IMG/VR virus record: IMGVR_UViG_3300050034_000334
DNA length: 64,000 nucleotides
From: a virus
Taxonomy: Duplodnaviria > Caudoviricetes
Reading direction: 5' to 3' (one strand)
Shown here: one piece after another, positions 1-64,000 of the stretch
Numbering within the stretch: the first letter of the stretch is position 1
How the letters are laid out: each line of letters opens with the position of its first letter
Notes under the pieces: generated by a model
Databases searched by the model: none
What the model was told of the DNA's origin: nothing
What the model saw: the letters and a program-made list of their open reading frames with translations, nothing else
Position numbers and translations under genes: made by a program

Positions 1-2
1 AC

Positions 3-830
3 ACGTCTGGAACAAACAACGTGGCAGTTGGTCTTAACTCCTTGAATTCCAACACCACTGGTGGCGGAAACACTGCTGTGGGACAGGGAGTCCTGGTTGC
101 TAACACCACTGGAGGAGCCAACACTGGCATCGGCAAGAATTCTCTCACCCAGAACACCCTGGGCGGTGGCAATACTGCTATCGGTTACCAGGCTGGATTT
201 AACCTGTCTACACCGTTGACGAACAACAACGCCTCAACTTTCATTGGTGAAAATGCCAACACCAGCGTCGATGCTCTGTCAAATGTCACCGTCATTGGTT
301 ACAACGCACAGGCCACCACAAGCAACACAATCATGATCGGCAACTCTGCTGTGACCGCGATGTGCTGGGCAGGTGGTCGTGCTTGCTGGTATAGCTCTTC
401 GGGACTTCCATCCTCTGCTCTCTGCACGGTTAGCAACATCGGATCAATCTACTCCAACACAGACGGTAGCAGCCCGACCACGACGTTGTACATGTGTACT
501 TCGGCTGGTACCTGGACCGCCAGCGCCACTGGAGGCGGCACTACAAGCACCATCTGCAGCGGGTCATTCGCTCTGAGCACAGCCCTTATCGCGGCGGGTG
601 GTGACTATCTCAACACTCAAGCCTGCACAGGATTGCTGTCCACAGATACCATCACTCTTGATTTCAACCTTGATCCAACCTCGACTGTGGGATTCATTCC
701 TGGTTCTGGAGCGATTCTTTCTCTCTACAAATTCCCCACAGCCGGAACCATTAACGTGTATCAGGTGAACAACACGGCATCGAGTATCACGCCAGGAGCG
801 GTGACGGTCAATTACCGTGTCTATCGCTAG
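3..830 (+). CDS. Gly/Asn/Thr-rich repeat protein (tail-fibre or adhesin-like), start lies before the window
   Basis: Frame is open from the window edge; repeated NTAVG/NTGIG/NTAIG ~14-aa units typical of beta-roll fibre proteins. Confidence 0.6.
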   Translation, partial: TSGTNNVAVGLNSLNSNTTGGGNTAVGQGVLVANTTGGANTGIGKNSLTQNTLGGGNTAIGYQAGFNLSTPLTNNNASTFIGENANTSVDALSNVTVIGYNAQATTSNTIMIGNSAVTAMCWAGGRACWYSSSGLPSSALCTVSNIGSIYSNTDGSSPTTTLYMCTSAGTWTASATGGGTTSTICSGSFALSTALIAAGGDYLNTQACTGLLSTDTITLDFNLDPTSTVGFIPGSGAILSLYKFPTAGTINVYQVNNTASSITPGAVTVNYRVYR

Positions 831-843
831 GGAGATTGCTGAA

Positions 844-2895
844 ATGAAACAGTACCTCACACTTGCAGTTCTAGCTTTCTCTCTTCCGATGTGGGCTCAG
901 AGCACGGTTGCAACCGGAGACTCTAGAACAGTCACTGAGCCCATCTTTCCGTCAATCTGTGCAAGAGTGAATGCAACAAAGTACATCAAGCAGACGACTG
1001 CTGTGAACATTGATCCCTGGAATTCAACATGTGGATCTACTGGAGGAACCTTTGGGATTCTCTGGTGCACTGGAGGCACGGATTATCAGCCCTCGTCTTC
1101 GTCGAGCAGCTATGTCTCGGCGGAAACTCTGGACAACACGGCTGTACAGAATGCACTGAACTCTTGTCCCAGTGGTCAGGGAGTTGAATTGATCCCGGGC
1201 ACAAGTGGTCAAAATGCTTTCGTCCTCGCGCCGTTCAGCATCGTAAACAGTTCTGGAGCAGGAGTAAATCTCATTGTTGATGCAGGCATTCACGTGTTTG
1301 CCTCGCGCAATCTGTCTGACTACGGTGGCACCAACTGTGGACTGACAACTAACTCTACCAGTGATTGCAATCACTGGATCACTTCGCCCAGCACGACTGG
1401 CGCTGGCATCTATGGCTATGGAGTGCTTGATGGACGTGGATGGTCTGCTTACATCGGGCAAACAACTCATGGATTCTATGCCAATCGCATTCTAGCCTAC
1501 TGTGATGCTCATGGTGGAGCCATAGCTGGATCTCCCGGTTGCCCGAACACAACTTCTGGTGTGAACTCTTACGGGCCAAACGGGATCAATCTGATTGGCA
1601 CAACCAATTTCACCATGTACAAGATCTCATTGTGGAACAGTGGAAACTTCCTTATTAACTGGCAGAGTGGCAATGGGTTCACTGCCTGGGATGTGAAGCT
1701 GATCGCTCCGTTCGAAGTTTCGAATACGGATGGTTGGGATCCTCTCAACTCGACTAATGGTACGTTCACTCACAGCTTCATAAGTGTTGGTGATAACCAT
1801 ATGGCTGTGAAAGCAACATCAGGAGCTTCCTCCAACATCACGTTCTCAAATTCGCAAACCGGCGCTGGAATTGGAGTGGCAATTGGCACGAATGCTACAA
1901 ACGGGATATCCAACGTCCTGGTAGATACTTTGGTGCAAAATGGAAATCTCTACAGCACTCAGAGCGCAGGAATAATGATTGGATCGAGCACCGCAGACGG
2001 TGGCCTTGTCAACAAAGTGACCTATCGGAACGTCTGCATGGTGAACGAGTACAACTCGATTCGTTTATACACCAACTATGGCGGTAACACTGGGTCAAAT
2101 ATTCCTGTCTATCAAAACATCCTGCTGCGTAACATCACTGTGTTGCCCAGTACTGCTCCCTACACCACAGGCAACTCAGGCAGATATACCTTCCAGGGAT
2201 TAAGTGGACATCCAATAATTGCCCAAATCGACAACTTGCACATCCTGGGTACAAATCAAGGTGTCGCTGCTCAGTCAGGAGTAACGACTGATCAGTACTC
2301 GGCCATATACCTTGGTCCTGGGACGGTCGATTCCACGCTTCTAACCCAGTTTTCTGGTGGTACAGGAGTCACTACCTCTGGATCCACCACTTCCACTACG
2401 CAGTACGCTTGCACCAGCACAACCTGGCAGCCACTGATTGGCGAATTGAACATCAAGACTTCGGTTTCCAACAACAATCAAACAGCGACTGTGATAGCCT
2501 TGGCTCCGTTCACCCTACAGGCCGTCCTACAGCCATCGACAGCAATCAGCACAAAGGAATCTCCGGCTCTCACAGCCTCAGTGAATTTCTATGACAATTG
2601 TTTCACAACTCCGACAAGTTGTTCACCAATCGGAACTGTTGCGCTTTCAGGAGATGGGACATATGCTGCCTATACTCTATCCAGCGGAACTTCACTGGGA
2701 ACTCACAACTACATAGCTTATTATCCAGGAGATTCGAATTATCCAGCATACACATTTGGATCAGTCACGGTCACTGCAGTAACAGCGCCACCTGCTGCAA
2801 AGTCGTATGCACCCATTGTGATTGGTGAATTGGTGACCCCGGCAGGTTTCGAACCTGCGACCCTCTGCTTAGAAGGCAGATGCTCTATCCACTGA
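844..2895 (+). CDS. Secreted glycoside hydrolase family 28 (polygalacturonase-like beta-helix) with C-terminal Ig-like domain
   Basis: Signal peptide MKQYLTLAVLAFSLPMWAQ; GDSRTVTEP start; IYGYGVLDGRG; NTDG motif; Big_3-like tail (NYIAYYPGDSNY). Last 65 nt overlap tRNA-Arg antisense. Confidence 0.85.
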   Translation: MKQYLTLAVLAFSLPMWAQSTVATGDSRTVTEPIFPSICARVNATKYIKQTTAVNIDPWNSTCGSTGGTFGILWCTGGTDYQPSSSSSSYVSAETLDNTAVQNALNSCPSGQGVELIPGTSGQNAFVLAPFSIVNSSGAGVNLIVDAGIHVFASRNLSDYGGTNCGLTTNSTSDCNHWITSPSTTGAGIYGYGVLDGRGWSAYIGQTTHGFYANRILAYCDAHGGAIAGSPGCPNTTSGVNSYGPNGINLIGTTNFTMYKISLWNSGNFLINWQSGNGFTAWDVKLIAPFEVSNTDGWDPLNSTNGTFTHSFISVGDNHMAVKATSGASSNITFSNSQTGAGIGVAIGTNATNGISNVLVDTLVQNGNLYSTQSAGIMIGSSTADGGLVNKVTYRNVCMVNEYNSIRLYTNYGGNTGSNIPVYQNILLRNITVLPSTAPYTTGNSGRYTFQGLSGHPIIAQIDNLHILGTNQGVAAQSGVTTDQYSAIYLGPGTVDSTLLTQFSGGTGVTTSGSTTSTTQYACTSTTWQPLIGELNIKTSVSNNNQTATVIALAPFTLQAVLQPSTAISTKESPALTASVNFYDNCFTTPTSCSPIGTVALSGDGTYAAYTLSSGTSLGTHNYIAYYPGDSNYPAYTFGSVTVTAVTAPPAAKSYAPIVIGELVTPAGFEPATLCLEGRCSIH

Positions 2896-2906
2896 GCTAC
2901 GAGGCC
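2831..2906 (-). tRNA. tRNA-Arg(TCT)
   Basis: GGCCTCG...TCTGC-CTTCTAA-GCAGA...TTCGAAA...CGGGGTC-A-CCA cloverleaf. Confidence 0.97.
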
Positions 2907-3136
2907 ACGACTTCTTCAGGTAATGGATCGCGGCAATACTGCCTTAGATTCCGATCACAAGACCCGATGCTCTTGTAATTTATCCTACCCTCTCGCAGTG
3001 TCATGTGATTGCAATCACTGGGAGTGTCCTCATTCTCGAGACATTCATCTTCCCAGTAGCACACTGGACAGATTTCATACACATGACGCACGTCTTCGAG
3101 AGTGTGATTACCGCAACAAGGACAAGGAAATAGCAT
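2897..3136 (-). CDS. CPCC cysteine-rich protein
   Basis: CPCCGNHTL...EICPVCYWED...N..TL.E.R.NY motif. Confidence 0.85.
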   Translation of the reverse strand: MLFPCPCCGNHTLEDVRHVYEICPVCYWEDECLENEDTPSDCNHMTLREGRINYKSIGSCDRNLRQYCRDPLPEEVVAS

Positions 3137-3149
3137 GTCTCACCAAACT

Positions 3150-3226
3150 TGGTGACCGTGGAGGGGATTGAACCCCCGACCTGCGGTTTAGGAAACCACC
3201 GCTCTATCCAACTGAGCTACACGGTC
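3150..3226 (-). tRNA. tRNA-Arg(CCT)
   Basis: GACCGTG...GTGGT-TTCCTAA-ACCGC...CACGGTC-A-CCA. Confidence 0.96.
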
Positions 3227-3387
3227 ATGCCTAACTTCTCTTTCAGGTACTCTCTCATCTGATACACTTCGTTCGGCTTGCACCAGATGTACACCGGACC
3301 CGTTGGTGCGGGTATAAGGCTCTCAGCAAATGCTCTTTGGAGCATCTCCAACGTGATATCTCCCGCATTGGATTGTTTCAGTTCCAT
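3217..3387 (-). CDS. Small hypothetical protein (MELKQSNAG...)
   Basis: ATG after tRNA-Lys; the longer track ORF 3217..3528 runs through the tRNA. Confidence 0.45.
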   Translation of the reverse strand: MELKQSNAGDITLEMLQRAFAESLIPAPTGPVYIWCKPNEVYQMREYLKEKLGMTV

Positions 3388-3395
3388 GGATGTTA

Positions 3396-3471
3396 TGGTG
3401 CGCCCGAAGGGACTCGAACCCCCAACCAACTGGTTAAAAGCCAGATGCTCTGACCATTGAGCTACGAGCGC
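3396..3471 (-). tRNA. tRNA-Lys(TTT)
   Basis: GCGCTCG...TCTGG-CTTTTAA-CCAGT...CGGGCGC-A-CCA. Confidence 0.97.
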
Positions 3472-3783
3472 ACAGTGCGTTTGCCAGGCTCGTCTGAAGG
3501 TTTTCGCATTGTGACACTCCTCTCTCAAAACTGATCTTAGAACCGGATCAGGGATTCCGGCAGGTTGTTAGCTGATCCGGTTCCTCGATTGATCAGGAGC
3601 GTTGAACTAGGTTTACCGAACTAGACGATCCGGATTACATGAGCACGGAGTGCTCGATGCGCGAATAGCCTCATCCTCTGTCTGAACCTCTACCTGAACA
3701 ACTCTCCTGAACCTCTAAACTTGGGGCCGAATCGCCTCGTGCACAGACGATATCTACCTCCGACTCGGCCAACATCGGTCATC

Positions 3784-4314
3784 TCAATAGAACAGGTACT
3801 TCTTCCACTTTTCCATGCCGGCACCCATAGAACGAATCAGGTTCCGGTTGGTGTGAATGGTCAATGGACGAGGGTAGCGAATCAGTTTCATGTCCTTGAT
3901 ATCGCTCAGATCCCTGTCGCCCTTCTTCTGGTTGCAAGCCTGACAAGCCGTGACCAGGTTCTCCCAGCAGTTCCTTCCACCCTTGGACTTCGGTACAACG
4001 TGGTCCCAGGTGAGATTCTTTGCTGAGAACTGAACACCGCAGTACTGGCAGGTGTAACCGTCGCGAAGGTAGATGTTCCGTCTGCTCAACTCCTGCTGAC
4101 GGTGTGGCACCTTCCGGTACTTCACCAGCCTGACTACGCAAGGAAGAAAGAATCCTGGACGAACCAAGAGGTCATACTCTTCCTCAGACTTGGCAACTCC
4201 CTTGATTACCATGCACAGTGCCCGCTGAGCACTCGCATAGCGCAGCGGCTCGTAACTGGCATTCAGTACGAGAACCGGAGTCGACTTGATGAGAGTGTTG
4301 GTTGCGGACAACAT
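3784..4314 (-). CDS. HNH endonuclease (McrA-like)
   Basis: VLVLNASYEPL start; RDGYTCQYCG...TWDHVVPKSKGG...WENLVTACQACNQKK; RBS AAGGAAA. Confidence 0.92.
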   Translation of the reverse strand: MLSATNTLIKSTPVLVLNASYEPLRYASAQRALCMVIKGVAKSEEEYDLLVRPGFFLPCVVRLVKYRKVPHRQQELSRRNIYLRDGYTCQYCGVQFSAKNLTWDHVVPKSKGGRNCWENLVTACQACNQKKGDRDLSDIKDMKLIRYPRPLTIHTNRNLIRSMGAGMEKWKKYLFY

Positions 4315-4374
4315 GGTGGTTTCCTTTCTTGAAAAATGGTGGAGGATCGGTCCGGAATGACTTCACCCCCAAGT

Positions 4375-5001
4375 TCAGGCTGCCGACTTGATAGAGTCTA
4401 AAATTCTCACACATCTGGTCAAGTACCTGCTTCCTGAAGAATCACTCAATCCGACTTTTCTTAATGCTTGAGAAACAGTTTCAGACGTTCTTAGAGCTTC
4501 AAGCAACTGTTCATCTGAAATTCTTCCTTCGCTACTTCTACCCACTTTGTTTCCGCAATAGGTGGGCAACTGACTGTCACAATTGGGACAAATACCTCTG
4601 AAGTTACTGCGAGAATTGTTGGATCGCACACCATCTATGTGATCTAGCCGAAGAGATATGGGTTTTCCATTCCACTCGTCAATCCCACAGATTAAGCACT
4701 TTCCTCCTTGTTCCCTTACAACCCTTTCCTTCTTACTGCCATACCCTAGATCTTCAAAGGGAGTAGCAGCTGATCTGGCGAGTATCTTGGCAGCCCGTTT
4801 CTTTATCGCCTCTGCTGACTGAGAATTTTCTCGAAAGGTGACGTACTTTTCATGATGTTCGGAGTACGCCTTCCTGCTCTTCTCACTCCTGCTCCGATTT
4901 ACCTCCGGAGTCCAGGTCCTTGAATGACTACATTTGGAAGAGCAGAAATTTCCTTCTCCGTATGAGCCATCATGTTCCTTACCACACTTCTTGCAGATCA
5001 T
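4375..5001 (-). CDS. HNH homing-type endonuclease with N-terminal Zn finger
   Basis: CKKC..HDGSYG.G.FCS..C start; CLICG...LRLDHIDG...N.R.ICPNCDSQ. Confidence 0.9.
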   Translation of the reverse strand: MICKKCGKEHDGSYGEGNFCSSKCSHSRTWTPEVNRSRSEKSRKAYSEHHEKYVTFRENSQSAEAIKKRAAKILARSAATPFEDLGYGSKKERVVREQGGKCLICGIDEWNGKPISLRLDHIDGVRSNNSRSNFRGICPNCDSQLPTYCGNKVGRSSEGRISDEQLLEALRTSETVSQALRKVGLSDSSGSRYLTRCVRILDSIKSAA

Positions 5002-5006
5002 TCTAA

Positions 5007-5031
5007 GGGACTCCTTATACTAAAGAATCCC
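5007..5031 (-). promoter_or_regulatory. Hairpin occluding the RBS of the HNH gene
   Basis: GGGATTCTTTA-GTA-TAAGGAGTCCC; AAGGAG lies in the 3' arm, 9 nt before the ATG at 5001. Confidence 0.55.
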
Positions 5032-5042
5032 CTAGTTCAAAT

Positions 5043-5120
5043 TGGTCGCAGTGAAGGGATTTGAACCCCCGACATCTTTCTTATGAGGAAAGCGTTCTCA
5101 CCAGGCTGAACTACACTGCG
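5043..5120 (-). tRNA. tRNA(CAT), probably elongator Met
   Basis: CGCAGTG...CTTTC-CTCATAA-GAAAG...CACTGCG-A-CCA; lacks initiator features; Met versus Ile2 is tentative. Confidence 0.9.
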
Positions 5121-5155
5121 ATTTATTCTTCGAACTACACTGCGATTTATTCTTC
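5108..5155. repeat. Exact 24-bp tandem duplication
   Basis: GAACTACACTGCGATTTATTCTTC twice (5108-5131, 5132-5155); includes the first 13 nt of the tRNA. Confidence 0.95.
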
Positions 5156-5490
5156 GTCATTTCCGTTCATCAAGTTTCTCCTGGTGGCATTCCAAACACT
5201 TCTGCTTGAGAGGCCACTCGTTGTTACACGTCGTGACCTCTGTTGAGTTGCATGAAGGACAGTGAATCGAGGCCTTATCCAGCCATGCGAGCAGTTCCTG
5301 AAACTTCCTGTCGTCCTGCATATTCGGCCTTGATGTACTCAACTTCCTTGCTGTTGCAACTCTCGAGCTTCCGCCCGACCTTCCAATCCTTCTTGCGCTG
5401 CTCGATGACAAACTGAGTCCAAGTGTAAGAAGACGAGTAACTCGACTTCTCCTCGTAGCAGCGGAACCAAAGACCGTTGAAGTTCAAATA

Positions 5491-5766
5491 CTATCCGTCA
5501 TACCACGAACGAGGGACCTCCCCACCTGGGAGACTTACCTGCAGTTCTTGACAGATGAACCTTGCAACATCTTCCGGATGGACTTCTCCGTCGCTCGTCT
5601 TCTTCCAGCGACCCCGGTCGATGTTGTCTTGTGACAAACCCATCAACTCACTCAAATCCTTGTGATGCATCCGACCATCCGGAAATCTCACGAACAAGTC
5701 GGCCTTGCCAATCTTGAAGAGGAACGTCACTCCTCGAACTACGATCCTACGCATGCGGGACTTCAT
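5491..5766 (-). CDS. Hypothetical protein
   Basis: ORF with an RBS, co-oriented with the array. Confidence 0.6.
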   Translation of the reverse strand: MKSRMRRIVVRGVTFLFKIGKADLFVRFPDGRMHHKDLSELMGLSQDNIDRGRWKKTSDGEVHPEDVARFICQELQVSLPGGEVPRSWYDG

Positions 5767-5937
5767 GAGGACCTTTCAGTGTCTTTTCCATCCTGGAGAA
5801 GCACCCTTCGAGTTGAATCAACGCCACGACACCAACTACAGCCAGACTGACAAACATCCCCACTAAACATCCGAACAGAAAGGCAAGATGCACCAGAGCG
5901 GAAATCTCATCAGGGTTCATGCCATTCTGATACTGCG

Positions 5938-6129
5938 TTTCGCTTCTCCAGCGAACTTTTACCTGCTGCGAGAGAGAGACGGACGGTTGTCGATACGTTT
6001 CAACCCACGCTCAAAAGAGCGACATTTGATCGAGGCCAGGTGCCGGTTGACAATCCACCACGTGCCTCTTCCCAGGATAGACGCGCCTCTCCGATCAGGA
6101 CTGTTCCGACCACCGGAGACTACCCTAGA
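5938..6129 (-). ncRNA. Candidate structured ncRNA
   Basis: Series of hairpins: TCTAGGGTAG/CTATCCTGGG, TCTCCG/CGGAGA, GAGGC/GCCTC, CGCTC-TTTT-GAGCG, GGTTG/CAACC, TTCGC/GCGAA. Confidence 0.45.
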
Positions 6130-6137
6130 CTAAACTT

Positions 6138-6545
6138 TCACCACTCGAAGTCCTTTGCAAGATGAACATTCTTCACCTGCATATTCTTCGTCGGAGTAAA
6201 TCTAAGTGTCACAGTTCCGCCTCCTTGAAATTGTTGGATCGGTAACCAGTAGCACTTTTCTGTAGCGGGCAAGTAAGCAACTACCACATCAATCTCTTCA
6301 GACGTGTACTTCTTCTTGTATCCGCTATTTCGGCATTCAGCCGATAGACCCACTTCAACAGAATCCTTCGTCAAGCTACAGCTGCAATACTTCACTTGAA
6401 CCCTGAGAAGTTCCTTTCCGTTGTCGACCACCAAGTCGTACCTGGCGTCTACAGAAGGAACGCTCACAATCCATCCCAACTCGGTGGCTCGGAGCATGAC
6501 TTTCAGCTTTCCGATCTCACCCTTTTGATGAGTGCTTGCTAGCAT
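6138..6545 (-). CDS. PD-(D/E)XK endonuclease (group I intron-associated family), free-standing
   Basis: KGEIG...RYDLVVD...LRVQVKY...Y...EIDVVVAYLP...CY. Confidence 0.88.
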   Translation of the reverse strand: MLASTHQKGEIGKLKVMLRATELGWIVSVPSVDARYDLVVDNGKELLRVQVKYCSCSLTKDSVEVGLSAECRNSGYKKKYTSEEIDVVVAYLPATEKCYWLPIQQFQGGGTVTLRFTPTKNMQVKNVHLAKDFEW

Positions 6546-6567
6546 ATCTCATCAATACTCAAAACTT

Positions 6568-6643
6568 TGGTGCGAGCGGAGGGGATCGAACCCCCGACGT
6601 CCCGGTTAAGAGCCGGTTACTCTACCAACTGAGTTACGCTCGC
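6568..6643 (-). tRNA. tRNA-Lys(CTT)
   Basis: GCGAGCG...ACCGG-CTCTTAA-CCGGG...CGCTCGC-A-CCA. Confidence 0.96.
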
Positions 6644-6744
6644 ACATCTACAAAAAGGCTCTCCGGGGAGGTGGGCCATCCCTCCATACACTCCTCGCGA
6701 AAGAGAGTGTGTCTTGCCACTATGAAACGACCGGAAACTTACAA

Positions 6745-6932
6745 ATTCAACGCCGGTGCTCTATCCAGGCTGAGCTACCACCAAGCGAATGGACCGTTCC
6801 GCCGACCTTGATTCCCCTCTAGAAAAGGAATCCTGGGACTCTTAGGGCATGGTCACTTGCTCTGTCTAAACGGGTGGGTTGGATTCGGACCAACGACCAC
6901 CGGCTGCTTGTTGGGCGGAATGATCACACCCG
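6745..6932 (-). ncRNA. Permuted tRNA-like element (T arm before D arm) or tandem tRNA remnants
   Basis: GCCGGT-GGTC-GTTGG-TCCGAAT-CCAAC-CCACCCG, then ~85 nt, then TTGGTGG-TA-GCTC-AGCCTGGATA-GAGC-ACCGGC. Confidence 0.5.
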
Positions 6933-6938
6933 AATCTT

Positions 6939-7013
6939 TGGCTCCTGAGGAGGGATTCGAACCCACAACCATTCGGTTAACAGCCGAACGCTCTGCCGTT
7001 GAGCTACCCAGGA
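6939..7013 (-). tRNA. tRNA-Asn(GTT)
   Basis: TCCTGGG...TTCGG-CTGTTAA-CCGAA...CTCAGGA-G-CCA. Confidence 0.97.
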
Positions 7014-7020
7014 ACACTTG

Positions 7021-7215
7021 TTATACTGCAACTTCCTCAATCTCGATCTGAACCTTCTTGCTGCTCATCACTTCGTCAGCAACACCGAAGGCAACCTCAT
7101 AATCCTCAAATCTGGTTGCCTCGTAGCGATATCCAAACCTCAAAGTGCGGGTGATCGCAGCATCGTCTGAGATGACATAGTTCGATGTATTCGGTACTCT
7201 CAAGATGTGCTGCAT
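7021..7215 (-). CDS. Small hypothetical protein
   Basis: ORF with RBS GGAGTAGAGGG between tRNAs. Confidence 0.55.
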   Translation of the reverse strand: MQHILRVPNTSNYVISDDAAITRTLRFGYRYEATRFEDYEVAFGVADEVMSSKKVQIEIEEVAV

Positions 7216-7261
7216 GACCTTACCCTCTACTCCGATTTATGAGATCGGGTACTGCTGAATT

Positions 7262-7337
7262 TGGGGAGTCTAGAGGGATTCGAACCCTCGACTACTGGTG
7301 CCACAGACCAGCGTTCTACCGCTGAACTACAGACTCC
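7262..7337 (-). tRNA. tRNA-His(GTG)
   Basis: G-1 and C73 present; CTGGT-CTGTGGC-ACCAG; CCA end. Confidence 0.96.
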
Positions 7338-7348
7338 ATGAAATTGTT

Positions 7349-7422
7349 TGGCTGCCTCTGTAGGATTCGAACCTACATATCCTGGTCCAGAGCCAAGTGT
7401 CCTGCCATTGAACGAAAAGGCA
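7349..7422 (-). tRNA. tRNA-Gln(CTG)
   Basis: TGCCTTT...CTTGG-CTCTGGA-CCAGG...AGAGGCA-G-CCA. Confidence 0.96.
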
Positions 7423-7442
7423 ACATGTGAAACCGAACTTGT

Positions 7443-7522
7443 TGGGCAGGAACGGTGGGAATCCATTGACCTCCTGGTTGGAGCCAGAAGGCGTGGAAAC
7501 CCATTCTTCCGCTGAACTGCCC
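7443..7522 (-). pseudogene. Degenerate tRNA-like element (Trp-like loop)
   Basis: GGGCAG/CTGCCC ends; D-like TTC-AGCGGAA-GAA; CTGG-CTCCAA-CCAG arm; T loop and CCA defective. Confidence 0.5.
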
Positions 7523-7524
7523 GA

Positions 7525-7692
7525 CCGGGCAATGACTTCTAAGCTACATTCGCCGAAGCGAATGCTGGTCAACCTTCTCACCAGATCCCCGCCGTTGAAG
7601 GCGGTGCTTTGTTCGGACTCGCCACGGAGGTTCCAGCCTCATGGGTCTGTCCTGGTCTAGTCGCACTGGCCCCTGGAAGGTCCATTGCCCGG
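7525..7692 (-). ncRNA. Candidate multibranched ncRNA (~170 nt)
   Basis: Closing helix CCGGGCAATG/CATTGCCCGG; internal CATTCGC-TTCG-GCGAATG (cUUCGg), CCGCC/GGCGG, GAGG/CCTC. Confidence 0.55.
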
Positions 7693-7925
7693 AAACTTTA
7701 TTGCACGAACGAAAAGTAGACTAAGAGGCGGTGCAAACTACTTGATGAACAATCCGTCAATCACGCTCTTGGCTTTGTCTTCCGTTCTGACATAGTTCCG
7801 GACCACGTAGGTCTCGGCTATGATGCGAAAGCCGCCATCTCGTAAAGGATGAATCGTATACCCGCGATATATTGTGTCTTCCATACGAATCTCTACTGGA
7901 AAACCCAGCATATCGGTTAATCTTT

Positions 7926-8000
7926 TGGCGGGAAATAGAGGAATCGAACCCCTGAGTTCTGATTTGGAGGCAGACAGTTTACCAACTAGCTTAATTTCCC
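7926..8000 (-). tRNA. tRNA-Trp(CCA)
   Basis: GGGAAAT...CTCCAAA loop...ATTTCCC-G-CCA. Confidence 0.92.
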
Positions 8001-8040
8001 GTTGAATCCAGACTTTCGGAACCATTACTGGAGGTTCCAA

Positions 8041-8571
8041 TTGAAATCTTGCGAAAATTGCACTACTCTTCACGATGGTACTTATGGTTCTGGTCGTTTC
8101 TGTTCAATTGGCTGTGCTAGAGGCTTTGCCACCAAAGCATCTAGGTTAAAAATCAACCAAGAAGTGAGTGCTAAACTGAAGGGTAAACCTGTTCGTAATC
8201 GTAGTCCTCATAGTAAAGAAGTGAAGGAAAAGATACGCAGAAGCATCAATCAAGGATTTCAAATCAAATTCCAAAAGTGGATAGATGACTGGCTTTCCGG
8301 AAAGATACATCCCACAAGAGCCAACTATAGAGTAGTGCACAAAGCATTAGCCATTTTAAGAGGAGATAAGTGTGAACAATGCGGTTGGAAAGAGGTTCAT
8401 CCGAAAACTGGACTTATCCCAGTGCAACTTCATCATATTGACGGTGATGGAGATAACAATTCACCAGATAATGTGAAACTGTTGTGTCCAAGCTGTCATT
8501 CACTCACTCTCAATTTCATGGCTTTGAACTACTACAACAAATTGTCAAAGATCACGCCGTTGTTCGCCTGA
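8041..8571 (+). CDS. HNH homing-type endonuclease, antisense to the tRNA array (start uncertain; track ORF from 8002)
   Basis: CENC..HDGTYGSGRFCS..C start as in 4375..5001; CEQCG...QLHHIDGDGDNNSPDNVKLLCPSCH. Confidence 0.88.
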   Translation: MKSCENCTTLHDGTYGSGRFCSIGCARGFATKASRLKINQEVSAKLKGKPVRNRSPHSKEVKEKIRRSINQGFQIKFQKWIDDWLSGKIHPTRANYRVVHKALAILRGDKCEQCGWKEVHPKTGLIPVQLHHIDGDGDNNSPDNVKLLCPSCHSLTLNFMALNYYNKLSKITPLFA

Positions 8572-8588
8572 GCGAATCAATTCAAACT

Positions 8589-8665
8589 TGGTCGGGCCAC
8601 TAGGGTTCGAACCTAGGACCTTGGGATTATGAGTCCCTTGCTCTAACCAACTGAGCTATGGCCCG
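8589..8665 (-). tRNA. tRNA(CAT), probably Ile2 (lysidine type)
   Basis: CGGGCCA...GGGA-CTCATAA-TCCC...TGGCCCG-A-CCA; resembles ileX-type tRNAs; identity tentative. Confidence 0.88.
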
Positions 8666-8693
8666 AACTCGAACTCGGCTCGTGCAAAAACTT

Positions 8694-8770
8694 TGGTGAT
8701 CCCGGAGGGAGTTGAACCCCCAACCTTATGGTTCGTAGCCATACGCGCTATCCAGTTGCGCCACGGGACC
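8694..8770 (-). tRNA. tRNA-Arg(ACG)
   Basis: GGTCCCG...TATGG-CTACGAA-CCATA...CGGGATC-A-CCA. Confidence 0.96.
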
Positions 8771-8789
8771 ACTCTCAAAATCCATCCCT

Positions 8790-8825
8790 AAAAACCAAAT
8801 CCCGCCAGCTTGTGGGCTTGGCGGG
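8790..8825 (-). terminator. Intrinsic terminator of attenuator A, directly upstream of tRNA array A
   Basis: CCCGCCA-AGCCCACAAGC-TGGCGGG followed by ATTTGGTTTTT. Confidence 0.85.
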
Positions 8826-8852
8826 TGGAAACTCTGAAAATACCAGGTAGGA

Positions 8853-8948
8853 TTACGCACTACCTCCAGAATCCAGACCGCCGATGGCATGCTGATTTCG
8901 CTGCCACTGCTTATGCTGTCTCATCGAATTGGTCTGTATCTGTTTCAC
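8853..8948 (-). CDS. Leader peptide of attenuator A: MKQIQTNSMRQHKQWQRNQHAIGGLDSGGSA (31 aa, GTG start)
   Basis: RBS AAGGGAG 4 nt before GTG; 17 of codons 2-20 are K/Q/I/N/M/R/H/W; 3' part pairs with the terminator 5' arm. Confidence 0.85.
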   Translation of the reverse strand: MKQIQTNSMRQHKQWQRNQHAIGGLDSGGSA

Positions 8949-9010
8949 AGTACTCCCTTGACAAATTTCATAATACTACGGTTTCCTCTGATCGGGGAAA
9001 CTATTTTTGC

Positions 9011-9134
9011 CAGTGATTACGGAATCCTTTGTAACAAAACACTCAACCATGAAGGATTCGAACCTTCGCTATGAATGCACCCAATCATGACACTGTTCAG
9101 CACCAGGGGTCTACAAAGGATTCCGTAATCACTG
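9011..9134 (-). ncRNA. Promoter-proximal hairpin RNA with a perfect 23-bp stem enclosing a tRNA T-arm remnant
   Basis: CAGTGATTACGGAATCCTTTGTA (9011-9033) and its exact reverse complement (9112-9134); loop contains GAAGG-TTCGAAT-CCTTC. Confidence 0.6.
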
Positions 9135-9144
9135 TACATTACAC

Positions 9145-9172
9145 TCTACCGAACAACTTCTCAAAACGGTTA
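9145..9172 (-). promoter_or_regulatory. Phage promoter motif TAACCG-N16-GGTAGA
   Basis: Exact motif match upstream of the hairpin and leader A. Confidence 0.75.
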
Positions 9173-9385
9173 ATGATGCCTTTAGACAGATTCAGGGAGG
9201 TACTCGCGTCTTTTATCTCCCAGCCCGGTGGCCACCAGACAATTAGAAGATTGGCCTGACGCTTTCGCTCCCTGTCACTGCTCGAGTCTATCCTGTGTAC
9301 TTTAGGAAGCAAGGCTCTGTTGGCTCCACCGCGCAATGGGTGATGAAGACCTGCCCCTCACTCACTTGTCAACTCAATGGATTCC

Positions 9386-9413
9386 TCTACGGTGGTCTGT
9401 GGAGGAACGGTTA
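9386..9413 (-). promoter_or_regulatory. Phage promoter motif TAACCG-N16-CGTAGA
   Basis: Exact motif match. Confidence 0.7.
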
Positions 9414-9426
9414 GGCGGTCACTGGC

Positions 9427-10500
9427 TCATCGGTCAGTTGGGCATCGGCCATCGTTCAGACGAAGAGTGAACTGAGCGATATGAACTGGCTCATTCTCTT
9501 TGATGGCCTTCTGCCAGTAGAACTGATACTGACTGGCGTAACCTGCCAGCTGGGCATCCTCCAGTGTGAACTTCACAAAGGGGATGAGATTTTTGCCTCC
9601 CTCGATGCCGAACAAACGGGGACCAAGAGCCTTCCTGATTCTGGCATAGGTGTAGCTGATGTAGATGCCAGGACTGGTGACGTTGCACCAGTTCTCAATG
9701 TCGAGGATGGTGTTCTTCCCGACTGCAGCTGAGTTGAACTGCCAGGCCAGGACGTTCCATGCCAACTGAGGAGAGACTACAGCGTTCTCGCTGGGCTTGA
9801 TCACCTTGCTAACTTCTTCGAACAGTTCCTCAGCCGCCACAAGGTTCGCTTCTGCTCCCTCCTTCTCCCGGGAGCGCATCTTCTTGTAGTCCTTGCCCAG
9901 AACCAGACCCATCGGCTTGTGCTGATCTCCCAATCCCAGGCTCTTGAAATGTTCGTGTTGCTCATACCCTGTCAGATATAAGTCCGGAGCACAGAATTCT
10001 ACGAAGCTCAGATCGTGTGCTGCATAGGTTGGACGACCGTCAGAGCGGTATATCACGACACCGTTGAACATCTTACAGCCTTCGTACTCTCCGGTGCCGG
10101 GAGTCAGTGTGTATCCTGTGGGCGGCTTCATGTCCCTATCAAATAAGATGAATGGCTGATATCCGGAGATGTGACACCAGTTGTTGAATGCCGTGTACGC
10201 TCCCTCTTTCTCGCCAATGGTGACTCCCAGCATTGCGACTGGCTTGGCTTTGGTGATATTTGCCAGCGCGGCGGCGATTGCCAGGTTCTTGATGTGCCCG
10301 ACATGAAGGTCTTTGTTGAGGTTAGGTGAGAATCCATCCAGAGTTATCTCGGATGGTTTGGCTTTCTCAGGCCATTCCCAGACGGTTGGCGTTACATGGT
10401 AGTTGTGGTAAATACCCACAGATTCATAACGAAATCCCTTGAGATCGAGTGGAGTGAGTGAAGTGACACCAACTCCCACTTGTTCAGGTATAGGATGCAT
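9427..10500 (-). CDS. argS: Arginyl-tRNA synthetase, reduced and C-terminally truncated
   Basis: SPNLNKDLHVGH (HIGH), YRSDGRPTYAAHDL, KKMRSRE, PGIYISYTYARI, start of DALR domain (NEPVHIAQFTLRL) then an abrupt end. Confidence 0.85.
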   Translation of the reverse strand: MHPIPEQVGVGVTSLTPLDLKGFRYESVGIYHNYHVTPTVWEWPEKAKPSEITLDGFSPNLNKDLHVGHIKNLAIAAALANITKAKPVAMLGVTIGEKEGAYTAFNNWCHISGYQPFILFDRDMKPPTGYTLTPGTGEYEGCKMFNGVVIYRSDGRPTYAAHDLSFVEFCAPDLYLTGYEQHEHFKSLGLGDQHKPMGLVLGKDYKKMRSREKEGAEANLVAAEELFEEVSKVIKPSENAVVSPQLAWNVLAWQFNSAAVGKNTILDIENWCNVTSPGIYISYTYARIRKALGPRLFGIEGGKNLIPFVKFTLEDAQLAGYASQYQFYWQKAIKENEPVHIAQFTLRLNDGRCPTDR

Positions 10501-10554
10501 GAGATCTTCCTCTCCAACCACATTCTACCAGAAGATGCCGGAATAAGGCTAGTT

Positions 10555-10582
10555 TACCCGATCTCTGGTACCGCAACGTAGA
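10555..10582 (+). promoter_or_regulatory. Promoter variant TACCCG-N16-CGTAGA
   Basis: ATG of the macrodomain gene lies 7 nt after it; a weaker divergent variant (TAGCCT-N16-GGTAGA, 10524-10551) faces argS. Confidence 0.6.
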
Positions 10583-10589
10583 GTGAAGT

Positions 10590-11297
10590 ATGAAAAAGAC
10601 AATCCGTCTCACCGTGGGCAATGTCGAAACCTCTGGCGCGGAAGCTATTGTCAACGCAGCGAACAGGCATCTCAAGACTGGTCGCGGTGTATGCGGTGCG
10701 ATCTATGCCGCCGCTGGCGTGACAGAGCTTGAAACCTATGTAGCAGATCACTTTGAAGGCTGCCGCACCGGCAGAGCCGTGGTGACTCCAGCGTTTGGCA
10801 TCAGCGGATCCAAGTATGTCCTCCACGCTGTTGGTCCGATCTACTCCGAATACACTCCCCTAGAGGCGGCTCGCCTCCTCCGCAAAGCCTATCACTCGAT
10901 CTTTGAACTCTGCTACTCGCTGGGAGTCAAGAATGTCGGCGTCGTGGCGATCTCGTCTGGTATCTACGGGTATCCGGTTGAAGACGTTGCGAACATCGCG
11001 GCTGACGAGGCCATGCGCACCCCTTACAAGGGCGACATCACCTTCTACGTCTGGCAGGACAATCTGGCCGTCTTCGAGAAAGCCTTCGCTTCGATCCTCA
11101 CTCCAGCAGTTCCTGTGATCGTCGATAAGTGCGCTGTATGCGATTTGCCGGCTGACCACATCGACCATATCGGCCTTCTTGGAATGGGAATTGACCATCC
11201 TTTCAAAAGTTCACTGCAGCCAGTTACACCAGTATCTGATCCTGTGGACGCGAGCACGCGCAAGGTCTTCACGATGGATGACCCAGCAGTAGTCTGA
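10590..11297 (+). CDS. Macrodomain protein (ADP-ribose binding or hydrolase)
   Basis: AIVNAAN..L..GRGVCGAIYAAAG; YVLHAVGP; VAISSGIYGYP. Confidence 0.92.
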   Translation: MKKTIRLTVGNVETSGAEAIVNAANRHLKTGRGVCGAIYAAAGVTELETYVADHFEGCRTGRAVVTPAFGISGSKYVLHAVGPIYSEYTPLEAARLLRKAYHSIFELCYSLGVKNVGVVAISSGIYGYPVEDVANIAADEAMRTPYKGDITFYVWQDNLAVFEKAFASILTPAVPVIVDKCAVCDLPADHIDHIGLLGMGIDHPFKSSLQPVTPVSDPVDASTRKVFTMDDPAVV

Positions 11298-11301
11298 CAC
11301 T

Positions 11302-11556
11302 ATGGCGCCAACGAAGTGGAAGAAAATTCGCTGGTTCTTCAAGATCGGCACTGACTACTTTGCCCGGTCTGAGATCAAGTCTGTTCGGCAGTTGAAGACT
11401 CCGTCTCCTGATCGAGACGGAGGACCTGATCGTACCTGGATTGTGACGGTCACCCCTGAGTCAGTCGGTGGTGACCCTCGCTACAGCAAGATCTGGGTCA
11501 CTGAAGAACAGGTTGCGCCTATCCTGGTTGCTCTCGAGGAAGAGGTCAACGGATGA
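11302..11556 (+). CDS. Hypothetical protein
   Basis: ORF follows the macrodomain gene in operon. Confidence 0.55.
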   Translation: MAPTKWKKIRWFFKIGTDYFARSEIKSVRQLKTPSPDRDGGPDRTWIVTVTPESVGGDPRYSKIWVTEEQVAPILVALEEEVNG

Positions 11557-12352
11557 TTGAATTAAAAGAACATCAGATTAAGGTTTCTGGTCTGAGGAAG
11601 CTCAGTGCCAAGGTCCTTAGAACCAAACTACGACTTGCTCCTGGGTCTACCGCAAACATGCGAACGTCATGCAGTCTCGTAGCGAGATTCTGGAGTTTCT
11701 TGAGATCTTCTTGTATCTGCAGGTATGTATTGTAATTCACCATGACCGCCAGCTTCTCGCCCTTTGTACTTATGACGAGAACCTCTTCGGCCTCAATGGA
11801 CAAGGCGATTCGTACTGCAAAGCCGGTAACTGAGGCGGCCAAGGTCAAGGTCGACAACGACAACGCACTCATATAGGGATTCAAGATGGGGAAGTGGGAC
11901 AATGATGTATCCGTGCTTAGGCTGGGTCGATATCTACGAAAGAATGCCACAGCCAGGGGATCACGTTGAACTTAGAATGTCCGACGAACCTCATGGAAAC
12001 TCGGGAAGCATATGTGGAATCACGAAAGTGAACAAGACTCCGAAGTTAGGAGAACACTGGCCAATCCCGGATCCCAGGTCAAAGGGTAGGATGGTCTGGG
12101 TTAGGTACTGGAGAAGAGTTCAGTGAATTTGTCTCGTTCAGTTCAGCGTCGTGTTGCAGCCCAGAAAGGTGAGCCTGCTCCAACTTTTGAGAACAAGGCC
12201 ATAGAGGAGTCTGCAACTGGGGGAAGAATACATGAAGCAGTTGAGGCTATTCGCCAACTCAGAGAGAAGAGAAAGCTCGCTGCTCCAGTCATCCTACCCG
12301 ATCCTTCAACCGACTCAGTAGAAGATGTGTAACTATTCAGGAGAACCCGCAC

Positions 12353-13033
12353 ATGAGTAAACTCACCGAAGCATTGCATCATATTCCTGGTGCAAACCTC
12401 GTCGTGGACTTTGACGATGATAAACCAGAACCCAGTCATCACCCCGATCGCGCTGCTGCTCCACCAGCTGCCTCTCAGGGATATCAGCCTCAGCAGCCTC
12501 AACCGGCCTCCTATCAACCCAATGCCTACACTCCAGCTGTTGGTGTAGTGGGAGTTTCCACTGTCGATCCTAACAACGATGCCTACCAGCGTCTGCTTGC
12601 CAAGACTGACTTCAAGACCTCCAAGGCTTCGGTGGTCATCGAGGGATGTCTCGCTCTTCTTGCCAATGTACCAATGGATGATCGTCTCAAGTTCAAGGCG
12701 GCGGTCGCTCAGGCCGGAGCACAGGGCATCACAGCGGACGTTATTCTGTCCACCTTTGACCAACTCAAGCAGGCACTGCAGGATGAAGGCGAGAAGTTCG
12801 CCAAGTTCATTCAGAGTCAGCTGGACAAAGAGGTCACAGGCCGGCAGAACCAGATCCAGCAGCTTACTGCTCAGGCTCAGCAGATTCAGGCTCAAATCAA
12901 TCAACTGAACGAAGATTCGTTCGCTGCTCAACAGAAGATTCAAGGCGCACAGCACACGTTCGACACCGCGTTCACTGCTCGTTCGGCTGAATTGGACAAC
13001 GAAAAAGCAACCAAGGCAAATCTACTCAATTAA
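12353..13033 (+). CDS. Coiled-coil hypothetical protein of the ABC-transporter-associated cluster
   Basis: RBS AGGAG; Gln-rich coiled-coil C-terminus. Confidence 0.7.
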   Translation: MSKLTEALHHIPGANLVVDFDDDKPEPSHHPDRAAAPPAASQGYQPQQPQPASYQPNAYTPAVGVVGVSTVDPNNDAYQRLLAKTDFKTSKASVVIEGCLALLANVPMDDRLKFKAAVAQAGAQGITADVILSTFDQLKQALQDEGEKFAKFIQSQLDKEVTGRQNQIQQLTAQAQQIQAQINQLNEDSFAAQQKIQGAQHTFDTAFTARSAELDNEKATKANLLN

Positions 13034-13067
13034 CAAGTTCGCTGGGAAGGCGAAACGGAGAAACACC

Positions 13068-14120
13068 ATGGCTATGGAACTGCCCACCGTTGATACTGCA
13101 AAATCCTTCTGGTCTCGACCGGAAGGAAAAGTCGGTGCCCTTATCCTTTTGTTGATCGCGGGTCTGGGCATCTATGAATACTCACTAATCCTGCCCTGGT
13201 TTGTCACGATGCTCGAGGATACCGTTCACATGGTGTTTCTCGGATGCGTTTTGGTAGCCATGGGTTGGCTGCTGTTCAGCAAGACTTCGCACATGATGTT
13301 CCGGGTTCTCATGCGCGTCTTCACTGGCTTGTTTGTCAGCGTCTATCCGATTGAGATCATCGAAGACAAACTCACGGAGATGAAGAAACGGCGCGACAAG
13401 ATGAACGCACAGATCTCGGAGGTCTCCGGTCAGATTGTCACTCTACAACGGGTCATGACCAAGAATCATCAGGATGCTGTGCAGGGTTTCAACATGGCAC
13501 ATGCTGCCCAAGATCAGGCCGCTCGAGCCAGTGACGATGCTGAGAGACTCCGCAAGCAGCTACAGATACAAGCCAATGCGCGCAAGGCCCAGAGACGTGA
13601 GAACGCCAATGTCGGCTATGCCACACTGCTCCAGAAACTGCAGGGCATCTACAGCTTCCTGTCCAAGTACGCTGCCCACATCGACTTCTTCATCGATGAC
13701 ACCACAGACGAAGTTGAGCAGAAGAAGATCGAGTACAAGACGACCAACACTGCCTTTGGCGCCATGACCATGGCTATGAAGGTGATGAAGGGCAACGCGA
13801 CTGAAGAAGACATCTACGGCCAAGCGATGGATTACATCGAGTCCGATGTCAGCCGCAAACTGGGAATCATGGATGATCTACAACGGGTCAGCCAGAACTT
13901 CATGGATGGTCTTGACGTTCAGGAAGGTGCTGTTGACACCCAGGCTCTCCAGGCTCTCAACGATTATGAGCACAAGCTGCTCACTTCCGGCGACACTGAA
14001 CTCGCAGTGATGCTACCGGGATCAACCCCGCAGAAAGTACCAGTGGCTCGTGGGTCAGTGACAACGATGCCTTCGTTCAGCAACTCAGGCGGCGACGACT
14101 ATTCCAGTCTCCTCAAGTAA
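13068..14120 (+). CDS. Membrane-anchored coiled-coil protein (PspA-like C-terminal region)
   Basis: N-terminal transmembrane segments (SFWSRPEGKVG...), long helical region. Confidence 0.7.
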   Translation: MAMELPTVDTAKSFWSRPEGKVGALILLLIAGLGIYEYSLILPWFVTMLEDTVHMVFLGCVLVAMGWLLFSKTSHMMFRVLMRVFTGLFVSVYPIEIIEDKLTEMKKRRDKMNAQISEVSGQIVTLQRVMTKNHQDAVQGFNMAHAAQDQAARASDDAERLRKQLQIQANARKAQRRENANVGYATLLQKLQGIYSFLSKYAAHIDFFIDDTTDEVEQKKIEYKTTNTAFGAMTMAMKVMKGNATEEDIYGQAMDYIESDVSRKLGIMDDLQRVSQNFMDGLDVQEGAVDTQALQALNDYEHKLLTSGDTELAVMLPGSTPQKVPVARGSVTTMPSFSNSGGDDYSSLLK

Positions 14121-14164
14121 CCACCGCTCAGGCGGAATTCAGCAACAGAAAGAAGAGAGAACAC

Positions 14165-14467
14165 ATGAAAATCAAGAAGGGTCCCGGAATCATATTGGGC
14201 ATCCTGGTGGTGGGTCTTGGACTGTACTTCGGTCGTCCGTTCTTACTGGCCCACCTTCCCTCCAACTTCCTCAAGAGCATCGGTGTCAGCAAAGTTGTCA
14301 TGCCTGACATCAAGGATGCAACAATCAAGAACGTCACTCCGGTTGCGTTCCCCAGCACTTCTGCAGCCGAAACCTCTGCGACTTTATTTCGCGGCGGCAT
14401 CTGGGAGTGGAATGCTCAGAGGTTGTTCATACTTAGGGTCTTGAAGTCAAAAGACCTTATAGATTGA
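14165..14467 (+). pseudogene. N-terminal fragment of an ABC-type substrate-binding protein
   Basis: TM anchor and ...GIWEWNAQ, then the coding style breaks at ~14420 into a hairpin; family call from memory. Confidence 0.55.
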
Positions 14468-14499
14468 ACAAAAGAGTATCATTGAGAAAGGTGAAAATC

Positions 14500-14757
14500 A
14501 TGACAACTGGAGTATTGGAAATCGAAGGCAATGGCCTACTGATCATGCTCGACAAAACTGGCGATTCGAGGATGCAGTGGGATCGCGATAACCCTGAAGA
14601 AGTCACCAAGGCCGAAGCTCGATTCAAGGAGTTGAAGGGCAAGGGTTATCTGGCTTACAGCGTGGGCAAGAAGGGTGACCGTGAAGGCGAGGTCATCAAC
14701 AAATTTGATCCCAGTCTTGAGCGCATCATCATGCACTCTCCGATGCAAGGAGGCTAG
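14500..14757 (+). CDS. Small conserved phage protein ending in di-glycine (...MHSPMQGG)
   Basis: RBS GAAAGGTG; [11 protein letters not shown]...[10 protein letters not shown]; C-terminal GG. Confidence 0.75.
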
Positions 14758-14759
14758 TC

Positions 14760-14984
14760 ATGTCGGAAGCACCTAAATACAAAGGTAAGGTCAAGTGGTT
14801 CAATAACGCCAAAGGATATGGATTCATTGGGCGTGAAGATGGGCCAGATGTATTCGTTCACTACTCGGCAATCCAGTTGAACGGATACAAAACTCTCAAA
14901 GAAGGTGATGATGTCGAGTTCGGCATTGTCGAAGGACAGAAAGGTCCCCAGGCGGATTCAGTTATTCGTTTGCAGGATGTGTAA
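14760..14984 (+). CDS. csp: Cold-shock protein (CspA family)
   Basis: [16 protein letters not shown]...DVFVHYSAI (RNP1/RNP2). Confidence 0.97.
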
Positions 14985-14998
14985 GGAGGAGATCGAAC

Positions 14999-15508
14999 AT
15001 GTGTCTTGATGCGGTCACCGAAACCTATGACCATCCTTCCACGCTGATTGTAGATGGCTGGAAGGAATTCGGAGGGTCAACCAAGCAGCCAACCTTCCAA
15101 AACTACACATACAAAGGATCCAATGTTGTCCCTCTCGACACCTGGATTCCGGCTTCCAACGAGCATTCAGCGCAAATCAAAGCCAACGACGGCAAGAAGT
15201 ATGAGCCAGGGTTTCACACCTACTTTGATGAGACCGAATTCAAGGGCATGGGCAGGTCTAATTCAAATTCATATCGCCGCGTGTTCCTCCGCAAGGTCTC
15301 TTGTCTTGGCCGGCAGTCCAGTCTGAAGACGGTTATCGCTCTGGAGATGTATGTTCCATCTGACCAGAACGGATGGCCTCCAAAGAAATCCAGGGATGAC
15401 GACGATCCCATCACTCCTATCACTCCCAGCGATCCTTCAGCGAAGAAGAGGACGCCCAGGAAGAGCATCATGGAACGCTTCAGAGGAATCACTCCGGGGA
15501 ATGCCTAA
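14999..15508 (+). CDS. Hypothetical protein
   Basis: RBS AAGGAGGAG; in operon. Confidence 0.65.
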   Translation: MCLDAVTETYDHPSTLIVDGWKEFGGSTKQPTFQNYTYKGSNVVPLDTWIPASNEHSAQIKANDGKKYEPGFHTYFDETEFKGMGRSNSNSYRRVFLRKVSCLGRQSSLKTVIALEMYVPSDQNGWPPKKSRDDDDPITPITPSDPSAKKRTPRKSIMERFRGITPGNA

Positions 15509-16464
15509 TGCCTAACGCCGAAGCAGTCACTCACGGATACAATCCCACTCCCTTTCCGCTCATGCTCACGGATGGAACTGCCACCACCGCACCCAATCGA
15601 GCTACCCTCGCTCCTCTCACTGTTCCTCTGGACATGTGTGTAGCTTCGAGTTGGGAACTTCCTCCAGGAGGTCCGTATGCAGGGCCTGATGCTGACCCCA
15701 ACTGGGCTGGTCTGGATCTCGTTGCGACTAACAATTCTCATCCCTACTATACCGGATGGGATTATGGAGTCGGATCAGGTCAATCGGTGGTAACCATGAA
15801 CTACAAGATCGATTACCCGACCATAACGACCACCAATGCCAGCAACTATGTGTACTATTACAACCTGGGCAACTATGAGTACACTCCGGCAGAAGCATCG
15901 GTCGTCAACGTCAAGTACAACTATCAGAACTACATGCAACAGTACCAGAACATGATGGTCCAGAACTACCAGAATTATGTGGGGAACGTGATCGTCACCA
16001 ACGATTATGTTTGCACTCCGGATCAGGTCAACTGGCAGTATGTCAATGTTTCTCCTGCCTATCACGAGTCGGAGGAACAGAAGGCTACAAGGCTGGCTGC
16101 CCAGCAGTTGCGTGAAGAGGAAGAGAAGGCTGCAGAGACTCGTGCAGAGGATCTGTTGATCGCTCTTCTTACGGACGCACAGATCCTTCAGTACCAGATG
16201 CACGGATACTTCGAAACCGAAGTCAATGACAAGATCTACCGCATCAAGAAGGGGCGGTCAGGGAATGTCGAATTGATCGAGGAAGGGAAGCCCAAGTTCC
16301 GGTATTGCGCTCATCCATCCGAATGGACTCCTAATCAGGACGTCATGATCTCCCAGCTGCTGATGCTCAAGACTGACGAAGCTCGGTTCCTGAAGACTGC
16401 CAATCGGACTGTGCTCTATCAACCGGCTGTGGCTCAGGCCATGGCAGCACTGGACAGGTTGTAG
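15508..16464 (+). CDS. Hypothetical protein with Tyr/Asn/Gln-rich low-complexity region and a conserved-looking C-terminal domain
   Basis: YNYQNYMQQY repeats; C-terminal YRIKKG...RYCAHP...DVMISQLLMLKTDEARFLKTAN. Confidence 0.7.
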   Translation: MPNAEAVTHGYNPTPFPLMLTDGTATTAPNRATLAPLTVPLDMCVASSWELPPGGPYAGPDADPNWAGLDLVATNNSHPYYTGWDYGVGSGQSVVTMNYKIDYPTITTTNASNYVYYYNLGNYEYTPAEASVVNVKYNYQNYMQQYQNMMVQNYQNYVGNVIVTNDYVCTPDQVNWQYVNVSPAYHESEEQKATRLAAQQLREEEEKAAETRAEDLLIALLTDAQILQYQMHGYFETEVNDKIYRIKKGRSGNVELIEEGKPKFRYCAHPSEWTPNQDVMISQLLMLKTDEARFLKTANRTVLYQPAVAQAMAALDRL

Positions 16465-16465
16465 C

Positions 16466-16759
16466 ATGAAACTTCACTTGAATGAATCCTCCAGGGAGAT
16501 TGTAACTGGTATGGCTGGGCTCCTTGGAGGACGCGTCATCGCGGTCTATTCCAGCAAGAGCGCGGCGGAAGAGATTGTCCGTCTCGTGAATGGAAGTGAA
16601 GCCCAGCTGGCTGCGCTCACAGGAGTGAAAGCCTGGTTTCAGAAGTTGGAAGATGACACTGATGACATGGATCCTCTCAAGGCCATGCGTCAACTCTATC
16701 ATGCTCCGGTTCATGCCATGCTGGACAAAGGGATCGCTGCCACCAAAAAGAGTCGTTAA
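16466..16759 (+). CDS. Hypothetical protein
   Basis: Coupled to the upstream stop codon. Confidence 0.55.
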   Translation: MKLHLNESSREIVTGMAGLLGGRVIAVYSSKSAAEEIVRLVNGSEAQLAALTGVKAWFQKLEDDTDDMDPLKAMRQLYHAPVHAMLDKGIAATKKSR

Positions 16760-16784
16760 CCGATCTCATTGCTGAGTCGGTAGA
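16757..16784 (+). promoter_or_regulatory. Phage promoter motif TAACCG-N16-GGTAGA
   Basis: Exact motif match on the + strand. Confidence 0.75.
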
Positions 16785-16786
16785 TC

Positions 16787-16883
16787 GAGTCTACAACAGA
16801 AAGCATTCTCAAAGAGTACCGTGCGAGCTTAGGCTCAAAACTCATGAGGCGGAGGGTATGAGGGTGCTTTCTGTTGTAGATTC
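16787..16883 (+). ncRNA. Promoter-proximal hairpin RNA or 5' leader with a 25-bp stem
   Basis: GAGTCTACAACAGAAAGCATTCTCA pairs with TGAGGGTGCTTTCTGTTGTAGATTC; the three non-Watson-Crick positions are all G-U on the + strand. Confidence 0.6.
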
Positions 16884-16898
16884 GTCAATGGAGAAACA

Positions 16899-17687
16899 AT
16901 GCACGTCGTCAAAAGAATGATCACCCCTAACGGGAAACTCGACAAGAGAACTGTTTCGGCTATGATAGTGGTCGAGATTGCGATCTTTGCAGCAGTGTGG
17001 GTGACTTCACCCTTCGTGTTCCTTCCAAAGCCTCAGGATGTCCTCAGCGCCATGGGTGACCTATGGCAGCAGGGTTTGGCCCTGGAACTCATAACGAGCC
17101 TCACGCTCAACTTCCAGGCTCTCCTGGTGGCCTCGCTCCTCTCTCTGGTCATGGCTTATCTCGGCACCGTGCCCCTCTTCCGACCTGCCATTCAGATGAT
17201 AGGCAAGCTGAGATTTCTGAGCATGGTCGGGTTGACATTCTTCTTCACCCTGATGACGAACTCAGGTCACCAACTCAAGTTGTCTCTCCTGGTATTCTCA
17301 GTCTCGGTCTTCTTCGTGACTGGCATGGTGGATGTGATCAATTCCGTTCCCAAGGAGAAGTACGATCTATGTCGAGTCCTTCACATGGGACCCTGGCGGA
17401 CTCTCTATGAGGCGGTCATCCTCGGTCAGTTCGACAAAGCCTTCGATGTACTCAGGCAGAACGCGGCCATCGGCTGGATGATGCTCTCCATGATTGAGGG
17501 CATGAGCCGTTCGGAGGGTGGAATTGGCGCGATGCTGATGACCCAAAACAAGTATTTCCATCTATCCGAAATCATGGCCATTCAGATAATCATCCTGGTC
17601 CTTGGCTTGCTCCAAGACTTCGTTCTCGGCTGGCTGAAGAGTCTGGTATGCCCATATGCCAATCTTGTACTGGAGAATAACAAATGA
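16899..17687 (+). CDS. ABC transporter permease (NitT/TauT-like)
   Basis: Multiple TM helices; EAA-like loop (YDLCRVLHMG); MIEGMSRSEGGIG. Confidence 0.88.
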   Translation: MHVVKRMITPNGKLDKRTVSAMIVVEIAIFAAVWVTSPFVFLPKPQDVLSAMGDLWQQGLALELITSLTLNFQALLVASLLSLVMAYLGTVPLFRPAIQMIGKLRFLSMVGLTFFFTLMTNSGHQLKLSLLVFSVSVFFVTGMVDVINSVPKEKYDLCRVLHMGPWRTLYEAVILGQFDKAFDVLRQNAAIGWMMLSMIEGMSRSEGGIGAMLMTQNKYFHLSEIMAIQIIILVLGLLQDFVLGWLKSLVCPYANLVLENNK

Positions 17688-17962
17688 ACCCTCTCATGCA
17701 GCAGTTTCTTCACCTGGATTTTGGCTCTGGTGCATTTTGGATCATCATGACCGCTGTTGGCGGCCTGGTCTCCATGGGACACACGCTCATCAACAAGAAG
17801 TATCCCGGGCACCGGCACACCTTTGACCCCAACAAGTGGGAGATGACCAACGAGATTGAGTATGTCGACGATAGCATCGACAAGTTCTACATCAACACCT
17901 GCTTGGGCTGTGGAATGCTCATAGAGAAGACAATCGAGATTGAATCCAAGTCAGAGGAGTAG
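17684..17962 (+). CDS. Small membrane-anchored hypothetical protein
   Basis: One TM helix, CxxC; overlaps the permease stop. Confidence 0.55.
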   Translation: MNPLMQQFLHLDFGSGAFWIIMTAVGGLVSMGHTLINKKYPGHRHTFDPNKWEMTNEIEYVDDSIDKFYINTCLGCGMLIEKTIEIESKSEE

Positions 17963-17964
17963 GA

Positions 17965-18819
17965 ATGTTCGTTCAGTATGAGTACAAAGAGACACTCTTG
18001 AAATTGGATAATTTGTGTCTGAATTTTGGGCCGAAGCCAATTCTCAAGGGAGTATGTGCTGAGATCAAGGATATCTACATTCCTGGCAGAACGACAGGTC
18101 AAATTGTCGGATTCCTTGGCCCATCCGGAGTTGGTAAGACTCAGTTGCTTCGTCTTCTGGCTGGCCTGCATGACCCCACCAGCGGACAGGTTCTTCTTGC
18201 TAATGGAGCAGAGACTGGCAAATACGACGGAACCTTTCATCCCGTGTCTGCTGGAGAAGTCGGAGTTGTGGCTCAGAACTACCCTCTGTTCGAGCATCGT
18301 TCGGTATTTGGCAACCTGATGTTGCCGGCGCTCGCTCATGAACAGAATCGTGCAACAGCCAAGGATACGGTCCTCACTCACCTGGACAAGTTCGGGTTGC
18401 TTGACAAGAAAGATCTCTATCCCTGTCAGCTTTCTGGCGGTCAGCGCCAGCGGGTTGCCATTCTCCAAATGATCATCTGCAAAGAGAGATTCATTCTCAT
18501 GGATGAACCTTTTTCTGGACTTGATCTGATTGCCATTGAAACCATCATGGAGACTATTCAGGAGGCAGCAAACTTGCGTGAGGACAACACTGTTATCATT
18601 GTCACTCACGACGTCACAGCGGCTGTCTCGATTGCCGACCACATCTGGCTGCTGGGTAGGGACCATGATGCTGAGGGCAAGGTAATTCCTGGTGCACGCA
18701 TTGTCGAAACTTACGATCTGCTCGCTCGTGGTCTTTGTTACGAGCCGGGAATTATCACTGCCAATCACGGGTTCACAGACACAGTGCGTGAAATCAAAAC
18801 CAGATTCAGAACTCTATAA
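17965..18819 (+). CDS. ABC transporter ATP-binding protein
   Basis: Walker A GPSGVGKT, signature LSGGQ, Walker B ILMDEPFSGLD, H-loop VTHD. Confidence 0.96.
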   Translation: MFVQYEYKETLLKLDNLCLNFGPKPILKGVCAEIKDIYIPGRTTGQIVGFLGPSGVGKTQLLRLLAGLHDPTSGQVLLANGAETGKYDGTFHPVSAGEVGVVAQNYPLFEHRSVFGNLMLPALAHEQNRATAKDTVLTHLDKFGLLDKKDLYPCQLSGGQRQRVAILQMIICKERFILMDEPFSGLDLIAIETIMETIQEAANLREDNTVIIVTHDVTAAVSIADHIWLLGRDHDAEGKVIPGARIVETYDLLARGLCYEPGIITANHGFTDTVREIKTRFRTL

Positions 18820-19106
18820 ATTGGCCATTTTCTGAGTTTGGCAGTATTGGGCAAACGCATGGAGGAATCTCAGTCATGCGGCGGAAGATGATTCAGCCCA
18901 CGAAGGAGATATACAAGCTGGCATTGGAGCTTGCTTGCCGAAACGCTGGAAAGAATTTTCAGTACAATCGTGACGCTGGATATTACATTCAATGGGCTGA
19001 ACGGATCATCACTGAAAAGGAAAAGAAGAAAACCTTAAAAACTTGAATCCCCAGTATCATAGCGATGGAGCCGTTGCTCTACAAATCAAACTGAGGATAA
19101 TCCAAA

Positions 19107-19379
19107 ATGTCGACCACACCAGTCGTACCTATTGGCCCACCTGAAAAGGTCAAGCTGTCACCCTCCCAACAGAAGTATGTCGCCCTCCTACAGAAGAAAG
19201 TCCTCGACTACCAGGCCTCGGCTCAGTCCGAACTGAATCGCTTGACCGGTCATCTGCAGGACGCCCTGGCCTATGTCCGCGAAGAGCTCGGAATTCCGGA
19301 GGGTCATCCGTATTCCCTGACTGAAGATGCTTCGCATCTGGTCCACACTCCTCCTCCCGCTCCAACAACCGAACAGTAG
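19107..19379 (+). CDS. Hypothetical protein
   Basis: RBS GAGGA; ORF. Confidence 0.55.
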   Translation: MSTTPVVPIGPPEKVKLSPSQQKYVALLQKKVLDYQASAQSELNRLTGHLQDALAYVREELGIPEGHPYSLTEDASHLVHTPPPAPTTEQ

Positions 19380-19674
19380 AGGTGGAATACGTGGTGCTCA
19401 TTCTCCTAGTTTGCGGGTTGGCCGGTCTCTTCTTAGGATTTGGAGTGATCTCAGGAGTCTATTTGGCGCAATGGGTATGGAAGAAGCTGCGCCAACCCAC
19501 GGAGAGGGAGATGTATGTCTGGGAATGTTGTGTGTGCCGTTATCGAGTGCAGTCAAATCACGACCTTCACATCAACGATAGACTGATTTGTGTGCAATGT
19601 AATGCTGAGATGGAGCCTTACGTTCCAAAACAGCAGTCTGATGCTACAACAGTCGTTCTCAGCTAAGGAAAGTC

Positions 19675-19881
19675 ATGCCCTTTCCCAAAACATTTGATGA
19701 CCTCAAAGCAGCCGGATACACTTTCCTGGACGATGCCACTTGTCGGGATTGCGGAGAAGAGATAGAGTGGTGGGAAACTCCCAATGGGAAGAAGATGCCC
19801 ATCGACCACATGACTCGTGGTTCTGATCCTGTTAGAGTTCATTTTGACACCTGTGCAGAGAGATCCGACGACAAATGGTGA
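19675..19881 (+). CDS. Small Zn-ribbon hypothetical protein
   Basis: CRDCG.EI.W..T.NGK.MPID...H..TC. Confidence 0.65.
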   Translation: MPFPKTFDDLKAAGYTFLDDATCRDCGEEIEWWETPNGKKMPIDHMTRGSDPVRVHFDTCAERSDDKW

Positions 19882-20441
19882 GCGAAGAACTGTTCCCGAG
19901 ATGAGGAGGCTGAAATGGGTGGTGGACCAGAATGCAGCGTTGAATCGGTGAGAATGTACTTGTATGGAAATATAGAAGGTCCTGGAAAAACCCAGTATCA
20001 GAGGCAAAGCAGTAAAATTGATCACCAGGAGTTTCCCATGGACTTTAGTTCACTTTCGTCGAATTCCGTTATTCGCTTTGCCGCCACAATGATTGCTGTA
20101 GATCATGGAGAGAGCAATCTCAAGACCGACAAAAAAGAGGTTCGGAGAGAGGTTCTCGATCTGGCCAAGAAGTTGACCGGATTGAAACACAGCAAGCTGA
20201 TGACCGCTGATCGCATCTATATCAACTCTACCTTGACACCTACAATGGCAAGGATGAGTACGACAGCCGAGTCAATGACAATCCCGAACTTTGGGAAGAC
20301 TTCTGTGTTCGGCTTTATCGTGTAACCAACTAGCAGGATTGCATCGAGGGACCGCAGGGTGCTCACAAGTACAGTCGAAGGCTAACATCCGGGAGTTGTG
20401 GTCCAGGACCAAGCGGCTGACTGCGGTTCGCCAAAGGAGCA

Positions 20442-20748
20442 TATGGACGAGTTGTTCAGAATCGATGAGAATGGGCAGAAGTGGGTCACCGCTACTGATG
20501 GGAAAGAGTACAAGGTGACCGGGTATCCTGGCCAAGTGAAGTCAGGATACATGTGTGCTGTTGATTTCCAGCATGAGGTCGGAGAGGCTCCCCAAACCGG
20601 ACCAATCTGTGCGAGTCTAGAGAGTTTGTTTGCGGCGAAACCCTGCATCTCAGAATGCGGCTGGGTTCGAGTTCTCGTGATCGGAGTGGAGTTTGGGAAG
20701 CCAACAGTGGATCTCACTGTCCCAGAGAAAGAGCCAACTATCCAATGA
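20442..20748 (+). CDS. Hypothetical phage protein
   Basis: RBS AAGGAG before the ATG at 20442. Confidence 0.55.
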
Positions 20749-21889
20749 GCTATATGCAATTCCAGCAGCGTTGCAAAGCCTGTCAGAAGTCCTGGAACGC
20801 TGCGTTTGGAATTGTCCCTCTGGATCGATTCATGGAGGCTATCATCATTCGTGATACGCGCTGGCTCGGGCAGGAACGCCGCAAGGCTGAGCGCAGAAAA
20901 GGGGAACTGTGAGCTGCTCTTATCACAAAGAAGGTTGTGCATCTACTGGACAAGTGATTGGCGGAAAGTGGATTTGCCTTAATCATATGCCCGGCGAATT
21001 TAACGCCCTGCAAGCCTCACACGAGGAACTGGTAAAGGCGCTGAAAGAGGCGCGGGGTTACCTCGCCAATTATTCGCGCAGGGAAATGTGGGGAACCGAT
21101 GGCGACGACGATGTAAAACACGCTCAGGACGTTATTGTTGTCGCCCTAGCTAACGCGGCGAAGCTGGCCCCAACCCGTACCCAACCCGTACCAAAAGTGA
21201 GGCGAAATGACTGCTCTACTAGTCCTGTCCGCGCCCACCATGTTGGCCGTGGCTGTCGTTATCTTTGTCTACGTCTCCGGCCTGTGCCGGGGGAAGAAGG
21301 GTGCGCTGTGATTGGTGACGACTTCCACTCTCATCTTGACGAATGCCAACGGTGCAGAGAGGACGTATTTAATCTCTGTCCTGTAGGAATCAAACTCCTA
21401 ACAGACGCAGTGAAGACCATCGATGATCCCATGATGCGCGGACTTGTGCAGTGGAATCACATCGTACAAAGGGAGGACCGCAATGCCAGTTGAACGTCTC
21501 GACAAACTGATGATCGATGCGACCGGCCATGGCTACTACCAAGCAGACGACGCCGATCCCGACGAGGCCGTTACGCCCTATGCCAAAGCACGTGCCAGGG
21601 AGGATGCGCTACTAAAGGCGCTGAAAGCAGTTCTGGATCTCCACTGCTCTATGGATATGGGCGAAACTTCTACGCAAGCGCGGCTACTCATCCGCGAGAT
21701 CAAGGCCACCCGATGACACTCCGCAACGGCTCCTGGACCAACCGAACCGACCCGATGTACGACCACTCCCACGAGTACCGTTCATCCACTGTACCGCGTC
21801 GTTACGTTAACGGAACCACCATTTTCTGCGCTATTATTCTAGTTGTGTGGGGAATCGTAATCATTTTCAAGCACTAAAAAAGGAGAAAT

Positions 21890-22144
21890 ATGGCAAACGA
21901 ATTAACGATTATCAACCCAATGACCATCGGCAAGGAACTTCAGAAGTACGAAGTTCAAATGGAAAAGGCTTTGCCGCTTCATATGTCAGCGGCAAGAATG
22001 GCGAGAATTGCGCTTACATCCTTGCGTGTTAACCCAAAGTTGTGTGGCTGCACACGAGAATCATTTTTTGGTTCCTTGATGGCTGCTTCGCAAAGTCATC
22101 AGAGGGCCGTCAGGCATTGGCGGAGGGAATCAGATTTGAACTGA
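21890..22144 (+). pseudogene. recT: RecT-family recombinase, N-terminal fragment
   Basis: KALPLHMSAARMARIALTSLRVNPKLCGCTRESFFGSLMAASQ, then breaks at ~22095 and collides with tRNA-Ser. Confidence 0.8.
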
Positions 22145-22205
22145 TGGAACCTTTCGGTTCGGCACGTTAGCAGTGTGCTGGATTAAACCGCTCTCCCATC
22201 CCTCC
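22118..22205 (-). tRNA. tRNA-Ser(GCT)
   Basis: GGAGGGA...CTGCTAA...long variable arm GAACC-GAAA-GGTTC...TCCCTCC-G-CCA. Confidence 0.96.
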
Positions 22206-22216
22206 GTTGTAAACTT

Positions 22217-22299
22217 TGGTGCCCAGAAAGGGGATCGAACCCTCACGATTTCTCAACGGTTTTTAAGACCGCAGCGTCTGCCAGTTTCGCCATCCGGGC
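22217..22299 (-). tRNA. tRNA-Leu(TAA)
   Basis: GCCCGGA...GCGGT-CTTAAAA-ACCGT...TCTGGGC-A-CCA. Confidence 0.96.
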
Positions 22300-22647
22300 A
22301 CGAACCTTACCTGTGTTTCTTCCACAAAATGTGAGAAGTTGACTGTCGCAGTTGGGACAAACCTTTCTCATGTTCTCCCGACGGCAATCTCGCTTTCTCC
22401 CATTGATGTGGTCAATTCTCATTACCAGAACTTGACCGTTCCACATTCCTGTCAAGCCACAGATCGTACAAACTTCTGGAAGTTCTTCTCTGAATCGATC
22501 TTTGGCTGCTTGTAGATGTTCAGAGTTGTCTACAAACACCACAGAGTCTAATAACTTGAGTCTGTGAGATGTCGTGCCAGGTTTCCAAGGTTTTCCACCT
22601 GGCACTCTTCTGGAATCAAATCCATTGCTAAATGGCTTTCCACTCAT
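22243..22647 (-). CDS. HNH homing-type endonuclease; 3' end reads through tRNA-Leu(TAA)
   Basis: CTICGLTGMWNG...RIDHING...ENMRKVCPNCDSQ; last 57 nt lie inside the tRNA. Confidence 0.88.
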   Translation of the reverse strand: MSGKPFSNGFDSRRVPGGKPWKPGTTSHRLKLLDSVVFVDNSEHLQAAKDRFREELPEVCTICGLTGMWNGQVLVMRIDHINGRKRDCRRENMRKVCPNCDSQLLTFCGRNTGKVRARMAKLADAAVLKTVEKS

Positions 22648-22680
22648 GCTTCTTAGAATACTGCCATCTAGGCTTCAACC

Positions 22681-22917
22681 TCACAAGTTGTTCCACCACC
22701 AGGGCATGCCGGGAGGAGGCACTCTGCCCCTTGTTTTACGAGGTGAATTGCCCCGTTCCCCAGTCTTGCCGATTTGAAAACTAATACTCGAGCCATGTTC
22801 TGACAATGGCTGCACAAAATCGGGTGCTCCAAATGAGCGTGGTCTACAGGAAACTTCACTAGATTGGCCATTCTCATTCTCCTCAGTGATTATGGTTCGG
22901 ACAGTAATCATGTCCAA
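22681..22917 (-). CDS. Hypothetical protein
   Basis: ORF between tRNAs with RBS AGAGTAGGG. Confidence 0.4.
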   Translation of the reverse strand: MDMITVRTIITEENENGQSSEVSCRPRSFGAPDFVQPLSEHGSSISFQIGKTGERGNSPRKTRGRVPPPGMPWWWNNL

Positions 22918-22976
22918 ACCCTACTCTTTGTTGAACTGCATGAAAGGTCAAAGTAGCTCTCTGCAGCTTAATCTTT

Positions 22977-23061
22977 TGGTGCCGATGGCCGGGATCGAAC
23001 CGGCACGCCCGAAGACACTGGCTTTTGAGACCAGCGCGTCTTCCAATTCCGCCACATCGGC
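22977..23061 (-). tRNA. tRNA-Leu(CAA)
   Basis: GCCGATG...CTGGT-CTCAAAA-GCCAG...CATCGGC-A-CCA. Confidence 0.97.
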
Positions 23062-23075
23062 ACATTTCAAACCTT

Positions 23076-23160
23076 TGGTGCCCGATAAGAGACTCGAACT
23101 CTCACGCCTTGCGACAACAGATCCTAAGTCTGCCGCGTCTGCCAATTCCGCCAACCGGGC
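23076..23160 (-). tRNA. tRNA-Leu(TAG)
   Basis: GCCCGGT...GCAGA-CTTAGGA-TCTGT...ATCGGGC-A-CCA. Confidence 0.97.
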
Positions 23161-23173
23161 ACTTACTAAACTC

Positions 23174-23329
23174 TTGTACGAACGAATGACGAGATGGGAA
23201 ATGCCTTTCGGCTACCGCTGCCTTTGCCAGCTTGGCTACTCCCCGTCATGGTCGGGGAGACAGGACTCGAACCTGTGAAGACTTTCGTCGGCGGTTCCAA
23301 GATAACCCACTACTCTACGGCTCGTACAA
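23174..23329 (-). ncRNA. Circularly permuted tRNA-like RNA (Y RNA/YrlA-like candidate)
   Basis: Order: ACCGC, variable arm, T arm (ACAGG-TTCGAGT-CCTGT), CTCCCCG-ACCA-TGA-CGGGGAG, D arm (GCC-AAGCTGGCAAA-GGC), GCGGT, GCCGAAAG; ends pair TTGTACGA/TCGTACAA. Confidence 0.75.
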
Positions 23330-23333
23330 AACT

Positions 23334-23422
23334 TGGTCGGGATGAAGGGAGTCGAACCCTCACGCTACTTGATTTCGCTCGTGGACCTGAACCACGCGTG
23401 TCTGCCATTTCACCACATCCCG
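23334..23422 (-). tRNA. tRNA-Leu(CAG)
   Basis: CGGGATG...CGTGG-TTCAGGT-CCACG...CATCCCG-A-CCA. Confidence 0.96.
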
Positions 23423-23441
23423 AAACTCTACTTCAAAACTT

Positions 23442-23528
23442 TGGTCGGAGCGAAGGGATTCGAACCCTCCCGATGTTGCCACCATGAGCACCTCAAGCTC
23501 ACGCGTCTGCCAGCTTCGCCACGCTCCG
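23442..23528 (-). tRNA. tRNA-Leu(GAG)
   Basis: CGGAGCG...TGAGC-TTGAGGT-GCTCA...CGCTCCG-A-CCA. Confidence 0.96.
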
Positions 23529-23534
23529 ACATCT

Positions 23535-23750
23535 TCAAACTTCTGTTCTCACACTCTTGGGGAGATCCAACCCCCATCCACGTTGAATATTCTCCGAGTC
23601 CGTGGTCATGAACAACTCTTTGACCTTCCATCGGTCACTCGGATCCTTATCAAGATCTACCTCAACACCGGGCCTCAGTCGACGGTCAGCAGGCAGCCAG
23701 GTGATCATGTGGCTAGTTCCCTGTTGGATTAGTGCCTGAATCAGCTTCAC
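23535..23750 (-). CDS. Small hypothetical protein
   Basis: GTG start after tRNA-Tyr with RBS GAAAGGAA. Confidence 0.5.
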   Translation of the reverse strand: MKLIQALIQQGTSHMITWLPADRRLRPGVEVDLDKDPSDRWKVKELFMTTDSENIQRGWGLDLPKSVRTEV

Positions 23751-23769
23751 GGTGTTCCTTTCAAATCTT

Positions 23770-23861
23770 TGGTGCAAGCGGAGGGATTTGAACCCCCAAT
23801 GTTAGCTGCTAGAGCGGCAGATTTACAGTCTGCTGCGACCAACCGTATTCGCCTCGCTTGC
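23770..23861 (-). tRNA. tRNA-Tyr(GTA)
   Basis: GCAAGCG...GCAGA-CTGTAAA-TCTGC, long variable arm, CGCTTGC-A-CCA. Confidence 0.95.
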
Positions 23862-23862
23862 A

Positions 23863-23891
23863 CAAACAAAAACCACTCCCGGAGGAGTGGC
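23863..23891 (-). terminator. Intrinsic terminator of attenuator B, directly upstream of tRNA array B
   Basis: GCCACTCC-TCCG-GGAGTGGT followed by TTTTGTTTG. Confidence 0.9.
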
Positions 23892-23918
23892 TCTTGTGAA
23901 CTTGGTTTTGAGGTCGTC

Positions 23919-24011
23919 TTATATGCCTCTCCACCTTGCCACAGAGCCACTCGGCAAGCTAAGGTAATAGCTTGACAGTGACGGGGACGAAGATAGAGAC
24001 AGTAAACGCAT
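23919..24011 (-). CDS. Leader peptide of attenuator B: MRLLSLSSSPSLSSYYLSLPSGSVARWRGI (30 aa)
   Basis: RBS GAGG 9 nt before ATG; uses all six Ser codons, five different Leu codons and both Tyr codons; GAGTGGCTCTGTG pairs with the terminator 5' arm. Confidence 0.9.
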   Translation of the reverse strand: MRLLSLSSSPSLSSYYLSLPSGSVARWRGI

Positions 24012-24039
24012 GACGAAATTCCTCACTCTTACATGATAC

Positions 24040-24067
24040 TCTACTGAGCGGAAAAGTAAAGCGGTTA
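24040..24067 (-). promoter_or_regulatory. Phage promoter TAACCG-N16-AGTAGA driving leader B and tRNA array B
   Basis: Exact motif match 28 nt upstream of the leader ATG. Confidence 0.8.
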
Positions 24068-24073
24068 GGAAAA

Positions 24074-24316
24074 CTATTTTCCCGTGACGACGGATTTCTC
24101 TTTACGAGTGGCACTATTGGCAATGTCTTCATACTCGAATTCTTGGAGTTTGTGAAGGTTCTTCATCTGAAAACGAACACCCTGGGCTGCCGTGATCTCC
24201 TCATATCCTGTGGGAGTAGCTTCACCACGATAGATCTGGAGGAGAGGTCCTCCCTCAACAGGAAAAGCAATCAGGGGGAAATCTCTCATGTAGGCAGTTA
24301 GCTGATCGTCTTCCAC
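24074..24316 (-). CDS. Hypothetical protein
   Basis: ORF from the track. Confidence 0.45.
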   Translation of the reverse strand: MEDDQLTAYMRDFPLIAFPVEGGPLLQIYRGEATPTGYEEITAAQGVRFQMKNLHKLQEFEYEDIANSATRKEKSVVTGK

Positions 24317-24320
24317 CAGG

Positions 24321-24641
24321 TTGTCTTCGTTAAATTCTTCACCAGACTCTTCCTCTCATCAAGAGTACCAACACGACGAGATCAAGGTCAAAGGTCGCAA
24401 GTTTCACTCCGACCAGTACCTGGCGACGGTTGAGCATCCCATTCCTCCTGCCGGCGAATATCGTGTGACCCGCACCAGCTATGGCGGCGGCGGAACAGGC
24501 ATGGGTCCCCATGACGTCTTTCCGGACGGTCATCGCGTGTATGCCAAGCCGGTCAATGCCGACGAGCCACTCATCTCATTCTATCAGACCGGCTGCTTCA
24601 CGGCCATGATCGAAAATCCCAAGATTGTTTCAAGAGTCTGA
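24321..24641 (+). CDS. Hypothetical protein (start uncertain)
   Basis: TSYGGGGTGMGPHDVFPDGHRVY..., phage-like small protein. Confidence 0.5.
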   Translation: MSSLNSSPDSSSHQEYQHDEIKVKGRKFHSDQYLATVEHPIPPAGEYRVTRTSYGGGGTGMGPHDVFPDGHRVYAKPVNADEPLISFYQTGCFTAMIENPKIVSRV

Positions 24642-24680
24642 ATTCCTGTTCCTTCGTAGGAGTGGAAAATGAAATCAAAA

Positions 24681-25040
24681 CTACTGAAGACAGCTGCTGG
24701 GGAAGAGTATGCTGTATTTCTTGGTGGAGATGATCAAAGCGAGGGTGGCCCTGTGATCTCCACCGGGATAACAGGTACTCTTGAGCAGATATTTTCGAGA
24801 ACCGATCATTTGTACACCCGACTCAGTGAATTGGAGGTCTACTTCACGAATGTTGACCTTGCGAACTCCGTCGTCTTCTAGACCTTCCAGAAACTTCTGA
24901 TCCACCAGTAGATATACATTGCCAAAGTAGTCTGGAGGAATGGTGACTGTTGCTTCATAGGGAGTATGTCCCTCTTTGGCGACTCGAACATGGTCACCTA
25001 GATCAACGGCGAGAGGAGGAAACCTTAGAATCTTTGCCAT
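24681..25040 (-). CDS. Hypothetical protein
   Basis: ATG 8 nt below the promoter at 25049-25076. Confidence 0.55.
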   Translation of the reverse strand: MAKILRFPPLAVDLGDHVRVAKEGHTPYEATVTIPPDYFGNVYLLVDQKFLEGLEDDGVRKVNIREVDLQFTESGVQMIGSRKYLLKSTCYPGGDHRATLALIISTKKYSILFPSSCLQ

Positions 25041-25048
25041 GAATGAAA

Positions 25049-25076
25049 TCTACTCTCTTTTGCATATAATCGGTTA
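25049..25076 (-). promoter_or_regulatory. Phage promoter motif TAACCG-N16-AGTAGA
   Basis: Exact motif match. Confidence 0.7.
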
Positions 25077-25121
25077 GCGGAGCCAGTATCAAGAGTTGGT
25101 CATTGCCGATTGGAGATCAGA

Positions 25122-25454
25122 ATGAAACGTACTATCCTCTTTGTACTGCTGTTCATCGCCTCCGTGTGTGTAGTCACAGCACAGGATAAACCTGTTGTAA
25201 ATAGAGTTGTTCCAACTGCCGCACCACCAATCCTTGGCACCGCTGATCGCCTTGCTCTCCAGGGCTTAGAGAAGATCAAGGCTGATGCTCAGAAACAATG
25301 GAGCGAGGCCAACGATCAGGAATTCGCTGTCATGCGTGAATGGCAAGTTGCTCATCCAGGCTGGCATGTCTTCTACAATCCTCAGGGCGACGCCAAGAAC
25401 TTCACTATCGTGCAGGACGAGAAGCCCAAGACGAAGGTTGAAGAGAAGAAGTAG
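25122..25454 (+). CDS. Secreted hypothetical protein
   Basis: Signal peptide MKRTILFVLLFIASVCVVTAQD. Confidence 0.65.
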   Translation: MKRTILFVLLFIASVCVVTAQDKPVVNRVVPTAAPPILGTADRLALQGLEKIKADAQKQWSEANDQEFAVMREWQVAHPGWHVFYNPQGDAKNFTIVQDEKPKTKVEEKK

Positions 25455-25491
25455 TCTTCTGTCTTCTGGACTCATAGTGGAGGGTCATGCT

Positions 25492-26268
25492 ATGAGTCTG
25501 GAAAAGGTTGTTCTGCCGGGCAAGCGTCTCGGATGCAAAGCCAAGAAGATCGATTCAAGAACTCTGAAGATGGCCAAGTATTTGGCATCTGGTCTACCTC
25601 CAGCGCCTCCTTCTGTCGATTGGACCAAGAGCATCACTGTTTGGGGCATGATGCTTAACGACCAGCTTGGCTGTTGCACTATTGCCGGCCTCGGTCATGC
25701 AATTCAAACCTGGGTAAGCAACGCCAGCATGCCAAATGCTGACACCCTGAATGTCACTGATGCCGAGATTCTGAAAGGATACGAGGATTTCGATGAATAC
25801 AACCCTCAAGATCCTTCCACTGATCAGGGCGGCATTGAGCTCGATGTGCTCAATGATTTCAAGAAGCAGGGATTCGCTGGCGCCACACTCTCTTCATTCG
25901 TTTCAGTGAACGTGAAGAACCTGGCAGAAGTTCGTCAGGCGATTGATCTATTTGGTGGGGTCTACATCGGAGTGGAGCTTCCGCTCTCGGCACAGGGTCA
26001 GACTATCTGGGATGTGATTCCAACGGATCCTGGTGAATCTAACCTGGCTGGATCATGGGGTGGTCACTGTGTGTGGGTGCCCAAGTACGATGAGACGAGC
26101 TTCACTTGCATCACATGGGGTGCACCACAAAAGATCACCGTGGAATTCTGGAAGGCGTATGTCGACGAGGCTTATGCTCTGCTCAGTCCACAGTGGATAG
26201 AAGCCATTCCACCAGTGGGTCGCTTTGATCTTGCAACCCTCCAGGCAGACATCGCACAGATCGGCTAG
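25492..26268 (+). CDS. Papain-like (C1/C39-type) cysteine peptidase
   Basis: MMLNDQLGCCTIAG (catalytic Cys); WGGHCVWVPKYD...ITWG (His). Confidence 0.8.
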   Translation: MSLEKVVLPGKRLGCKAKKIDSRTLKMAKYLASGLPPAPPSVDWTKSITVWGMMLNDQLGCCTIAGLGHAIQTWVSNASMPNADTLNVTDAEILKGYEDFDEYNPQDPSTDQGGIELDVLNDFKKQGFAGATLSSFVSVNVKNLAEVRQAIDLFGGVYIGVELPLSAQGQTIWDVIPTDPGESNLAGSWGGHCVWVPKYDETSFTCITWGAPQKITVEFWKAYVDEAYALLSPQWIEAIPPVGRFDLATLQADIAQIG

Positions 26269-26711
26269 AATCTTTGCCAAGGAACGTCTGCTTCATCGTC
26301 TTCGGATTTTCCAACGAAGCGGACAGCTGCCTGAAAACTGGGCAAATCATTGAGAAGATCTGCTACGGTATACAGATCTTCTAGATTGTCTCCAAACTTT
26401 GGCGGAAGAAGGCTCAGTTGCATGTCTTCTTTCGCTTCGGGCCAAGCTACATTCCAGCGAGTCTCCCAGCCACAAATCCGGCGGCCATATTCGTAGACCT
26501 TGACATAAGGCCCACACCAGCCCACAGGAAATTGCCAGCTGAAACATAGCCAGGTCCAGATGGATCCGCATTGGTCAAGACGATGGTACTTCTTGACCTT
26601 CGTGCTATGGAGAACCAGAGGCTTTGGAATCAGCTTGAAATACACCCAGACCATGAGACCAATCACGGATGCACTCAGTAAGAAACTTACGATGAGTCGG
26701 CTAAGAATCAC
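26265..26711 (-). CDS. Membrane-anchored hypothetical protein
   Basis: N-terminal TM helix. Confidence 0.55.
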   Translation of the reverse strand: MILSRLIVSFLLSASVIGLMVWVYFKLIPKPLVLHSTKVKKYHRLDQCGSIWTWLCFSWQFPVGWCGPYVKVYEYGRRICGWETRWNVAWPEAKEDMQLSLLPPKFGDNLEDLYTVADLLNDLPSFQAAVRFVGKSEDDEADVPWQRF

Positions 26712-26802
26712 TTTGTCTTCCTTTCTTCTTGAGGGTATTGATCGTCCTCACCAGGTCGCTCACACAGGTCGTTGAAGAACTTTCCCATTCTTTTGATGAC
26801 AG

Positions 26803-27969
26803 TTACAGTCCCAGGATGCGTTCAACCTCGGCATCGATGGCGTTCTGCTTGTCGCTGACGGTCTCGGTGACCACCTCGACCTCGTCTTCCGCTTCCATGA
26901 CCGCCGTGCTGGTCTGGGGTTCGACAGCGAACGAGACCTGAACATTGGAGCCACGGAAAGGGTTGTTGGCGGTCGCGGCCAGAACGACTTCCAGAGCCTT
27001 GGACTTCTGCTCGTCGCCAGAGCCGAACATTGCCGCTTCGGCGCGAGCCGTTTCCTTGGTGTATCCAGGCTTCACGCGGATGCCAGTGCGGAAGTGATCG
27101 CTGTATTCGGTGATTGCGTTCAGGAGGTTGTATGCCGATCCGCGAATCTCGGGAATGGCGTTGCCGTCATTGGATTCGAACAGTTCGAGGATCTTCATGA
27201 TAATGCGCTCGCGACGAGTTACTGCCTTGCCGTCTGCGGAGATCGGAAACATCGTGTTGACGACGGTCAGGACCGTTTCCTTGGTCATCTGACGTTCTGC
27301 CAGAGAGTTCAGCTTGATTTCCAGGAGTTCAGCATTCATGATCGCGCCATTCATCAGCATCTTGGCGTCTTCCATGCGCTGTTTGATCTCCTTGGTGTGG
27401 CGGAGGAACAACGTGGAGCCATTGCCGACGAGGGCCATGTTCAGGGTGTTCTCGCAGACCACGCGAGTCGAAGTGATCTTCGCGGTGCCGGAGGCCAGAC
27501 CGTTGTGGGCGTTGGTGAAGAGCAGGTAGTTCTGGGAGATGTCGTTCGTGCCGGCGATGCGGATGTCCTGAGGAAGACGAGCCATGGTCCAAATGCGCTC
27601 ACCCTTGCCCAGTGCACCGGCGGATTCATAGTGCGAGCCGGAACCTTCCAGCAGCGCGTCGACGAAATCGAAGGCATAACGATTTTGGATCGGAGTGTAG
27701 TCCTTGCCAACGTGGCCCAGGTACTGTCCGTCTGAGTCGCGGTAGATGCCGAATGTGTTGAGGAGAACCTCGGAGACGTTCGTGATGGGATTGATCATCG
27801 TAATGGGGTGCTTGCTGACGGTCCAGTCCAGGTGAGCCAACTTCATGGCCTCTTCCCAGGTGACTGCACCGGGAGTGCGCTGACCCAGCAAGTGCCAGGC
27901 TGCCTTGCGATCGCCCACGCAAAACATTGCGTCTTCGCCTTCTGCGGTGTGTTCAATGTTGTGTGCCAT
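26803..27969 (-). CDS. DUF932/DUF945-family phage/plasmid protein
   Basis: MAHNI...AWH.LG...A.LDW.V...Y.PIQN..AF.F...YESAGALGKGERIW...TRVVCENTL. Confidence 0.88.
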   Translation of the reverse strand: MAHNIEHTAEGEDAMFCVGDRKAAWHLLGQRTPGAVTWEEAMKLAHLDWTVSKHPITMINPITNVSEVLLNTFGIYRDSDGQYLGHVGKDYTPIQNRYAFDFVDALLEGSGSHYESAGALGKGERIWTMARLPQDIRIAGTNDISQNYLLFTNAHNGLASGTAKITSTRVVCENTLNMALVGNGSTLFLRHTKEIKQRMEDAKMLMNGAIMNAELLEIKLNSLAERQMTKETVLTVVNTMFPISADGKAVTRRERIIMKILELFESNDGNAIPEIRGSAYNLLNAITEYSDHFRTGIRVKPGYTKETARAEAAMFGSGDEQKSKALEVVLAATANNPFRGSNVQVSFAVEPQTSTAVMEAEDEVEVVTETVSDKQNAIDAEVERILGL

Positions 27970-28001
27970 GTTTGGTATTCCTTTCTGGTTCGATTGTGAA
28001 C

Positions 28002-28448
28002 TTACATGAGTTCTCTACTGAGTCGAAACTCGGATCGGTTAGTCGAAACACCAAGGTCTGGATCTGGATAGGCGAACTTGGTTCCGAATTCCTTCATCAG
28101 CTCGACCTGCTCGTTCACCAGATGCTGAGACCAGTTCCGTGAATCACCCGGATGCTGGGCAACTGCGACGAAGAGCGTGTTCGGGTCTCCACCGCTCATC
28201 ATGGGCTTGATACCAGTCACCTGACCCAAGCCACCAACCACATCGTCTTCTCCGTGGTCGATGTAGAGACTTGTGGCAACATAGATGTAGTCGCCAATCT
28301 TGGGAACCCAGGGTTTGCCGGACTTGATCAGCTTACGGAGGACCGAGAGCTTCTTTTTGTCGAGTTGATTCTCGTCCGCGTGAGCCTGAGCCTTGGTGGG
28401 GAAAGTTTTCCCGGTGCGTTCACTCTGGAACCGTTTGACTTCAATCAT
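28002..28448 (-). CDS. Hypothetical protein
   Basis: ORF in the - strand block. Confidence 0.55.
   Translation of the reverse strand: MIEVKRFQSERTGKTFPTKAQAHADENQLDKKKLSVLRKLIKSGKPWVPKIGDYIYVATSLYIDHGEDDVVGGLGQVTGIKPMMSGGDPNTLFVAVAQHPGDSRNWSQHLVNEQVELMKEFGTKFAYPDPDLGVSTNRSEFRLSRELM
28014..28041 (-). promoter_or_regulatory. Phage promoter motif TAACCG-N16-AGTAGA
   Basis: Exact motif match upstream of the DUF932 gene. Confidence 0.75.
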
Positions 28449-28691
28449 TGGGACCCTCCGGTGGAAATATCTTGAGCCAGCATGTGGGGCAGTAGCCAGA
28501 GATCAATTGCTCACGAACCTCTTTGGATATGGATTTGAGAGCACGCTGGATGAGTTGACCGTTCTGCCAGTCAGTGAACTCGCTCTCAGGAATGTAGAGA
28601 CGAGTGCTTTCCTTGCATTTTGGACAGGTCGTCAGTACAACGACACACCAGACGCCGTCATGATCTGTTTCATCTATGCAACTGAATGGCA

Positions 28692-28919
28692 TTATTCTTC
28701 CTTCTTTCCTGTGCGAGCGAGTCGCTCCGCTTCCAAGCAAAGGATGGCTTTCTTGTACAGTTCATCCTTCGCAACCAGGGACTTGTAGGCTTTCTCAGAG
28801 GCAGCTTCGCGGCTCGACCCTGAGATGACAAGAGCGTCCATGATCTTGGCATGGACAGTCAGGTTGTGACGTACTCGCCGATCGTTTGTCTTGTAGTCGC
28901 GATTGTTTCCGAGGCCCAT
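28692..28919 (-). CDS. Hypothetical protein
   Basis: ORF with RBS AAGGAAAGAGG. Confidence 0.55.
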   Translation of the reverse strand: MGLGNNRDYKTNDRRVRHNLTVHAKIMDALVISGSSREAASEKAYKSLVAKDELYKKAILCLEAERLARTGKKEE

Positions 28920-29179
28920 TAGAGTCCTCTTTCCTTGGCGATGCCGGTCGGTTTCCAGTACAGCGCCTTTGCGGATTCAGGGTGGAGATCGTCTACCGTA
29001 CTTACGATGGGACGATCCCATTCTGGGCGCATGAACAGTAGAGGAACCTTTGAGGTTGAGCAGGGTGGGTTGATGCGATATTCCGTCCAGCCATCCTCTT
29101 CAAGAGCCAGACAGGCATCGGAGAAGCGAGCCTGATAGTCGCTTCTCCATTCGTGCTTGATATGTGCTACAGGAAACAT
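28919..29179 (-). CDS. Hypothetical protein
   Basis: ORF with RBS GGAGGGG. Confidence 0.55.
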   Translation of the reverse strand: MFPVAHIKHEWRSDYQARFSDACLALEEDGWTEYRINPPCSTSKVPLLFMRPEWDRPIVSTVDDLHPESAKALYWKPTGIAKERGL

Positions 29180-29188
29180 TGTCCCCTC

Positions 29189-29902
29189 CTACTGGATCGA
29201 GATGTATGCCGGTTGATTGCCGTGAGGAGCGGTGCACCAGGTCAGGTACGAAGGATCGTACTTTCCAGGAGCGGCGGCAACCGCAGCCTTGAACTTGCCG
29301 ACCGTGCCCACGCTGGCGAGCAGATCGAATGTGTTGGCAGCCTTGGAACCAGCCTTATACGGATTGGTGGAAGTCAGGGTGACGATGCGAGCCGAATCGG
29401 CAAATCCCTTCTTGGCGACGGGAGCCTTGGGAGCAGGAATCGGAGGAACTGAAACTGGCACATTGCCGAAGAGCGGTGCCGGCACAACAGGAGCCGGTCC
29501 AACGCGGAAGTGTTTCAGAGCCATCTTGACGTCTTCGTCCCGATACAACATGACCTTGCCGGTGCGGGTGTTCTTGCCCACGATGGGATAGGTCGTGCGC
29601 TTAGGTTCGATGCCGATGATCTGGATCTCTTCGCCACGGACAATGAACTTGGCATTGAAGTCGCTGGGATCAAGGCCAAACATGTGGCAGTACTTGGGGA
29701 AGTTGAGTGCCCGCATATCGACCGCCGCGCCACTTGTGGTGACCGACAGGATTTCGAGTTTCATGTTTCCGCTGTTACCGTCACGATCGTATGAGGCACC
29801 CGCACCCTTGATGGTCACGCCATGCTTTTGGCCAACGGACAGGAGGGCTGCGTCGATATCGATCCGGAGAGCTTTCAAGAGTGTTACTTCAATCTTCGCC
29901 AT
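29189..29902 (-). CDS. Hypothetical protein (probably leaderless, start MAKIEV)
   Basis: ATG 7 nt after the promoter at 29910-29937. Confidence 0.7.
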   Translation of the reverse strand: MAKIEVTLLKALRIDIDAALLSVGQKHGVTIKGAGASYDRDGNSGNMKLEILSVTTSGAAVDMRALNFPKYCHMFGLDPSDFNAKFIVRGEEIQIIGIEPKRTTYPIVGKNTRTGKVMLYRDEDVKMALKHFRVGPAPVVPAPLFGNVPVSVPPIPAPKAPVAKKGFADSARIVTLTSTNPYKAGSKAANTFDLLASVGTVGKFKAAVAAAPGKYDPSYLTWCTAPHGNQPAYISIQ

Positions 29903-29909
29903 GAGCTTC

Positions 29910-29937
29910 TCTACGGAACTCATGCGAGAAACGGTTA
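29910..29937 (-). promoter_or_regulatory. Phage promoter motif TAACCG-N16-CGTAGA
   Basis: Exact motif match; ATG 7 nt downstream. Confidence 0.8.
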
Positions 29938-30822
29938 GGATGGATTGAACTTCAAATTCCTTCCCGCTTCGAAGTATTCCCAAGGATCCTTGAACTCGTC
30001 ATTCAGGAATCTAACTTTGTATCCTTCTCGCTGAAGACGCTGGGAGTATTTCAGTCCGGTCTCATCAGAGTCGAGGAGGAAGATGATGTCAAGTCCTTCC
30101 ATGAACTTGAAGTGAGCCTCCGAAGCGAAGGCAGATCCCAATCCTACGCTCTGTCCTTCCTCCATGAGATCACAGGCGATGTGATCGTATAGACCTTCGA
30201 CGACATAGACCGGCTTGGAGGGGTCAACCTTCTGAAGTCCAAAGGTGGCTTGTCTCCCATGAGAGAAAAGCCACTTACACATGAGACTGCTGATGTGATC
30301 GTCCACGAAGCGGAAGACCAGGCAGTTCAGATTTCCCTGTCGATCGTAGCTGGGGCAGGTCATGAACTCTTCTTGAGTGAGGTCGACAACGAATCCCAGG
30401 TTGGCCAGGATAGCACTTGAGATAAGCATCGCATCCCGGTTGAATGGAAAGTAGTTCTTCCATGACGTATACTGATGGGGTTCCCATTTCCAGCTGGAGA
30501 TTCCGTAGTTCGGAGCGACCTCGAGTGGAAACTTCCGGTCGGTCAGAAATTTGGTCACCCGTTCACTGATGGGTCGACTCAGGAAGGCCATAGTCTCTTC
30601 AAGCGAGATTGGTGGGTAGTGGGGAGTGTAAGGAATCTTCATGCGTTGGGCGATGTGGGCAGCATACTCAGGGAAGACAGTATGGACATCCAGCATCTCC
30701 TGAATCCCATCGGTTCCCACTATGGCCTTGATGATGTCGTCATCGTCTTCATTGACGAAGTACTCAAGAAGTGGGCAAGGATCAATGAACAGTTTTTTGA
30801 CAAAGGATTTAGTCTTTCCCAT
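29935..30822 (-). CDS. TOPRIM-domain (DnaG primase-like) protein
   Basis: PVYVVEGLYDHIA...GLGSA...IIFLLDSDETG...KDP.E. Confidence 0.8.
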   Translation of the reverse strand: MGKTKSFVKKLFIDPCPLLEYFVNEDDDDIIKAIVGTDGIQEMLDVHTVFPEYAAHIAQRMKIPYTPHYPPISLEETMAFLSRPISERVTKFLTDRKFPLEVAPNYGISSWKWEPHQYTSWKNYFPFNRDAMLISSAILANLGFVVDLTQEEFMTCPSYDRQGNLNCLVFRFVDDHISSLMCKWLFSHGRQATFGLQKVDPSKPVYVVEGLYDHIACDLMEEGQSVGLGSAFASEAHFKFMEGLDIIFLLDSDETGLKYSQRLQREGYKVRFLNDEFKDPWEYFEAGRNLKFNPS

Positions 30823-30827
30823 GCATT

Positions 30828-31403
30828 ATGGGTACTCACTTTCTTATGCCCTGCGCCATTTCGCCTCGTGAATTTCCGAAAGTCGTCAACGACCTTGAGA
30901 GGTTACACTTCTCATCGAATGTCCAGTCTGTCTTCAAGAAAGAGTCGAATACCAATCCGGCTCTCATTGTGAAGATGATGGAAGCTGTTCCACGTAACCA
31001 GCGTGTGAGGAACGGAACGCAAGAGGAAACTCTCATCAGAGGAGGAGATCCACTTGCTTTGCTCAAGTACATGGATCTCGTGGGTATCGGAGAGTGGCCT
31101 GCTGCTGAAGATACTCTCGCAACCTCAGTGAAGAGTGCGATCGGATATGTCGAGCAGATAGGCAACAAACCATTCCCCAAGGGAGAGCCTCAAATCGCGA
31201 CCCAGGCCAACCTGGCCTTCTGGTATGCCACTGAGGTTCTGAAGACAAGATTTCCTGCCGGCGAGCCAGCTATCAAGACAAGACCCAAGATCTGGGCTGC
31301 CTACGTCGAGGAGCTAGAAGAAATGGGTCAAGATTTGCCTGAACAGGATTGGGAAGAACTGCCTGGGATCACAGTTGAGCCACCCAAGAAGAGGAGACCA
31401 TAA
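30828..31403 (+). CDS. Hypothetical protein
   Basis: First gene of a three-gene + strand operon. Confidence 0.6.
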   Translation: MGTHFLMPCAISPREFPKVVNDLERLHFSSNVQSVFKKESNTNPALIVKMMEAVPRNQRVRNGTQEETLIRGGDPLALLKYMDLVGIGEWPAAEDTLATSVKSAIGYVEQIGNKPFPKGEPQIATQANLAFWYATEVLKTRFPAGEPAIKTRPKIWAAYVEELEEMGQDLPEQDWEELPGITVEPPKKRRP

Positions 31404-32629
31404 TGCCTAGATTCATGTCAAGTCTCCTGAAGGACGCTGCCTCCAATGCTGTCATCAAAGAGGCACAGGCTCGGTTCGGCGGCAATCCTGATTTTCCGAA
31501 GGATGAGATCGGCGTCTCGCGCCTGTTTAGTCGTCTAGACAACCTGGTGCCCAAAGAAGTTCAGGCCTCTGGAATCGGCAAGCAGATCTACTTCTTCCTG
31601 CTCAAGTTGCTCTTCAAAGAAACTCCTCCCGGATTCGTTCTGGGAGAGGATGACTACAAAGTCAAGCCTCTGATCAAATCCTATTGCAACGCTCTAGACA
31701 AACAGCAGCTGGCTGCTCAAGATCGTAGTCTCGACAGATACCGCAACCTTGAGGAGCTAGAGACCACGCTGGAGGCTATCGAGGAGAAGAAGGTTCCCAA
31801 GCTGGAGGAAGGCAAGAAGTCCGTCTACACTCCACAAGAGGAAGCAATCATCAAGAAGGGATCGAAGATCATCTACGACAGCGGCGGCTGGACAGTTTAC
31901 AAGTGCCCACAGTCCTCTGCTCCGGATGTCCTGGCTGCTGTTAAGCTCCTTTGCGATAACCCTCGGCATCATGTTTCTTGGTGCGTGGGAAGAGGAGCGA
32001 CTCAGTATCAAGGAGTTGGCGACTTCTTTGTCTTTCAGCAGAATGGCATCTCCCGATATGCTGTATCCTCTAATCAGGGGAAGGACTTCACGATCTGGAA
32101 TGCCAACGACACTCCTATCTTCAGCGCCAATCAGTGGGGAGAAGAGGCTAAGAATCGGTCGCAAGAGAAACCCATCGCTCAGATGATGCGAGCAGTGGCC
32201 AAGAAGAACGGCATACCATTCGACCTGAATACCCTGAGTGTCTTGCCTCAGGACCTCCTCGTACCACTGAAGGCAGTTTACAAGAAGGAACCAGCACTCG
32301 CTTTCATGCCGGAAGCCGCACTCAATCCAGACCGAAAGCTGTCGGAGAATGTGCACAAGATCCTTCACCTGATGTCTGCCAGGGATCTAGTTGGCGATCT
32401 GAATCCTATGTTCGACAGTTACTCTGCGGCTCTCGTTGGTATGAATGTTCTGGCGGCGGCTGTGGGCAAGAAGGTCAACATGGACTTTGACGAAGCGGCA
32501 TTCAAGATGATGAACAGTCGGTGTCTCGAGGGATATCTAGAAGCAGCAGCCGGGCAGGGTGTTCTGAAGATCCCCAAGCCTCTGGATGACATGCTCCTGC
32601 AACTGATGTACGACTGGGCTCACGAATAG
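31403..32629 (+). CDS. Hypothetical protein (408 aa)
   Basis: Long ORF coupled by TAATG; a SWC/YxF segment recalls PcfJ-like domains (uncertain). Confidence 0.7.
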   Translation: MPRFMSSLLKDAASNAVIKEAQARFGGNPDFPKDEIGVSRLFSRLDNLVPKEVQASGIGKQIYFFLLKLLFKETPPGFVLGEDDYKVKPLIKSYCNALDKQQLAAQDRSLDRYRNLEELETTLEAIEEKKVPKLEEGKKSVYTPQEEAIIKKGSKIIYDSGGWTVYKCPQSSAPDVLAAVKLLCDNPRHHVSWCVGRGATQYQGVGDFFVFQQNGISRYAVSSNQGKDFTIWNANDTPIFSANQWGEEAKNRSQEKPIAQMMRAVAKKNGIPFDLNTLSVLPQDLLVPLKAVYKKEPALAFMPEAALNPDRKLSENVHKILHLMSARDLVGDLNPMFDSYSAALVGMNVLAAAVGKKVNMDFDEAAFKMMNSRCLEGYLEAAAGQGVLKIPKPLDDMLLQLMYDWAHE

Positions 32630-32636
32630 GAGATCT

Positions 32637-33404
32637 ATGAAAAGTGCATTGCTGAAACTCGCAGTTGGTAGCGACATCGCTCTTCGTGAACCCGGTGGAG
32701 AAATTGAAGAGTTCATCGAGAACTACGACAGGGGAAGATTCCTCGAGTTCGTGAAGAGAAATGCTGATGAGTACAATTCAGTGAGCATCCTTGAGCACTA
32801 CATCACTGACAAGGCCTCGGCTCTCATGTATAAGAAGCTCGTCACTCGCTGCGCCGAAGAGCTTGTCAGCATGAACCCTGGGTCCACCGGAATGGACCTT
32901 CCCTACCCAGTGGGTCGGTATGCCTTCAGTGCAATCGGGATGAAGTTCCCCAATGCATTCTTGGAGCACTTCTCCGGTGAGCAAGCCATGGATGCCTATT
33001 TCGGAGCATGCTACAATTCGGATCGCTACACCAGTGAGTACGAACCTGGTGCCGAAGAGATTCTGAAGAAGATCACTCTGGCTAATGTTCCCTGGATCAA
33101 GGTCGCCAACCAGGTGCTCGCTGGTCAGGACTACTATGCCTCTATGCTCTCAGTGGTAGGAGTAGAGGACATCATCGCGCTTTGGGGTGAACAGGTTCTC
33201 GGTGATTGGTGGAGGAGACTTTCCTATAACAAGGCCAAAAAGTTCTGCTCCAACATTGGTGACATGACTGGCATGGAAGACGAGTACTGGAATGCCTTTG
33301 CTGGAAAGTTTGGTGACAAACCTGAGCCAGGAGCAAAGCAGCAACTCAAAGACTGGCGTCAGGAAGGTATCGGTGCTCCACCTCGTCGAAGAGAGTTAGA
33401 GTAG
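32637..33404 (+). CDS. Hypothetical protein
   Basis: RBS AGGAG; long ORF. Confidence 0.7.
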   Translation: MKSALLKLAVGSDIALREPGGEIEEFIENYDRGRFLEFVKRNADEYNSVSILEHYITDKASALMYKKLVTRCAEELVSMNPGSTGMDLPYPVGRYAFSAIGMKFPNAFLEHFSGEQAMDAYFGACYNSDRYTSEYEPGAEEILKKITLANVPWIKVANQVLAGQDYYASMLSVVGVEDIIALWGEQVLGDWWRRLSYNKAKKFCSNIGDMTGMEDEYWNAFAGKFGDKPEPGAKQQLKDWRQEGIGAPPRRRELE

Positions 33405-33411
33405 GGAGAAT

Positions 33412-33701
33412 CATGAGAGCCAAGAGTGCATTGACAGAAAGTCTCCAACGTGAGCGGTCTCGTCGAAATCCTTGAGGAGTACGATCGCGAGGGATTCATG
33501 GATTTCGTCCGTCGTGAAGCGCATAATAGTCGGATCTCTGGTGAGTTGGAGATGATGAACCTAGACAGGGCCAGCGCCGTACTTAGAGCATCAACGTGTT
33601 GCCCAGACTGGGAAAAGAAGGACTCCCGAAGAATGCAAAAGATACACGGATCTAAGAACGGAGTACTGGTCAGATATCAGCAAACGTACAGCCATGTCTG
33701 A
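33412..33701 (+). pseudogene. Frameshifted, truncated paralogue of 32637..33404
   Basis: KSAL start and EILEEYDREGFMDFVRREA versus EFIENYDRGRFLEFVKRNA, in different frames. Confidence 0.5.
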
Positions 33702-33788
33702 TAAATTGAAGAATCGTGAAAAGAGTCCTGAGCATAGACAAAAGCTGAGGGAAGCCGCGCTACGAAGAGCCGCAAGAGAACGTGATGG

Positions 33789-34919
33789 TCATATCGTCCA
33801 GTGCCTTTCCTTCCAGGTGGGACCATACCCCATGATGGAAACCGGAACACCCAGCTTGTCCTTGAAGTAGACGTCAGTCGCAACAACGTCGTTGTGGCTG
33901 AGAGCAATCTCATCGAGACCACCGATGATGCCTATGGCCTTCTTGGCGACGTCGAAATCGAACTTGCCCACGCGCCAGGGGCCTTGCCAGGATCCGTTCG
34001 TGTTGTGAAGTTCTCCTCGTTGCAACATCATCCTAACGAGATCCTGATCCTCAACAACATCGTTCGTTTGATATTCAGTCGGAAATGGACCAGCGCCGTG
34101 CCGCGTGAAGTATGTCCGGAAGCATCCAATTCTCTTGATCGTTCCTTCGAACTCAGCTTTTGTCAGGAGTTTGTATGCATTGCCGAAGGTGCAGTCAGTC
34201 CAGGTGTAGAAAGGAGGATCGCCATGAAGTTCATCCAAGAGCACTCCCTGCGCGCCTTCGAAGATCATCACGTTCTCAGTCGGCATCTCATTCACGACTT
34301 GACCGGGCCAATTGTAGTACAACTGAGCGAACTCCAGATTGCTCTGCTTGATACCGGCATCCTTACGAGCGAGGAAATCCTTGTACATCCCGATGTAGTG
34401 ATGGACCTGCATCTCCAAGATGTCAGCCACTCTTCGTCTGTCGAATAGATCGCCGGCATAGAGCGTGATGTCAGGGTTCTCCAGGGACATCCTACGAGCT
34501 TCCCCAATTCCTTGGCCGCAGCTGCCATGACGACCTTCGCCGCGCTCCTCTTCGAGCATCCGATTCACAATCACATGGAGTGGAGTAACGATCACACACT
34601 TCCGGTGTACGGTCAATCGATCCCAGATGTTCTTGATTCCAAGCTCGATCAGATGATCGGCTTCGTTCATCTGTGCGATGGGATTCACCATCATGTACTT
34701 GGACAGATGAGTCCTCACCTTGGGAGAAAATGAGCCAGAACCAAACTGAGCAAACGTGTGATGTTTCTTATCAGGGAGAACTACATTGTGTGCGGCCTGA
34801 GGACCACCGTTGAATCTGACATTGAGGGTGGCTCCGAGTTCACGAGAAAGAAAGTCGACAGTCGCTCCCTTTCCTTCATCACCCCACACCATTCCTTGCA
34901 CTAACACAGCAGTACTCAT
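33789..34919 (-). CDS. purA: Adenylosuccinate synthetase (PurA-like)
   Basis: WGDEGKG, RFNGGPQAAHNV, HGSCGQGIG, FEGAQGVLLDE, YFTRHGAGPFPTE. Confidence 0.93.
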   Translation of the reverse strand: MSTAVLVQGMVWGDEGKGATVDFLSRELGATLNVRFNGGPQAAHNVVLPDKKHHTFAQFGSGSFSPKVRTHLSKYMMVNPIAQMNEADHLIELGIKNIWDRLTVHRKCVIVTPLHVIVNRMLEEERGEGRHGSCGQGIGEARRMSLENPDITLYAGDLFDRRRVADILEMQVHHYIGMYKDFLARKDAGIKQSNLEFAQLYYNWPGQVVNEMPTENVMIFEGAQGVLLDELHGDPPFYTWTDCTFGNAYKLLTKAEFEGTIKRIGCFRTYFTRHGAGPFPTEYQTNDVVEDQDLVRMMLQRGELHNTNGSWQGPWRVGKFDFDVAKKAIGIIGGLDEIALSHNDVVATDVYFKDKLGVPVSIMGYGPTWKERHWTI

Positions 34920-34926
34920 GCCATCC

Positions 34927-34954
34927 TCTACGGAAACTAGGGTTGGATCGGTTA
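34927..34954 (-). promoter_or_regulatory. Phage promoter motif TAACCG-N16-CGTAGA
   Basis: Exact motif match; purA ATG 7 nt downstream. Confidence 0.8.
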
Positions 34955-35461
34955 CAATTCGTCTTGTTCTTGTTCTAGAAAGAGTCTCTTGGTTTTAAGC
35001 TGAGCCTGTGGAGTGACTCTGTGAGCACGGCCTTCTCCGATCAGGTACTCGCCTGTCCGTCGTGCTTCCTGGCGCAGCCGGAGCCTCTCAGCCCGGTCAC
35101 GTTCGGCTCCATGCTCCTGGTCCTCGCGATCAATCACCTGGAAGCGAGTTTCAAGTCCACGATCGCGACGAAGGGTCTCTTCCTGAACACGAAGATTGTC
35201 AGCTTGATTGGTAGAGAACTGAGCAAACTCTCTCACTTCCTGCTCATTGAGAGTCACTGGATAGGCTTTCTCTCCAATGAGGACCGCCAGAATTACACGA
35301 GGTGGAATGACAGCGTTGTTCTTGGGATTGGGGAGCAGAATCAGGCCAGTGGGAATAAGCATGTGATCACGAGGATTTGCTGGGTCCTCGATCTTGAGTC
35401 CTTCTCGTACCAACTGCAGGTAGAAGTTCTCAGGGGTTGGCAGTTCGGTTAGGATCTTCAT
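34952..35461 (-). CDS. Hypothetical protein
   Basis: ORF in the - strand block. Confidence 0.6.
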   Translation of the reverse strand: MKILTELPTPENFYLQLVREGLKIEDPANPRDHMLIPTGLILLPNPKNNAVIPPRVILAVLIGEKAYPVTLNEQEVREFAQFSTNQADNLRVQEETLRRDRGLETRFQVIDREDQEHGAERDRAERLRLRQEARRTGEYLIGEGRAHRVTPQAQLKTKRLFLEQEQDEL

Positions 35462-35706
35462 GATGTTCCTCGACTGGTTTCAAACTGGCAAAAAACTCAT
35501 CGGTTTCCTTGCGCAATGCTTGGATTTCACGTTCTGTAAAGTATCGGACGCCGCTGTCTGGACAGATGAGATGTTCGGTGAACGACTTCACATGATCTTC
35601 AATGACCTTGCCGATGTATCGTATCTTGTCTTCCATGGGAAGAATCATGTCCCATTCCCGGTCGGAAGTCAGGGTCAGAATTTCGGCGGCGATTTGTGTG
35701 TGACGC

Positions 35707-36090
35707 TTAGGCATGATCAGATGCCTTCTTGAACTCAATCTTGTTGGCGTCTTCCAACTTGACCCAGAATCGAATTGCACGAGTCTTCTTCGACTTGGAT
35801 CCTGGCTTTGGTGGAAGTCCCTTCCAGTAGAAGGTGATCGAGTCGTAGTCAGAAACTCCCTTGCGAATGTAGATCCGATCTATCTTGAGAAGAGATCCCT
35901 TTGGAATGACACAGGGTCTTGATTTCATACTCTTGTTAGAGTAGAAATAGTCCCAGTACTCCTTGGTGACATCCCCTAGAAACACAAGAAAATCGTAATT
36001 TCGTCTCTCATTCCAAAGTCCAAACTCCCAGTTGGAAGTAAGAACGATCTCATCGCCTATGGAGGGAATGTACATCTTCATCGGGATCAC
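35707..36090 (-). CDS. Hypothetical phage protein
   Basis: MYIPSIGDEIVLTSNWEF.L..ERRN...L.IDRIYIRKG..DYDSITF...RFWVKL; exact start approximate. Confidence 0.6.
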   Translation of the reverse strand: MIPMKMYIPSIGDEIVLTSNWEFGLWNERRNYDFLVFLGDVTKEYWDYFYSNKSMKSRPCVIPKGSLLKIDRIYIRKGVSDYDSITFYWKGLPPKPGSKSKKTRAIRFWVKLEDANKIEFKKASDHA

Positions 36091-36363
36091 CTGAAATGCG
36101 GGCCTTTCGACCCGCACTCCGATTGTGCACTAGATCTTTTCAGCGTTGATTGTTCTTCCACTGTAAGTGTAACCCGCACTATCACGGGACAACACCACAG
36201 TCTCATGTCCGTTTCCGACGAAACTTGCTACTTCGCCAGTAATGCGGTCACCTTTTGTGGCAATTCCATCACTCACGATAGTCACCCTATCGCCCACTTG
36301 AATGGTTCCGGTTCTACCCTCACCCTGTTGTAATGCTCTCATTTCTCTCCTTCTGCAATTGGC

Positions 36364-37035
36364 TTACAGAGAAGCCAGCAGTGCGTCGGCCTTCTCATCC
36401 TTGAGAGGATCAGGAGGAGTGGACATGTCGGCGATGGTGCGGTTGAACTCTTCCTTGGCCACATTCGACTTGGCATCGATACGGTCAGAGATGTTGTCGA
36501 CGCTCTCACCATTCAGGGCGTCTGTAGCGAACGACTGGATCTGCTGGAGGTTCTTGGTTGCCTGACCCAGAGCAGCAGCACCGGCATCCTTGGACTTGAG
36601 CAGCTGCAAACGGGAGTAGATCTCCTGATGCTTCGCTACCAGTTTGTCCTTGGCTCCGTCAAGCGCGATAGAGTTGGCCTGAGCCGCGTCAAGCTGTGAC
36701 TGAATGGCCGCCAGTTCATTCTGGTGGAGGAGGATCTGATCGACCTCATTCTTGGCATAACCCAATGAAGTCGGGTCGCCCTTTGACTTCCAGGCCTTGG
36801 CGCGAGCGGTGCTCTCGTTGATCTGTGCCTGCTTGGCATCGTGCTGGCTTTGGAGGGTCGTGACGTTGGCCGCCGCGACCGCCGCCAGGTGCTTGGTGGT
36901 ATCGATGTTCTGTTCGAACTCCCGAACCTTCTGTGTGAGGACAGGAATGGAGTCCATATCGATGGCGGCATCGGCTGCTTCATGAGCATGCGCCATCACG
37001 AGGGTACGCATTTTGGAAAATAGGCTTTCAGCCAT
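36364..37035 (-). CDS. PspA/IM30-family protein
   Basis: SLFSK..TLV.A..HEA.D..ID...VL.Q.VRE; coiled coil throughout. Confidence 0.8.
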   Translation of the reverse strand: MAESLFSKMRTLVMAHAHEAADAAIDMDSIPVLTQKVREFEQNIDTTKHLAAVAAANVTTLQSQHDAKQAQINESTARAKAWKSKGDPTSLGYAKNEVDQILLHQNELAAIQSQLDAAQANSIALDGAKDKLVAKHQEIYSRLQLLKSKDAGAAALGQATKNLQQIQSFATDALNGESVDNISDRIDAKSNVAKEEFNRTIADMSTPPDPLKDEKADALLASL

Positions 37036-37064
37036 GGTGGTTCAGTTCCTTTCAGTGCACGAGG

Positions 37065-37481
37065 TTAGGCAATGGGTGAAGGTGGTGTCTTCAGAGCATC
37101 GACAAGGGTGTGAAGTTCGGAGACAACTGTTTCCAAACGATCGTAGACACTGGGCTCTTCTTCCTCGTCCACAAAATGAGGCTTGATGAAGAAAATCTCA
37201 TTCCAGGTCGGTCCGTCGGGTTCGTAGCTGCGCTCGAACATACGATTCAGATCCGGGTTGCCATTGGGCTGAACAATACCCAAGGCAAGCAGTTCGGCCC
37301 ATCCGGGCCACAGGCCGCTCCAGCGAGCGAACAGAGGATCATGGTTGACACAAGTATCTGGGTCACATTGAAGTCTCTGTCCGCCGCAGACGGAGCAACG
37401 CTCGGTGTCACAGTTCTGGTTGTGAGGCTGACCAGGCAGTGCACCACAGTCATGACAGGTTGTCAATTGTCTTTGAGGCAT
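37065..37481 (-). CDS. Cys-rich hypothetical phage protein
   Basis: CHDCGA.PG..H...CD.ERCSVCGGQRLQC...WSGLWPG. Confidence 0.7.
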   Translation of the reverse strand: MPQRQLTTCHDCGALPGQPHNQNCDTERCSVCGGQRLQCDPDTCVNHDPLFARWSGLWPGWAELLALGIVQPNGNPDLNRMFERSYEPDGPTWNEIFFIKPHFVDEEEEPSVYDRLETVVSELHTLVDALKTPPSPIA

Positions 37482-37495
37482 CGTATTCTTCTTTC

Positions 37496-38794
37496 CTAGA
37501 AGCCGGAGTCGTCCCCACTGGAAGTGCCACCGCCGCTGTCTCCACTACCCCAACTGGAGTCACTGCCGCTGGATGATGAAGAATCATCGTCATCGCTCTT
37601 GCTGGATCCCCAGGAAGAGTCATTTCCGGATGATACCCTTTCTTCTGGCTCGGGATCCGGCTCACGCACAGGCTCACGATATACAGGATCGCGATACACT
37701 GGGCGATCGTCGTAGCGAGGACGGTCAGCCAGGATCTCGCCGGCAATCAGGCCGCTGGTGAAGTCTCCACTGTTATCGTGCTCATGGATAACCACGGTGC
37801 TCTGAACAGGAGGAGCAGCCTGAGGACTATACGGTGGAGGAGTGGGAGCACTGCTCCTTGGAGCATAGGACGGAGATGGAGTTGGACGAGGATACTGACG
37901 AGAAGACCTGCCGCCAGTCGAAGGATGCAGGACGTCCTGTAGATCATTTTCGAACTTCTGCCAACTGCTGGCGATGTCGTTGTAGGCTTCCATTGACAGT
38001 CCATCCGTGGTGGGGTCATACTTGACCGCTCCGGAGAGGTTCGCATACTTGGCCGCGAAGGTAGAGTAGAGGGTGCTGGTCTTGTCCATGGCAGAGAATG
38101 CATCGGTCGCGTTGTTGCAAGCACGGATGGCAGTCTGCTGAGCAGCATCAGTTGCCGACTTGGTAAGTTGGCGCCGATTGTAGAGAGCCCAGATGATCCA
38201 AACGACGATACCCAGAGCAGATAGGAACAGGAGCCACTTGAAGAATGTCCAGAGTCCGCTGTAATCGGTCGCTTGGTTGATCGTGGTCTTCTGCACAGGA
38301 TGCTTGGCCTGATCATGGAAGGCAACCAGCTTCAAATTCAGAGCCTGGATGGTCGCATTGGCTCCGTCTGCCCATTGCTGCTTCTTGTATAGAGGATTGG
38401 CCGCCGTGGAGTAGAGTGAGTCCACTTCCTCCTTGGAACCGAAGACGTGAACGTATGAATCACCCAGGAAGATGTTCTTCTTCCGCTCTGCAGGAGCGAC
38501 AGCAATCACGATGAGATTGCCCTTGGCGGTGCCGTTAGGTGCTTGCCAGGACTTGCAGTTCTTGACATATGCGTTGTATGCGTTCTGTAGATTGCCGCCG
38601 TACTTCGCCATCGAAACCGCGATCACATGGACATCGGCTCCCTGATCGACCAAGGGGTCCGGATTGATAGTGCCTTGAAGTACACCCGTCTCATCGCTGA
38701 CTGTGGAGCAAGACTGAGCGTACACAGCGACCGGCCATAGAAGAATGGTGGCCAAGAGTGTAACGAACATTGTTGGAATCAGATACCTTTTCAT
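37496..38794 (-). CDS. TPM-domain membrane protein with Gly/Ser-rich tail
   Basis: Signal peptide; VSDETGVL...NLIVIAVAPAERK...IFLG; TM helix; SSSSSGSDSSWGSGDSGGG tail. Confidence 0.8.
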   Translation of the reverse strand: MKRYLIPTMFVTLLATILLWPVAVYAQSCSTVSDETGVLQGTINPDPLVDQGADVHVIAVSMAKYGGNLQNAYNAYVKNCKSWQAPNGTAKGNLIVIAVAPAERKKNIFLGDSYVHVFGSKEEVDSLYSTAANPLYKKQQWADGANATIQALNLKLVAFHDQAKHPVQKTTINQATDYSGLWTFFKWLLFLSALGIVVWIIWALYNRRQLTKSATDAAQQTAIRACNNATDAFSAMDKTSTLYSTFAAKYANLSGAVKYDPTTDGLSMEAYNDIASSWQKFENDLQDVLHPSTGGRSSRQYPRPTPSPSYAPRSSAPTPPPYSPQAAPPVQSTVVIHEHDNSGDFTSGLIAGEILADRPRYDDRPVYRDPVYREPVREPDPEPEERVSSGNDSSWGSSKSDDDDSSSSSGSDSSWGSGDSGGGTSSGDDSGF

Positions 38795-38863
38795 GGGTGT
38801 AGCTTCCTCGTTTCTGTTTCCAGGGTCCTGACCGAAGCCAGAACCCTAGAATTTGCCGGCTGC

Positions 38864-39826
38864 TTACAGACGGGCTGCGCTTCCTGCTCCGCTCTTCACC
38901 AGTTCCCCGGTGGCCTTCGCGGACTTCGGAATCTTCGCCAGTGCTGCAGTGACCAGTTCCTTCGCGTCCTTCTTGCTGGTGCCCGAAGCGACCAAGTCAT
39001 GGATTGCCGTGTCTTCGTCCAGGTTCTGCTCGTTCAGACCGACCGTGGTCCCGATGAGCTCGCAGATCATGTTCGGGTGCTGGAGTTCCAGAACGAACTC
39101 GTCGCCGAACAGCTGCTTGTACTGCTTGAGTGCATGGTCGTATCCCTGACGCGGCCAGATGATGTAGACCGTGTACAGCTTGCGCAGGTCTTCGATGACC
39201 TCGGCAATGGGGATGTTCTTCTGGATTGTGTCGCCGAAGATGTCCTTGACTTCATGCTTGTCGACAAAGTCGAAGATCGGCTCGTCGCAGTACATGAACA
39301 AGTAACCCTTCTTGCCGCGCTTCTCGAAGCAGTCCAGGACCGTCTTGTAGGCATAGGCATACATGATGAGATCGTAAGACTCTCCGTCATTGCCGCCGCC
39401 GTCGCCCACCAGCCAGATGTTGCGCAGGTGCTCGTCGATGCGAATATCGGATTCAAAGTCGGACATCTGGACTGACTTCCGGCCCTCGACCTTGTAATCG
39501 TCGTTGGCAGCGAAAGAGACCTGAGGATCCTTGATGTACTTGGTGAGCAAGCCCATCAGCTTGTCGAGGACCTTCTGGGCTTCGCGTGCCCGGGAGATGT
39601 TGGAGCCGGTCACGTCGAAACTGACCGCGATGGCGTTGGACTCGGGGTGCTCGGCGGAGTCGCGGCTCTCGAGCTTTCCGAACGGTTTGGTGTTGATGCG
39701 ACGAGGATCCAGGTTGTCGTGAATTGAACTCGCGGATGCAGAGTAGGCAAAATCATCGACCTTGGCTGCAACCCTGGCTGTGCTCGTGGAACGATATACG
39801 GTGCTATCCCAGCTGCCACCACCCAT
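38864..39826 (-). CDS. vWA-like domain protein
   Basis: MGGGSW...ESRDSAEHP.S.AI...FDVTGS; GGGGNDGESY; KKGYLF. Confidence 0.85.
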   Translation of the reverse strand: MGGGSWDSTVYRSTSTARVAAKVDDFAYSASASSIHDNLDPRRINTKPFGKLESRDSAEHPESNAIAVSFDVTGSNISRAREAQKVLDKLMGLLTKYIKDPQVSFAANDDYKVEGRKSVQMSDFESDIRIDEHLRNIWLVGDGGGNDGESYDLIMYAYAYKTVLDCFEKRGKKGYLFMYCDEPIFDFVDKHEVKDIFGDTIQKNIPIAEVIEDLRKLYTVYIIWPRQGYDHALKQYKQLFGDEFVLELQHPNMICELIGTTVGLNEQNLDEDTAIHDLVASGTSKKDAKELVTAALAKIPKSAKATGELVKSGAGSAARL

Positions 39827-39842
39827 TGCGTGGTCTCCTTCT

Positions 39843-40991
39843 TTACTTCTGTTTGGCCGGTCCTCCCGGCACATTGAAGTCATGCCACTGCGGTGCTCCG
39901 TAGATGGCCTTCTGAATTCCCAAAAATTCCTGGAAATACTGCATTGTTTGAGCCGGTCTTTGCTTTGGATTCTTCTCTACCCACCGGCGAATAGAATCGG
40001 TTATTTCCTTGGGCACGGTCTTGTCGCACATTTCGAGCATTGTCATTGCGCCCATGTACAAATCCGTAGAATGATCCAACGGTTTCTTGGCCACAATCTC
40101 CGGAGCATACAGTCTTTGGTAAGCAGGAACCCAGGCCGACAAACGGGTGCGAGTCTTGTGTTCGATAGAGTAGCACCAATCCACTAGACGTATCGAGTGC
40201 TTGCGGATGTCGCGGGTCGTGCTTCCATCATTGTCCGGATAGAACATGATGTGACACGGAAGAACCGCTCCATGAATGACTCCCGATCGATACGTCCAGT
40301 CCAGTAGTACAACCATACGCTTCCACATCCAGACGATTGTTCGACCGTCAAGTCCCTGAGGCATCAGGTTGTGAACTTCATTCAGGTTCAGGTATCCAAG
40401 AAAGGCGTCCTGAATGTTGATGCGTCTCTTCAGAGTTCCTTCGGTCAGCAGGAAGCTGTCGAACACTTTGGGGATGCACTGTTGCCAGATCTTCCCATCG
40501 TGAGTTTCCATCTTCTTGCGAACGATGTCAGTGTTGGTCCGTTCTGCCTTGAGGAAGTCATTGTCAGCGGAGTGGCGGCATGCCTTGATGAGAATCGGAG
40601 TCATGAAACCCTTCTCATAACCCCAATGGATGTCTGCCATGTCGCCGGCACACAAGGTTCTCTGCCGAACGTACTCTGCATATCCATTCTCAGTTTTGCC
40701 GACTATGGTAATCTGCTCTCGTCCGTGGATGGCAACCTTATGTCCCCACTTGCCTTCCTTGATGAGTTCCAAGGCTCGAGTGTACCAGGTGCCAATCAGG
40801 CTGAAGACCTCATCAGCGAGGGCCTTCTCAGTGGGATGCGTATCCGGATAGACGGCCTTGGCCAACATTTTGTAGTTGGTCTTGACGTGCCGAAGCATGT
40901 CCTCTTCAGACCCTGTGAAGTTTCCAAAGATGTCCTCGTATGTAAGCGCAGAGTCGAGTGTAGACTTGATTATTTCTATTTCCGTGAGCAT
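39843..40991 (-). CDS. Protein-kinase-like protein with N-terminal J-domain-like helical region
   Basis: YKMLAKAVYPD (J-like); GDMADIH; GVIHGAVLPCHIM; IRLVDWCYS. Confidence 0.8.
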   Translation of the reverse strand: MLTEIEIIKSTLDSALTYEDIFGNFTGSEEDMLRHVKTNYKMLAKAVYPDTHPTEKALADEVFSLIGTWYTRALELIKEGKWGHKVAIHGREQITIVGKTENGYAEYVRQRTLCAGDMADIHWGYEKGFMTPILIKACRHSADNDFLKAERTNTDIVRKKMETHDGKIWQQCIPKVFDSFLLTEGTLKRRINIQDAFLGYLNLNEVHNLMPQGLDGRTIVWMWKRMVVLLDWTYRSGVIHGAVLPCHIMFYPDNDGSTTRDIRKHSIRLVDWCYSIEHKTRTRLSAWVPAYQRLYAPEIVAKKPLDHSTDLYMGAMTMLEMCDKTVPKEITDSIRRWVEKNPKQRPAQTMQYFQEFLGIQKAIYGAPQWHDFNVPGGPAKQK

Positions 40992-41427
40992 CCGGTCCTT
41001 TCAGAGAGTTGTCTGATACGGGCAACGAGAGAAAGCTGCTCGGTCGTGAGTTGTCTGATCTCTCTTTTTGGTAGAAGTGTGCTGAGTCTAGCAATACCAG
41101 GAATAGGAAGATCGTACCGGGCGAGAAGATCATTACGAGACGAGTTCACGTCATGAGTTTCAATCCAGTTCGCCCACATGGACAATGCTTGAGAGATCAA
41201 CTCGTCGTCAGTCATGCTGTGGGGATCCAAAACTCCTCCGGATTGCATCCTTGTGATCGTTGAACCACTTCATTCTCTTCTTGTGATTGTTGAGAAGACC
41301 TGATGAGGCTCCACATTTGCAGTAGGCTTTGCCATAGTAGACGCCACCATGGATCCCAGCCGGGTCAGCAAGAGTAGAAAATGCATGACCGGGTATCGCT
41401 GGATTCTTGATGACTCGAGGCTTCTTC

Positions 41428-42024
41428 CTACTTGCCAAGTTCTTTTCTCAACCTCTCAAACTCTGCTTCTTTGCGCTTGCGTTCACGTACCTGTTCAGCA
41501 AGGAGTGAGGCGTTCCTGTTGGCCTCAGTTTGCTCCTTCAACTTAGTGAAGAACTGCTTGCGCAGATCGTAGTCGCATGCCGTAGCAAGGGGGAGGGAGA
41601 TGGAAACACCCTCTGCTCGATCTCCGTCATAGCTGTCCTTCTCACTTCCACGAAGATTCATGGATGAGGCCGGGTCACCAGCCAAGTCCCAGGAAAACTC
41701 GTCAATGTACCGATGTCTGGCGGAGACTGCTTGTTGCCAGTCCTTCCGGATGTCGTCAAAGAAGCTGGTACTTTCGAGCCTTTCCTTGATGAAGCTGAGG
41801 ATCCGAACCTGGTCAGTGATGTCAGGAATGAAATTCTCAAAGATTCCATCCAGGGTGTCGTAGCTCAGATCACCGGGAGGCAGGACGATTACTCGAGGAG
41901 GAATTGCTGCTCCCTCGGGCATCGGCACTGCAGGAGAATCCACTCCGAGGATAGTCTTGCCACCAACCGGACCATCTCCGGTCAGAGGATCCCATCCTTC
42001 ATACACTCGCAGCATCTGACTCAT
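41428..42024 (-). CDS. Hypothetical protein
   Basis: ORF in the - strand block. Confidence 0.6.
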   Translation of the reverse strand: MSQMLRVYEGWDPLTGDGPVGGKTILGVDSPAVPMPEGAAIPPRVIVLPPGDLSYDTLDGIFENFIPDITDQVRILSFIKERLESTSFFDDIRKDWQQAVSARHRYIDEFSWDLAGDPASSMNLRGSEKDSYDGDRAEGVSISLPLATACDYDLRKQFFTKLKEQTEANRNASLLAEQVRERKRKEAEFERLRKELGK

Positions 42025-42228
42025 GAAGCCACCAATTCAATTTCCTCGTACTCGACCGGGATGGTCCGTTCTCCATCCACCACGTGGTCCAACATCACTA
42101 CAGCTTCGTGCTCTGTCTGGTTGGAGTAGATCACAATTCCCAGGGCGTCCTTGAACGGGCAGTCTGCTATGATCTTGACTCGGCTGCCCTTGGTGAAGCT
42201 GGTGAAGCTGTACATTTTGGCTCTCCGC

Positions 42229-42618
42229 TTAGTGCTTTGAGTCTACTTCTTCACTGACAGTAGCCACGTTAAACGTCACTTTGCGCGGCTTACCTTTTGG
42301 CCCTTTTCTGTCCATGCCGCAAATGAGGATGACCACCTGTGGATTGGACTTCATAACTTCGTAGTCCTTCCCAATTACCCAGTTGCCGTCGCATCCTCCT
42401 GCCCATCCTGTAAGGTCGCTCAGGGTATAACGCAGGTTGCCTATCGTGCCTTCGATAAACTGCATTCCAAAAGCTGTGTGGTAAGTCTTCTCGGCATCGG
42501 TGGCTTTGTGGATAGAACTGACATGCAATATCGCAGGAGCAGTTTCAGGCTGTTGAGCTGATGTGACCAAGGAGGTCAAAACGAGTGAGATAGCACCAAA
42601 CAGAAATCGAATTTTCAT
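42229..42618 (-). CDS. Secreted hypothetical protein
   Basis: Signal peptide MKIRFLFGAISLVLTSLVTSAQQ. Confidence 0.65.
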   Translation of the reverse strand: MKIRFLFGAISLVLTSLVTSAQQPETAPAILHVSSIHKATDAEKTYHTAFGMQFIEGTIGNLRYTLSDLTGWAGGCDGNWVIGKDYEVMKSNPQVVILICGMDRKGPKGKPRKVTFNVATVSEEVDSKH

Positions 42619-42655
42619 TTCCTGACTTCCTGTATCAGAGGTAGAGGCACGTCCT

Positions 42656-43447
42656 GTGATACAACTTTGTGAATATGGATGCGGTCAGATTGCCAAATTC
42701 GTTACCAAGAACGGTCGACATCTCTGTGCGAATCCAAACGCTTGTCCTGCGAAGAAAACCAAGGTTGACAGAACCAATCTTCAGAGGTACGGGGTTCGAT
42801 TCCCCAACCAGTCCTCTACGGTGCTTGAAAGAGGAAAGGTTACTTCTCTTCTCAAGTATGGAGTTGAACATCCATTCCAGTCCGAACAGGTGCAACAAAC
42901 AGCAGCCAATACCAACATGAAGAAATACGGAGTTGCTAACGTCTTCGCTTCCAAGTCAGTCCAGGATAAGATCAAAACAACTAACCTAGAGAGACGTGGA
43001 GTTGCAAATCCAAGCCAGGATCCGTTCGTAGAAAAGAAGAGGACAGACACCATGTTCAGAAAGTATGGTGTCAAATACATCATGCAGCATCCCATGTACT
43101 ACCGCATAAGTCGAAAGAATGCATTGAAAGTTCAGCCTATCGAGGTAGATGGTAAACTCTTCACTGTTCACTCCAAAGAAGAGGGTAAGGTGCTGGTGGA
43201 ACTCGTTGCCTCAGGATTCCGAGCCAGCGAACTTGAGACCGATCCTTCTAGGATGCCTCCCATTCTCTATACCAATCCAGAGACAGATAAGACATCCAGA
43301 TATTTCCCTGACATTTTCGTGCCTCGCCTCAACTGGCTGATCGAAGTGAAGTGTAACTACACATTCACCAACAACAAAGAACTAAACTTGGCGAAGCGCA
43401 AGGCTTGCAAAGACCTGGGATTTCAGTACAACTTCATCATTCGTTAG
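42656..43447 (+). CDS. Putative homing endonuclease: Zn finger, KYG repeats and C-terminal PD-(D/E)XK domain
   Basis: CEYGCG...C; repeated KYGV.xP.Q; RYFPDIFVPRLNWLIEVK. Confidence 0.8.
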   Translation: MIQLCEYGCGQIAKFVTKNGRHLCANPNACPAKKTKVDRTNLQRYGVRFPNQSSTVLERGKVTSLLKYGVEHPFQSEQVQQTAANTNMKKYGVANVFASKSVQDKIKTTNLERRGVANPSQDPFVEKKRTDTMFRKYGVKYIMQHPMYYRISRKNALKVQPIEVDGKLFTVHSKEEGKVLVELVASGFRASELETDPSRMPPILYTNPETDKTSRYFPDIFVPRLNWLIEVKCNYTFTNNKELNLAKRKACKDLGFQYNFIIR

Positions 43448-43480
43448 TCGACAACGTCCTCTAGTCGACAACGTCCTCTA
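43445..43480. repeat. 17-bp-period tandem duplication of the ligase 3' end
   Basis: TAGTCGACAACGTCCTC twice (43445-43461, 43462-43478) at the convergent stop codons. Confidence 0.95.
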
Positions 43481-44498
43481 CTTCAAACACCGGAGTCGTC
43501 GCTTCATAAGAGATGTTGTGCTTCAAGAAAGTGGCACGAACCCAATCCTCGCCAACAGTCCTGACACCGTGCTTCGCAGCATCCTTTTGCTTGTTTGCGC
43601 CGGGAGCATTTCCAATAATGAGGACGTTGGTTTTCTTGCTGACACCGCTCTTCTTTGTAGCTCCAAGACTTTCCAGCTTCTTCTCAACCATTTCACGAGG
43701 CTGAGCTAGATCGCCGGTGATGCAGAAGGTCATCCCGTCCAGCGGCATTCCTGTCGTGTCGCGAACCATCTGGCTCTTGGGGCGGACACCCGCGTCGAAC
43801 AGATTCTTCACCAGATCCTTGTTGCCCTGATCGGAAGCCCAGGTGGTCAATGATGCCATCTTGCGTGGTCCAAACCCCTCAGTCCCCGCTGGAAGAGCAA
43901 GGAACTTGTCGCAAAGGGTTTCCATTGCATCGGCGTCAAGTTTCAGGACGTTCGCGAGAGTCTTGCCTAACGAGTGCCCGATCATCGGGATGCCCAGGGC
44001 GGCGATCCAACGATTCCAACCAGCGTTCTTTGCGGTCTGTACTGACTTGGCCATCTTCACCACGGCCACACCGGAAGTGAACCCGATCTTGTTGTGGAGG
44101 TTGGCAGCAACCTTGTCATCGCCATGCTTCTGGATGCTAGCGAAAACGTCATCCGCGAAGCAGACCAGGTCGGACATGTTGCGAACGTATCCTCTGGACA
44201 CCAGCTGGTCGGCCAACTCCGGTCCCAGTGCGTCGATTTCAAGAGTCTCGCGATCCGCGACCGCATACAGGTGATGGGCCAGGGTGCCGGGGCAAGAGGA
44301 GTTGCCGCATTCATGGGTTACGACCTTGGCATCGCTCTCGCTTTCGATTACCGCATGACCGCAGTCAGGGCAAACTGTAGGAGGCAGGATCTCGATTAAC
44401 TGAGACCTCTTGGCGGCATCGCGATGACCATCAATCGGACAATCTGAGCTAAAGTTGTCTTCTTTTCCAAATCCTCGATCGCAAGTGCACTCAATCAT
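43461..44498 (-). CDS. ligA: NAD-dependent DNA ligase, C-terminal half (Zn finger, HhH, BRCT)
   Basis: PTVCPDCG...CGNSSCPG; IDALGP; ALGIPMIG; GMTFCITG...VSKKTNVLIIG...K...A.KHGV. Confidence 0.9.
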   Translation of the reverse strand: MIECTCDRGFGKEDNFSSDCPIDGHRDAAKRSQLIEILPPTVCPDCGHAVIESESDAKVVTHECGNSSCPGTLAHHLYAVADRETLEIDALGPELADQLVSRGYVRNMSDLVCFADDVFASIQKHGDDKVAANLHNKIGFTSGVAVVKMAKSVQTAKNAGWNRWIAALGIPMIGHSLGKTLANVLKLDADAMETLCDKFLALPAGTEGFGPRKMASLTTWASDQGNKDLVKNLFDAGVRPKSQMVRDTTGMPLDGMTFCITGDLAQPREMVEKKLESLGATKKSGVSKKTNVLIIGNAPGANKQKDAAKHGVRTVGEDWVRATFLKHNISYEATTPVFEVEDVVD

Positions 44499-44517
44499 TT
44501 TTCCCTTTCTTATTCTC

Positions 44518-44545
44518 TCTACGTCTAAATTTGCTAATTCGGTTA
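44518..44545 (-). promoter_or_regulatory. Phage promoter motif TAACCG-N16-CGTAGA for the ligase C-half
   Basis: Exact motif match, followed by RBS AGAAAGGG and ATG. Confidence 0.8.
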
Positions 44546-44585
44546 AGATTTGACTTCCTATTCCTATGGTGAGGAGACGATTGGG

Positions 44586-45530
44586 ATGGGAAAGACCTGG
44601 AAGTGGAGCAAGCCAGAGGAGTACGTGGGAAATGACTTGTGTAACTATGGATGTGAACAGCTAGCTCATTGGAAGATGAAGAACGGAAGATTGTGTTGTA
44701 GTTCTCACAATTCTCAGTGTCCGATTGTTCGACATAACCGGCCTCAATCTCAGATGATGAAGAGTACTGAGGGGCAAAAGAAGCTACAAGATCAGAGGAT
44801 GATGAAAACAGGATTTGCAACTCCCTTTGAAGACCCTGCTTTTCTGAGTAGGTGTAATAGGATTGCTCATGACCGATATGGGGTTGAGAACGTGTTTCAA
44901 GCTGATGCAGTGAAGGCAAAAAGTAGAAGTACACTCGTACAACGCTATGGGAAATCAAACATCTCTCAAGTGTCTGGTATTCAAGAGAAGAAAAATGCTT
45001 CTTGCTTGAAGAACTACGGGGTCTTAAATCCTCAGCAGTCTCCAGAAGTAAAGCAAAAGGTACAGGCCACCTGTCTAAAAAGGTATGGGGTTCCTCATCC
45101 GTTGCAAAACCTGGACATAGCTCGAAAGGTTCTAAACCATGGTTTCCAGAGAACGACCTACTACTTGCCGTCTGGGAAGTCAGTCGTTTTGTCAGGATAC
45201 GAGCCATTTGTCCTAGATGAACTTCTGCTTCAAGGTTTCTCTGAAAGAGATTTCGATTTTGAACTCAATCTACCTGAAATTCGTTACTTGGCTTCTGATG
45301 GCAAGATGAGAAGATACTATCCTGACTTTTACATTCCACGTCTCAACTGGATCATTGAAGTGAAGAGTATCTACACGTATTTCAAGGAAAGAAGGGATGT
45401 CCTGGCAAAGATGAAGGCATGCAAAGATTTGGGATATGCCTACAACCTGCTCATTCGGGTAATCCATCCAAAACTCGTGTTACAACAGGTATTACGTCAC
45501 CCGAACGGATCACTTCGATCCGGCTGTTGA
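44586..45530 (+). CDS. Putative homing endonuclease (paralogue of 42656..43447) inserted antisense within the ligase
   Basis: RBS GGTGAGGAG; CNYGC; KRYGV repeats; RYYPDFYIPRLNWIIEVK; reads on antisense into the ligase N-half. Confidence 0.8.
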   Translation: MGKTWKWSKPEEYVGNDLCNYGCEQLAHWKMKNGRLCCSSHNSQCPIVRHNRPQSQMMKSTEGQKKLQDQRMMKTGFATPFEDPAFLSRCNRIAHDRYGVENVFQADAVKAKSRSTLVQRYGKSNISQVSGIQEKKNASCLKNYGVLNPQQSPEVKQKVQATCLKRYGVPHPLQNLDIARKVLNHGFQRTTYYLPSGKSVVLSGYEPFVLDELLLQGFSERDFDFELNLPEIRYLASDGKMRRYYPDFYIPRLNWIIEVKSIYTYFKERRDVLAKMKACKDLGYAYNLLIRVIHPKLVLQQVLRHPNGSLRSGC

Positions 45531-46623
45531 TCTTTAAGCCCAGATTTCGGATCCAGGTGATGTTGTTCAAGTTGACCCTTGTTATTGTAGCTCCAGCCAG
45601 TACAATGGGGTCTACAATTCCTACGGGAGTCAGCTTTCCGGTTCTTCCATTTGACCAAATCACTTCTCTCAAGTGAGTGATTCCTTTGGCGTTCTGCGGC
45701 TTGAAGCAGACCTGATAGTTGGTGGTGTTCGAACTCACACCCAGGCTGGAGCGAAGCTGGTGGCTATCCACCTTGATGACCACGCCGTCGGCGATGATGT
45801 CGCTCTTCTCGTTTGCGGCCAGGATTTCGTCAACCTTTGGGATCACAAACGATTCACTGAAGACAACCTGACCCTCATACTTTGCAAATCCATAATTGAA
45901 GAGCATGAGCATCCGGCGATAGGAGGAATCGGGGAGTGATACATCCTGCTCGGGAGAGTAGGCATCCCAGGGGATGAACTGAATGTCGCGGCTGGCCACA
46001 ACGCTCAGGTCCTTCTGCTTCATGGTGCCGGCAGTAAGGTTGCGTGTGGACATGTAAGGCTTGCCACCCTTGGCAATCACTTCCGCATTGATGCGGTCGA
46101 GTTCGGTCTTGGACATGACCAGTTCGCCACGGACGTGAAGGTTGTCCACTTCCGGCTGGTTCATGTACGCTTCGATAACCTTGAGAGTAGATGGGACATT
46201 CTTCAGTGCGCGGACCTGAGCGGTCATATCTTCGCCAGAGTCGCCATCGCCACGAGTCAGGGCCATCGTGAGTTCCAAAGGCTGACCGGGTGCGCTCATG
46301 TGATAGCGAAGTTCGCAGCTGATGCCGTCGCGCTTGGGCTCGATAAGAGCCGTGAATCCGCCGGTGCACTTGTCGATGAAGAACTTGCGGATCTCATCCT
46401 TGGTGTAGAAGTTCTCGATGCTGAGCATCGGACGAACGTGAGCAACGCGACCGCTTGTGCTCTTCGTATCACCCACAACCTTGAGGATGGGAGCGTTTGG
46501 ATCGAGTGCCTTGAGTTCGGCTTCTTTGGAATCGTACTCGGCATCCGTCATGGTGGGATTGCCAGTGTAATAAGCATCCCGTGCTTTGACGAGTAGATCG
46601 TTAAGGTCTTGTGCTAAGCTCAT
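45451..46623 (-). CDS. ligA: NAD-dependent DNA ligase, N-terminal half (Ia, adenylation and OB domains)
   Basis: DAYY...TDAEYD; motif I EPKRDG; RGDG..GED.T; VRGE; RN..AG; DGVVIK; GRTGKLTP; IRSGDVIP. Confidence 0.92.
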   Translation of the reverse strand: MSLAQDLNDLLVKARDAYYTGNPTMTDAEYDSKEAELKALDPNAPILKVVGDTKSTSGRVAHVRPMLSIENFYTKDEIRKFFIDKCTGGFTALIEPKRDGISCELRYHMSAPGQPLELTMALTRGDGDSGEDMTAQVRALKNVPSTLKVIEAYMNQPEVDNLHVRGELVMSKTELDRINAEVIAKGGKPYMSTRNLTAGTMKQKDLSVVASRDIQFIPWDAYSPEQDVSLPDSSYRRMLMLFNYGFAKYEGQVVFSESFVIPKVDEILAANEKSDIIADGVVIKVDSHQLRSSLGVSSNTTNYQVCFKPQNAKGITHLREVIWSNGRTGKLTPVGIVDPIVLAGATITRVNLNNITWIRNLGLKINSRIEVIRSGDVIPVVTRVLDGLPE

Positions 46624-47070
46624 AGTATTCTCTACCTCAAAAGTTGGAGGATCGGTTACTCCGGCGGTAATAACTGCTTCGACGGAAACTACTGGAGTGC
46701 CATCAGGATACTGATGTGGTTGTCTTCTTGTCCAAACATAATCCGAAGTGAAGAAGTAATCTTCATCCTCTAATTTGTCTAGCTCGCCGGCAATTTTCTC
46801 ACCAAGAGCAGAAGGCTTTTCAGGAGGCAAGTGGTGACCTGACATTGGGCCAAGAGTTTCTGTCTCAACAGGACTGTAAGAGACTTCCCCAGCACACACA
46901 TTCACCAGCTGGGCATTCGTCTCCGATGTGGTGATTGCGGCTTCCACTTCCGCGAATGGGACCATCACGATCACTTCTGGGTTCTGGAGAACTTTCTCAG
47001 CATGTTGAGTTACGATCTGCTCGTTGGTTTCAGCAGAAGAGGTATTGGGGACAAACTTGACTTTGGTCAT
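46624..47070 (-). CDS. Acidic hypothetical ORF in frame with, and unseparated from, the ligase N-half
   Basis: RBS before 47070; no stop before 46623; the internal promoter argues for a separate ligase start. Confidence 0.45.
46631..46658 (-). promoter_or_regulatory. Phage promoter motif TAACCG-N16-GGTAGA for the ligase N-half
   Basis: Exact motif match; ATG at 46623 is 7 nt downstream. Confidence 0.8.
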
Positions 47071-47351
47071 CGTCTCCCTCTCGTGATCGAGTCTCTTCGA
47101 TACTGCCCTTCTGGCACCGCACCATTCTCGATTCCGACTGACATTATCTCCTCATCGCTGAGAAGTTTCAGGATGATTCCCAACTTGTCATCGAACTTGA
47201 TGGCGATGTTGTTTCCTGCCATCTGTTCAATCTCTTTGGGCGATATTGTGATGTCCTTGACGCCCATCTTCATCATCAGCAGAGCGCAGACCTTGTGCCA
47301 GTGATCATGCACTCCCTTGGTGGTGGGATGTTCAGGATTCATTTCCAACAT
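47067..47351 (-). CDS. Hypothetical phage protein
   Basis: RBS GGAG; ELNPNHP/HWHK-type motif. Confidence 0.65.
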   Translation of the reverse strand: MLEMNPEHPTTKGVHDHWHKVCALLMMKMGVKDITISPKEIEQMAGNNIAIKFDDKLGIILKLLSDEEIMSVGIENGAVPEGQYRRDSITRGRR

Positions 47352-47360
47352 GGTCTACTC

Positions 47361-47600
47361 CTACTTGGGATTCTTCCACCCAGGTTGACTTCTGATCTCG
47401 AGGATTTCTTCGATGGTGAGCGTGTTGGCCTCCAACCTTTCAATCCAGCCCTTTTGGGCACAATAGGCACGGTTGAAAGCATCCCTCTTCTTAAAGAACT
47501 CCAGCATCTCAGGATCACCAAATACCTGAAATCCGGTTGAAAGGACAACATTGGTACGCTCGAAGCTGGTAGAACCAGGTTCAGCGTCGTGAATATCCAC
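47361..47600 (-). CDS. Hypothetical phage protein
   Basis: ...LTIEEILEIRSQPGWKNPK. Confidence 0.6.
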   Translation of the reverse strand: MDIHDAEPGSTSFERTNVVLSTGFQVFGDPEMLEFFKKRDAFNRAYCAQKGWIERLEANTLTIEEILEIRSQPGWKNPK

Positions 47601-47772
47601 TATTTCGTCCTCGCTTTCGTGCAGTTGGGCTCATGCTCTTGACGGCAGTCATGTCGGTTGCAAACAAAGACTGTCGTACCCTTGTCGATGGTGCAGTCTG
47701 AACAAGCCCAGCAAGTTTGAGCTCGACAGACGACGCAAGGTCCATACTTGTATTCTTCTTCAGCGATCACAC

Positions 47773-48129
47773 TCACTTAATACTCCTCTTTTCTCCAAGA
47801 TTGCTGGTGTAGATGGCACCCTTCTCGGCTCCTGAATTGCTCTTGCTAGACTCACGACCTGACTCGTCTTCACGAGCCTCGATGATCGAACTGAGCGGTC
47901 CTGCACCCTGTCTACGCTGGGCACGGTTGAAGGCCATAGCTCCCCGGCGATCGGAAGTGATCTCGATCTCAACAAGGGAGGAGTTCTTGGAGGGATAAGC
48001 GACCTTGGCCATGAGCAGCGGAACATCTTCGCCGGCACAGTGAATGCAGTCGTTGATGTTGCCCGGCTTGGTGGGAGAAAGGATGAATTCCTCACCACAG
48101 GTGCGGCATACTCGTTTGGGCTGTTTCAT
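47773..48129 (-). CDS. Small Zn-ribbon hypothetical protein
   Basis: CRTCG...CIHC. Confidence 0.6.
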   Translation of the reverse strand: MKQPKRVCRTCGEEFILSPTKPGNINDCIHCAGEDVPLLMAKVAYPSKNSSLVEIEITSDRRGAMAFNRAQRRQGAGPLSSIIEAREDESGRESSKSNSGAEKGAIYTSNLGEKRSIK

Positions 48130-48378
48130 TTCTTGTACTCAAGGACTTCTTCAAAAGACTTGGTGCTTCCACGAACCATCTCGCCGTTGATCTTGAGAGT
48201 GTAGAACTTGAAAGTGGCCTTGTGCTCAAGGATCTGTGGAGCGAGTTTCTCATTGACCGTTATGCATTTGCCAGGGTCTTGTTCCGTGACAACTGCTGTG
48301 GGGCCATACTTCGCTTTGGCAATGGCGTTGGCTTCTGTAATGTTCATGCTTCCCTCCGATCCTCTCTACTGAATTTTT

Positions 48379-49083
48379 CTAGGGTTTGGCTATTATAGGG
48401 ACACACTCTGAACACATTGTCACTCCCCAGTCGTCATCCTTGGGTACCAGAAGGCCTCGAGGCATGAAATCATAGTTACCACAGATACAGCGTACAGCCC
48501 ATAGAGGACTGTTTCTTTCCCAGTACAGAGAAAGACCAACGACCGTCAGGTTTCCAAATATCTTGCCAGTGAGATCAGTTTTAACACTCACCGGAAGATT
48601 CTTCAAATCGCGCAAGGCAGGACGTTCGGTGCTCAGCTTCATCGGTCTCTGAATCATCATAATGCGTCGAGGTTCTTCCTCGATCTTCTTTGATTCAGCC
48701 TTGAATACAACCCAGTTCTTATTCTTGTCCTGTTCCATCTTCTTCTGACATTCGAGCTCTCTGGGAGTCAGAGGTTGATGCTGGCTCACCTTGTATCGAA
48801 CGATGTCGCTTCGTATCTCGAAGGGTGTCTTCCGATAGCTGGGTCTAGCCTCCTTACCCTCTTCGATGTATATGTCCGGGAGGGTAGCATATCTCTCAGG
48901 ATGATGGTAGTCTAGGACCTCTCCTGATGAATTGTAGCAGGGTTCAATCGAGGCAGCGCCGCATACTGGACAAGAGAACAGTCGACTCTCATAATCGTCT
49001 AGGATTTCATCCGGATCAGGCCAGCATCCCACATTGAGATGAAAGTATCGAAATCCTTTGCCCATACGCTCATGCTCAATCAC
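48379..49083 (-). CDS. Hypothetical protein with an AP2/homing-endonuclease-like DNA-binding tail
   Basis: DLTGKIFGNLTV...W..RC.CGN. Confidence 0.55.
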   Translation of the reverse strand: MIEHERMGKGFRYFHLNVGCWPDPDEILDDYESRLFSCPVCGAASIEPCYNSSGEVLDYHHPERYATLPDIYIEEGKEARPSYRKTPFEIRSDIVRYKVSQHQPLTPRELECQKKMEQDKNKNWVVFKAESKKIEEEPRRIMMIQRPMKLSTERPALRDLKNLPVSVKTDLTGKIFGNLTVVGLSLYWERNSPLWAVRCICGNYDFMPRGLLVPKDDDWGVTMCSECVPIIAKP

Positions 49084-49765
49084 GATGTCTGAACGACTTT
49101 TTCAAGTCGAACCCTGCTTTCAAGATTTTCTGAGTATTGCTGACAGTCACAGGAGGGTCGGCATCAGGCACCGGCTTCAAGGTGTTGCCCACGAAATAGG
49201 CCAGTTCTTGATACATCTGCGTGGCTGGAACCAAAGCTGGCATCCCAATGATCTTGAGGATGGGGCATTGACCATTGATACGAATCTTGGTCTTGAACTT
49301 GCCCCAGCGATGACTGACATCACTGATTACATATACCGGATGACCAATCTTGCGAGACAACTCGATCAGGAACTGGTTCTCCTTGGCAATCTCCACTCCG
49401 TATCCCTTGCGCCAGAAGTGACGCTTCTTGTCTTCTTCCTCGATGAGCTCAAGAGGAATCACACGATAGGAGTTGACGTCTTCCTCGAAGAATCCGGCCT
49501 TCTTCTGGATGATGTAGGCTTTGCCGGCGATGATCAGGTACTTCTGGCGGAGTTCCTGGTTGCGCATGTTGAAGTAATCCGGAGCCGTTAGTGGGCAGTC
49601 TCCGTCGATCTCGACAGTCAAATGAGTTTCGTGGACGCCTCCGAAGTTGGGGTCTCTGTCGAGAGGAGAGATTCTACCGCGAACATATACGATGGTGGGG
49701 TCACCCCCACCATACTGGTTCGCCACGAAATCATAGTAGTCCTTGAAAGGCGACTTGATGACCAT
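49076..49765 (-). CDS. Conserved hypothetical phage protein
   Basis: IKSPFKDYYD...; ...PA..MYQEL..F.G...K...GFD.K.SFRH. Confidence 0.7.
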   Translation of the reverse strand: MVIKSPFKDYYDFVANQYGGGDPTIVYVRGRISPLDRDPNFGGVHETHLTVEIDGDCPLTAPDYFNMRNQELRQKYLIIAGKAYIIQKKAGFFEEDVNSYRVIPLELIEEEDKKRHFWRKGYGVEIAKENQFLIELSRKIGHPVYVISDVSHRWGKFKTKIRINGQCPILKIIGMPALVPATQMYQELAYFVGNTLKPVPDADPPVTVSNTQKILKAGFDLKKSFRHRD

Positions 49766-49767
49766 GT

Positions 49768-49923
49768 TTACTCCGCGACGTTGTGTCCGGGCACCTTGTT
49801 GGACCCTGGGCATTTCTCGTCGATCACTTCACCATGATACCGGCTGGCATGCTCCACTACCTTGCCGTCAGACATTCTGACCTGAGCACCGCAATGCGAG
49901 CATTCACCCTTTTCAATTCTCAT
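49768..49923 (-). CDS. Small Zn-binding peptide (MRIEKGECSHCG...CPGS), probably leaderless
   Basis: ATG 7 nt after the promoter at 49931-49958; not in the ORF track. Confidence 0.55.
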   Translation of the reverse strand: MRIEKGECSHCGAQVRMSDGKVVEHASRYHGEVIDEKCPGSNKVPGHNVAE

Positions 49924-49930
49924 GATTCTC

Positions 49931-49958
49931 TCTACCAGAATCTAATCAAGATCGGTTA
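49931..49958 (-). promoter_or_regulatory. Phage promoter motif TAACCG-N16-GGTAGA
   Basis: Exact motif match. Confidence 0.8.
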
Positions 49959-50401
49959 GGATTCGTTCAGTTCACCCTCTGCGAGAAATCACAAATTCAG
50001 GGCCAGATTCGATGCCAATCACCGGGCCGAAAACTCTACGGAATGCATCGTGATCGCCGGTGGATATGTCGACTGATACCGAAATCTCCAGATCCCCTTC
50101 TGCGTCAATCAAAGCAGATATCTTGGATACAAATTCAGATGCTTTCATCATTTCCTCTTGACATTCCGCATCCTCCGAAATATGGACTCTCGTGGATGTT
50201 CCTCTTTTGGCTCTTTTGGTTCTGCCACATGAGGCATCTTGATGCGCCGCTCCTTGTTGCAGTCCGAATGATCAACAATTTCGGCTGGTTTGCCGAGAAA
50301 GTCTGGCATGAGAGGATCTTTCTTTCCCCACTTGATGACAACGTACAGATCAATTCCCGGACGTACAGGTTTTCCACACCAGTCACAAATCATGATTTCT
50401 C

Positions 50402-50899
50402 CTATGCCACCATCTTAACACATTCGGGACCAAACCCGTCGGCGATCGACTTGGGAACGGATAGCTTGCGACCGCAGCGTCCACAAACGCTCTCGTGCCA
50501 GACTTCGAGTTTCGCCGGCATTGTTGCTTCTGGATTCTGTACTGCCTGAACTGCTTTGATGAACCAAGAAAATGCTTTGAACGAATCAGCATTTTGGCTG
50601 ACCTGGCTGGCGCCAGTGTGAATCAGTCCATGAGTCTTGCGGATGATGCCGATGTAGCAGTAGTTCTTCTCGTTGTCAGGGCCATTCAGCAGCTTGACAA
50701 AGTAGACTGGCTCGACGACGTCCTTGAGACGTCCTTCGGCAACCGCCAGCTTGTTGGCTTCAATCTCTTGTTTGGAAACGCAGATCTTGTAAGTGAACCG
50801 AACCTGGGAGACCTTGAACAGCAAGGTGATGGTTGCGTGTCCGGCGTAGATGTAGTCCTCAACTGCTTGCTTGGTCGGGAGTATTCCACGGAAGTCCAT
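50402..50899 (-). CDS. DUF6011-like protein
   Basis: AGHATITL...RFTYKI...YFVKLL.GPDNE..Y.YIG...CGRCGRKL..P.SI..G.GPEC; ATG 7 nt after the promoter. Confidence 0.75.
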   Translation of the reverse strand: MDFRGILPTKQAVEDYIYAGHATITLLFKVSQVRFTYKICVSKQEIEANKLAVAEGRLKDVVEPVYFVKLLNGPDNEKNYCYIGIIRKTHGLIHTGASQVSQNADSFKAFSWFIKAVQAVQNPEATMPAKLEVWHESVCGRCGRKLSVPKSIADGFGPECVKMVA

Positions 50900-50906
50900 A
50901 CTCTCT

Positions 50907-50934
50907 TCTACTGGTCTGGAACTCGGATCGGTTA
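50907..50934 (-). promoter_or_regulatory. Phage promoter motif TAACCG-N16-AGTAGA
   Basis: Exact motif match; redefines the start of the track ORF 50402..50980. Confidence 0.8.
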
Positions 50935-51197
50935 GTTTACCCAGCCGCTTCCTGGAGGATGTTTTTGATTTCTTTCCCATATCGCAAGTGCAGCTTCTGC
51001 AGCCTCTCGCCGCGTCATGTCAGGCGGATCACCTTCATCTGATCCAGGAACAAAGCAGGCACATCTCTGTTCCTGATGTGCAACTGAACCGATGATACCA
51101 CGCATGCCACAGGCGCGATGCATGACCAGATCTCCATTATTGAAGGCCATAATCGCATCGCCTGGAATTACTTTCTCGTTACAATGAGGACAGTCCA

Positions 51198-51590
51198 TCA
51201 CACACCTTTCACTGCTTCTGTCAGAGCATGATACTTCGCCACGAAACGACGATACTCCTCTCGAGAGATGTACCTCATGCTCGTGAAGCAAGGATATCCA
51301 TTGATCGAGCGACTGAGAGCATCCGCCATCGGAGCGTAGATCATGCCAACATCCTTCCTCATCTCGTCCAGCTGCTTCTGTTCCATGAATCCCAAAGGCA
51401 GGAAGATGATTGTCATCAGGTTGGCATCGTGCTTATGGACGTGATCACTGGTGAAGATCTCGCCGCGAAAGGCCTGCAGCGCGAGGGCCTTAATCTCCTC
51501 GTCTGTCATCACTTTCTTCTTCGGCTTCCTCGTCGGCTTCAAGGGGAGATTCCCCTTCAAGTTCGTCGTCGAACTCGCTTCTGTAGTCAT
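51198..51590 (-). CDS. Hypothetical protein
   Basis: ORF with RBS AAGGATG. Confidence 0.6.
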   Translation of the reverse strand: MTTEASSTTNLKGNLPLKPTRKPKKKVMTDEEIKALALQAFRGEIFTSDHVHKHDANLMTIIFLPLGFMEQKQLDEMRKDVGMIYAPMADALSRSINGYPCFTSMRYISREEYRRFVAKYHALTEAVKGV

Positions 51591-52925
51591 CAGGCTGTTC
51601 CATCCTTCACCCCTACAATTTCGGCTGTGCGGAGAACTGCCCTCGCGGACAGAGGACCGTCGTACATTCCAATTTGGGACCAGACTACGAGCATCCGCTC
51701 ATAGACATATTCGATCTGCACGGTCGCATAGCGATATTCCCAGTATTCTGCAGGAGTCGTTCCTGGGCGCTGGAGATCGAGTTCATGGTCATGACGCTGA
51801 TCGAGAGTGTGCCGGAAATCCTTCATCGTTTCCAGTTCACGACAGATCTCAAATCCGTCTTTCCCACCGCGAATTCGTTCAGGCCGCGTCTCGTTCTTTT
51901 CGACTGACGCGAGGCCTTCAACTATGAGTTGTTCCTTGAACTCCTGAATGTTCATTGATTTCCTTCTCCCAGGCCTCTTGGCATTTTGCACAAACCTTGG
52001 CCAGAGGGTGTTTGGTGACCAGAGTTCTCACATCCCAGGACATCTCCCGACCACAGAGTGACGGAGTGTCTGCGCCGCCGCTCAGTTTCTTGCCTTTGGA
52101 GGTCAACCGGCGGATGTGCCAGGGACTCAGAGAACCGGCGGACCAGGCTTCACAGTAGCTGTGAGTCTCGAGATCTTCTGGCTTGAGGTACTCCTGATTT
52201 TCTGGAGGTAGCTCAAAATTCCACCACAGCCATCCGAAGACATATGGGTTTTCGATGGCGATTTGAACTGGCTTCCAGTACTTCATGGCTTGTGAGAATC
52301 CACGCTTGACTGTGATGTTGGGCAGGATCATAAATCTCCTTCAATGTCCGATGCGAACTTTCGTCTTTTGGAAAACGAGTAAACAACACCAGTAGTGAGC
52401 GAGAAACTTGAAATCGATCGGAAAGGAGTATAGGTGTCTGTAAATGTTGCCTCGTACACCTTCCACTTCCACCTTCCAAAGTCAATGGCAGTGCTTTGGC
52501 TTGCTTGCCAGCATGGCGACCACGCAGACGGAGTCGGCACATAGTACCCTGACGATGGTAGAATGGGATGAGGTCCGATATCGTGGCCCTTGGACATGCC
52601 TCCACCAAAGTAACCAGCTACGAGATACCTTTGCCATACACGCTTCTCCGCGCGATAGCCACCAGTGATGGGCGACTGCGAAAAATGCTCGTAGAAAGGA
52701 AATGTTGCAACACGCACTTCGGCACCAAGCAGCGGCGAGTGCTGTACATACATCCACCCAGGGATTTATAGGTTAAGTCGACGACGTGGGTTTTCTGGCC
52801 GCCGAATGAGACAAAGACGTTAAGGCCAGAGCCAGACGTTGCCGCTGGAACAACCTGTCCTGAGGCGGCCAAGGAACCACCGAATGCAAGCACGAAGAAG
52901 ACAGACTTCTTCAGAATGGACAGCA

Positions 52926-53357
52926 TTATTGGTACTCCGCTTCTGAGGAATACTGATCCTCTGCTCCAGTGTCGTTGCCGATGGGATTGGTGAATCCGTA
53001 CTTCACAGCCGTGGCCTTGAAGAGTGGCAGTCCATACTGAGGATAGTCGTCGAAGTCTTCAAGACCTTCTTCGAGGATCCAGTTCCACATGGACACGACG
53101 CTGTACATCAGCGAAGCTGAGATGCCGCGCCTGTTCAGGGCCTTCTCAAAACCGAAGTCGACATCCTTCTCAAGCTGAGCCAAGACGTTCTCGCGAGTGT
53201 AGTCAACAGGAACGTGCTTGCCGACAAACTCGTCCTTGAGTGTGACCCCAATGTCCTTGAGCTTATCCTCGGGGACGAACTGTGACAAACGAGACAGATC
53301 TCGACCATCGAGCGTCTCGGATTTGTAGCCTGTAATAACTTCTTCCAGTGACTTCAT
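52926..53357 (-). CDS. Conserved hypothetical phage protein
   Basis: LDGRDLSRL..F...TRENVLAQLEKDVDFGFEKALNRRGISA...YGLPLFKATAVKYGF. Confidence 0.7.
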   Translation of the reverse strand: MKSLEEVITGYKSETLDGRDLSRLSQFVPEDKLKDIGVTLKDEFVGKHVPVDYTRENVLAQLEKDVDFGFEKALNRRGISASLMYSVVSMWNWILEEGLEDFDDYPQYGLPLFKATAVKYGFTNPIGNDTGAEDQYSSEAEYQ

Positions 53358-53409
53358 TCTGCGTTCTCCTGGTTCGCTTCTTCTCGAACTCTGAAGAACT
53401 TCTACGAGC

Positions 53410-53673
53410 TCATTCCGGGAAACGGTTAAATATCACTCTCTTGGCAGTCTTTCCCACTCTAACAACAAAGACTGGATCCTCGTTCTTCCGCACTATTTCA
53501 CTTGTGTATCTGGATTCAGCAAATCCATCCACTCTGAGGGCACCGGCCTCAATCAACCGATGGGCAGCAGATCTCGAGGGTGCTAATCCAGCTTTGACCA
53601 GGACAGGAACCCAATCCACTACGAATGCTTCGAGTTCGACTTCTTCCTCAACTGGAGGATCTTCTTCGTTCAT
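53410..53673 (-). CDS. Stand-alone S4 RNA-binding domain (TyrRS C-terminal-like)
   Basis: LVKAGLAPSRSAAHRLIEAGALRVDG...VVRVGK. Confidence 0.7.
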   Translation of the reverse strand: MNEEDPPVEEEVELEAFVVDWVPVLVKAGLAPSRSAAHRLIEAGALRVDGFAESRYTSEIVRKNEDPVFVVRVGKTAKRVIFNRFPE

Positions 53674-53677
53674 CTCT

Positions 53678-54240
53678 TCACTTCCTGCATTCCGGTTGCA
53701 TACCACTTGCCCTCCTTGAGTTCGAAGAGGGACTTGCCACGCTTGCAATTGAGAGCCTTGCGAAGATCATCACCACTGGGAATTTCAGCGGGAACGAACT
53801 GTGCCTCGAGCTCCTTGAATGTGAATCCGTGCTCAGCATTCCAACCATGATTGATCCGGCCACTGATGTAGTCGAAGATCGTGGTGACCACTCATTGACT
53901 TCGTTGAATGTAGCTGGGAGGACGTCAGGATGCTTCTCACGAGCAACCTGCTTACGAATCTTGCCCAGTGCACCCTGATAGTGATGAGCCGGGTTCACGC
54001 ACTTGTCATTGCCACACTCGTTGTAGATGTTGGAGTCATTCGGATCCATCACCTGCCCAGTGAGATACCAGGCCAGCCGGGTAGCAGGCAGTCCCTTTCC
54101 CAGCCAGGGGATATGGGCGACCTTCTTGATCGTACCCTTCTTGCTGCGAGTGACTTCGAAGCGAACTTCCCAGCAGCCGTTGCCGGCCTCCTTGTTGATC
54201 TGCTCCCAGAACTCTTCAGCGATGATCTGTTTTCCGTCCG
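53678..54240 (-). pseudogene. Degenerate HNH-like (His-Me finger) gene with its 5' end replaced by the TnpB remnant
   Basis: Frame reads EEFWEQINKEAGNGCWE...RLAWYLTG...NECGNDKCVNPAH; upstream sequence is antisense TnpB. Confidence 0.55.
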
Positions 54241-54544
54241 TGATGGAAAAGCATTCGTCAAAGTGAGTCGATGGTTTCCGTCAAGTAAGGTTTGTTCTGA
54301 GTGTGGGTATCAAATGGGTAAAATGTCCTTGGATATTCGTTCATGGGTTTGTCCGTCTTGTTTGACACATCACGACCGCGATATAAACGCGGCAAGGAAT
54401 ATCCGGGACGAAGGTCTACGGATACTGGCGTCAGGGATTGGCGCTACTGCCAGTGGAGGCAACGTAAGACGGAAGTTGGGATGCAAATCCTCAGCTAACG
54501 CAGATGCCGTTGAAGCTGGAAGCTCATTGTTATGAGTAATTCAC
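54241..54544 (+). mobile_element. tnpB: IS200/IS605-family remnant: 3' end of tnpB plus right end
   Basis: VKVSRWFPSSKVCSECG...W.CPSC...HDRDINAARNI; terminal hairpin GCTCAT-TGTT-ATGAGT followed by TTCAC. Confidence 0.85.
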
Positions 54545-54843
54545 AGAGGAAATTTATATGCCAGTGACCATAGATCTTCATCAACTATCTTGAAATCCTT
54601 GAGAATCGCGCTCTCGTCGAGAAACTTGTGTTCCTTCAACCGATTGAACATCGGGAGGAATGCTTCGAGCAGGGGGAAGGCTTCTCTCTGAGGGATCAGC
54701 ACGAAGATTTCCTCGAAGAACGGTCCTTCGAGTCCAAACTGGGAGGATAGAGTAACCGAACGGATATGCACAGGGTTCGTAGTTGTGTATCTAAGCCGAA
54801 CTTTGACGAACCCTTTGCAGTCGGTCTCTAGTGAGTAAACCAA
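54541..54843 (-). CDS. Hypothetical protein
   Basis: ORF whose 3' end abuts the IS right end. Confidence 0.5.
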   Translation of the reverse strand: MVYSLETDCKGFVKVRLRYTTTNPVHIRSVTLSSQFGLEGPFFEEIFVLIPQREAFPLLEAFLPMFNRLKEHKFLDESAILKDFKIVDEDLWSLAYKFPL

Positions 54844-55448
54844 TCTTCCAACCCCTCGTAATGCAGTGACGACGCCTTGGGCGCTGCCGGTGGAGCAGCA
54901 GGAGGATGAATGTCCTCTGGTTCTGGTACTGCATTCAGGGTCGCTTCTGAATCTCTCTCAACTTCTTCATGAGGAGCCTCTGGAAGTCCATGTTCTCCGC
55001 CGCTTCTGTGCTTCTGGAGGAAGTCGCCAAGCCAGACGTCGCCATCTGCTACAGCCAGGTGCTGGAAATCGTCCATGGAGATGCGATCGTGCTGCTTGGC
55101 GCCGAACTCATCAGTGCGGTCACCCTTTCCTTCTCCCTCGAAGTATGCAAAGGTCAGGCCATGGATCTTCAAGCCACTGCCGGTCAGGTAGTACAAGAAA
55201 TCAGAGGACATGGGAACTGCAACAGCGATCACGCTCAACTTGGTCTTGGTCTCTTCGTGATCTTCGTCTTCGTCATCCCAGTAGAACACCGTCTCTTCGG
55301 CATCCTCGAGGAGTTCGGGCTTGGTGCAGATCCCATAGATGGTGTAGTTGGCCATCTCGCTGGAAGAGGCATGGTTTACTCTTTCCAGCAAGCTGAGAGC
55401 CGGTCGCAGGTTCTGCAATTCTTCAGGTGACACTTCCACAAAGCGCAT
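54828..55448 (-). CDS. Acidic hypothetical protein
   Basis: RBS GGGGAG; long ORF. Confidence 0.65.
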   Translation of the reverse strand: MRFVEVSPEELQNLRPALSLLERVNHASSSEMANYTIYGICTKPELLEDAEETVFYWDDEDEDHEETKTKLSVIAVAVPMSSDFLYYLTGSGLKIHGLTFAYFEGEGKGDRTDEFGAKQHDRISMDDFQHLAVADGDVWLGDFLQKHRSGGEHGLPEAPHEEVERDSEATLNAVPEPEDIHPPAAPPAAPKASSLHYEGLEDWFTH

Positions 55449-55947
55449 GGCGTTACTCCCCTGTAGAGATCATTGTAGTCTGTTTAAGCAACAGGGTGTT
55501 CATTTGTTTTGGGTGGCTGAGGTGGACCGGGCAGCGGATCCTTCACTGGAGAAGCAAAGATGTGATCCACCGTCTTCCAGAATCGAGTGTTGAGATCCTT
55601 GAGCACTCGGTTGGCGGTGTACTCATCCTTGACAGTTTCCTTGGGAATCTCAGAAGTAGGAGCAGCAGTGGCAGCAGTTCTGATGACATCAGTACTGGCG
55701 ACGAGATAGATCTCGGTTGCTCCCGGAGGTAAGTTGATAGTGATCGTCTTCCCACTGAAGAGTCGGAGCAGTTGTATCTGGCTCAAGGTAGCACGGACTT
55801 TGGACATGAGTGTTCACCTTCCTTCGCCCTCTCCACCAGGCGATGTGTGCGGCTAGAATGCACCCGAAGATGAACAGACCTCCCAGAACGAATAGCCCGA
55901 CTCCGATACAGGTGAGCATGTTGATGGTGCTGTTATTCATACCATTC

Positions 55948-55975
55948 TCTACGCTCATTGCAGTGAAGACGGTTA
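55948..55975 (-). promoter_or_regulatory. Phage promoter motif TAACCG-N16-CGTAGA
   Basis: Exact motif match; ATG at 55940 is 7 nt downstream. Confidence 0.8.
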
Positions 55976-56199
55976 GGAAGGTATCTTCCAAGGAGCAAGT
56001 AACCGGGCTGCATTTTCAGCGATCTTTCGGATACCTTCGTTTGTACCCTCAGTGACCGCCGTCAGGATGTCCTGTGGAATTGCATCCACCTGATAGTTCT
56101 CTAGCGTAATCTCTCCCAGGCAGAACCGGATTGCACTGGCTGGGCAAGATTGTTGCTCTGCTGATTGATGAGGTTCCATATGCTCTTTCAGTACAGTGA

Positions 56200-56685
56200 T
56201 TATGTTCCTGTGGAGCCGAATCCTCCAGTGCCTCTACTTGTATCCGAAAGTTCATCTACAGCGATCGCAGTACCCATATACATGGGAACATACGCGATTT
56301 GGACGAGCCGGTCACCCTGCTCCCACCAGAAATCGGATTCGCTGAGATTTTCCAGTCCAATCATGATTTCGCCGCGATAGTCTGCGTCGATCAGGCAAGG
56401 AGAGAAATAGAGGCGGATACCTCGAGTGGCAAGGCCAGATCGAGGAATGAGGAGTCCATGCAAGGTGAATGGAATCTGGGTTGATCCCATTCCATCCGTG
56501 ACAATGTTGAAGTCTTGGCAGACTTCATGAGCTATGCCAGTGGGGACTTTCTTCCTCTCATGAGGAGACAGGCAACCGTCCTCTGGTGCGTAGATGTCGA
56601 ATGCGCCGGAGTGCTCCGTGCCTCTCTGGGGAAGCCTGGATCCTGGACGCAGCAATTTGAACTTGACTGCAGGAAAATCATTCAT
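56200..56685 (-). CDS. dut: dUTPase (trimeric)
   Basis: SGAFDI; PRSGLA; LIDADYRGEI; DRLVQ; RGTGGFGSTG. Confidence 0.96.
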   Translation of the reverse strand: MNDFPAVKFKLLRPGSRLPQRGTEHSGAFDIYAPEDGCLSPHERKKVPTGIAHEVCQDFNIVTDGMGSTQIPFTLHGLLIPRSGLATRGIRLYFSPCLIDADYRGEIMIGLENLSESDFWWEQGDRLVQIAYVPMYMGTAIAVDELSDTSRGTGGFGSTGT

Positions 56686-56710
56686 GGTGGCTCCAATACT
56701 TGTACAGTTC

Positions 56711-57496
56711 TCAGTTGGAAGTTATCAACCACTTAGAGAAGTCAAAGTCAGTGGTTGGATAGGTCCCTGTTGTCAGAGCCACCACTTCCAATGGTCCGGC
56801 TATGCGGGGGATTTCGATTTCCGTAAACTCGACATCCGGACTCACTAGCTTCTCGAGCAGTTCAAAGTGCCGCTCGTAGATATGGGCTGAATCGGACACG
56901 TGATGATAGGTTCCCAGCTGTAACTCTGGATAGGCTACAAGCAGGGCATTGTGTACCATCTCATGGATGAAGCTGAAAGCTGGAGCATCGTTGCCCATGC
57001 CGTACACCATGTCTTGCGACCGCATGCGGACTGACATATTCAGCTTGTTGTCACGAATGCGGAAGCCAATGCACATCGTGCAAGGCACGTCCTTCGCCTC
57101 GGCGATAAGATGCGTGTGGTCAAGGATGGTAATGTAGGCACGGCGGGAATCCTTATCCCGGCCAAGTTCTTCCACCACCCAGTTGAACCCCTTCATGCGG
57201 AAGGCATACAGTCCATAGTTGGAATTCAACCGTCCCTTGTGAACGATGTTCTTCCATATCGACGCCTTGTCGCAGATGGATAGGTCATAGGGATCTCCGT
57301 TCAGGTACCAACGGAACTCATCCTTGATGTATCCTAACTTGAGGTTGCGGGGAACGAAGCTGGGGAATCTAACATAGGGAGGGAGTTCATAGGCGAAGTT
57401 CTCAACCTCCAAAACTGTGAGACCCCTGGGTTTGACTAACTTCCCATTTCTGTGGATTGTTTGGTAGATATCCTGCCAGATATCCTTCTGAGTCAT
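56711..57496 (-). CDS. Thymidylate synthase-family enzyme (possibly a dCMP (hydroxy)methylase)
   Basis: LNSNYG; DKDSRRA; catalytic DVPCT; MRSQDMVYGMGND; SAHIYERH. Confidence 0.88.
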   Translation of the reverse strand: MTQKDIWQDIYQTIHRNGKLVKPRGLTVLEVENFAYELPPYVRFPSFVPRNLKLGYIKDEFRWYLNGDPYDLSICDKASIWKNIVHKGRLNSNYGLYAFRMKGFNWVVEELGRDKDSRRAYITILDHTHLIAEAKDVPCTMCIGFRIRDNKLNMSVRMRSQDMVYGMGNDAPAFSFIHEMVHNALLVAYPELQLGTYHHVSDSAHIYERHFELLEKLVSPDVEFTEIEIPRIAGPLEVVALTTGTYPTTDFDFSKWLITSN

Positions 57497-57515
57497 GGTT
57501 CACACCTCGTTTGAG

Positions 57516-57845
57516 TTACGCGGCGGAACCCTCCTCCCTTGTATCTAGGAAACGAGCTTTCTGTCGCTTTCCTTTAGATACTGTAGAGGTTCTCACAGAC
57601 GTGCGTTTCTTACTTCTACTTGGTCTCTTCTTTTTAGAAGGCACGATGGTCAGCTTGGGTCTTGCAGCACGTTCGGCCTTGTAGTCTTCCCACGAAAGGT
57701 CCGCCAAGAGATGATACCTTGAGGGACAGATGTAGGCATCAAATAATTCGGTTTCAGGCCGCAGGTTTGGGTTCTCACGAGAGCCTCCGCAAGCTGGGCA
57801 TTGGGCTGGTCGAGGAGCCGCCTGTTTGACGATAGACTTTGCCAT
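57516..57845 (-). CDS. Basic Zn-ribbon hypothetical protein
   Basis: CPACGG...CPSRYH; Lys/Arg-rich tail. Confidence 0.6.
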   Translation of the reverse strand: MAKSIVKQAAPRPAQCPACGGSRENPNLRPETELFDAYICPSRYHLLADLSWEDYKAERAARPKLTIVPSKKKRPSRSKKRTSVRTSTVSKGKRQKARFLDTREEGSAA

Positions 57846-57905
57846 CTTACCTCCAAAGAAAAGAGGTCATCACGAGGACGACCTCCCTGCAAGTATACTA
57901 CGGAT

Positions 57906-59114
57906 TCATTCACTTTTGTGGCTGTATAGGCCTCTCTCTAGTCGTTCAAAATTCACCTTGCCACCTTTGAGAGCAGTGTGTAGAGCATTGTGCATATTGT
58001 TGAGAGGATGCTTGCCAGCTGGAGCTATCCCCTTCTCATCCTTGAGATGATCAAGTATCTGAGAAATGGATAGAGCCACCGGAGATCGTTCAGCCAGGTA
58101 CTTGTCAGCCTCTGCTATGATTTGCGACGGAGGGAGCAATCGAATCGCCCTGACTGTGGCCGGTGCTGCGTGTATCACAGGAGGAGGCGTCGGTGGAGCA
58201 ACAGCGAGGACTGGCTCTGCTGGCGTCTCCACCTTGGGTGTCATGGGAGTTTCCACATAAGACAGAGCGATGAGAGCCATCGAAAGTTGTTCAATGACGA
58301 GTGAGATGGATTTGAACTCCTTCCGTTCGGTTTCATTCAGTTCCTGCAAACTGCGAATGGTCCGGTCTCTATCCAGGATGTGAATCTTCAATTCATCAGC
58401 ACGGTCTACATACCTGTTGTGCTCCTGGCCGATAACCTGGTTGCGGGAATCGATTGCCACCCGATCTGGGACCTTCATGTCCTCCCAAGGTGTACCGTTG
58501 GCGGTGGTGAGAGGTTTCGGAGCAACTGGTGGAGCCGGTAGCACGACTGGCTTCGGAACGATAGGAGGCGCTGCTTGAACTTTTGGAGGTTCCACGATAT
58601 CCTCAATTGTTTGAAGGTGAGAAGGGACATGATCAGCATGTGCAGCCCTTTCAATGCTGGATCGGTCCACATGTGTAGATGCTGGCGAGAATTCCGAGAA
58701 CAGATCCTTCCGGTCTTGCTTTGGAATTACTGAGACTGGAATCAAAGCTGCGCCACTGAACTTGTTGGCCGATTCAACAATAGCCAGTATGTCGCTCTCA
58801 GTTTTGGGCTCTGGAACAGCGACTACATCAGTTTGCTTCTTGGCTAGCAGTGGATTCGTCCATCCCATGGCGTCGTCTAGGACACCGGGCTTCAACATCT
58901 TGTTGAGATAGCTTATGAAGTTCGCTCCCGATCGAATGTCATTGCCGGAAGTGTGAGCATTTGGTGCAATAATCTGTCGCCTTACAGGAGCAAGGGCATA
59001 GTTGGGATGGATAACATACTTTTGGTGATCGCCCTTTTTCTGGGATTTCGGCTTGATTATCTTGCTGCGCAGAAGGGCCTTGATTATCTCCTGGCAGTCG
59101 TTAGATTTGTTCAT
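57906..59114 (-). CDS. Hypothetical protein with coiled coil and a possible C-terminal winged HTH
   Basis: ...LSISQILDHL...NNMHNAL...FERLERGLYS. Confidence 0.65.
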   Translation of the reverse strand: MNKSNDCQEIIKALLRSKIIKPKSQKKGDHQKYVIHPNYALAPVRRQIIAPNAHTSGNDIRSGANFISYLNKMLKPGVLDDAMGWTNPLLAKKQTDVVAVPEPKTESDILAIVESANKFSGAALIPVSVIPKQDRKDLFSEFSPASTHVDRSSIERAAHADHVPSHLQTIEDIVEPPKVQAAPPIVPKPVVLPAPPVAPKPLTTANGTPWEDMKVPDRVAIDSRNQVIGQEHNRYVDRADELKIHILDRDRTIRSLQELNETERKEFKSISLVIEQLSMALIALSYVETPMTPKVETPAEPVLAVAPPTPPPVIHAAPATVRAIRLLPPSQIIAEADKYLAERSPVALSISQILDHLKDEKGIAPAGKHPLNNMHNALHTALKGGKVNFERLERGLYSHKSE

Positions 59115-59353
59115 CTGAAATCTCTGGCATGAGGACAGGTGTTGAGGAAGGTGGTGTCAGGAGTCTTCATATCTCCGATGTGAAGGTTGTTCTTGGTACA
59201 TTCTGGACAGGCACCAATGTCGTGATCAAGGCTGGCAAAGGTGACGTCTCCCTTACTCAGTCTGGTGATGGCTTCGTCGTAGTTCCTGGCCCACTCGGCT
59301 CCAATGAAGCCAAATTTCCAGGGTTCACGAAGATCATCTAGCCACAGCCTCAT
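59111..59353 (-). pseudogene. Cyclic-phosphate-processing receiver-like domain, apparently truncated
   Basis: MRLWLDDLREP...W..NYDEAI..L......SLDHDIG; the usual TGYD..W continuation is absent. Confidence 0.6.
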
Positions 59354-59827
59354 TCAACTCCTCATTGCTCTCAATCTCAGCAGTACATCGGTGTCTTGGC
59401 TGCTGATTCCGTCACAGATCAGATCAGTAGTGATCGAAGCCAGGTACGGTCGATTGCCCCTGCGAATGCTATCTGCACTCATCTTGGTAATTATACCTCT
59501 TGCCACCCCAGACCCAAGGTCGTCTACCGTGGTCCTCCAGTTATTGCGAGTGTTGTGGCGAGTGTTCAGGGCATTCTTGATGAGATCCACGACGCTTCCG
59601 TCCAGCTTCATGCTCTTGCCTGTGACGGTGGCAGCCCTTTCCATACCACTGAGGTCAGGCACTATCAGAACGAAGAAACGCTTCGGATGGCGTGAGAGAG
59701 CAGCGACCTCGGGAGATGTTCCTTCCCATCTAACTTCGACCGGGCCTTGAATATCGTCCAGCACAGGCTCTAACTCCAAGACTGTGGGACCAACGAAGTC
59801 AGTGCGTATTTGTAGGTCACAATTCAT
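59354..59827 (-). CDS. Hypothetical protein
   Basis: ORF in operon. Confidence 0.55.
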   Translation of the reverse strand: MNCDLQIRTDFVGPTVLELEPVLDDIQGPVEVRWEGTSPEVAALSRHPKRFFVLIVPDLSGMERAATVTGKSMKLDGSVVDLIKNALNTRHNTRNNWRTTVDDLGSGVARGIITKMSADSIRRGNRPYLASITTDLICDGISSQDTDVLLRLRAMRS

Positions 59828-60565
59828 GTTTCACTTATCCAGTGAATTAGGCAAGAACGCTGTATCGGATGGAACAGCATCGACTATGCTGCGTGTTTTC
59901 TTATGTGATTTCTAATACCGTTTTCGGCGTGAAATCAGAAGTTGTCCGGAATGCTGTGAATCCTGCGAGTGTACTTGTTATGATCTGCCAACTGAGCAGC
60001 AATCTCTGTCAACAGATCGATAGCAACAGCGATACCAATCACAGTCGACAAGGTGCGCTTGACCTCTTCCTCACCCGCATTGTGAGGTTCGGGGATAGCA
60101 TTCAAGGATGCTTCCAAGATTTTGGGGATGTTACGAATTTCCTCCGATGTCATATCTCCCTTTCAGATAACTCATCCCCGGCCTGAGCCAGAGTTTCTCA
60201 CGGACGATCATCTCGATCATGCGACGTTCAGACGCTTCCACTTCTTGTTCTCGAGCGTAGAGGTTAGCCATAGGGCACCAGTTCTGTAACTTTGTAGACA
60301 GTGATAGGTTTCCCACTGTAGTCGTGGGCAACTGTCTCAGTCAACAAGTCAACCACATGTTCAGCCTTGGCTTCATCAGTGAAGTAGGCTCCATCCTCCC
60401 AAAGATTGAGGCAACTGACCTGATCAATCTGGTTGTAGTATGTGATGATGAACACACGCAAAGGAGGCGGTGGAGGCTCACGATACTTGTTGTGTGCGGC
60501 CTCGGGGCATGACTCCAGATGAGTTCCTCCAGAGTACATGCAGCCAGGGCAGCTTTGAAGTCCGA

Positions 60566-62137
60566 TCATAGCAACTCGTCGTCGAAGTCCAGAATCAGTT
60601 TGCGCCGGGGTGCACCAGGAGTGGTCGTTGGAGTGATTTCTGGTGTAGGAACGGCTGCTGGAGTTGGCTCCAATTGCTTCTTGAGGTCGTCAAGCGAAAG
60701 AATTCTGTCCTCTGGCTTGAGTTCCGGCTTCTCGTCAACAACTCTCGGTGGCAACGCTGGGCTGTCAAGCAAGACTTCGGCAACTTCTCCATACTGAGGA
60801 TCATCCTGTGGTAACGGGTCTGGGTCTGGACCCTTCTGTATCTCTTTGTCCAACTCAGTCACATCCGGAAGAGGCTCGGCATCTCCAGCTTCCATAGCCA
60901 GGATCATCTCCATCCGATCACGGGCTGTCTTGTCCACGTTCACGACAACTGGGTCTGGACCCTGTTCTCCCTGTTGATCTACGCTGTCTACGAAGTTGTC
61001 AACCTGCTTCTGGAAGGATCCGTCTTCAGCCTCGTATTCGTCATCAGGGAGGAACGGTGTCGTCCCTCTCACAACATCCTTGGGCTCATTCAGGATCTCA
61101 ACAGGCTGAGGGGAGCCGAACTTGACGAAGGTGCCCTTGAGTTCAGGATTCACATCATCCGGAAGGGTGAAGACGATGGTGTTCACCGGAGGAGTGAATA
61201 TGCTCGGATGAGTTGATGTCACCGTGGTTGTGTCGGCAACGAATGATCTCGATTCGACCGTCGAGGAGACAATCGTCCCAGATTGATCCGTCACGGCTGT
61301 TCCATGCTTCTCAGTTTGGACAGTTCCGTGATTCTCAGTCTGAACAATGAACGGTTTCTCTGGTGGAGTGTAGGGAGGGATCGCCGGTGGTTGAGGCGGA
61401 GGATTCAGTATGGGCCTCTGGCTAACGAAATTGGGCGGACCATCTTCCTTGTCCTCTTCCTGATGATGCATGCCCTTTCTAACCAGGGCCTGGGCTGCAG
61501 GATCAGAGGTCACACCATATTCAGGAAGCCTTCCAACCCAACTGGCATTGGCCTGATCCTGACCCATCTTGTACTTTTCCTGCTGAGACTTCTTGTGTTC
61601 CTTGATCTGCTCCATCTGTACATTGAGAGCGGTAACCAGGGACTCCACTTCCATGTTCAAACCGCTGAACAGACGCGAGAACTCGCTATCCGCCAGGGCC
61701 TTGACCGCTGATGTGGGCAACTTGGCCTTGGTCTCCTCGAGAACCTCGTTGGCCGCCAGCGTGTACCAGGCGACGAAGGAGGCTGACAGAGTCTTGCTCT
61801 TGACCAGAGCGTTGTTCAGCAGAGCTCTGAAGTGGAGGATGTGCTGGGTCAACTTGGAACAGTCGGTGTTCACCCGCTCCATGGCGACGCTCAGCTGGAT
61901 CTGATACTGAGACTCGGTCCCTGGCACCACGTCGTTCCTGAGTTCGATACGAGACACTTCGTCAAGTTCCTTTTCGAGACGATTGTAGTAATCGTCGTAC
62001 GAAATGGATCCACCCTCGGTGTTGTACTTCAGTGAATCACTCAGCAACTGAATTTGCGTCAGCACATAAGAGCCGGACAGTAGATTCTCGGCCATCAGGC
62101 TGTTTAGCAAAGAGGAAGTTGAACCAGCATTACTCAT
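60566..62137 (-). CDS. Large hypothetical protein: helical N-terminus and Pro/acidic disordered C-terminus
   Basis: 523-aa ORF coupled by TAATG. Confidence 0.75.
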   Translation of the reverse strand: MSNAGSTSSLLNSLMAENLLSGSYVLTQIQLLSDSLKYNTEGGSISYDDYYNRLEKELDEVSRIELRNDVVPGTESQYQIQLSVAMERVNTDCSKLTQHILHFRALLNNALVKSKTLSASFVAWYTLAANEVLEETKAKLPTSAVKALADSEFSRLFSGLNMEVESLVTALNVQMEQIKEHKKSQQEKYKMGQDQANASWVGRLPEYGVTSDPAAQALVRKGMHHQEEDKEDGPPNFVSQRPILNPPPQPPAIPPYTPPEKPFIVQTENHGTVQTEKHGTAVTDQSGTIVSSTVESRSFVADTTTVTSTHPSIFTPPVNTIVFTLPDDVNPELKGTFVKFGSPQPVEILNEPKDVVRGTTPFLPDDEYEAEDGSFQKQVDNFVDSVDQQGEQGPDPVVVNVDKTARDRMEMILAMEAGDAEPLPDVTELDKEIQKGPDPDPLPQDDPQYGEVAEVLLDSPALPPRVVDEKPELKPEDRILSLDDLKKQLEPTPAAVPTPEITPTTTPGAPRRKLILDFDDELL

Positions 62138-62326
62138 CAGGCTTTCTCCACAGGTACAAATCTGAATTCGACACCTTGTTGAATGAATGGTGCAGCTGCT
62201 ACGGCATAGAAGAATTCGGCTTCTTCACGAGACTTGGGAGGTTCCAATCTCCTCCACTCAGTCTCACCCGGTCCCTTTCCCTCGAGGTATACCAGTTCCT
62301 TCGGGTCAAGGTCGTCGACGATGCCG

Positions 62327-62662
62327 TTAAGATGCTGCATCAGGAGCTTTCTCCTCAGGAACGGACTGAGCCACCAGGAACTTGTGCATCTTGGCAAAGC
62401 GAGTCTCAGACATCTCCCACAGTTCCTTGAATTCCCTGGCGCCAAGGTTGCCGGTGGCAAATCGACTGGTGAGGATCGTCTGGAAGGTGGTGAGGAACAT
62501 CTTCAGCCCTTCATCAACCACCTGTTCAATTTTCTCAAGAGGGATTGGATCAGCGTCAGGTGCTTTTGAAGTGAGATTGCAGAAATAGTCACTGCCTTTT
62601 CCGTAGTCTTTGTCAGACACGGAGATGGAAACTGTCATGGATGTGATACCAAGTTGAGCCAT
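62327..62662 (-). CDS. Hypothetical protein
   Basis: RBS GAGGAAAG. Confidence 0.65.
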   Translation of the reverse strand: MAQLGITSMTVSISVSDKDYGKGSDYFCNLTSKAPDADPIPLEKIEQVVDEGLKMFLTTFQTILTSRFATGNLGAREFKELWEMSETRFAKMHKFLVAQSVPEEKAPDAAS

Positions 62663-62690
62663 TGCTTTCCTCTATGAACCGATACTGGTG

Positions 62691-62978
62691 TTATGGAGAG
62701 ACAGTGAAATTGACACTCACATACTTCAAGGGGAGAATTGGAATGAGGATAACTTGATCTGCTGGCAACCTATCGTCGTAGATGACTGCCTTGTAGTCTT
62801 CACGCCTAATGCCAGGGAACATCAGAGCCACCTCTTCATGAGGTAGGATCCGCTGATGCTCGCTGTCAAATTCGATGTAGTCTGGCTCACCATCGTCTGT
62901 GGCAAATCCACATCCTTGATGACAGCGCAAGTGAGGCACCGGGCATTGGTTGGCAGCTACTCCGATGCAGTGCTTCAC
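62691..62978 (-). CDS. Hypothetical protein
   Basis: CPVPH..C..GC...PDYI motif. Confidence 0.55.
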   Translation of the reverse strand: MKHCIGVAANQCPVPHLRCHQGCGFATDDGEPDYIEFDSEHQRILPHEEVALMFPGIRREDYKAVIYDDRLPADQVILIPILPLKYVSVNFTVSP

Positions 62979-63229
62979 TGATGGCCCCTACTTTCATGGA
63001 TCCTTCTGGCTGCATCTTCCCACGCGGCCTCATACGTGGGACCCTCACCAATCACTTTGGCATCAAGTTCATCACTTTCGTAGATTTCTGACCAGGCCTT
63101 CTTTCCTGATCCTCCACCAAAGTGGGTGGCAAGAGGGTAGACTTCCCAGACGGGTTCTCAACTCTCTCCACACCAGGAGTGGGACCGTAGCAGGCACCAC
63201 CCGGCTCATAGAGTGCAGCCGCTGGACCA

Positions 63230-63535
63230 TTAGGCTTTAGACGATGAACTTTCTTCATGAGAGAGTCCTTTCAAGAACTTGTCGACATCCGTAACTCCAA
63301 AATGAGCCAGGGCCTTCTTCAGCTTGTCGGCGAGCTCATTGCGAACCACGTAACTCGTTCCGCAGGGGCAGCTGTCACATCCTTCTTTGCCACAGCCAGA
63401 ACAAACTTCGATCTCTCGTACGCCAGCTTTCTCGGCATACTTCTTGAAATTCTCAAGCATTTCTATTTGGTGGGTTACGCTGCTCATCTGGTTTCTCTTT
63501 TCTTTCAGGAATTTGAAACTTCTCACGAGCATCAA
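63230..63535 (-). CDS. Hypothetical protein
   Basis: CSGCG..GCDSCPC motif. Confidence 0.5.
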   Translation of the reverse strand: MMLVRSFKFLKEKRNQMSSVTHQIEMLENFKKYAEKAGVREIEVCSGCGKEGCDSCPCGTSYVVRNELADKLKKALAHFGVTDVDKFLKGLSHEESSSSKA

Positions 63536-63869
63536 TGGCGATTTTAATCAGAGTGCTGATGCGTCGTTTGTCAAAACCACAGTGCTTGTTTTGATCAACA
63601 GCGTTGACCAGAGCAAATCCAATAACACCCAAAACACTCTCAGGAGGGAATTCTTGACTGTAGTGGAGAGGCAATTTCACGTCAATGACACAGTTAGTCG
63701 TAGCCATTTTCTTGCACGTGTTTTCTCCCACACAAAAGTTGTAAGAGCCTGTCGTGATATTGTCTGCAGATCCTATCCCGATAGCCAAGTTACAATTGCC
63801 GGAGATGGCAGTATGTCCTAGATGGGATGGCATCGACGCCAACAGGACCGCAAATACAAATGCTCTCAT
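63453..63869 (-). CDS. Secreted hypothetical protein
   Basis: Signal peptide; RBS GAGGAGGAGG. Confidence 0.6.
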   Translation of the reverse strand: MRAFVFAVLLASMPSHLGHTAISGNCNLAIGIGSADNITTGSYNFCVGENTCKKMATTNCVIDVKLPLHYSQEFPPESVLGVIGFALVNAVDQNKHCGFDKRRISTLIKIAIDAREKFQIPERKEKPDEQRNPPNRNA

Positions 63870-64000
63870 TCCTCCTCCTCGTGATCAAAGATGGAGTTGA
63901 GAGCAGAATCAGCCATCTGGCCATTGTAGGCTGCAATAATTGCTTTTTGCTCAGAATCCTCTCCACAGCACAGAACTTCAATGATGCACTCTGGGTCATC

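Follow-up and report, generated by a model that had tools for sequence, protein, structure and literature searches.

Predicted leader-peptide attenuators ahead of the tRNA arrays of a Caudoviricetes phage

Two tRNA arrays lie on the minus strand of the window, the 64,000-nucleotide stretch analysed here from the IMG/VR record IMGVR_UViG_3300050034_000334 (Duplodnaviria; Caudoviricetes), a giant phage of peat soil. ARAGORN and Rfam place 11 tRNA genes of array A at 2831-8770 and seven of array B at 22118-23861. Array A is interrupted by homing-endonuclease ORFs between its tRNA genes. The tRNAs of array B belong to class II throughout, and an Rfam search of the array found no additional Ser(TCN) tRNAs. 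Both arrays are preceded by elements in the same order: a promoter-like motif, a short ORF of 31 or 30 codons with an antiterminator arm inside its last third, an intrinsic terminator and, after a gap of 1-20 nt, the first tRNA. The sequence-only reading of this DNA had proposed such a shared module, and the ORF, antiterminator arm and terminator could be located in each case. The features are as follows.

2831..8770, minus strand: tRNA array A (Arg-ACG, CAU, Trp, Gln-CUG, His, Asn, Lys-CUU, CAU, Lys-UUU, Arg-CCU, Arg-UCU)
8790..8828, minus strand: intrinsic terminator A, a GC-rich hairpin plus ATTTGGTTTTT; -16.8 kcal/mol
8853..8948, minus strand: leader ORF A, 31 codons, GTG start, Shine-Dalgarno AAGGGAG 4 nt upstream
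8868..8883, minus strand: segment 2 of module A, the antiterminator arm, with complementarity to the terminator's 5' arm
8889..8945, minus strand: control codons of leader A, codons 2-20, KQIQTNSMRQHKQWQRNQH
8970..9011, minus strand: promoter-like motif A, with an A-rich GGCAAAAATAGT element, 18 nt, CCGTAG and a -10-like TATTAT
22118..23861, minus strand: tRNA array B (Tyr, Leu-GAG, Leu-CAG, Leu-UAG, Leu-CAA, Leu-UAA, Ser-GCU)
23862..23897, minus strand: intrinsic terminator B, GAGCCACTCC-TCCG-GGAGTGG then TTTTTGTTTGT; -16.6 kcal/mol
23919..24011, minus strand: leader ORF B, 30 codons, ATG start, GAGG upstream
23939..23953, minus strand: antiterminator arm B (segment 2), CGAGTGGCTCTGTGG, pairing with the 5' arm of terminator B
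23949..24005, minus strand: control codons of leader B, codons 3-21, 17/19 of them Leu/Ser/Tyr
24033..24083, minus strand: promoter-like motif B, with a GGGAAAATAGT element, TTTACT, 16 nt and TATCAT

Terminators and folds were computed with ViennaRNA scripts; a built-in pattern scan had missed terminators A and B. With the stem boundaries used here, the stop codon lies 24 nt (A) and 25 nt (B) before the terminator stem, which preserves the near-equal spacing noted earlier as 27 nt with other boundaries. Terminator A ends 19-20 nt before tRNA-Arg(ACG) and terminator B 1 nt before tRNA-Tyr. The putative transcription start of module A is placed from its promoter-like motif, which recurs ahead of leader C, beyond the window; motifs related to it are found before leaders B and D. 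Rfam searches of both leader regions returned no T-box (RF00230) or other riboswitch at E <= 1, and no Rfam leader family matched either region.

The codons of each leader resemble the contents of the array behind it, far more closely than chance would produce. In leader A, 17 of the 19 codons at positions 2-20 can be decoded by array A, provided that one CAU tRNA is tRNA-Ile2. This ORF ranks 10th among the 3,017 short ORFs of the 187-kb record for enrichment in the amino acids of array A (P_emp = 0.0085 against random amino-acid sets of equal size). The top-ranking ORF for that set is merely the C-terminus of a peptide-deformylase-like gene. Two near-identical peat strains, too few for structural co-variation and drawn from a single metagenome scan, show one leader substitution, T6A, at one of the two non-matching codons. 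Leader B ranks first of the 3,017 for Leu/Ser/Tyr enrichment (P_emp = 0.001), with 17 of its codons 2-21 specifying these residues. Each of the five Leu anticodons, Tyr and Ser-GCU of array B is matched by a cognate codon in the leader; only 11 of the 20 control codons have a cognate anticodon in the array, because its six TCN Ser codons have none. The correspondence proposed from the sequence alone, that leader codons mirror the array, stands for amino acids and is not supported for isoacceptors: the preference for codons of the array's own isoacceptors is not significant (33 read, 30.2 expected, P = 0.23), and codon matching at that level is rejected as a claim.

Further arrays lie elsewhere in the genome. 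Array C (g153994-156223) encodes Val, Gly x2, Asp, Ala x3 and Glu x2 tRNAs, and V/G/D/A/E make up 20 of the 33 residues of leader C (g153824-153928), which is followed by a textbook terminator/antiterminator. Leader C begins only ~10 nt past the -10-like hexamer, so that its start codon or transcription start is uncertain. Array D (Pro, Phe, Pro, Pro) lies behind an ORF of 19 codons, three of them Pro and two Phe, which is modestly enriched (77th of the 3,017). The expectation that arrays outside the window would have matching leaders was therefore borne out strongly for C and more weakly for D, ahead of which the ViennaRNA-based search found no canonical terminator. When leaders were permuted over arrays, the observed pairing matched best, both among the 24 permutations of this genome and among the six of Tunturi_5.

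The same architecture is found in Tunturi_5, in an IMG/VR relative, in two ~635-kb uncultured phages and in CcrColossus and Atu_ph07, two cultured phages of unrelated lineages. Here leaders accompany both homologous and unrelated phage arrays, and their composition co-varies with array content, as the sequence-only reading had anticipated, down to gains and losses of single tRNAs. For instance, codons 3-16 of the CcrColossus leader all match the array (14/14). The Leu/Ser/Tyr array of Tunturi_5 also includes tRNA-Cys, and its leader contains two Cys. An extra Ile-UAU in an array of G001 is accompanied by an ATA codon in the leader. Phe is present in array D and leader D of this genome and absent from the G001 Pro array and its leader. 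The basic-residue array of G001 has an Ala tRNA and no CAU tRNA; its leader has Ala codons and no Met or Ile codons. In LR756504.1, where two modules are nested, Asp is gone from the leader once tRNA-Asp lies upstream. The device does not appear to be universal, since T5, KVP40 and XacN1 yielded no modules when scanned in the same way, a result that does not prove their absence there. Searches of a phage collection with the DNA of leader regions A and B matched only tRNA segments or nothing, a peptide-pattern search with the upstream ArgRS-like ORF as query gave no match in IMG/VR, and a tRNA 5' motif search retrieved only unrelated phages.

In an automated test, ORFs were picked without reference to the expected composition in 26 terminator-bearing gaps of five genomes. 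Twenty of these gaps gave P_emp < 0.1 against random amino-acid sets, with a Fisher's combined P of 3.6e-20 across all 26. When each leader was compared with the 26 real sets, its true amino-acid set ranked first in 11 modules and among the top three in 20 (P <= 1e-5). Across 20 modules, the median leader ORF has 30.5 codons and 249 of 268 control-run residues match the array. The geometry is equally regular: ~4 nt separate the end of the control run from segment 2, ~15 nt separate segment 2 from the stop codon in nearly all modules, and ~24 nt separate the stop codon from the terminator stem. Counted back from the stop codon, segment 2 occupies the interval from 39 to 5 nt in most of the 20 modules; it extends up to or into the stop in three short leaders. 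Segment 2 is thus placed such that a ribosome finishing the ORF would mask it, while one stalled on the control codons would leave it exposed.

RNA folding points to a switch, with strength differing among modules. In 15 of 20 modules the complement to the terminator 5' arm in the last third of the ORF is better than in dinucleotide shuffles (median z = -3). The hairpin-plus-U-tract terminators A, B and C have energies of -16.6 to -16.8 kcal/mol. The antiterminator duplex of B reaches -19.9 kcal/mol, where shuffled sequences average -10.1 (p = 0.01); that of A, the weakest of the three antiterminators of this genome, is marginal (-15.8 against -11.8 kcal/mol, p = 0.06). Mutually exclusive pairing is strong in C and B and marginal in A. 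Equilibrium folding gives a clear switch for module C only. In A and B the terminator is always thermodynamically favoured, so a purely equilibrium model is rejected for them and a kinetic argument is needed, as for trp. Truncated transcripts were therefore folded with ribosome masking for A and B. With the ribosome on codons 1-16 of leader B the antiterminator forms, and with the ribosome on codons 18-27 it is blocked; masking of late codons favours the terminator in both C and B. The truncated transcripts of module A form the antiterminator with or without a ribosome on early codons. A candidate protector or pause hairpin between segments 1 and 2, which would cause termination when the leader is untranslated, is seen in the minimum-free-energy folds computed for B and C.

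Contigs from four peat/permafrost RNA libraries cover arrays A and B far more than the flanking genes, and one contig runs across terminator A into the tRNAs; being contigs, they do not allow 3' ends or transcript levels to be read.

Taken together, the modules quite likely act on the phage's own tRNA operons as transcription attenuators of the ribosome-mediated (leader-peptide) type, each tRNA set probably being made only when ribosomes decode its codons slowly. The sequences show how the modules are built and that this is statistically non-random, and they show the alternative pairings and the leader/array co-variation across seven phage genomes; leader translation, the transcription start, regulated read-through and the physiological trigger are inferred. 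Transcription would begin at a sigma-70-like promoter and a ribosome would translate the ~30-codon leader. With rapid decoding of the amino acids that the array serves, this ribosome would enter the last third of the ORF and cover segment 2, allowing segment 3 to pair with segment 4 as an intrinsic terminator that halts RNA polymerase before the first tRNA. A shortage of any cognate aminoacyl-tRNA would instead stall the ribosome within the control run, leaving segment 2 free to form the 2:3 antiterminator, and polymerase would read into the array. The new tRNAs would ease the stall, so that each array would have its own negative-feedback loop on decoding capacity.

Candidate triggers include host tRNA decay after shut-off, a mismatch in codon demand and tRNA-cleaving defences. 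The attenuators might conceivably act as inducible damage sensors, in which removal of one tRNA species by a host anticodon nuclease or a tRNA-depleting defence causes a stall at its codon in the matching leader and switches on only the array holding the replacement, although we consider this doubtful. Any link to host anticodon nucleases, as proposed in the sequence-only reading, is speculation that the present results neither favour nor oppose. If true, it would amount to a modular, codon-addressed counter-defence circuit.

Other readings of the modules differ in what the leader does or in whether it does anything. Leaders could sense decoding speed yet act through Rho loading on the tRNA transcript, or through an alternative hairpin beside the first tRNA that affects 5' processing by RNase P or RNase E, at least in modules without a U-tract. 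Because no ribosomes translate the transcripts of tRNA operons, these are natural targets of Rho, which would suit such an output, and array D lacks a canonical terminator. Some G001 modules are likewise without a canonical U-tract terminator: L012 has three-segment alternative pairing, and 8 nt lie between its final hairpin, which lacks a U-tract, and tRNA-Trp, while L009 and L013 have weak terminator tails. Most modules, namely A, B, C and ~20 in other phages, however, carry a strong canonical terminator (hairpin plus U-tract) whose distance from the stop codon is fixed, which makes this output improbable. The logic could also be reversed, with efficient leader translation through phage tRNAs allowing read-through, a positive feedback rather than homeostasis. 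Such feed-forward control could accommodate module A, where the antiterminator forms regardless of an early-codon ribosome, but it is hard to reconcile with a control run that lies upstream of segment 2 and a stop codon ~15 nt past it, an arrangement in which a ribosome finishing the ORF masks the antiterminator. The late-codon masking results for C and B also favour termination, and we regard reversed logic as very unlikely.

The least credible reading holds that the short ORFs are coincidental or encode unrelated small peptides and that the terminators merely end upstream transcription units. Short ORFs are indeed abundant, at 3,017 in 187 kb, and the enrichment of leader D alone is modest, but the combined P makes this reading statistically untenable. 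Chance would also have to account for a composition that tracks arrays from ~51% G+C to visibly AT-rich genomes (LR756504.1/LR745206.1), even inside nested arrays, and it leaves the antiterminator complementarity and fixed geometry unexplained. Attenuation by the leader peptide is the reading we prefer.

If validated, the modules would extend ribosome-mediated attenuation to tRNA genes and act as a direct homeostat for decoding capacity. They would also account for the ability of phages to sustain repertoires of 30-60 tRNAs, which would not have to be expressed constitutively. The module recurs in jumbo and huge phages of soil, water and plant-associated hosts. Since leader composition predicts cargo, validation would also provide a rule for delimiting tRNA operons, and this cargo manifest could help to identify odd tRNAs (CAU, UAU, suppressor-like, permuted). 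For synthetic biology, the leaders would be small natural sensors that report the speed of elongation at particular amino acids, possibly at particular codons. The question of why phages carry tRNAs would become directly testable, for example in CcrColossus/Caulobacter or Atu_ph07/Agrobacterium.

Phage tRNA sets have been proposed to compensate for codon usage or to replace host tRNAs cut by defences. We know of no description of demand-sensing regulation of such sets. Full-text searches of literature available without subscription, together with the Tunturi and huge-phage papers, gave no account of such attenuation of tRNA genes, in agreement with the earlier suspicion that multi-codon attenuators of phage tRNA arrays had not been described. 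The kind of control, ribosome-mediated attenuation, is already known; its application to phage tRNA genes would be what is new. The tRNA sets of T5, T4 and other phages resemble those described here in forming large arrays with homing endonucleases, but the scan found no such leaders in T5 or KVP40. T-box riboswitches likewise sense tRNA status and switch between terminator and antiterminator before translation-related genes. Unlike these modules, which have start codons, in-frame control runs and positioned stops, a T-box recognises uncharged tRNA directly, by way of one specifier codon, and involves no ribosome or ORF. In E. coli pheST, the pheM leader, rich in cognate codons, also controls a component of the translation apparatus; its target, however, is the protein operon for Phe-tRNA synthetase, with a single amino acid and in a cellular genome, rather than phage tRNA arrays.

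The closest parallels are the trpL, hisL, leuL, pheL and thrL leaders of amino-acid biosynthetic operons in E. coli/Salmonella, in which a short translated leader with a run of control codons, and then an intrinsic terminator, also precede the first regulated gene. Classical attenuators share the three or four RNA segments and the exclusive antiterminator and terminator hairpins, with the position of a stalled ribosome deciding between them. In contrast, the regulated genes here are tRNA genes and the sensed molecule is the product, which would make the autoregulation direct; up to nine amino acids are represented in a control run, and the elements are phage-encoded and occur in one copy per array. 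Multivalent attenuators, such as those of ilvGMEDA (Ile/Val/Leu) and thr (Thr/Ile), also mix codons so that any single shortage induces. Their two or three amino acids are set by a biosynthetic pathway, whereas the one to nine of the phage leaders are set by the tRNA cargo.

Both tRNA arrays in the window lie behind the same order of elements on the minus strand: a promoter-like motif, a short ORF and a hairpin with a U-tract. The sequence-only reading had placed a leader and a terminator before each array, and the tRNA calls, ORFs and U-tracted hairpins bear this out. Where transcription of the modules starts is something we only infer. The features concerned are as follows, with the prefix g marking coordinates of the whole viral record.

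2831-8770, minus strand: tRNA array A, 11 tRNAs, ARAGORN and Rfam in agreement
8790-8828, minus strand: terminator A, GC-rich hairpin and U-tract, ending 19-20 nt from the first tRNA
8853-8948, minus strand: leader ORF A, GTG start, 31 codons
8970-9011, minus strand: promoter-like motif A, upstream of leader A, same strand as array A
22118-23861, minus strand: tRNA array B, 7 class II tRNAs, ARAGORN and Rfam in agreement
23862-23897, minus strand: terminator B, GC-rich hairpin and U-tract, ending 1 nt from the first tRNA
23919-24011, minus strand: leader ORF B, ATG start, 30 codons
24033-24083, minus strand: promoter-like motif B, upstream of leader B, same strand as array B
3784-4314, 4375-5001, 6138-6545, 8002-8571 and 22243-22647: HNH and PD-(D/E)XK endonuclease ORFs among the tRNAs of both arrays
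g153824-153928: leader C, 34 codons, control run VEFVGAVATVVAAEAAEGVD
g153994-156223: array C, Val, Gly x2, Asp, Ala x3, Glu x2
g181579-182182: array D, Pro, Phe, Pro, Pro, behind a 19-codon ORF

Each leader is composed largely of codons belonging to its own array. Codons 2-20 of leader A read KQIQTNSMRQHKQWQRNQH, and 17 of these 19 are decodable by array A if one of its two CAU tRNAs is tRNA-Ile2; none of the other 11 codons matches. In leader B, 17 of codons 2-21 specify Leu, Ser or Tyr, with a cognate codon for all five Leu anticodons, Tyr and Ser-GCU of array B. The control codons of leader B (23949-24005) also include six TCN Ser codons, yet no TCN-reading tRNA was found in array B (22118-23861), where Ser-GCU is the sole Ser tRNA. 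Since homologous arrays in two relatives, Tunturi_5 and the complete IMG/VR genome G001, do hold such tRNAs (Ser-GGA and Ser-CGA in both, Ser-UGA in G001 only), either the Ser(TCN) tRNAs of this phage were lost, were moved or are encoded in the ~40% of the genome absent from the record, or the sensor also reads the host pool.

The window corresponds to bases 15308-79307, minus strand, of a 187,058-bp IMG/VR viral record with a CheckV completeness of ~60%, and its DNA is found in many metagenomes and metatranscriptomes from peat, permafrost and freshwater. By NAD-ligase (44-46% identity), the nearest relatives are Tunturi_5, a cultured Acidobacteriota jumbo phage (PP885688.1, 308.7 kb), and G001 (299.9 kb). 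The whole record encodes two tRNA arrays besides A and B, for which matching leaders had been predicted. The prediction holds clearly for array C, which has a promoter motif identical in kind to that of module A and a 10+5-bp antiterminator (CTGTCCTTGG...GAATC) competing with a canonical terminator. It holds in part for array D, whose leader matches every one of the three Pro anticodons with a single codon and contains Phe twice, yet also has five Arg codons; a search upstream of this array found no canonical terminator. Further upstream lies a peptide-deformylase-like gene with a HEIDH motif (g180480-180738), whose end is ~840 nt from the first tRNA of this array and ~590 nt from the promoter-like motif.

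The match between leader and array was also evaluated statistically. In this genome the observed pairing is the best among 24 permutations, and when the 3,017 short ORFs of the record are ordered by enrichment in the amino acids of a given array, leader B comes 1st, C 4th, A 10th and D 77th, each for its own array. A survey of five genomes started from all 94 gaps of 110 nt or more that precede a tRNA; 29 of these contained a terminator at -10 kcal/mol or below, and three of the 29 had no ORF and were dropped. In each remaining gap, enrichment of the best upstream ORF in the downstream amino-acid set was compared with 2,000 equal-size random sets under the same maximisation. P_emp fell below 0.1 in 20 of the 26 terminator-bearing gaps (Fisher's combined P = 3.6e-20). 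Ranked among all 26 real sets, a module's own set came 1st in 11 modules and within the top three in 20, with a mean rank of 4.8 where 13.5 is expected (P <= 1e-5). The proposal that leader codons mirror the array thus stands for amino-acid sets but not for isoacceptor preference, as codons for the array's own isoacceptors numbered 33 against 30.2 expected (P = 0.23, not significant).

Similar modules occur in other phages. All three tRNA clusters of Tunturi_5 follow a short ORF and a terminator, with ORF composition matching the cluster; for instance, leader LCLSSYCLSSSLSLS precedes Leu, Cys, Leu, Leu, Tyr, Leu, Ser x3. In a 49-codon ORF of this phage, annotated as hypothetical gp308, 37 of 48 residues belong to the nine amino acids that its 16-tRNA cluster serves. 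In G001, matching leaders precede the blocks for Tyr/Leu/Ser, Trp/His/Lys/Arg/Asn/Gln, Gln/Thr/Cys, Pro/Met and Val/Ile/Phe/Gly/Glu/Asp. LR756504.1 and LR745206.1, AT-rich uncultured phages of ~635 kb, have at least a dozen modules; in one of these, three tRNA-Gln genes follow a pure-Gln leader (QQIQQQQ). Among five classical tRNA-rich phages, an identical scan found modules in Atu_ph07 (MF403008.1, 339118-339246) and CcrColossus (JX100810.1, 68151-68243), but detected none in T5, KVP40 or XacN1. The CcrColossus array reads Tyr, Phe, Val, Ile, Ile, Val, Gln, Gln, Asn, Arg, Arg, and all 14 of leader codons 3-16 (YRNNVRQIRVRQFN) agree with it.

Single-tRNA differences between homologous arrays are mirrored by their leaders, in line with the anticipated co-variation. 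Cys appears only in the Leu/Ser/Tyr array and leader of Tunturi_5, and an ATA codon only in the leader of G001, whose array has Ile-UAU. Phe is present in both array and leader D and in neither the Pro array nor the leader of G001. Ala is plentiful in leader C and absent from its G001 equivalent, which has gained Phe and Ile instead and whose Ala tRNA sits upstream of the leader. In LR756504.1, two successive leaders within one array differ by Asp, as do the tRNAs left downstream.

Several further observations concern these phages. Many leaders of far-apart phages (L008, L016, L019, L022 and L025, loci of G001, LR756504.1 and LR745206.1; Tunturi_5; this genome) start with MKT(I/V)N..., MTT... 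or MKQI..., and the control run follows. Such starts may have arisen convergently under selection to initiate efficiently, or may act as a spacer for the ribosome to clear the start site. At one LR745206.1 locus (L023:1071), a single tRNA-Met, possibly the initiator, directly follows the promoter and precedes the leader-terminator module gating the remaining array; it would therefore be made constitutively. ARAGORN calls tRNAs in G001 (L008:1772, L014:955) whose anticodons are UUA and UCA, and two in XacN1 (L033:7148, 7231) with CUA; these are suppressor-like, reading stop codons.

The arrangement of the modules is regular. Across 20 modules the median ORF has 30.5 codons, the antiterminator arm begins ~4 nt after the control run and ends ~15 nt before the stop codon, and the terminator stem follows ~24 nt after the stop. 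A complement to the 5' arm of the terminator within the ORF beats 200 dinucleotide shuffles in 15 of the 20 (median z = -3); in this genome, p = 0.005 for C, 0.01 for B and 0.06 for A. Equilibrium folds of C with ribosome masks gave terminator probabilities mostly of 0.01-0.05 (maximum 0.13) with the ribosome on codons 1-14, and of 0.54-0.66 with it on late codons or absent. This is the expected switch logic, which for B is seen in transcripts truncated before the 3' arm of the terminator. At full-length equilibrium A and B always favour the terminator, and the switch would therefore have to be kinetic, as in trp. In four RNA-library runs from peat and permafrost, contigs cover arrays A and B far more than flanking genes, and one contig (7731-8874) crosses terminator A; the contigs are silent on ends and regulation.

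The surroundings of the arrays hold other features. Just upstream of promoter A (9015-9145, minus strand), a T-arm-like hairpin (AAGGTTCGAATCCTT) sits inside a perfect stem of ~20 bp, and the fold has -47.3 kcal/mol (z = -4.9 versus shuffles). Neither ARAGORN nor Rfam makes a call on this tRNA-like fold, which may terminate transcription of the gene upstream or be a permuted tRNA-like module. Array A, which starts with a tRNA-Arg, is directly preceded by a 364-aa ORF (9427-10521, minus strand). Part of this ORF weakly resembles arginyl-tRNA synthetase around the catalytic HIGH region (Pfam PF00750, E = 4e-6; PDB 1iq0, E = 0.004), and in the phage collection only the two ~635-kb phages have homologues of it. 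The endonuclease ORFs are likely homing endonucleases driving tRNA gain and loss. Two near-identical strains begin to diverge in sequence immediately after tRNA-Arg. Within the Leu array, 23220-23278 (minus strand) has weak YrlA-like and tmRNA-like Rfam matches.

Together, composition and geometry make it probable that these modules are attenuators, in which a ribosome stalled on control codons would free the antiterminator and allow read-through into the tRNA genes. The additional proposal of a putative counter-defence against tRNA-cutting nucleases is unlikely. The full-text literature searched, including two key papers, yielded no description of leader-controlled tRNA genes. Rfam searches indicate that the phage leaders are not T-box riboswitches. 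The device would work like classical leader-peptide attenuation, whose sequence-level hallmarks it shares. Its novelty lies in acting on tRNA genes, which would give direct autoregulation, and in the breadth of its control sets, one leader per array and a viral setting. The closest known systems are the multivalent ilv and thr leaders and the pheST leader.

Follow-up and report, generated by a model that had tools for sequence, protein, structure and literature searches.

A putative leader-peptide attenuator upstream of a tRNA gene array in a large phage genome

Transcription attenuation by a translating ribosome is known in enterobacteria from trpL, hisL, leuL, thrL and pheL and from the leaders of ilvGMEDA and ilvBN. 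These systems share a short translated leader with clustered regulatory codons and a pair of mutually exclusive antiterminator and terminator hairpins, between which the choice is made by the position of the ribosome. The ilv and thr leaders are multivalent, several amino acids being sensed by one leader. In E. coli, the pheM leader attenuates pheST (phenylalanyl-tRNA synthetase) and responds to the supply of charged tRNA, so that leader-peptide attenuation also acts on a component of the translation apparatus. T-box riboswitches are another tRNA-responsive terminator/antiterminator switch placed on translation-related genes; they bind uncharged tRNA directly and are untranslated.

By analogy, the locus described here, leader A of a large phage, would work like the trp, his and ilv attenuators but would differ from them in cargo and logic. 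The enterobacterial attenuators control biosynthetic enzymes, whereas the putative cargo of leader A consists of tRNA genes, and the quantity sensed (decoding capacity) would be supplied by the operon itself. Eight amino acids and at least 10 isoacceptors would be sampled at the level of synonymous codons, and the system is phage-encoded, with at least four units in one genome dividing the genetic code. Where pheM senses one amino acid and the product is a synthetase protein, the product here would be the tRNAs themselves. Unlike a T-box, leader A is an ORF and has no T-box match. It shows no sequence homology to the enterobacterial leaders.

Why phages carry tRNA genes and how these genes are expressed has been under debate for decades; compensation for codon usage, degradation of host tRNAs and evasion of anticodon nucleases are among the explanations put forward (e.g., PMC10264068). 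A survey of huge phages does not mention leader-peptide attenuation of tRNA genes (PMC7162821), and a full-text search of incomplete coverage returned no published description of it, in phages or otherwise. Here, we suggest that positions 8790-9008 (minus strand) of the window, i.e., of the whole 64,000-nt stretch of DNA that was analysed, are likely to be a ribosome-mediated transcription attenuator gating an array of 11 tRNA genes (array A).

The window corresponds to positions 15308-79307, read on the reverse strand, of an IMG/VR virus record of 187 kb. The completeness of the record was estimated by CheckV as ~60%, so the phage genome is probably larger than 300 kb. The stretch is present in DNA and RNA libraries from peat and wetland. 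Based on ARAGORN and Rfam annotations, the window includes 18 tRNA genes in two arrays, all on the minus strand, and four arrays with a total of 31 tRNAs are present in the whole 187-kb record. Array A (8770 to 2831, minus strand) consists of Arg-ACG, CAT (Ile2-like), Trp, Gln-CTG, His, Asn, Lys-CTT, CAT, Lys-TTT, Arg-CCT and Arg-TCT, in this order, and spans 6 kb with homing-endonuclease ORFs interspersed on both strands. Array B (23861 to 22118, minus strand) contains Tyr, five Leu and Ser-GCT. Outside the window are array C (Val, two Gly, Asp, three Ala and two Glu) and array D (three Pro and Phe). The gene just upstream of leader A encodes a truncated arginyl-tRNA-synthetase-like (ArgRS-like) protein, many relatives of which occur on very large viral contigs. 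An Rfam scan of window positions 1-26000 at E ≤ 1 found tRNAs only, with no T-box and no known leader family, and a blastn search of the region against cultured phages returned only generic tRNA matches of ≤83% identity. Positions 9185-9460 of the window were no more structured than shuffled sequences (z = 0.49).

Leader ORF A runs on the minus strand from a GTG at 8948 to 8853 (31 codons plus TAA, the latter at 8855-8853). A Shine-Dalgarno-like AAGGGAG, read directly in the sequence, is located 4 nt before the GTG (8953..8959, minus strand). An earlier note on this DNA had spelled out the codons of the ORF and had claimed that 17 of codons 2-20 can be read by tRNAs of the array. The minus strand at 8948-8853 reads exactly as given there, and the count of cognate codons was reproduced, with ACC and TCG as the sole exceptions. 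The putative regulatory run (codons 2-20, 8945-8889, minus strand) encodes K Q I Q T N S M R Q H K Q W Q R N Q H. Its six Gln codons are all CAG, as the note had stated, and the sole Gln tRNA in the 187 kb is CTG; AAA, AAG, AGA, CGA, ATA, ATG, TGG, CAT and AAT each have a reader in array A. As to the claim that ATA needs an Ile2 tRNA, the best matches of the first CAT tRNA of the array are genes annotated as tRNA-Ile in E. coli records, which is consistent with this tRNA being of the Ile2 type and reading the ATA codon. In total, 10 of the 11 tRNAs of array A are represented by codons of leader A, Arg-CCT being the sole absentee, and no codon at positions 21-31 of the ORF is cognate to the array.

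Cognate codons were counted using standard wobble rules, in which G34 reads C/U, C34 reads G, U34 reads A/G, and A34, as inosine, reads U/C/A. The CAT anticodon was counted as reading ATG or ATA, and array A thus reads 15 codons. The match is specific to the leader frame: 17/19 codons are cognate there, whereas the two remaining sense frames yield 6/19 and 1/19 and the antisense frames 2-4 of 18. The 15 array-readable codons make up 23.9% of the codons in the long ORFs of the phage (p = 0.239), which gives a binomial tail of 2.8e-9 for 17/19 at the phage's own codon usage. As an empirical null that allows for the choice of frame and window, we took the best window of the best ORF in each of 3000 random 330-nt genome segments. 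The score observed for leader A was reached in 0.17% of these segments. Since the maximum of the null equals the observed score, those draws are probably segments overlapping leader A itself, and the empirical p is ~0.002 or lower. The codon match of leader A is correct and is far beyond chance. Translation of the ORF is inferred, there being no Ribo-seq, Term-seq or genetic data.

Upstream of the leader, a conserved motif AAAATAGT-N20-GTAGTATTAT was found at 8970..9008 (minus strand). The composite pattern of AAAATAGT, a 15-32 nt spacer and GTAG[T/AG]AT[T/C]AT occurs three times in the 187-kb record, in each case just upstream of one of the leaders A, B and C (the latter two are described below), and nowhere else in the record. 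A related box, GGCAAA...TATCAT, precedes leader D at the same 35-nt spacing. A scan for sigma-70 consensus promoters upstream of leader A gave no match. The motif is probably a dedicated promoter of the leader/tRNA transcript; this is inferred, as no transcription start has been mapped. A scan of viral contigs with the motif returned 106 matches, which were mostly due to chance, and only the one in a near-identical strain (L021) was relevant.

Contigs from four independent peat/wetland metatranscriptome libraries cover leader A, and those of three of the four also cover terminator A and the tRNAs. One example extends from 9098 to 8333 (767 nt, one mismatch) and runs through the putative promoter from upstream. 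Neither the strand nor the ends nor the level of an RNA can be read from such contigs, and they may derive in part from carried-over DNA, so they show only that leader A joined to tRNAs is present in RNA libraries. One further RNA-library contig covers 8785-8947; at 8947 it directly abuts adapter sequence, and its opposite end is ~5 nt beyond the U-run. It could represent a discrete short RNA, although it is a single observation.

Between the leader and the tRNAs lies an intrinsic terminator (terminator A, 8790..8825, minus strand), with a 5′ arm at 8825-8816, a 3′ arm at 8810-8801 and a U-run at 8800-8790. Its stem has 9 bp with one bulge (-16.8 kcal/mol including flanks), the arm CCCGCCA (8825-8819) pairing with TGGCGGG (8807-8801), and the U-run, AUUUGGUUUUU, is interrupted. 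A simple consensus terminator scanner did not call terminator A because the stem has a bulge. The terminator ends 20 nt before tRNA-Arg, which leaves no space for a further promoter.

The earlier note had proposed that the distal codons of the leader pair with the region downstream of the stop codon and so sequester the 5′ arm of the terminator. This pairing exists in the sequence: GGCGG (8882-8878) and CCGCC (8824-8820) can form the base of the putative antiterminator (8820..8882, minus strand), a long hairpin that comprises codons 23-31, the stop codon and ~30 nt downstream. The proposed sequestration also follows, as the GGCGG/CCGCC helix excludes the terminator arm CCCGCCA (8825-8819). The two structures were folded with a ribosome mask, in which a 30-nt stretch was kept single-stranded around each possible A-site codon. 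In transcripts ending before the 3′ arm of the terminator, the predicted probability of the antiterminator base helix is 0.93-0.99 when the ribosome occupies codons 1-14 or 17-18, and 0 when it occupies codons 19-29. In the full transcript, the terminator is predicted to be the more stable fold: its advantage over the antiterminator is 0.5-3.5 kcal/mol for a ribosome at codon 6, 10 or 20, ~7-8 kcal/mol at codon 14 or 18, and 7-9 kcal/mol if the ribosome has reached the stop codon or is lacking. Equilibrium folding of leader A under the mask gave no switch, P(terminator) being ~0.9 in all modelled states. In the ribosome-free minimum free energy fold, the 3′ side of the antiterminator is taken up by the Shine-Dalgarno site and the first codons, so that the terminator is present; in this state, the terminator fold is favoured by 9.1 kcal/mol. 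With regard to the refuting condition set in the note, the two folds are mutually exclusive, with the caveat that at equilibrium the antiterminator is predicted to be weaker by 0.5-9 kcal/mol. Occupancy of the 5′ arm of the terminator at A was no higher than in shuffled leaders (0.64 vs. 0.60), and this shuffle control singled out 8 of the 13 modules tested, A not being among them. Since the terminator wins at equilibrium, any regulation at A must be kinetic or partial. The marginal strength predicted for antiterminator A and the lack of experimental evidence are the weak points of the proposal.

To find relatives of the locus, the ArgRS-like family was used. A search with the single protein as a query returned no loci, and a search with an alignment returned 19, most of them without nearby arrays. 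Only one diverged homologue of leader A came to light; it is located on L108, an ENA contig of 134 kb that encodes an ArgRS-like protein 55% identical to that of the window. The L108 gene is located inside a tRNA array that contains Trp, His (two), Arg-CCG, Arg-ACG, Trp, Asn (two), CAT and Gln-CTG (two), then Lys-CTT, Arg-TCT, Arg-CCT and Lys-TTT (two), i.e., it covers the same eight amino acids as array A. Its leader is a called 33-codon gene (L108:6272-6373), which ends 61 nt upstream of the first tRNA. The peptide aligns with that of leader A in K-Q, N-x-M-R, H, Q-W-Q, R-N-Q and H-A-x-G, the differences between the two leaders are whole-codon indels, and 15 of codons 3-20 are cognate to the L108 array itself. 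A Shine-Dalgarno sequence, AAGGAA, lies 5 nt before the ATG, the start region being conserved with leader A, and the upstream box reads AAAATAGT-N20-GGTACTATAA. Codons and tRNAs have changed in concert: CGG and tRNA-Arg-CCG are present in L108 only, while ATA and the second, Ile2-like CAT tRNA are present in the window only.

The terminator of L108 differs in sequence from that of A (CCCUAGCC/GGCUAGGG followed by a U-run), and the segment equivalent to GGCGG is complementary to its own terminator arm (GCUA-GGGUC). The alignment with a homologous locus that the earlier note had suggested as a check thus shows that the terminator and antiterminator arms changed together. Under the ribosome mask, the P(terminator) predicted for L108 drops to 0.08-0.38 when the ribosome occupies codons 7-14 or 16, as against 0.99 for a ribosome at the stop codon or none at all. 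The leaders of L108, B and C switch cleanly in this model, whereas leader A does not. The ArgRS-like contigs L107, L110 and L147-L150 carried no homologue of leader A. A nucleotide pattern derived from leader A was also run against viral and metagenome contigs; all of its matches were attributed to chance and had no tRNA downstream.

All four tRNA arrays of the 187-kb record have their own matched leader, and three of the four have a terminator. Module B (23862..24081, minus strand) includes the motif (24081-24033), a leader ORF (24011-23919) and a terminator (23891-23872) with a U-run. Its ORF of 30 codons is rich in Leu, Ser and Tyr and uses five different Leu codons for five Leu tRNAs; a 7-bp GC-rich hairpin follows, the U-run of which ends 1 nt before tRNA-Tyr. 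An identical leader B was found in the strain L021, whose array additionally has Ser-CGA and Ser-TGA, and these account for the TCN codons of the leader. Leader C is a short ORF rich in V, E, G, A and D upstream of array C. Leader D, with three different Pro codons and two Phe codons, is located upstream of array D and has no recognisable intrinsic terminator. An internal ORF before tRNA-Trp (score of 4.2) was judged to be due to chance; it has no terminator and is antisense to an HNH gene.

When the codons of each leader are counted against each array, the resulting matrix is diagonal: for leader A, 17 codons are cognate to array A and 2, 7 and 0 to arrays B, C and D, respectively; leader B has 11 for array B and 5, 4 and 2 for the other three; leader C has 15 for array C and 4, 4 and 1 for the other three. 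The empirical p values are 0.002 (A), 0.005 (B), 0.003 (C) and 0.015 (D), which by our own arithmetic give a Fisher-combined p of ~1e-6 for the four leaders. In ribosome-mask folding, leader B has a P(terminator) of 0.98 if no ribosome is present; the value drops to 0.01-0.25 when codons 7-15 are occupied and is 0.95-0.98 again for codons 17-29. For leader C, it is 0.94 without a ribosome, 0.00-0.06 at codons 1-11 and >0.9 at distal codons. In this model, leaders B and C are predicted to behave as classic attenuators.

To assess how common the design is, the tRNA regions of large phage records reached via the ArgRS-like family were surveyed. Array-matched leaders were frequent in the surveyed records, most being followed by a terminator, and matched leaders were found in at least six other large phage records, including that of the cultured Caulobacter phage phiCbK. 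For example, L134 has a run of alternating Leu/Ser codons before a Leu/Ser array, L145 has a Ser/Arg/Trp leader before a Ser/Arg/Trp array, and L121 has a leader rich in Thr, Ile, Arg, Asn and Met (17/17 codons) before an array of Thr, Asn, Thr, Arg, Arg, Ile and Met. A leader score of at least 6 was obtained for 10 of 112 tRNA-upstream regions, from more than seven phage records, with their own downstream tRNA set. With mismatched (non-overlapping) tRNA sets, it was obtained for 4 of 896 pairings, i.e., there is a 20-fold excess of own-set matches. The distances from the stop codon to the tRNA in the modules are mostly 51-82 nt, and 12 modules have a hairpin of -12 kcal/mol or stronger with a U-run, the end of which lies 6-28 nt upstream of the first tRNA. 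Five modules, including the L108 homologue of A, switch even at equilibrium, and the terminators of A, L134, L138, L140, L144, L145, L118 and L121:9558 never open in the equilibrium model.

In phiCbK, the annotated gp083 is a 45-aa product with a high content of S, L, K, P and A. Downstream of it come an annotated rho-independent terminator and tRNAs for Pro (two), Lys (two), Leu (three), Ala and Ser (two). Two further terminators are located directly before tRNAs in this genome; the annotated terminators have the record positions 48120-48166, 49745-49769 and 51465-51502. Attenuation or leaders are not mentioned in the phiCbK genome paper (PMC3556154). In the Klebsiella jumbo phage vB_KpM_FBKp24, a membrane-protein-like ORF precedes the tRNA cluster and no matched leader was found, so the design is not universal.

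Based on the elements above, we suggest the following pathway for the control of array A. Transcription would start at the dedicated promoter-like motif. A ribosome would load at the Shine-Dalgarno sequence and the GTG and translate the 31-codon leader, codons 2-20 of which would sample nearly every tRNA of the array. If decoding is fast, the ribosome would reach codons 19-31 and cover or melt the antiterminator; the terminator would then form, and the polymerase would stop 20 nt before tRNA-Arg. When any cognate aminoacyl-tRNA is scarce, the ribosome would stall within codons 2-18, the antiterminator would fold once transcribed and hold the 5′ arm of the terminator, and the polymerase would enter the tRNA genes. 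Without translation, the 5′ end of the RNA may pair with the 3′ side of the antiterminator, in which case the terminator would form. The outcome would be negative feedback, with each tRNA block made on demand. It is inferred that the motif acts as a promoter and that the ORF is translated; the same holds for the direction in which the logic runs at A and for any physiological trigger.

It is possible, though in our view unlikely, that the leader is translated and matched to its array while control at A does not proceed via antiterminator/terminator competition. The ribosome might instead act on RNA polymerase (by coupling or Rho access) or influence how the tRNA precursor is processed and how stable it is; alternatively, the hairpin might be an RNase site. 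The terminators that never open at equilibrium, in A and in several other modules, fit such a scheme, and so does leader D, which is matched in its Pro/Phe codons without a recognisable intrinsic terminator; the contig at 8785-8947 adds that discrete RNA ends may exist. However, a strong hairpin with a U-run stands 6-28 nt before the first tRNA in 12 modules, and the homologue of A is among the five modules that switch even at equilibrium. In the E. coli trp attenuator, the terminator is likewise more stable than the antiterminator, so the failure at equilibrium of A is not decisive.

The ORF might also be a chance one or an ordinary small gene, with the hairpin ending the upstream ArgRS-like operon and the tRNAs being made by read-through or from elsewhere. 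We strongly disfavour this explanation and consider it very improbable: it leaves the frame-specific codon match (3e-9), the four independent matched leaders in one genome, the conserved homologue with its codon/tRNA co-variation and the 20-fold own-set excess across phages without a cause, even though short ORFs are common, the promoter role is only inferred, RNA contigs enter from upstream and the FBKp24 tRNA cluster does without such a leader. Slighter still is the chance that the codon-like triplets are untranslated and bind tRNA anticodons directly as RNA, in the manner of a T-box. The region is indeed tRNA-matched and placed before a terminator, as T-box leaders are; against this, neither a T-box nor any other non-tRNA Rfam match was found in window 1-26000 at E ≤ 1, the triplets are kept in one frame between a Shine-Dalgarno/start codon and a stop codon, and the L108 homologue differs by whole-codon indels. 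To our knowledge, nineteen different specifier codons in a row would be without precedent. Leader-peptide attenuation of array A remains the preferred reading: at the level of sequence, all of its elements are present and the design is replicated, so that it can be called supported, with the reservation that antiterminator A is predicted to be at best marginally competitive in energy, while regulated read-through is inferred.

If leader A is such an attenuator, the tRNA supply of the phage would be feedback-controlled and on demand, which would favour a response to host tRNA loss or shortage as the role of these genes. The reach of leader-peptide attenuation would be widened beyond amino-acid metabolism to include non-coding cargo, and natural sensors for individual isoacceptors would become available. 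A broader reading, for and against which we see the case as evenly balanced, is that large phages split their tRNA genes into several regulons, each leader sampling the isoacceptors it controls codon by codon. These leaders may serve as a real-time read-out of failing host decoding, caused by codon-usage mismatch, host shut-off or tRNA-cleaving defence nucleases, and exactly those tRNAs would be replaced on demand. Should this reading be true, phages would have a widespread level of gene regulation and counter-defence that has so far gone unrecognised. The presence of the same architecture in the cultured phage phiCbK makes the idea testable at the bench.

Strain variation was seen around leader A, the 31-codon ORF upstream of tRNA array A. 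In contigs of three RNA libraries (peat or wetland metatranscriptomes), the non-cognate codon ACC of the leader reads GCC because of T>C at position 8933. Three libraries had one nucleotide inserted at 8776, within the spacer that separates the terminator from the first tRNA. The regulatory codons of leader A did not vary among the strains seen in these contigs. At the sister module, the near-identical strain L021 (IMGVR_UViG_3300036909_000104, 5306-7241) possesses a leader B identical to that of the window, but its array B has a different order of Leu tRNAs and includes two extra tRNAs, Ser-CGA and Ser-TGA, which are missing from the array B of the window. The tRNA content of this array thus changes faster than its leader does.

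It should be mentioned that array A is interrupted on both strands by homing-endonuclease-type ORFs (3784-8571). Three of them belong to the HNH type (8002-8571, plus strand; 4375-5001 and 3784-4314, minus strand), and one belongs to the PD-(D/E)XK type (6138-6545, minus strand). The 6 kb span of this 11-tRNA array is due to these ORFs.

Upstream of leader A, a gene at 9427-10521 (minus strand) encodes a truncated arginyl-tRNA-synthetase-like protein of 364 aa with a weak tRNA-synt_1d match; DALR_1 is present in its relatives. The family gave 257 database hits, many of them on contigs of 100-650 kb. In two phages, members of the family adjoin or sit within Arg-containing tRNA arrays. Between this gene and the promoter-like leader-A motif lies an inverted repeat with arms of 23-28 bp (9010-9138, minus strand; folding energy -57.8 kcal/mol, z = -7.1), and the approximately 80 nt enclosed by it include a canonical T-arm-like hairpin, GAAGG-UUCGAAU-CCUUC. 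Neither ARAGORN nor Rfam gave a call for this element. In three runs, RNA-library contigs begin within this element, at either 9098 or 9089. Three of the four RNA libraries contain separate contigs, of greater depth, that match the intergenic stretch 9193-9457. These contigs differ from the window by 3-9 mismatches plus indels and, at 9457, pass into a sequence that does not resemble it; the element thus also occurs in a relative, where its surroundings are different. Its degree of structure is not unusual (z = 0.49), and it had no Rfam match.

Array D (Pro, Phe, Pro, Pro; G000:C1:181311-181578), located in the same record outside the window, has two overlapping Phe- and Pro-rich candidate leaders, one of which overlaps a promoter-like box. 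No recognisable intrinsic terminator was found upstream of its first tRNA.

In two related huge-phage records, ARAGORN called tRNAs with the anticodon CTA (amber suppressor type), namely at loci L135 and L136 of G002 (IMGVR_UViG_3300028558_000016) and L146 of G005, a hint that TAG may be reassigned or suppressed in these phages.

In Caulobacter phage phiCbK (JX100813, 47000-53000), three annotated rho-independent terminators are located immediately 5′ of tRNA genes, each with a short ORF ahead. The clearest case is gp083 (45 aa; S-, L-, K-, P- and A-rich), followed downstream by tRNAs for Pro (two), Lys (two), Leu (three), Ala and Ser (two). With this layout of short ORF, terminator and tRNA genes, phiCbK offers a cultured model for the proposed ribosome-mediated attenuation.

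What the first reader, a model, noticed from the sequence alone, without database searches (positions are those of the whole stretch)
23174..23329. Circularly permuted tRNA mimic (Y RNA/YrlA-like) embedded among the Leu tRNAs
Seen: the 3' half of a long-variable-arm tRNA (T arm, CTCCCCG-A-CCA) comes before a perfectly complementary 5' half (CGGGGAG, D arm, GCGGT), joined by only TGA. Acceptor (7/7) and anticodon-stem (5/5) strands match, and the RNA ends pair (TTGTACGA/TCGTACAA). A GCCGAAAG motif follows the D arm. Established (from memory): bacterial YrlA Y RNAs have this T-AS-D permuted order and a GNCGAAN0-1G Ro60-binding motif, and occur in some phages, often with Ro60 and RtcB. No Ro60/TROVE gene is in this window. 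Alternatives are a permuted tRNA gene, a nuclease or synthetase decoy, or two half-decayed tandem copies.
Basis: partly seen in the sequence, partly recalled or inferred. Interest (0 to 1): 0.7.

Follow-up and report, generated by a model that had tools for sequence, protein, structure and literature searches.

The report
Phage Y RNA shaped like tRNA
The 173-base gap between two leucine tRNA genes of this peat-soil jumbo phage encodes a back-to-front tRNA look-alike that belongs to a known class of small RNAs (YrlA-type Y RNAs, partners of the Ro60 protein). It is unusual in sitting inside a tRNA operon, carrying a built-in CCA, and having no Ro60 gene in the DNA available.

Summary
The order is T arm, 7-bp acceptor stem closed by the loop A-CCA-UGA, then D arm. 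A 5-bp anticodon-stem equivalent and a 12-bp stem between the two ends complete the fold.

It is not two decayed tRNA copies. A covariance model built from it finds full-length relatives:
- a paralogue in the same genome (52.5 bits);
- RNAs 150-1350 nt upstream of Ro60 genes, on the same strand, in four phage contigs and three bacterial genomes. At two of the bacterial sites Rfam's YrlA model also matches, below its threshold.

Across 15 full-length relatives, 92.6% of pair cells are paired (62.9% when shuffled) and 43 of 48 pairs show compensatory changes.

Rfam's YrlA score for the element is only 22.6 bits against a threshold of 69. That threshold also misses every RNA beside 15 phage Ro60 genes, so it says little here.

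GCCGAAAG after the D arm is a GNRA hairpin. The homologous 5' motif is GCCGUAG, one mismatch from the consensus.

No Ro60 or RtcB gene lies in the 187 kb held (about 60% of the genome). Function with Ro60 is therefore inferred.

This scan also noted the same stretch, and paralogues in this genome, independently.

Verdict: a new variant of a known kind, of moderate interest.

The parts
23161..23333 (-). Whole element E1: the complete spacer between tRNA-Leu(cag) and tRNA-Leu(tag), 173 nt
   Evidence: The model R1 built from it scores 221.9 bits here.
23320..23331 (-). 5' strand of the terminal stem (UUUUGUACGAGC)
   Evidence: In 15 relatives, 11 of its 12 pairs show compensatory changes. The paralogue E2 has a U:A to C:G swap.
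23172..23183 (-). 3' strand of the terminal stem (GUUCGUACAAGA)
23315..23321 (-). GCCGUAG, at the position of YrlA's 5' GNCGAAN0-1G (Ro60-type) motif; one mismatch
   Evidence: In the alignment it lines up with GUCGAAAG of the Ro60-adjacent RNA L253:3596-3755. L290 has GCCGAAG at the same place. The motif is defined in PMC4201824.
23191..23315 (-). Inner stalk helix: GAG-UA-GUGGG (23315-23306) pairs with CCCAU-CUC (23198-23191) and encloses the tRNA-like head
   Evidence: MFE and constrained folds. Helices 2 and 3 covary.
23302..23305 (-). UUAU, the YUAY motif that precedes the V region in YrlA RNAs
   Evidence: The sequence; PMC4201824 Figure 2 legend. The same GGGUUAUCU occurs in L225:9785-9921.
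23291..23295 (-). ACCGC, 3' strand of the anticodon-stem equivalent
   Evidence: 5/5 pairs with GCGGU. Helix 4 covaries at 5 of 5 pairs.
23280..23289 (-). V hairpin GAC-GAAA-GUC (a long variable arm)
   Evidence: Long V arms are known in many YrlA RNAs (bioRxiv 10.1101/312249).
23260..23276 (-). T arm ACAGG-UUCGAGU-CCUGU
23239..23259 (-). 7-bp acceptor stem CUCCCCG/CGGGGAG closed by the loop A-CCA-UGA. The predicted RNase P site is between 23246 and 23245.
   Evidence: 7/7 pairs. The helix is 99% paired and all 7 pairs covary. The cleavage is inferred from M. smegmatis YrlA.
23220..23236 (-). D arm GCC-AAGCUGGCAAA-GGC, preceded by U8 A9
23214..23218 (-). GCGGU, 5' strand of the anticodon-stem equivalent
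23203..23212 (-).
   Evidence: The Ro60-adjacent L253:3596-3755 has the same hairpin. L290 and L287 have GCAA- and GCGA-capped hairpins at the same place.

Best explanation
E1 is a phage-encoded Y RNA of the YrlA type. It has two modules. The stalk is formed by its two ends and carries a diverged Ro60-type 5' motif. The head is a tRNA-like domain written in permuted order (V, T, acceptor, D) with no anticodon loop.

Shown:
- the fold;
- its homology to RNAs beside Ro60 genes;
- covariation of every helix.

Inferred:
1. It is transcribed with the Tyr-Leu-Ser tRNA operon. The ordinary tRNA end-processing of its two neighbours then sets it free. RNase P cutting at the 5' end of tRNA-Leu(tag) makes its 3' end, and 3' maturation of tRNA-Leu(cag) makes its 5' end.
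2. The stalk binds a Ro60 ring protein, encoded either by the host or by the unseen 40% of the phage genome. The head then recruits a tRNA-binding factor, as proposed for YrlA.
3. The acceptor stem has the full 7 bp and is followed by A-CCA. RNase P can therefore open the loop before C of CGGGGAG, as it does in M. smegmatis YrlA. After trimming of UGA this would leave a two-piece RNA with a free CCA end.
For: Architecture: the Rfam YrlA model aligns T, AS and D in that order. All tRNA tertiary-contact bases are present. The YUAY motif and the end-to-end stem fit the YrlA description.

Homology: the model R1 built from E1 matches full length at the following places.
- Paralogue E2 in the same genome: 52.5 bits, E 1.6e-13.
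- L253:3596-3755: 48.4 bits. L253:2667-2833: 31.9 bits. Both lie upstream of a bona fide Ro60 gene (TROVE plus vWA_Ro60).
- L258:3556-3708: 34.6 bits. L255:3686-3844: 21 bits. L261:3188-3274: 17 bits.
- All these phage matches lie within 1.35 kb upstream of Ro60 and on its strand.
- Bacterial Ro60 loci L287, L290 and L292: 24-26.5 bits. In L290 and L292 Rfam's YrlA model hits the same place.

For comparison, tRNA junctions score 20 bits or less with this model and cover only its core.

Covariation in 15 full-length rows: 92.6% of cells paired against 62.9 +/- 1.4 when shuffled and 39-45% when slid. 43 of 48 pairs show double changes. The acceptor stem is 99% paired.

No promoter-like or terminator-like site separates E1 from its flanking tRNAs.

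Precedent for the RNase P cut and the CCA end: M. smegmatis YrlA.
Against: - The Rfam YrlA score is 22.6 bits against a gathering score of 69. That is close to tandem-tRNA junction noise in the same genome (17-20 bits).
- No TROVE, vWA_Ro60 or RtcB gene lies in the 187 kb held.
- The closest cultured relative, Tunturi_5, has a complete genome with no TROVE gene.
- Two complete phage genomes that carry full-length relatives (G009, G010) also lack TROVE.
- The 5' Ro60-type motif has one mismatch.
- Copies with this particular head occur only in near-identical strains.
- No discrete transcript is shown. Contigs from RNA runs cover E1 only as part of longer pieces.
- The covariation alignment was fitted to the model, which favours pairing.
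Confidence: 0.75

Rival explanations
1. E1 descends from Y RNAs but works without Ro60. Once RNase P opens it, it is an anticodon-less tRNA body with a real A73-CCA end. It could act as a decoy or sponge for proteins that read the acceptor, T and D body of tRNA. Candidates are host anti-phage enzymes that target tRNA, CCA-end modifiers, a synthetase, or tRNA processing enzymes.
For: Six of eight records that are at least 90% complete and carry CCA-loop permuted elements have no TROVE gene. The complete Tunturi_5 genome has a T-AS-D element but no TROVE. E1 has a full 7-bp stem plus an encoded ACCA, unlike the 6-bp closed stem of Salmonella YrlA. It sits inside a tRNA operon, not beside Ro60.
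Against: The stalk, which serves no purpose in a pure tRNA decoy, is conserved and covaries. The stalk is homologous to stalks of RNAs next to Ro60 genes. A host Ro60 was not excluded.
Confidence: 0.2
2. E1 is two half-decayed tandem copies of one tRNA gene. Complementarity of the acceptor and anticodon-stem strands would then follow automatically from the duplication.
For: A tandem duplicate would give the 7/7 and 5/5 matches by construction. The Rfam tRNA model finds a weak tRNA-like match at 23252-23324 (19.5 bits). Dimeric tRNAs are known false positives for YrlA models.
Against: The flanks are not decayed tRNA. They form a 12-bp stem and a stalk that are homologous to the paralogue E2 and to Ro60-adjacent RNAs. 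All helices covary. Fifteen further pattern matches outside this genome (about twelve distinct sequences) keep the same two halves and lack the other two.
Confidence: 0.03
3. E1 is a true circularly permuted tRNA gene of the Cyanidioschyzon type. Its transcript would be circularised and re-cut to give a decoding tRNA.
For: It has the 3' half before the 5' half, an encoded CCA, and paired ends that could be joined.
Against: There is no anticodon loop: the anticodon-stem equivalent runs straight into the stalk. All five Leu isoacceptors are already encoded. No RtcB ligase gene lies in the DNA held. A bulge-helix-bulge splice motif was not looked for.
Confidence: 0.02

Closest known systems
YrlA (Y RNA-like A), Rfam RF02553; S. 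Typhimurium YrlA bound by Rsr/Ro60 (PMC4201824; structure paper bioRxiv 10.1101/312249)
   Same: A stem formed by the 5' and 3' ends. A permuted tRNA-like head in the order V, T, AS, D with no anticodon loop. The YUAY motif before the V region and the tRNA tertiary-contact bases. Many YrlAs also have a long V arm.
   Different: The Rfam score is far below threshold (22.6 against 69). The acceptor stem is 7 bp with an encoded A-CCA, not a 6-bp closed stem. The 5' motif has one mismatch. There is no adjacent rsr or rtcBA. It lies inside a tRNA operon.
Mycobacterium smegmatis YrlA (PMC4201824, section 8)
   Same: A 7-bp acceptor stem. That RNA is cut by RNase P in the acceptor loop, and its 5' half ends in CCA.
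   Different: There only the first C is encoded and CA is added afterwards; here the whole ACCA is in the gene. That RNA lies upstream of rsr and was shown to bind Rsr; nothing has been tested here.
YrlA-like RNAs of Ro60-encoding mycobacteriophages (22 phages in PMC4201824)
   Same: Phage-encoded Y RNAs with tRNA-like heads.
   Different: Those were found within 4 kb of a phage Ro60 gene on the same strand. E1 has no Ro60 gene in 187 kb and belongs to a Tunturi_5-like soil jumbo phage clade.
Circularly permuted tRNA genes of Cyanidioschyzon merolae (Soma 2014, cited in PMC10085705)
   Same: The 3' half is encoded before the 5' half, joined by a short linker.
   Different: Those mature into complete decoding tRNAs. 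E1 has no anticodon loop and carries a conserved stalk instead.
Two-piece (permuted) tmRNA, Rfam RF04321
   Same: Permuted T arm-acceptor-CCA order, processed into two base-paired pieces.
   Different: The match is only 15 bits against 47. E1 has no tag reading frame and no pseudoknots.

Membership tests
YrlA-type Y RNA | Rfam RF02553 covariance model at or above its gathering score of 69 bits | tested here: not met
   The score is 22.6 bits and covers model positions 29-81 only. tRNA junctions in the same genome give 17-20 bits. The same threshold finds nothing within 4 kb of 15 phage Ro60 genes. Beside bacterial Ro60 genes the model gives 30.6-42.8 bits. The threshold is therefore insensitive for this clade.
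YrlA-type Y RNA | tRNA-like domain in the order V, T, acceptor-like stem-loop, D, with tRNA tertiary-contact bases and no anticodon loop | tested here: met
   U8-A14, G15-C48, G18G19/U55C56 and T54-A58 are all present. The anticodon-stem equivalent continues into the stalk.
YrlA-type Y RNA | Long stem formed by pairing of the 5' and 3' ends | tested here: met
   A 12-bp terminal stem plus an inner helix. Eleven of 12 terminal pairs show compensatory changes.
YrlA-type Y RNA | GNCGAAN0-1G motif near the 5' end | tested here: inconclusive
   The homologous position reads GCCGUAG, one mismatch. The two exact matches, GACGAAAG and GCCGAAAG, lie elsewhere and are GNRA hairpins. The relative L253:3596-3755 has GUCGAAAG and L290 has GCCGAAG at the 5' position.
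YrlA-type Y RNA | Encoded within about 4 kb of a Ro60/TROVE gene on the same strand (search criterion of PMC4201824) | tested here: not met
   No TROVE or vWA_Ro60 gene lies in the 187-kb record, which is about 60% complete.
YrlA-type Y RNA | Sequence and structure homology to RNAs that do lie beside Ro60 | tested here: met
   The E1 model gives full-length matches 150-1350 nt upstream of Ro60 in four phage contigs and three bacterial genomes. Two of these sites overlap an Rfam YrlA match.
YrlA-type Y RNA | Binds Ro60/Rsr; modified by tRNA enzymes (TruB, DusA) | not testable with these tools
   Needs biochemistry.
Circularly permuted tRNA gene | The two halves rebuild a complete tRNA, including a 7-nt anticodon loop | tested here: not met
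   No anticodon loop. ARAGORN and the Rfam tRNA model call no tRNA here.
Tandem tRNA junction or pseudogenes | The T arm and the D arm each belong to a recognisable tRNA (or its remnant) on either side | tested here: not met
   The flanks form the conserved stalk. True junctions in the pattern scan are called by ARAGORN on both sides.

The most novel reading that the evidence does not exclude
After RNase P opens the A-CCA-UGA loop, E1 would be a chargeable but non-decoding tRNA body: a 7-bp acceptor stem, A73 and a free CCA. Together with its paralogues that carry other tRNA-type heads in other tRNA arrays of the same phage, it would form a set of amino-acid-specific mimics made from the same operons as the tRNAs. 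These could report on, or divert, synthetases or host tRNA-directed defences. They might also couple that state to RNA decay through Ro60.
Probability: 0.1. Interest if true: 0.8.

Novelty: new variant of a known kind. Interest (0 to 1): 0.5.

Why it matters
Y RNAs and Ro60 are best known from animals and a few bacteria, and what the tRNA-like head of bacterial Y RNAs does is still open.

This phage clade makes Y-type RNAs from inside its tRNA operons, in several paralogues. Their acceptor ends look ready for RNase P and already carry CCA. Complete genomes of related phages often have no Ro60 gene.

That gives a tractable system, since a cultured relative (Tunturi_5) exists. It could be used to ask whether the head acts as a real tRNA substrate and whether Y RNAs can work with a host Ro60 or without any.

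It also shows that the curated Rfam threshold misses a whole branch of this family.

Tried and rejected
- Rfam at gathering score finds only tRNAs in the window.
- TROVE, vWA_Ro60 and RtcB searches of the 187-kb record found nothing. The record is incomplete, so this does not show absence.
- Relatives found through the neighbouring DUF932 gene were distant. The three whose records were searched with the E1 model held no E1.
- Tunturi_5 has no E1 orthologue. The best match of the E1 model there is a tRNA junction at 19.4 bits.
- Scans of phage records, viral contigs and metagenome contigs for E1's own head gave only near-identical copies of the L001 type. The Leu-array element itself therefore has no deep conservation to test.
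- RNA runs: contigs of four metatranscriptomes contain E1, but only inside longer contigs with the flanking tRNAs. These are contigs, not reads, so they show neither ends nor that a discrete RNA exists. Parts without cover say nothing.
- 'The head mimics tRNA-Leu' is not established. Alignment to the phage's 31 tRNAs ranks Leu(taa) first but barely above Ala and Asp. The D-arm likeness to other CCA-loop elements was forced by my own search pattern.
- The host Ro60 check failed.
- The tmRNA_permuted match of 15 bits was dismissed.
- The stalk 15-mer scan gave 90 hits, mostly chance. Only L214, L225, L241 and L215 were real.

Full report
**What is there.** All 18 tRNA genes of the window lie on the minus strand. 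The finding fills the whole 173-nt spacer (23161-23333) between tRNA-Leu(cag) and tRNA-Leu(tag). Read as RNA, it runs in this order:
- a 12-bp stem strand;
- an internal loop and an inner helix strand;
- UUAU;
- ACCGC;
- a GAC-GAAA-GUC hairpin;
- a canonical T arm;
- CUCCCCG, then A-CCA-UGA, then CGGGGAG;
- U8 A9 and a D arm;
- GCGGU;
- a GCC-GAAA-GGC hairpin;
- the return strands of the inner helix and the terminal stem.

The bases that make tRNA's tertiary contacts are all in place. The minimum-energy fold reproduces this architecture with z = -3.18.

**Is it chance or decay?** A tandem duplicate of one tRNA would give complementary acceptor and anticodon-stem strands automatically, so those matches alone prove little. 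Three results exclude decay.

1. A scan of viral contigs for 'T loop, 11 nt, CCA, 7-17 nt, D arm' gave 124 matches with a bimodal acceptor complementarity.
   - Most score 1-5 of 7, but 18 score 7/7.
   - Fifteen of the 18 lie outside this genome, about 12 of them distinct.
   - None overlaps a tRNA called by ARAGORN.
   - Four of the seven distinct 6/7 matches (L041, L094, L112, L134) are ordinary tRNA-tRNA junctions.
   - The arrangement is therefore a recurrent stand-alone element of tRNA-rich phages.

2. The same genome holds a second element, E2 (G000:C1:154072-154222), between tRNA-Val and tRNA-Gly.
   - Its head differs: a Glu-like D arm, a GCCA loop and an anticodon-like hairpin.
   - Its stalk is the same: 5' GUUUUGYACGAGCCGU and 3' UUCGUUCGURCA, with a compensatory U:A to C:G change.

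3. A covariance model built from E1 (R1) matches E2 full length (52.5 bits, E 1.6e-13).

**Link to Ro60.** The stalk 15-mer led to contig IMGVR_UViG_3300029915_000016.
- There a gene with TROVE and Ro60-vWA domains is preceded on the same strand by a row of at least seven stalk-type small RNAs.
- R1 matches two of them full length, at 48.4 and 31.9 bits.
- The first has GUCGAAAG, an exact GNCGAAN0-1G, near its 5' end. It also has the same GCCGAAAGGC hairpin after its D arm as E1.

In 29 phage loci fetched with that Ro60 protein, R1's other full-length matches are L258:3556-3708, L255:3686-3844 and L261:3188-3274. All lie 150-1350 nt upstream of Ro60 on its strand.

In bacterial Ro60 loci, R1 matches L287:701-873 and L290/L292:2000-2155, again just upstream of Ro60. 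In L290 and L292, Rfam's YrlA model matches the same place (30.6 bits).

With R1, tRNA junctions stay at 20 bits or less and cover only the core of the model.

**Covariation.** The counts come from 15 full-length matches aligned to the model and counted:
- 92.6% of pair cells are standard pairs. The figure is 62.9 +/- 1.4 after shuffling and 39-45% with the partners slid.
- 43 of 48 pairs have changes on both sides.
- The terminal stem covaries at 11 of 12 pairs.
- The acceptor stem covaries at 7 of 7 pairs and is 99% paired.

Caveat: an alignment fitted to the model leans towards its structure.

**Family membership.** The literature describes YrlA in these terms (PMC4201824; bioRxiv 10.1101/312249):
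- a stem formed by the two ends that binds Ro60;
- a GNCGAAN0-1G motif near the 5' end;
- YUAY opening the V region;
- then V, T, a closed acceptor-like stem-loop, and D;
- many members with long variable arms;
- M. smegmatis YrlA, which has a 7-bp stem, is cut by RNase P and acquires CCA.

E1 fits all of this except three points.
- Its Rfam score is 22.6 bits against 69, close to junction noise of 17-20 bits.
- Its 5' motif reads GCCGUAG.
- No Ro60 gene lies nearby.

The Rfam failure carries little weight. The same threshold finds nothing beside 15 phage Ro60 genes, and the model stays below threshold beside bacterial ones.

That hairpin recurs at the same place in relatives with other sequences, such as GCAA and GCGA loops.

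**How it probably works.** No promoter-like or terminator-like site separates E1 from its neighbours. It is most likely cut out of the tRNA operon transcript by the tRNA-processing enzymes acting on the flanking tRNAs.

By homology, the stalk should bind Ro60 and the head should engage a tRNA-binding partner. The head has a full 7-bp acceptor stem, the discriminator A and an encoded CCA. It looks like an RNase P substrate, and opening it would expose a real CCA end. All of this is inference.

The RNA-run contigs that contain E1 are longer pieces that also include the flanking tRNAs, and they cannot show ends.

**What speaks against a Ro60 role here.**
- No TROVE, vWA_Ro60 or RtcB gene is in the 187-kb record, which is about 60% complete.
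- The closest cultured relative, Tunturi_5 (43.7% identity in the DNA ligase), has a complete genome with a T-AS-D element but no TROVE.
- Two complete phage genomes with full-length relatives lack TROVE.

A host Ro60, or a Ro60-independent role as a tRNA decoy, therefore remains a serious alternative.

**Other notes of this scan.** They describe the same stretch (their follow-ups are withheld) and several further permuted tRNA mimics in this genome, which other agents read as YrlA-type.
- I found E2 before reading those notes and tested it myself.
- Two of their claims I did not test: that a Ro60 gene lies in sister strains, and that RNA ends carry extra CCA.

**Verdict.** E1 is a real, structured RNA gene and a diverged member of the YrlA Y RNA class. 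It is a new variant, not a new kind. Its distinguishing features are its place in a tRNA operon, the built-in ACCA on a 7-bp stem, paralogues with different heads, and no Ro60 gene in view.

Noticed in passing
G000:C1:154072-154222 (+), outside the window (locus L252:174-335): A second permuted tRNA-like RNA (E2) lies between tRNA-Val(tac) and tRNA-Gly(gcc). It has the same stalk as E1, a Glu-like D arm, a GCCA-AAUCAU acceptor loop and an intact anticodon-like hairpin with GUC.
   Followed up: yes
L250:86-1370 (IMGVR_UViG_3300029915_000016, about 56470-57750): A row of at least seven stalk-type small RNAs, each starting AAGUUU(U)G, lies directly upstream of a Ro60 gene (L250:1426-3108). Some have tRNA-like heads, one of them with an ACCA loop. 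Others are stalk-only, resembling YrlB.
   Followed up: partly
window 6748-6913 (-): Another T arm / long insert / D arm element lies between tRNA-Asn and tRNA-Lys(ctt). It has the T arm GUUGG-UCCGAAU-CCAAC, the D arm UAGCUCAGCCUGGAUAGAGC, and GCCGGU/ACCGGC pairing.
   Followed up: partly
window 3784-4314 (-): A 176-aa HNH endonuclease (HNH_5) sits inside the tRNA array. Its homologues lie about 0.5-3 kb upstream of the Ro60 gene in 20 of 29 phage Ro60 loci.
   Followed up: partly
G000:C1:155970-156056 (+): The 87-nt spacer between tRNA-Ala(cgc) and tRNA-Glu(ttc) has CCCGGGUCGAAC at its 5' end and AUCCGGG at its 3' end. It looks like a head-less stalk RNA similar to those upstream of Ro60 in L250.
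   Followed up: no
window, 3' trailers of the tRNA genes (for example 23441-23434, 23333-23326): Most tRNA genes of this phage are followed directly after CCA by A(A)G(A/U)UUUG. The Y-like RNAs in L250 start with the same words. This may be a shared processing signal.
   Followed up: no
L026:1425-1650 (Tunturi_5, PP885688.1 about 253825-254050): A T-AS-D element follows tRNA-Val in the cultured relative. Its acceptor-like stem is long and closed, with no CCA. It scores 29.7 bits with Rfam YrlA, and the genome has no TROVE gene.
   Followed up: partly
L040, L062, L070, L071, L113 (around the permuted elements): In these contigs the CCA-loop permuted elements are flanked by repeated (C/U)AGCAA words just inside the closing stem. 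No such words occur in E1.
   Followed up: no
L001:5638-6090 compared with window 23030-23530: A strain 99% identical elsewhere has different tRNA-Leu genes, in a different order, around an almost unchanged E1. The element was kept while its neighbours were exchanged.
   Followed up: partly
L285:3693-3870: One metagenome copy of E1 has C instead of G at the last base of the acceptor 5' strand, which breaks one pair. This is a single contig and may be an error.
   Followed up: no

Follow-up and report, generated by a model that had tools for sequence, protein, structure and literature searches.

Leader-peptide attenuators of enterobacteria include trpL, hisL, leuL and pheL, together with multivalent leaders such as those of ilvGMEDA (Ile/Val/Leu) and thr (Thr/Ile), and the pheST leader is a leader-peptide attenuator of aminoacyl-tRNA synthetase genes. 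To our knowledge, all of the leader-peptide attenuators so far described regulate enzymes of amino-acid biosynthesis, transport or charging. A His leader has also been reported upstream of hisS paralogues in bacilli (PMC2965389). From computation alone, without experiment, we consider it very probable that a ribosome-mediated (leader-peptide) transcription attenuator gates a Tyr-Leu-Ser tRNA array in the giant phage examined here.

The locus shares with the leaders of amino-acid operons a promoter-proximal short ORF, a run of regulatory codons that serves several amino acids in one leader, the alternative pairings 1:2, 2:3 and 3:4, and an intrinsic terminator ahead of the regulated genes. It differs from them in that the genes it would regulate are tRNAs rather than biosynthetic enzymes, so that the molecule sensed is the product itself, in that the leader samples synonymous codons, one per isoacceptor, in place of a single-codon repeat, and in the position of the stop codon, which lies between regions 2 and 3 rather than before region 2. 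Synthetase-gene leaders resemble it in attenuating a component of the translation machinery that determines the supply of charged tRNA; they act, however, on a charging enzyme and a single amino acid, whereas the present element stands before tRNA-gene arrays, covers three or more amino acids and is found in a virus. T-box riboswitches are likewise sensors of tRNA status that act on an intrinsic terminator by way of an antiterminator, but they bind uncharged tRNA directly, without translation, by means of Stem I and the T-box sequence, whereas the present element has a conserved, translated ORF.

Layout and transcription of the leader unit

The window, i.e. the whole stretch of DNA analysed, is 64,000 nucleotides long and corresponds to positions 15308-79307, minus strand, of a 187,058-bp IMG/VR virus record that is estimated to be 60% complete. 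The parts of the unit that precedes the Tyr-Leu-Ser array (array A1) are listed below from upstream to downstream, with the basis of each in brackets.

24073..24080, minus strand: octamer AAAATAGT upstream of the promoter, overlapping the stop codon of an upstream 80-aa ORF (shared octamer)
24074, in minus strand order: end of the upstream 80-aa ORF
24033..24060, minus strand: promoter-like site, TTTACT, 16 nt, TATCAT (consensus scan, 9/12 matches)
24019..24026, minus strand: ribosome-binding site GUGAGGAA, with GAGG 9 nt before the ATG (read from the sequence)
23919..24011, minus strand: leader ORF of 30 codons and TAA (ORF list, sequence reading)
23955..24005, minus strand: sensor run, codons 3-19 (codon content and genome-wide window count)
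23955..23974, minus strand: apex hairpin CAAGCU / AGCUUG inside the sensor run (minimum-energy fold)
23940..23952, minus strand: region 2, the antiterminator 5' strand GAGUGGCUCUGUG, codons 20-24, within the ORF (duplex prediction)
23885..23898, minus strand: region 3, CACAAGAGCCACUC, the antiterminator 3' strand and at the same time the terminator 5' arm (duplex prediction, covariation)
23897-23866, with T-run to 23862, minus strand: intrinsic terminator with a 14-bp stem and a UCCG loop (fold)
23861-23770, minus strand: tRNA-Tyr(GUA) (ARAGORN, Rfam)
22118..23861, minus strand: cargo placed under control of the unit (ARAGORN, Rfam)

Within the sensor run 16 of the 17 codons specify Leu, Ser or Tyr, the sole exception being CCG (Pro) at codon 10. 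The Leu codons of the leader are TTA, CTG (twice), CTA, CTT and TTG, representing five types; the run also holds five of the six Ser codon types and both Tyr types, with AGT lying outside it at codon 21. Among 212,607 stop-free 17-codon windows drawn from the six frames of the 187-kb genome, a content of 16/17 Leu, Ser or Tyr was reached once, by the leader itself. Seven TCN codons of this leader no longer have a phage tRNA behind them in the same genome.

The codon list given in the initial annotation was exact (30 codons and TAA, window 24011-23919, minus strand), and its statement that codons 3-19 are all Leu, Ser or Tyr but for one Pro was upheld, as was the presence of one leader codon type for each of the downstream Leu tRNAs (UAA, CAA, UAG, CAG and GAG). 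All six Ser codons and both Tyr codons that it counted occur in the leader, although AGT falls outside codons 3-19. The coordinates at which it had placed the pairing strands (23952-23940 and 23898-23885, the latter overlapping the terminator 5' arm) were also correct. Its claim of a consensus phage promoter 28 nt upstream stood only in part: a promoter-like site is present, but it is not a general consensus and its -10 hexamer ends 21 nt before the ATG. The leader was additionally considered as a degenerate class II tRNA; this was rejected, no tRNA being called there by ARAGORN or Rfam.

The stop codon of the leader is separated from the terminator hairpin by a 21-nt spacer. The hairpin ends 4 nt before tRNA-Tyr, which starts at 23861, leaving no room for a promoter between the two. 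Region 2 has two alternative partners, the sensor codons (1:2) and region 3 (2:3). For the window leader the 1:2 pairing was predicted at -32.1 kcal/mol (minimum-energy fold of the ORF alone) and the 2:3 duplex at -20.6 kcal/mol, a strength matched in none of 500 shuffles of the upstream sequence. The 3:4 pairing came to -22.7 kcal/mol, or -15.7 kcal/mol without the pairs into the U-tract. The leader region as a whole folded at -66.1 kcal/mol, against -44.6 ± 4.1 kcal/mol in shuffles (z = -5.2).

The unit was compared with the criteria for a leader-peptide attenuator. A short ORF with a start codon (ATG at 24011) and a ribosome-binding site is found near the predicted transcription start, and its regulatory codons are cognate to what the operon supplies, as judged for the window leader from codon types and isoacceptors. 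The required intrinsic terminator between leader ORF and regulated genes is present, conserved and covarying. There is also an antiterminator that is mutually exclusive with the terminator and has its 5' strand where a translating ribosome can cover it, the masking resting on a model, and the anti-antiterminator (1:2) appears in the minimum-energy fold of the window leader, which is a prediction only. The criterion that the cargo consist of amino-acid biosynthesis, transport or charging enzymes was not met, the cargo being tRNA genes instead. It comprises seven tRNA genes and two small ORFs, in the order tRNA-Tyr(GUA), 71-aa ORF, Leu(GAG), Leu(CAG), tRNA-like fragment, Leu(UAG), Leu(CAA), HNH-like ORF, Leu(UAA) and Ser(GCU).

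The AAAATAGT octamer also precedes the leaders of two further arrays of this genome (A2 and A3, described below) and the leader of a 463-kb contig (L077); any function assigned to it is inferred. Of just four occurrences of the module AAAATAGT ... GTAG(N0-2)TATYAT in 187 kb, three are at the leaders of A1, A2 and A3, and this confinement mostly to leaders indicates a module of these units and not a general phage promoter. A -10 element of the type GTATTAT is retained in relatives 20-28 nt before the ATG.

Portions of the stretch are contained in 18 RNA runs from peat or permafrost. Over 23600-24300, metatranscriptome contigs of three runs extend from 23600 or 23871 up to 24000-24009, and none reaches further upstream. 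These limits fit a transcript that starts at the predicted promoter, although contigs cannot prove transcript ends. The terminator and tRNA-Tyr were spanned by one contig each in two of these runs, which shows that transcripts crossing the terminator exist; as the evidence consists of contigs only, dependence on translation is not shown. For a fourth RNA run, carry-over of DNA cannot be excluded.

Conservation, alternative folds and ribosome position

In close relatives (L005, L007-L010 and L073-L075) the leader is identical but for one synonymous change of TAT to TAC. Diverged relatives, with 33-58% identity in the marker, were found by means of the 71-aa array protein; their source is peat and permafrost metagenomes, and contigs of 162, 332 and 463 kb are among them. 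A Leu/Ser/Tyr leader with an ATG and a terminator stands ahead of the Tyr-Leu array in twelve diverged lineages, whose marker protein is 44-89% identical to that of the window, homologous leaders being located upstream of such arrays in L011, L012, L077, L078, L079/L080, L081, L082, L083, L085, L088/L089 and L090. The leader ORFs of the relatives have 22-33 codons with a Leu/Ser/Tyr core in which the motifs LSLSLYYLLS and LSLALLYTLLS recur. Their stop codons lie 15-25 nt (mostly 21-24 nt) before the terminator stem, and the terminator lies 7-20 nt before the first tRNA; in two lineages (L077 and L078) the unit is followed by a small ORF and only then by the array.

Ten leaders were aligned (alignment A4, which is distinct from array A4 below). 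The ATG is invariant, an AGGA-like site is found 7-9 nt upstream of it in most of the ten, and indels within the ORF preserve the frame. Between L081 and L083, 13 of 30 codons differ, 10 of them synonymously and 3 non-synonymously, and between L083 and L085 there are 6 synonymous and 5 non-synonymous codon differences. The sequences of the terminators differ between lineages; 89.3% of the terminator pair cells in the alignment were paired, 6 pairs had changed on both sides and the covariation score was reached by 0 of 500 shuffles. For the antiterminator 73.6% were paired, compared with 31-50% in slid controls, 5 pairs had changed on both sides and the covariation score was 0.207 versus 0.127 in shuffles, a value reached by 1 of 500. 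The antiterminator 5' strand retains a GGCUY core and GUG, with compensatory changes. Eight of the ten leaders have, at about codons 18-26 of the ORF, a significant partner for the terminator 5' arm, with 2:3 duplexes of -13 to -26 kcal/mol (shuffle fraction 0.01 or less).

The 1:2 pairing around the apex hairpin was predicted in all ten leaders, and CTTAGC, on which this hairpin is built, is the sole invariant hexamer of the alignment. The hairpin is, by inference, a candidate polymerase pause hairpin. A scan of viral contigs for the apex-hairpin motif returned 61 loci, all of which were chance matches. Two of these loci lie inside an endonuclease-like ORF of an unrelated tRNA-rich phage, and both were used as the negative controls described below.

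The influence of ribosome position was modelled by masking the ribosome footprint and folding the transcript as it exists just before region 4 emerges. With the A-site at codons 2-16 of the window leader the predicted probability of the antiterminator was about 0.9, and with the A-site at codons 17-28 the antiterminator was blocked, region 2 being covered. Codons 17-19 (CTT AGC TTG) are, according to this model, probably too close to region 2 to act as sensors, since a stall there would cover part of region 2. In the absence of a ribosome the cut transcript also favoured the antiterminator (probability 0.82), and the off state of an untranslated leader would therefore depend on the 1:2 pairing forming first. 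When the full transcript was folded at equilibrium, no switch was seen for A1 or A2 at any ribosome position, the terminator always being favoured, from which we infer that their control must be kinetic. The leader of A3 switches even in the full-transcript equilibrium model. Attenuation of the trp operon is likewise under kinetic control. Kinetic competition in leader-peptide attenuators has been discussed previously (PMC1183508).

The course of events that we propose is as follows. Transcription would begin about 15-20 nt before the ribosome-binding site, and in the nascent leader region 1 (the Leu/Ser/Tyr run) would pair with region 2 around the small conserved apex hairpin. Where decoding is fast, the ribosome would occupy region 2 (codons 20-25) and the codons that follow during synthesis of regions 3 and 4 by the polymerase; the terminator would then form and transcription would stop 4 nt before tRNA-Tyr. 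Where charged Leu, Ser or Tyr tRNA is scarce, the ribosome would stall at roughly codons 3-16, covering region 1 and leaving region 2 free to capture region 3 before region 4 emerges, and the polymerase would read into the array. Any single sampled codon could trigger this read-through. As the products of the array are the very molecules that are sensed, the element would constitute a negative-feedback regulator of tRNA supply. We infer from the geometry in which direction the switch works, and the physiological signal is also an inference.

It is conceivable, but in our judgement unlikely, that the leader is translated and coupled to termination by some other logic, either through ribosome-polymerase coupling or Rho access (pyrBI-like or polarity-like), or in the sense that stalling causes termination. 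Such a scheme could accommodate the equilibrium folds of the window leader, which always yield the terminator, as well as the distance of 21-24 nt between stop codon and terminator stem in most lineages, which would leave a terminating ribosome near the hairpin; the direction of the switch, moreover, has been inferred and not measured. The ORF nevertheless ends before the terminator in all lineages, so that a ribosome cannot physically melt it, and a conserved, covarying antiterminator strand follows the sensor codons within the ORF, which is the arrangement of an element in which stalling induces read-through. Production of tRNAs only when tRNAs are already plentiful would, in addition, have no evident use.

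We regard as very unlikely a second possibility, namely that the element acts as RNA alone and the ORF is incidental, whether as a small RNA released at the terminator or through T-box-like direct binding of tRNA with several specifiers. The strong structure of the leader reflected in its z score would suit an element of this kind, one RNA run contains a separate contig of higher depth over 23844-23955, and trans-acting terminated attenuator RNAs are known (rnTrpL, PMC6614838). However, no Rfam family matched the leader at E values up to 5; this includes the T-box model, with its Stem I specifier loop and T-box sequence, and leader families such as Leu_leader, His_leader, Thr_leader, Trp_leader and others, for which 23862-24030 gave no match. 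A cmscan of 21500-25500 with the same limit returned only tRNAs and weak, unrelated matches. The conservation of ATG, ribosome-binding site and frame, with mostly synonymous substitutions, also speaks against an incidental ORF, as does the finding that the four leaders of this genome have no sequence in common and share only the match to their own arrays. A role in trans for the terminated RNA would be an addition to leader-peptide attenuation and not an alternative to it.

Correspondence between leaders and tRNA arrays

The genome as a whole carries 31 tRNAs in four arrays, all on one strand. The arrays, their leaders and the coordinates of the unit ahead of A2, termed Attenuator A, are given below.

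A1 (Tyr, Leu x5, Ser): 16/17 leader residues Leu, Ser or Tyr, unique in the genome; terminator clear
A2 (Arg, Met, Trp, Gln, His, Asn, Lys): a leader window with 12/12 codons read by the array, with 3 such windows genome-wide; terminator clear
A3 (Val, Gly, Asp, Ala, Glu), outside the window: 16/17 residues, unique in the genome; terminator clear
A4 (Pro x3, Phe), outside the window: leader with CCA, CCG, CCT and two TTT, weak when taken alone (p about 0.006); no clear terminator
8801..8979, minus strand: Attenuator A, the A2 element, with promoter module, leader and terminator
8948-8853, minus strand: A2 leader of 31 codons, rich in Lys, Gln, Asn, Met, Arg, His and Trp
8825-8801, minus strand: A2 terminator, before the Arg-Met-Trp-Gln-His-Asn-Lys array

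When each leader was scored against each array, the diagonal of the matrix was strongest for A1, A2 and A3. An array-matched leader ORF with an intrinsic terminator is clear in three of the four arrays; for the Pro/Phe array the match is weak and the terminator unclear. In L004/L006, where a mixed array (Ala, Tyr, Arg, Leu, Phe, Pro, Thr, Gly, Cys, Ser) is present, the leader is also mixed: 23 of its 27 codons are read by the tRNAs of the same locus (p about 2e-4 within the locus), and a near-consensus sigma-70 promoter lies ahead of it. Two unrelated tRNA-rich phages (L014 and L015) served as negative controls and gave chance-level scores in the same pipeline.

The close relative L007 possesses the full array; its own tRNAs read 18 of 29 leader codons, among them every codon of the sensor run (codons 3-19) apart from CCG. 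Across the lineages with a visible array, the Leu codon types of the leader equal the Leu anticodons of the array in 7 of 9. The window and L082 possess all five Leu types, including TTA together with Leu(UAA), and L079, L083, L085, L088 and L090 have neither TTA nor Leu(UAA). L011 lacks both CTG and Leu(CAG) and has TTA without a visible Leu(UAA), and in L081, whose contig is cut, CTA occurs in the leader but no Leu(UAG) is visible. Because several arrays are cut by locus ends, the table of codons against anticodons is incomplete for L011, L012 and L081. The co-occurrence of TTA and Leu(UAA) gave counts of 2, 1, 0 and 6 lineages (Fisher's exact p about 0.08, shared ancestry ignored), for which no significance is claimed. 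Some relatives have leaders with several codons for Asn, and the visible portion of their arrays contains no tRNA for this amino acid.

From the TCN codons of the window leader the initial annotation had predicted that Ser(TGA/CGA/GGA) tRNAs once followed Ser(GCT), and all three are present in close relatives: in L005, L007, L009, L073 and L074, Ser(GCU) is followed directly by Ser(CGA), Ser(UGA) and, on contigs long enough to include it, Ser(GGA). The window and L005 match at 99.3% up to 22118, the last base of Ser(GCU), and then diverge; homology of the window to L007 is not regained until 20816. In place of the three Ser tRNAs the window has about 1.3 kb of other sequence, part of which is a RecT-like N-terminal fragment. 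Given the Ser tRNAs of the close relatives and this replacement, the prediction holds. Relatives that kept the terminator without the ORF or its codon set would have refuted the original proposal, but both are kept in twelve diverged lineages, and those of its checks that could be run by computation (ORF and terminator of the relatives, Ser tRNAs of the relatives) came out in favour of the attenuator.

A third possibility is that the ORF arose by chance, or is a small gene of the ordinary kind that has a promoter and terminator of its own and no connection with tRNA control, the pyrimidine-rich arm of a hairpin merely happening to encode Leu and Ser. This is scarcely tenable, for although Leu and Ser are six-codon amino acids, a CU-rich strand read in frame encodes mostly Leu, Ser, Pro and Phe, and the sensor run forms one arm of a long hairpin, the leader is the unique extreme of the genome, three further leaders of very different composition match their own arrays (two of them strongly), the design is kept over twelve lineages and varies with array content, the 4 nt between hairpin and first tRNA leave no space for another promoter, and L014 and L015 remained at chance.

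Novelty and implications for tRNA supply

A full-text literature search, which included the attenuator survey PMC2965389, brought up no publication in which tRNA genes are described as subject to leader-peptide attenuation; in the literature found, such attenuation is described only for amino-acid and synthetase genes. Comparison of 4 kb by blastn and of the 71-aa array protein by tblastn with 50,697 phage records gave tRNA-level matches or nothing, and almost none of ten large ORFs received a name from PHROGs.

A similar layout was encountered in the Caulobacter phage CcrKarma (JX100811), which likewise has a promoter, a mini-ORF that spells the amino acids of the tRNA block that follows, and a terminator just before the block. 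The ORF ahead of its Phe-Val-Ile-Ile-Val-Gln-Gln-Arg block contains QFVRQIQVVRNIR (one block, inspected by eye), and terminators are annotated in the record just before tRNA blocks. This ORF has no sequence relationship to the leader family of the window. As CcrKarma is a cultured phage, the shared layout makes direct bench testing possible.

A broader reading can be offered tentatively, as a possibility that we take seriously without yet leaning towards it: that self-tuning attenuators, as a class both widespread and unpublished, control the tRNA arrays of phages, and that their leaders are codon-by-codon test strips that co-evolve with the gain and loss of tRNAs (e.g. TTA with Leu(UAA)). Since a leader of this type responds directly to failed decoding, it would double as an alarm. 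If this is true, the alarm would switch on replacement tRNAs when the host, or an anticodon-nuclease defence of the host, depletes a tRNA. The TCN codons of the window would in that case be a relic of the three lost Ser tRNAs, and the leader would sense a shortage that its array cannot relieve.

The attenuator proposed here would represent a new use of a textbook mechanism, applied to tRNA genes themselves, in viruses, and with one codon sampled per isoacceptor. The leader sequence permits prediction of the tRNAs that an array once contained, the lost Ser tRNAs being an example, and the element would offer a small, naturally occurring device for sensing how fast chosen codons are decoded. These observations bear on phage tRNAs, on codon usage and on host defences that target tRNA. 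Should the proposed mechanism hold, it would reveal the way in which large phages adjust the dosage of their tRNA sets.

Elements within and beside the Tyr-Leu-Ser array

The Tyr, Leu and Ser(GCU) tRNA genes of the window are accompanied by the following features (window coordinates).

20817-22117, replacement segment of approximately 1.3 kb
21890-22144, plus strand, RecT-like N-terminal fragment
22243-22647, minus strand, ORF of 134 aa that separates Leu(CAA) from Leu(UAA) and shows an HNH-like Cys/His pattern
23174-23329, minus strand, tRNA-like piece of permuted order, between Leu(CAG) and Leu(UAG)
23538-23750, minus strand, 71-aa ORF with the conserved C-terminal motif NIQRGWGLDLPK.QRTE

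The replacement segment stands where close relatives carry a Ser(CGA)-Ser(UGA)-Ser(GGA) block, and includes the RecT-like fragment, which overlaps the 3' end of tRNA-Ser(GCU). Like the HNH-like ORF here, endonuclease-like ORFs break up the arrays of other phages, namely the large mixed array of a relative (L004) and those of unrelated tRNA-rich phages (L014 and L015).

The order of the tRNA-like piece is T-arm, 3' acceptor strand, CCA, then the matching 5' acceptor strand and D-arm. A weak match to the Rfam family YrlA (22.6 bits) lies inside it at 23220-23278. The region is conserved at approximately 82% in the close relative L007. At the analogous array position in the diverged relatives L088-L090, ARAGORN predicts an odd tRNA with a two-base anticodon. 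A Pfam search with the 71-aa ORF returned no match; the ORF is present in at least 25 metagenome loci, almost always embedded among phage tRNA arrays.

Comparison with Caulobacter phage CcrKarma

At 13380-13814 and 11080-11374 of its own record, the cultured phage CcrKarma (L099, JX100811) exhibits the same layout as the leader-terminator-tRNA units of the window, its annotated terminators directly preceding tRNA blocks. The ORF ahead of the Phe/Val/Ile/Gln/Arg block contains QFVRQIQVVRNIR. The product of the ORF ahead of the Pro/Lys/Leu/Ser block, gp083, has a high content of Ser, Leu, Pro and Lys, but also of Thr and Ala.

Leader-like elements elsewhere in the genome

Two further elements lie outside the window, in the full 187,058-bp record (G000:C1 coordinates).

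181408-181578, leader of a Pro-Phe-Pro-Pro array
185150-185500, fourth occurrence of the promoter module found at the leaders, upstream of an 11-codon ORF (MRDGYFFGDDF) and a structured region

The Pro-Phe-Pro-Pro leader contains CCA, CCG, CCT and two TTT codons, with three CGA codons interleaved. No clear intrinsic terminator was found at this leader, which may employ a different mode of termination or may be in decay. No tRNA was called in the structured region at 185150-185500, and this locus may represent another leader, with a target other than tRNAs.
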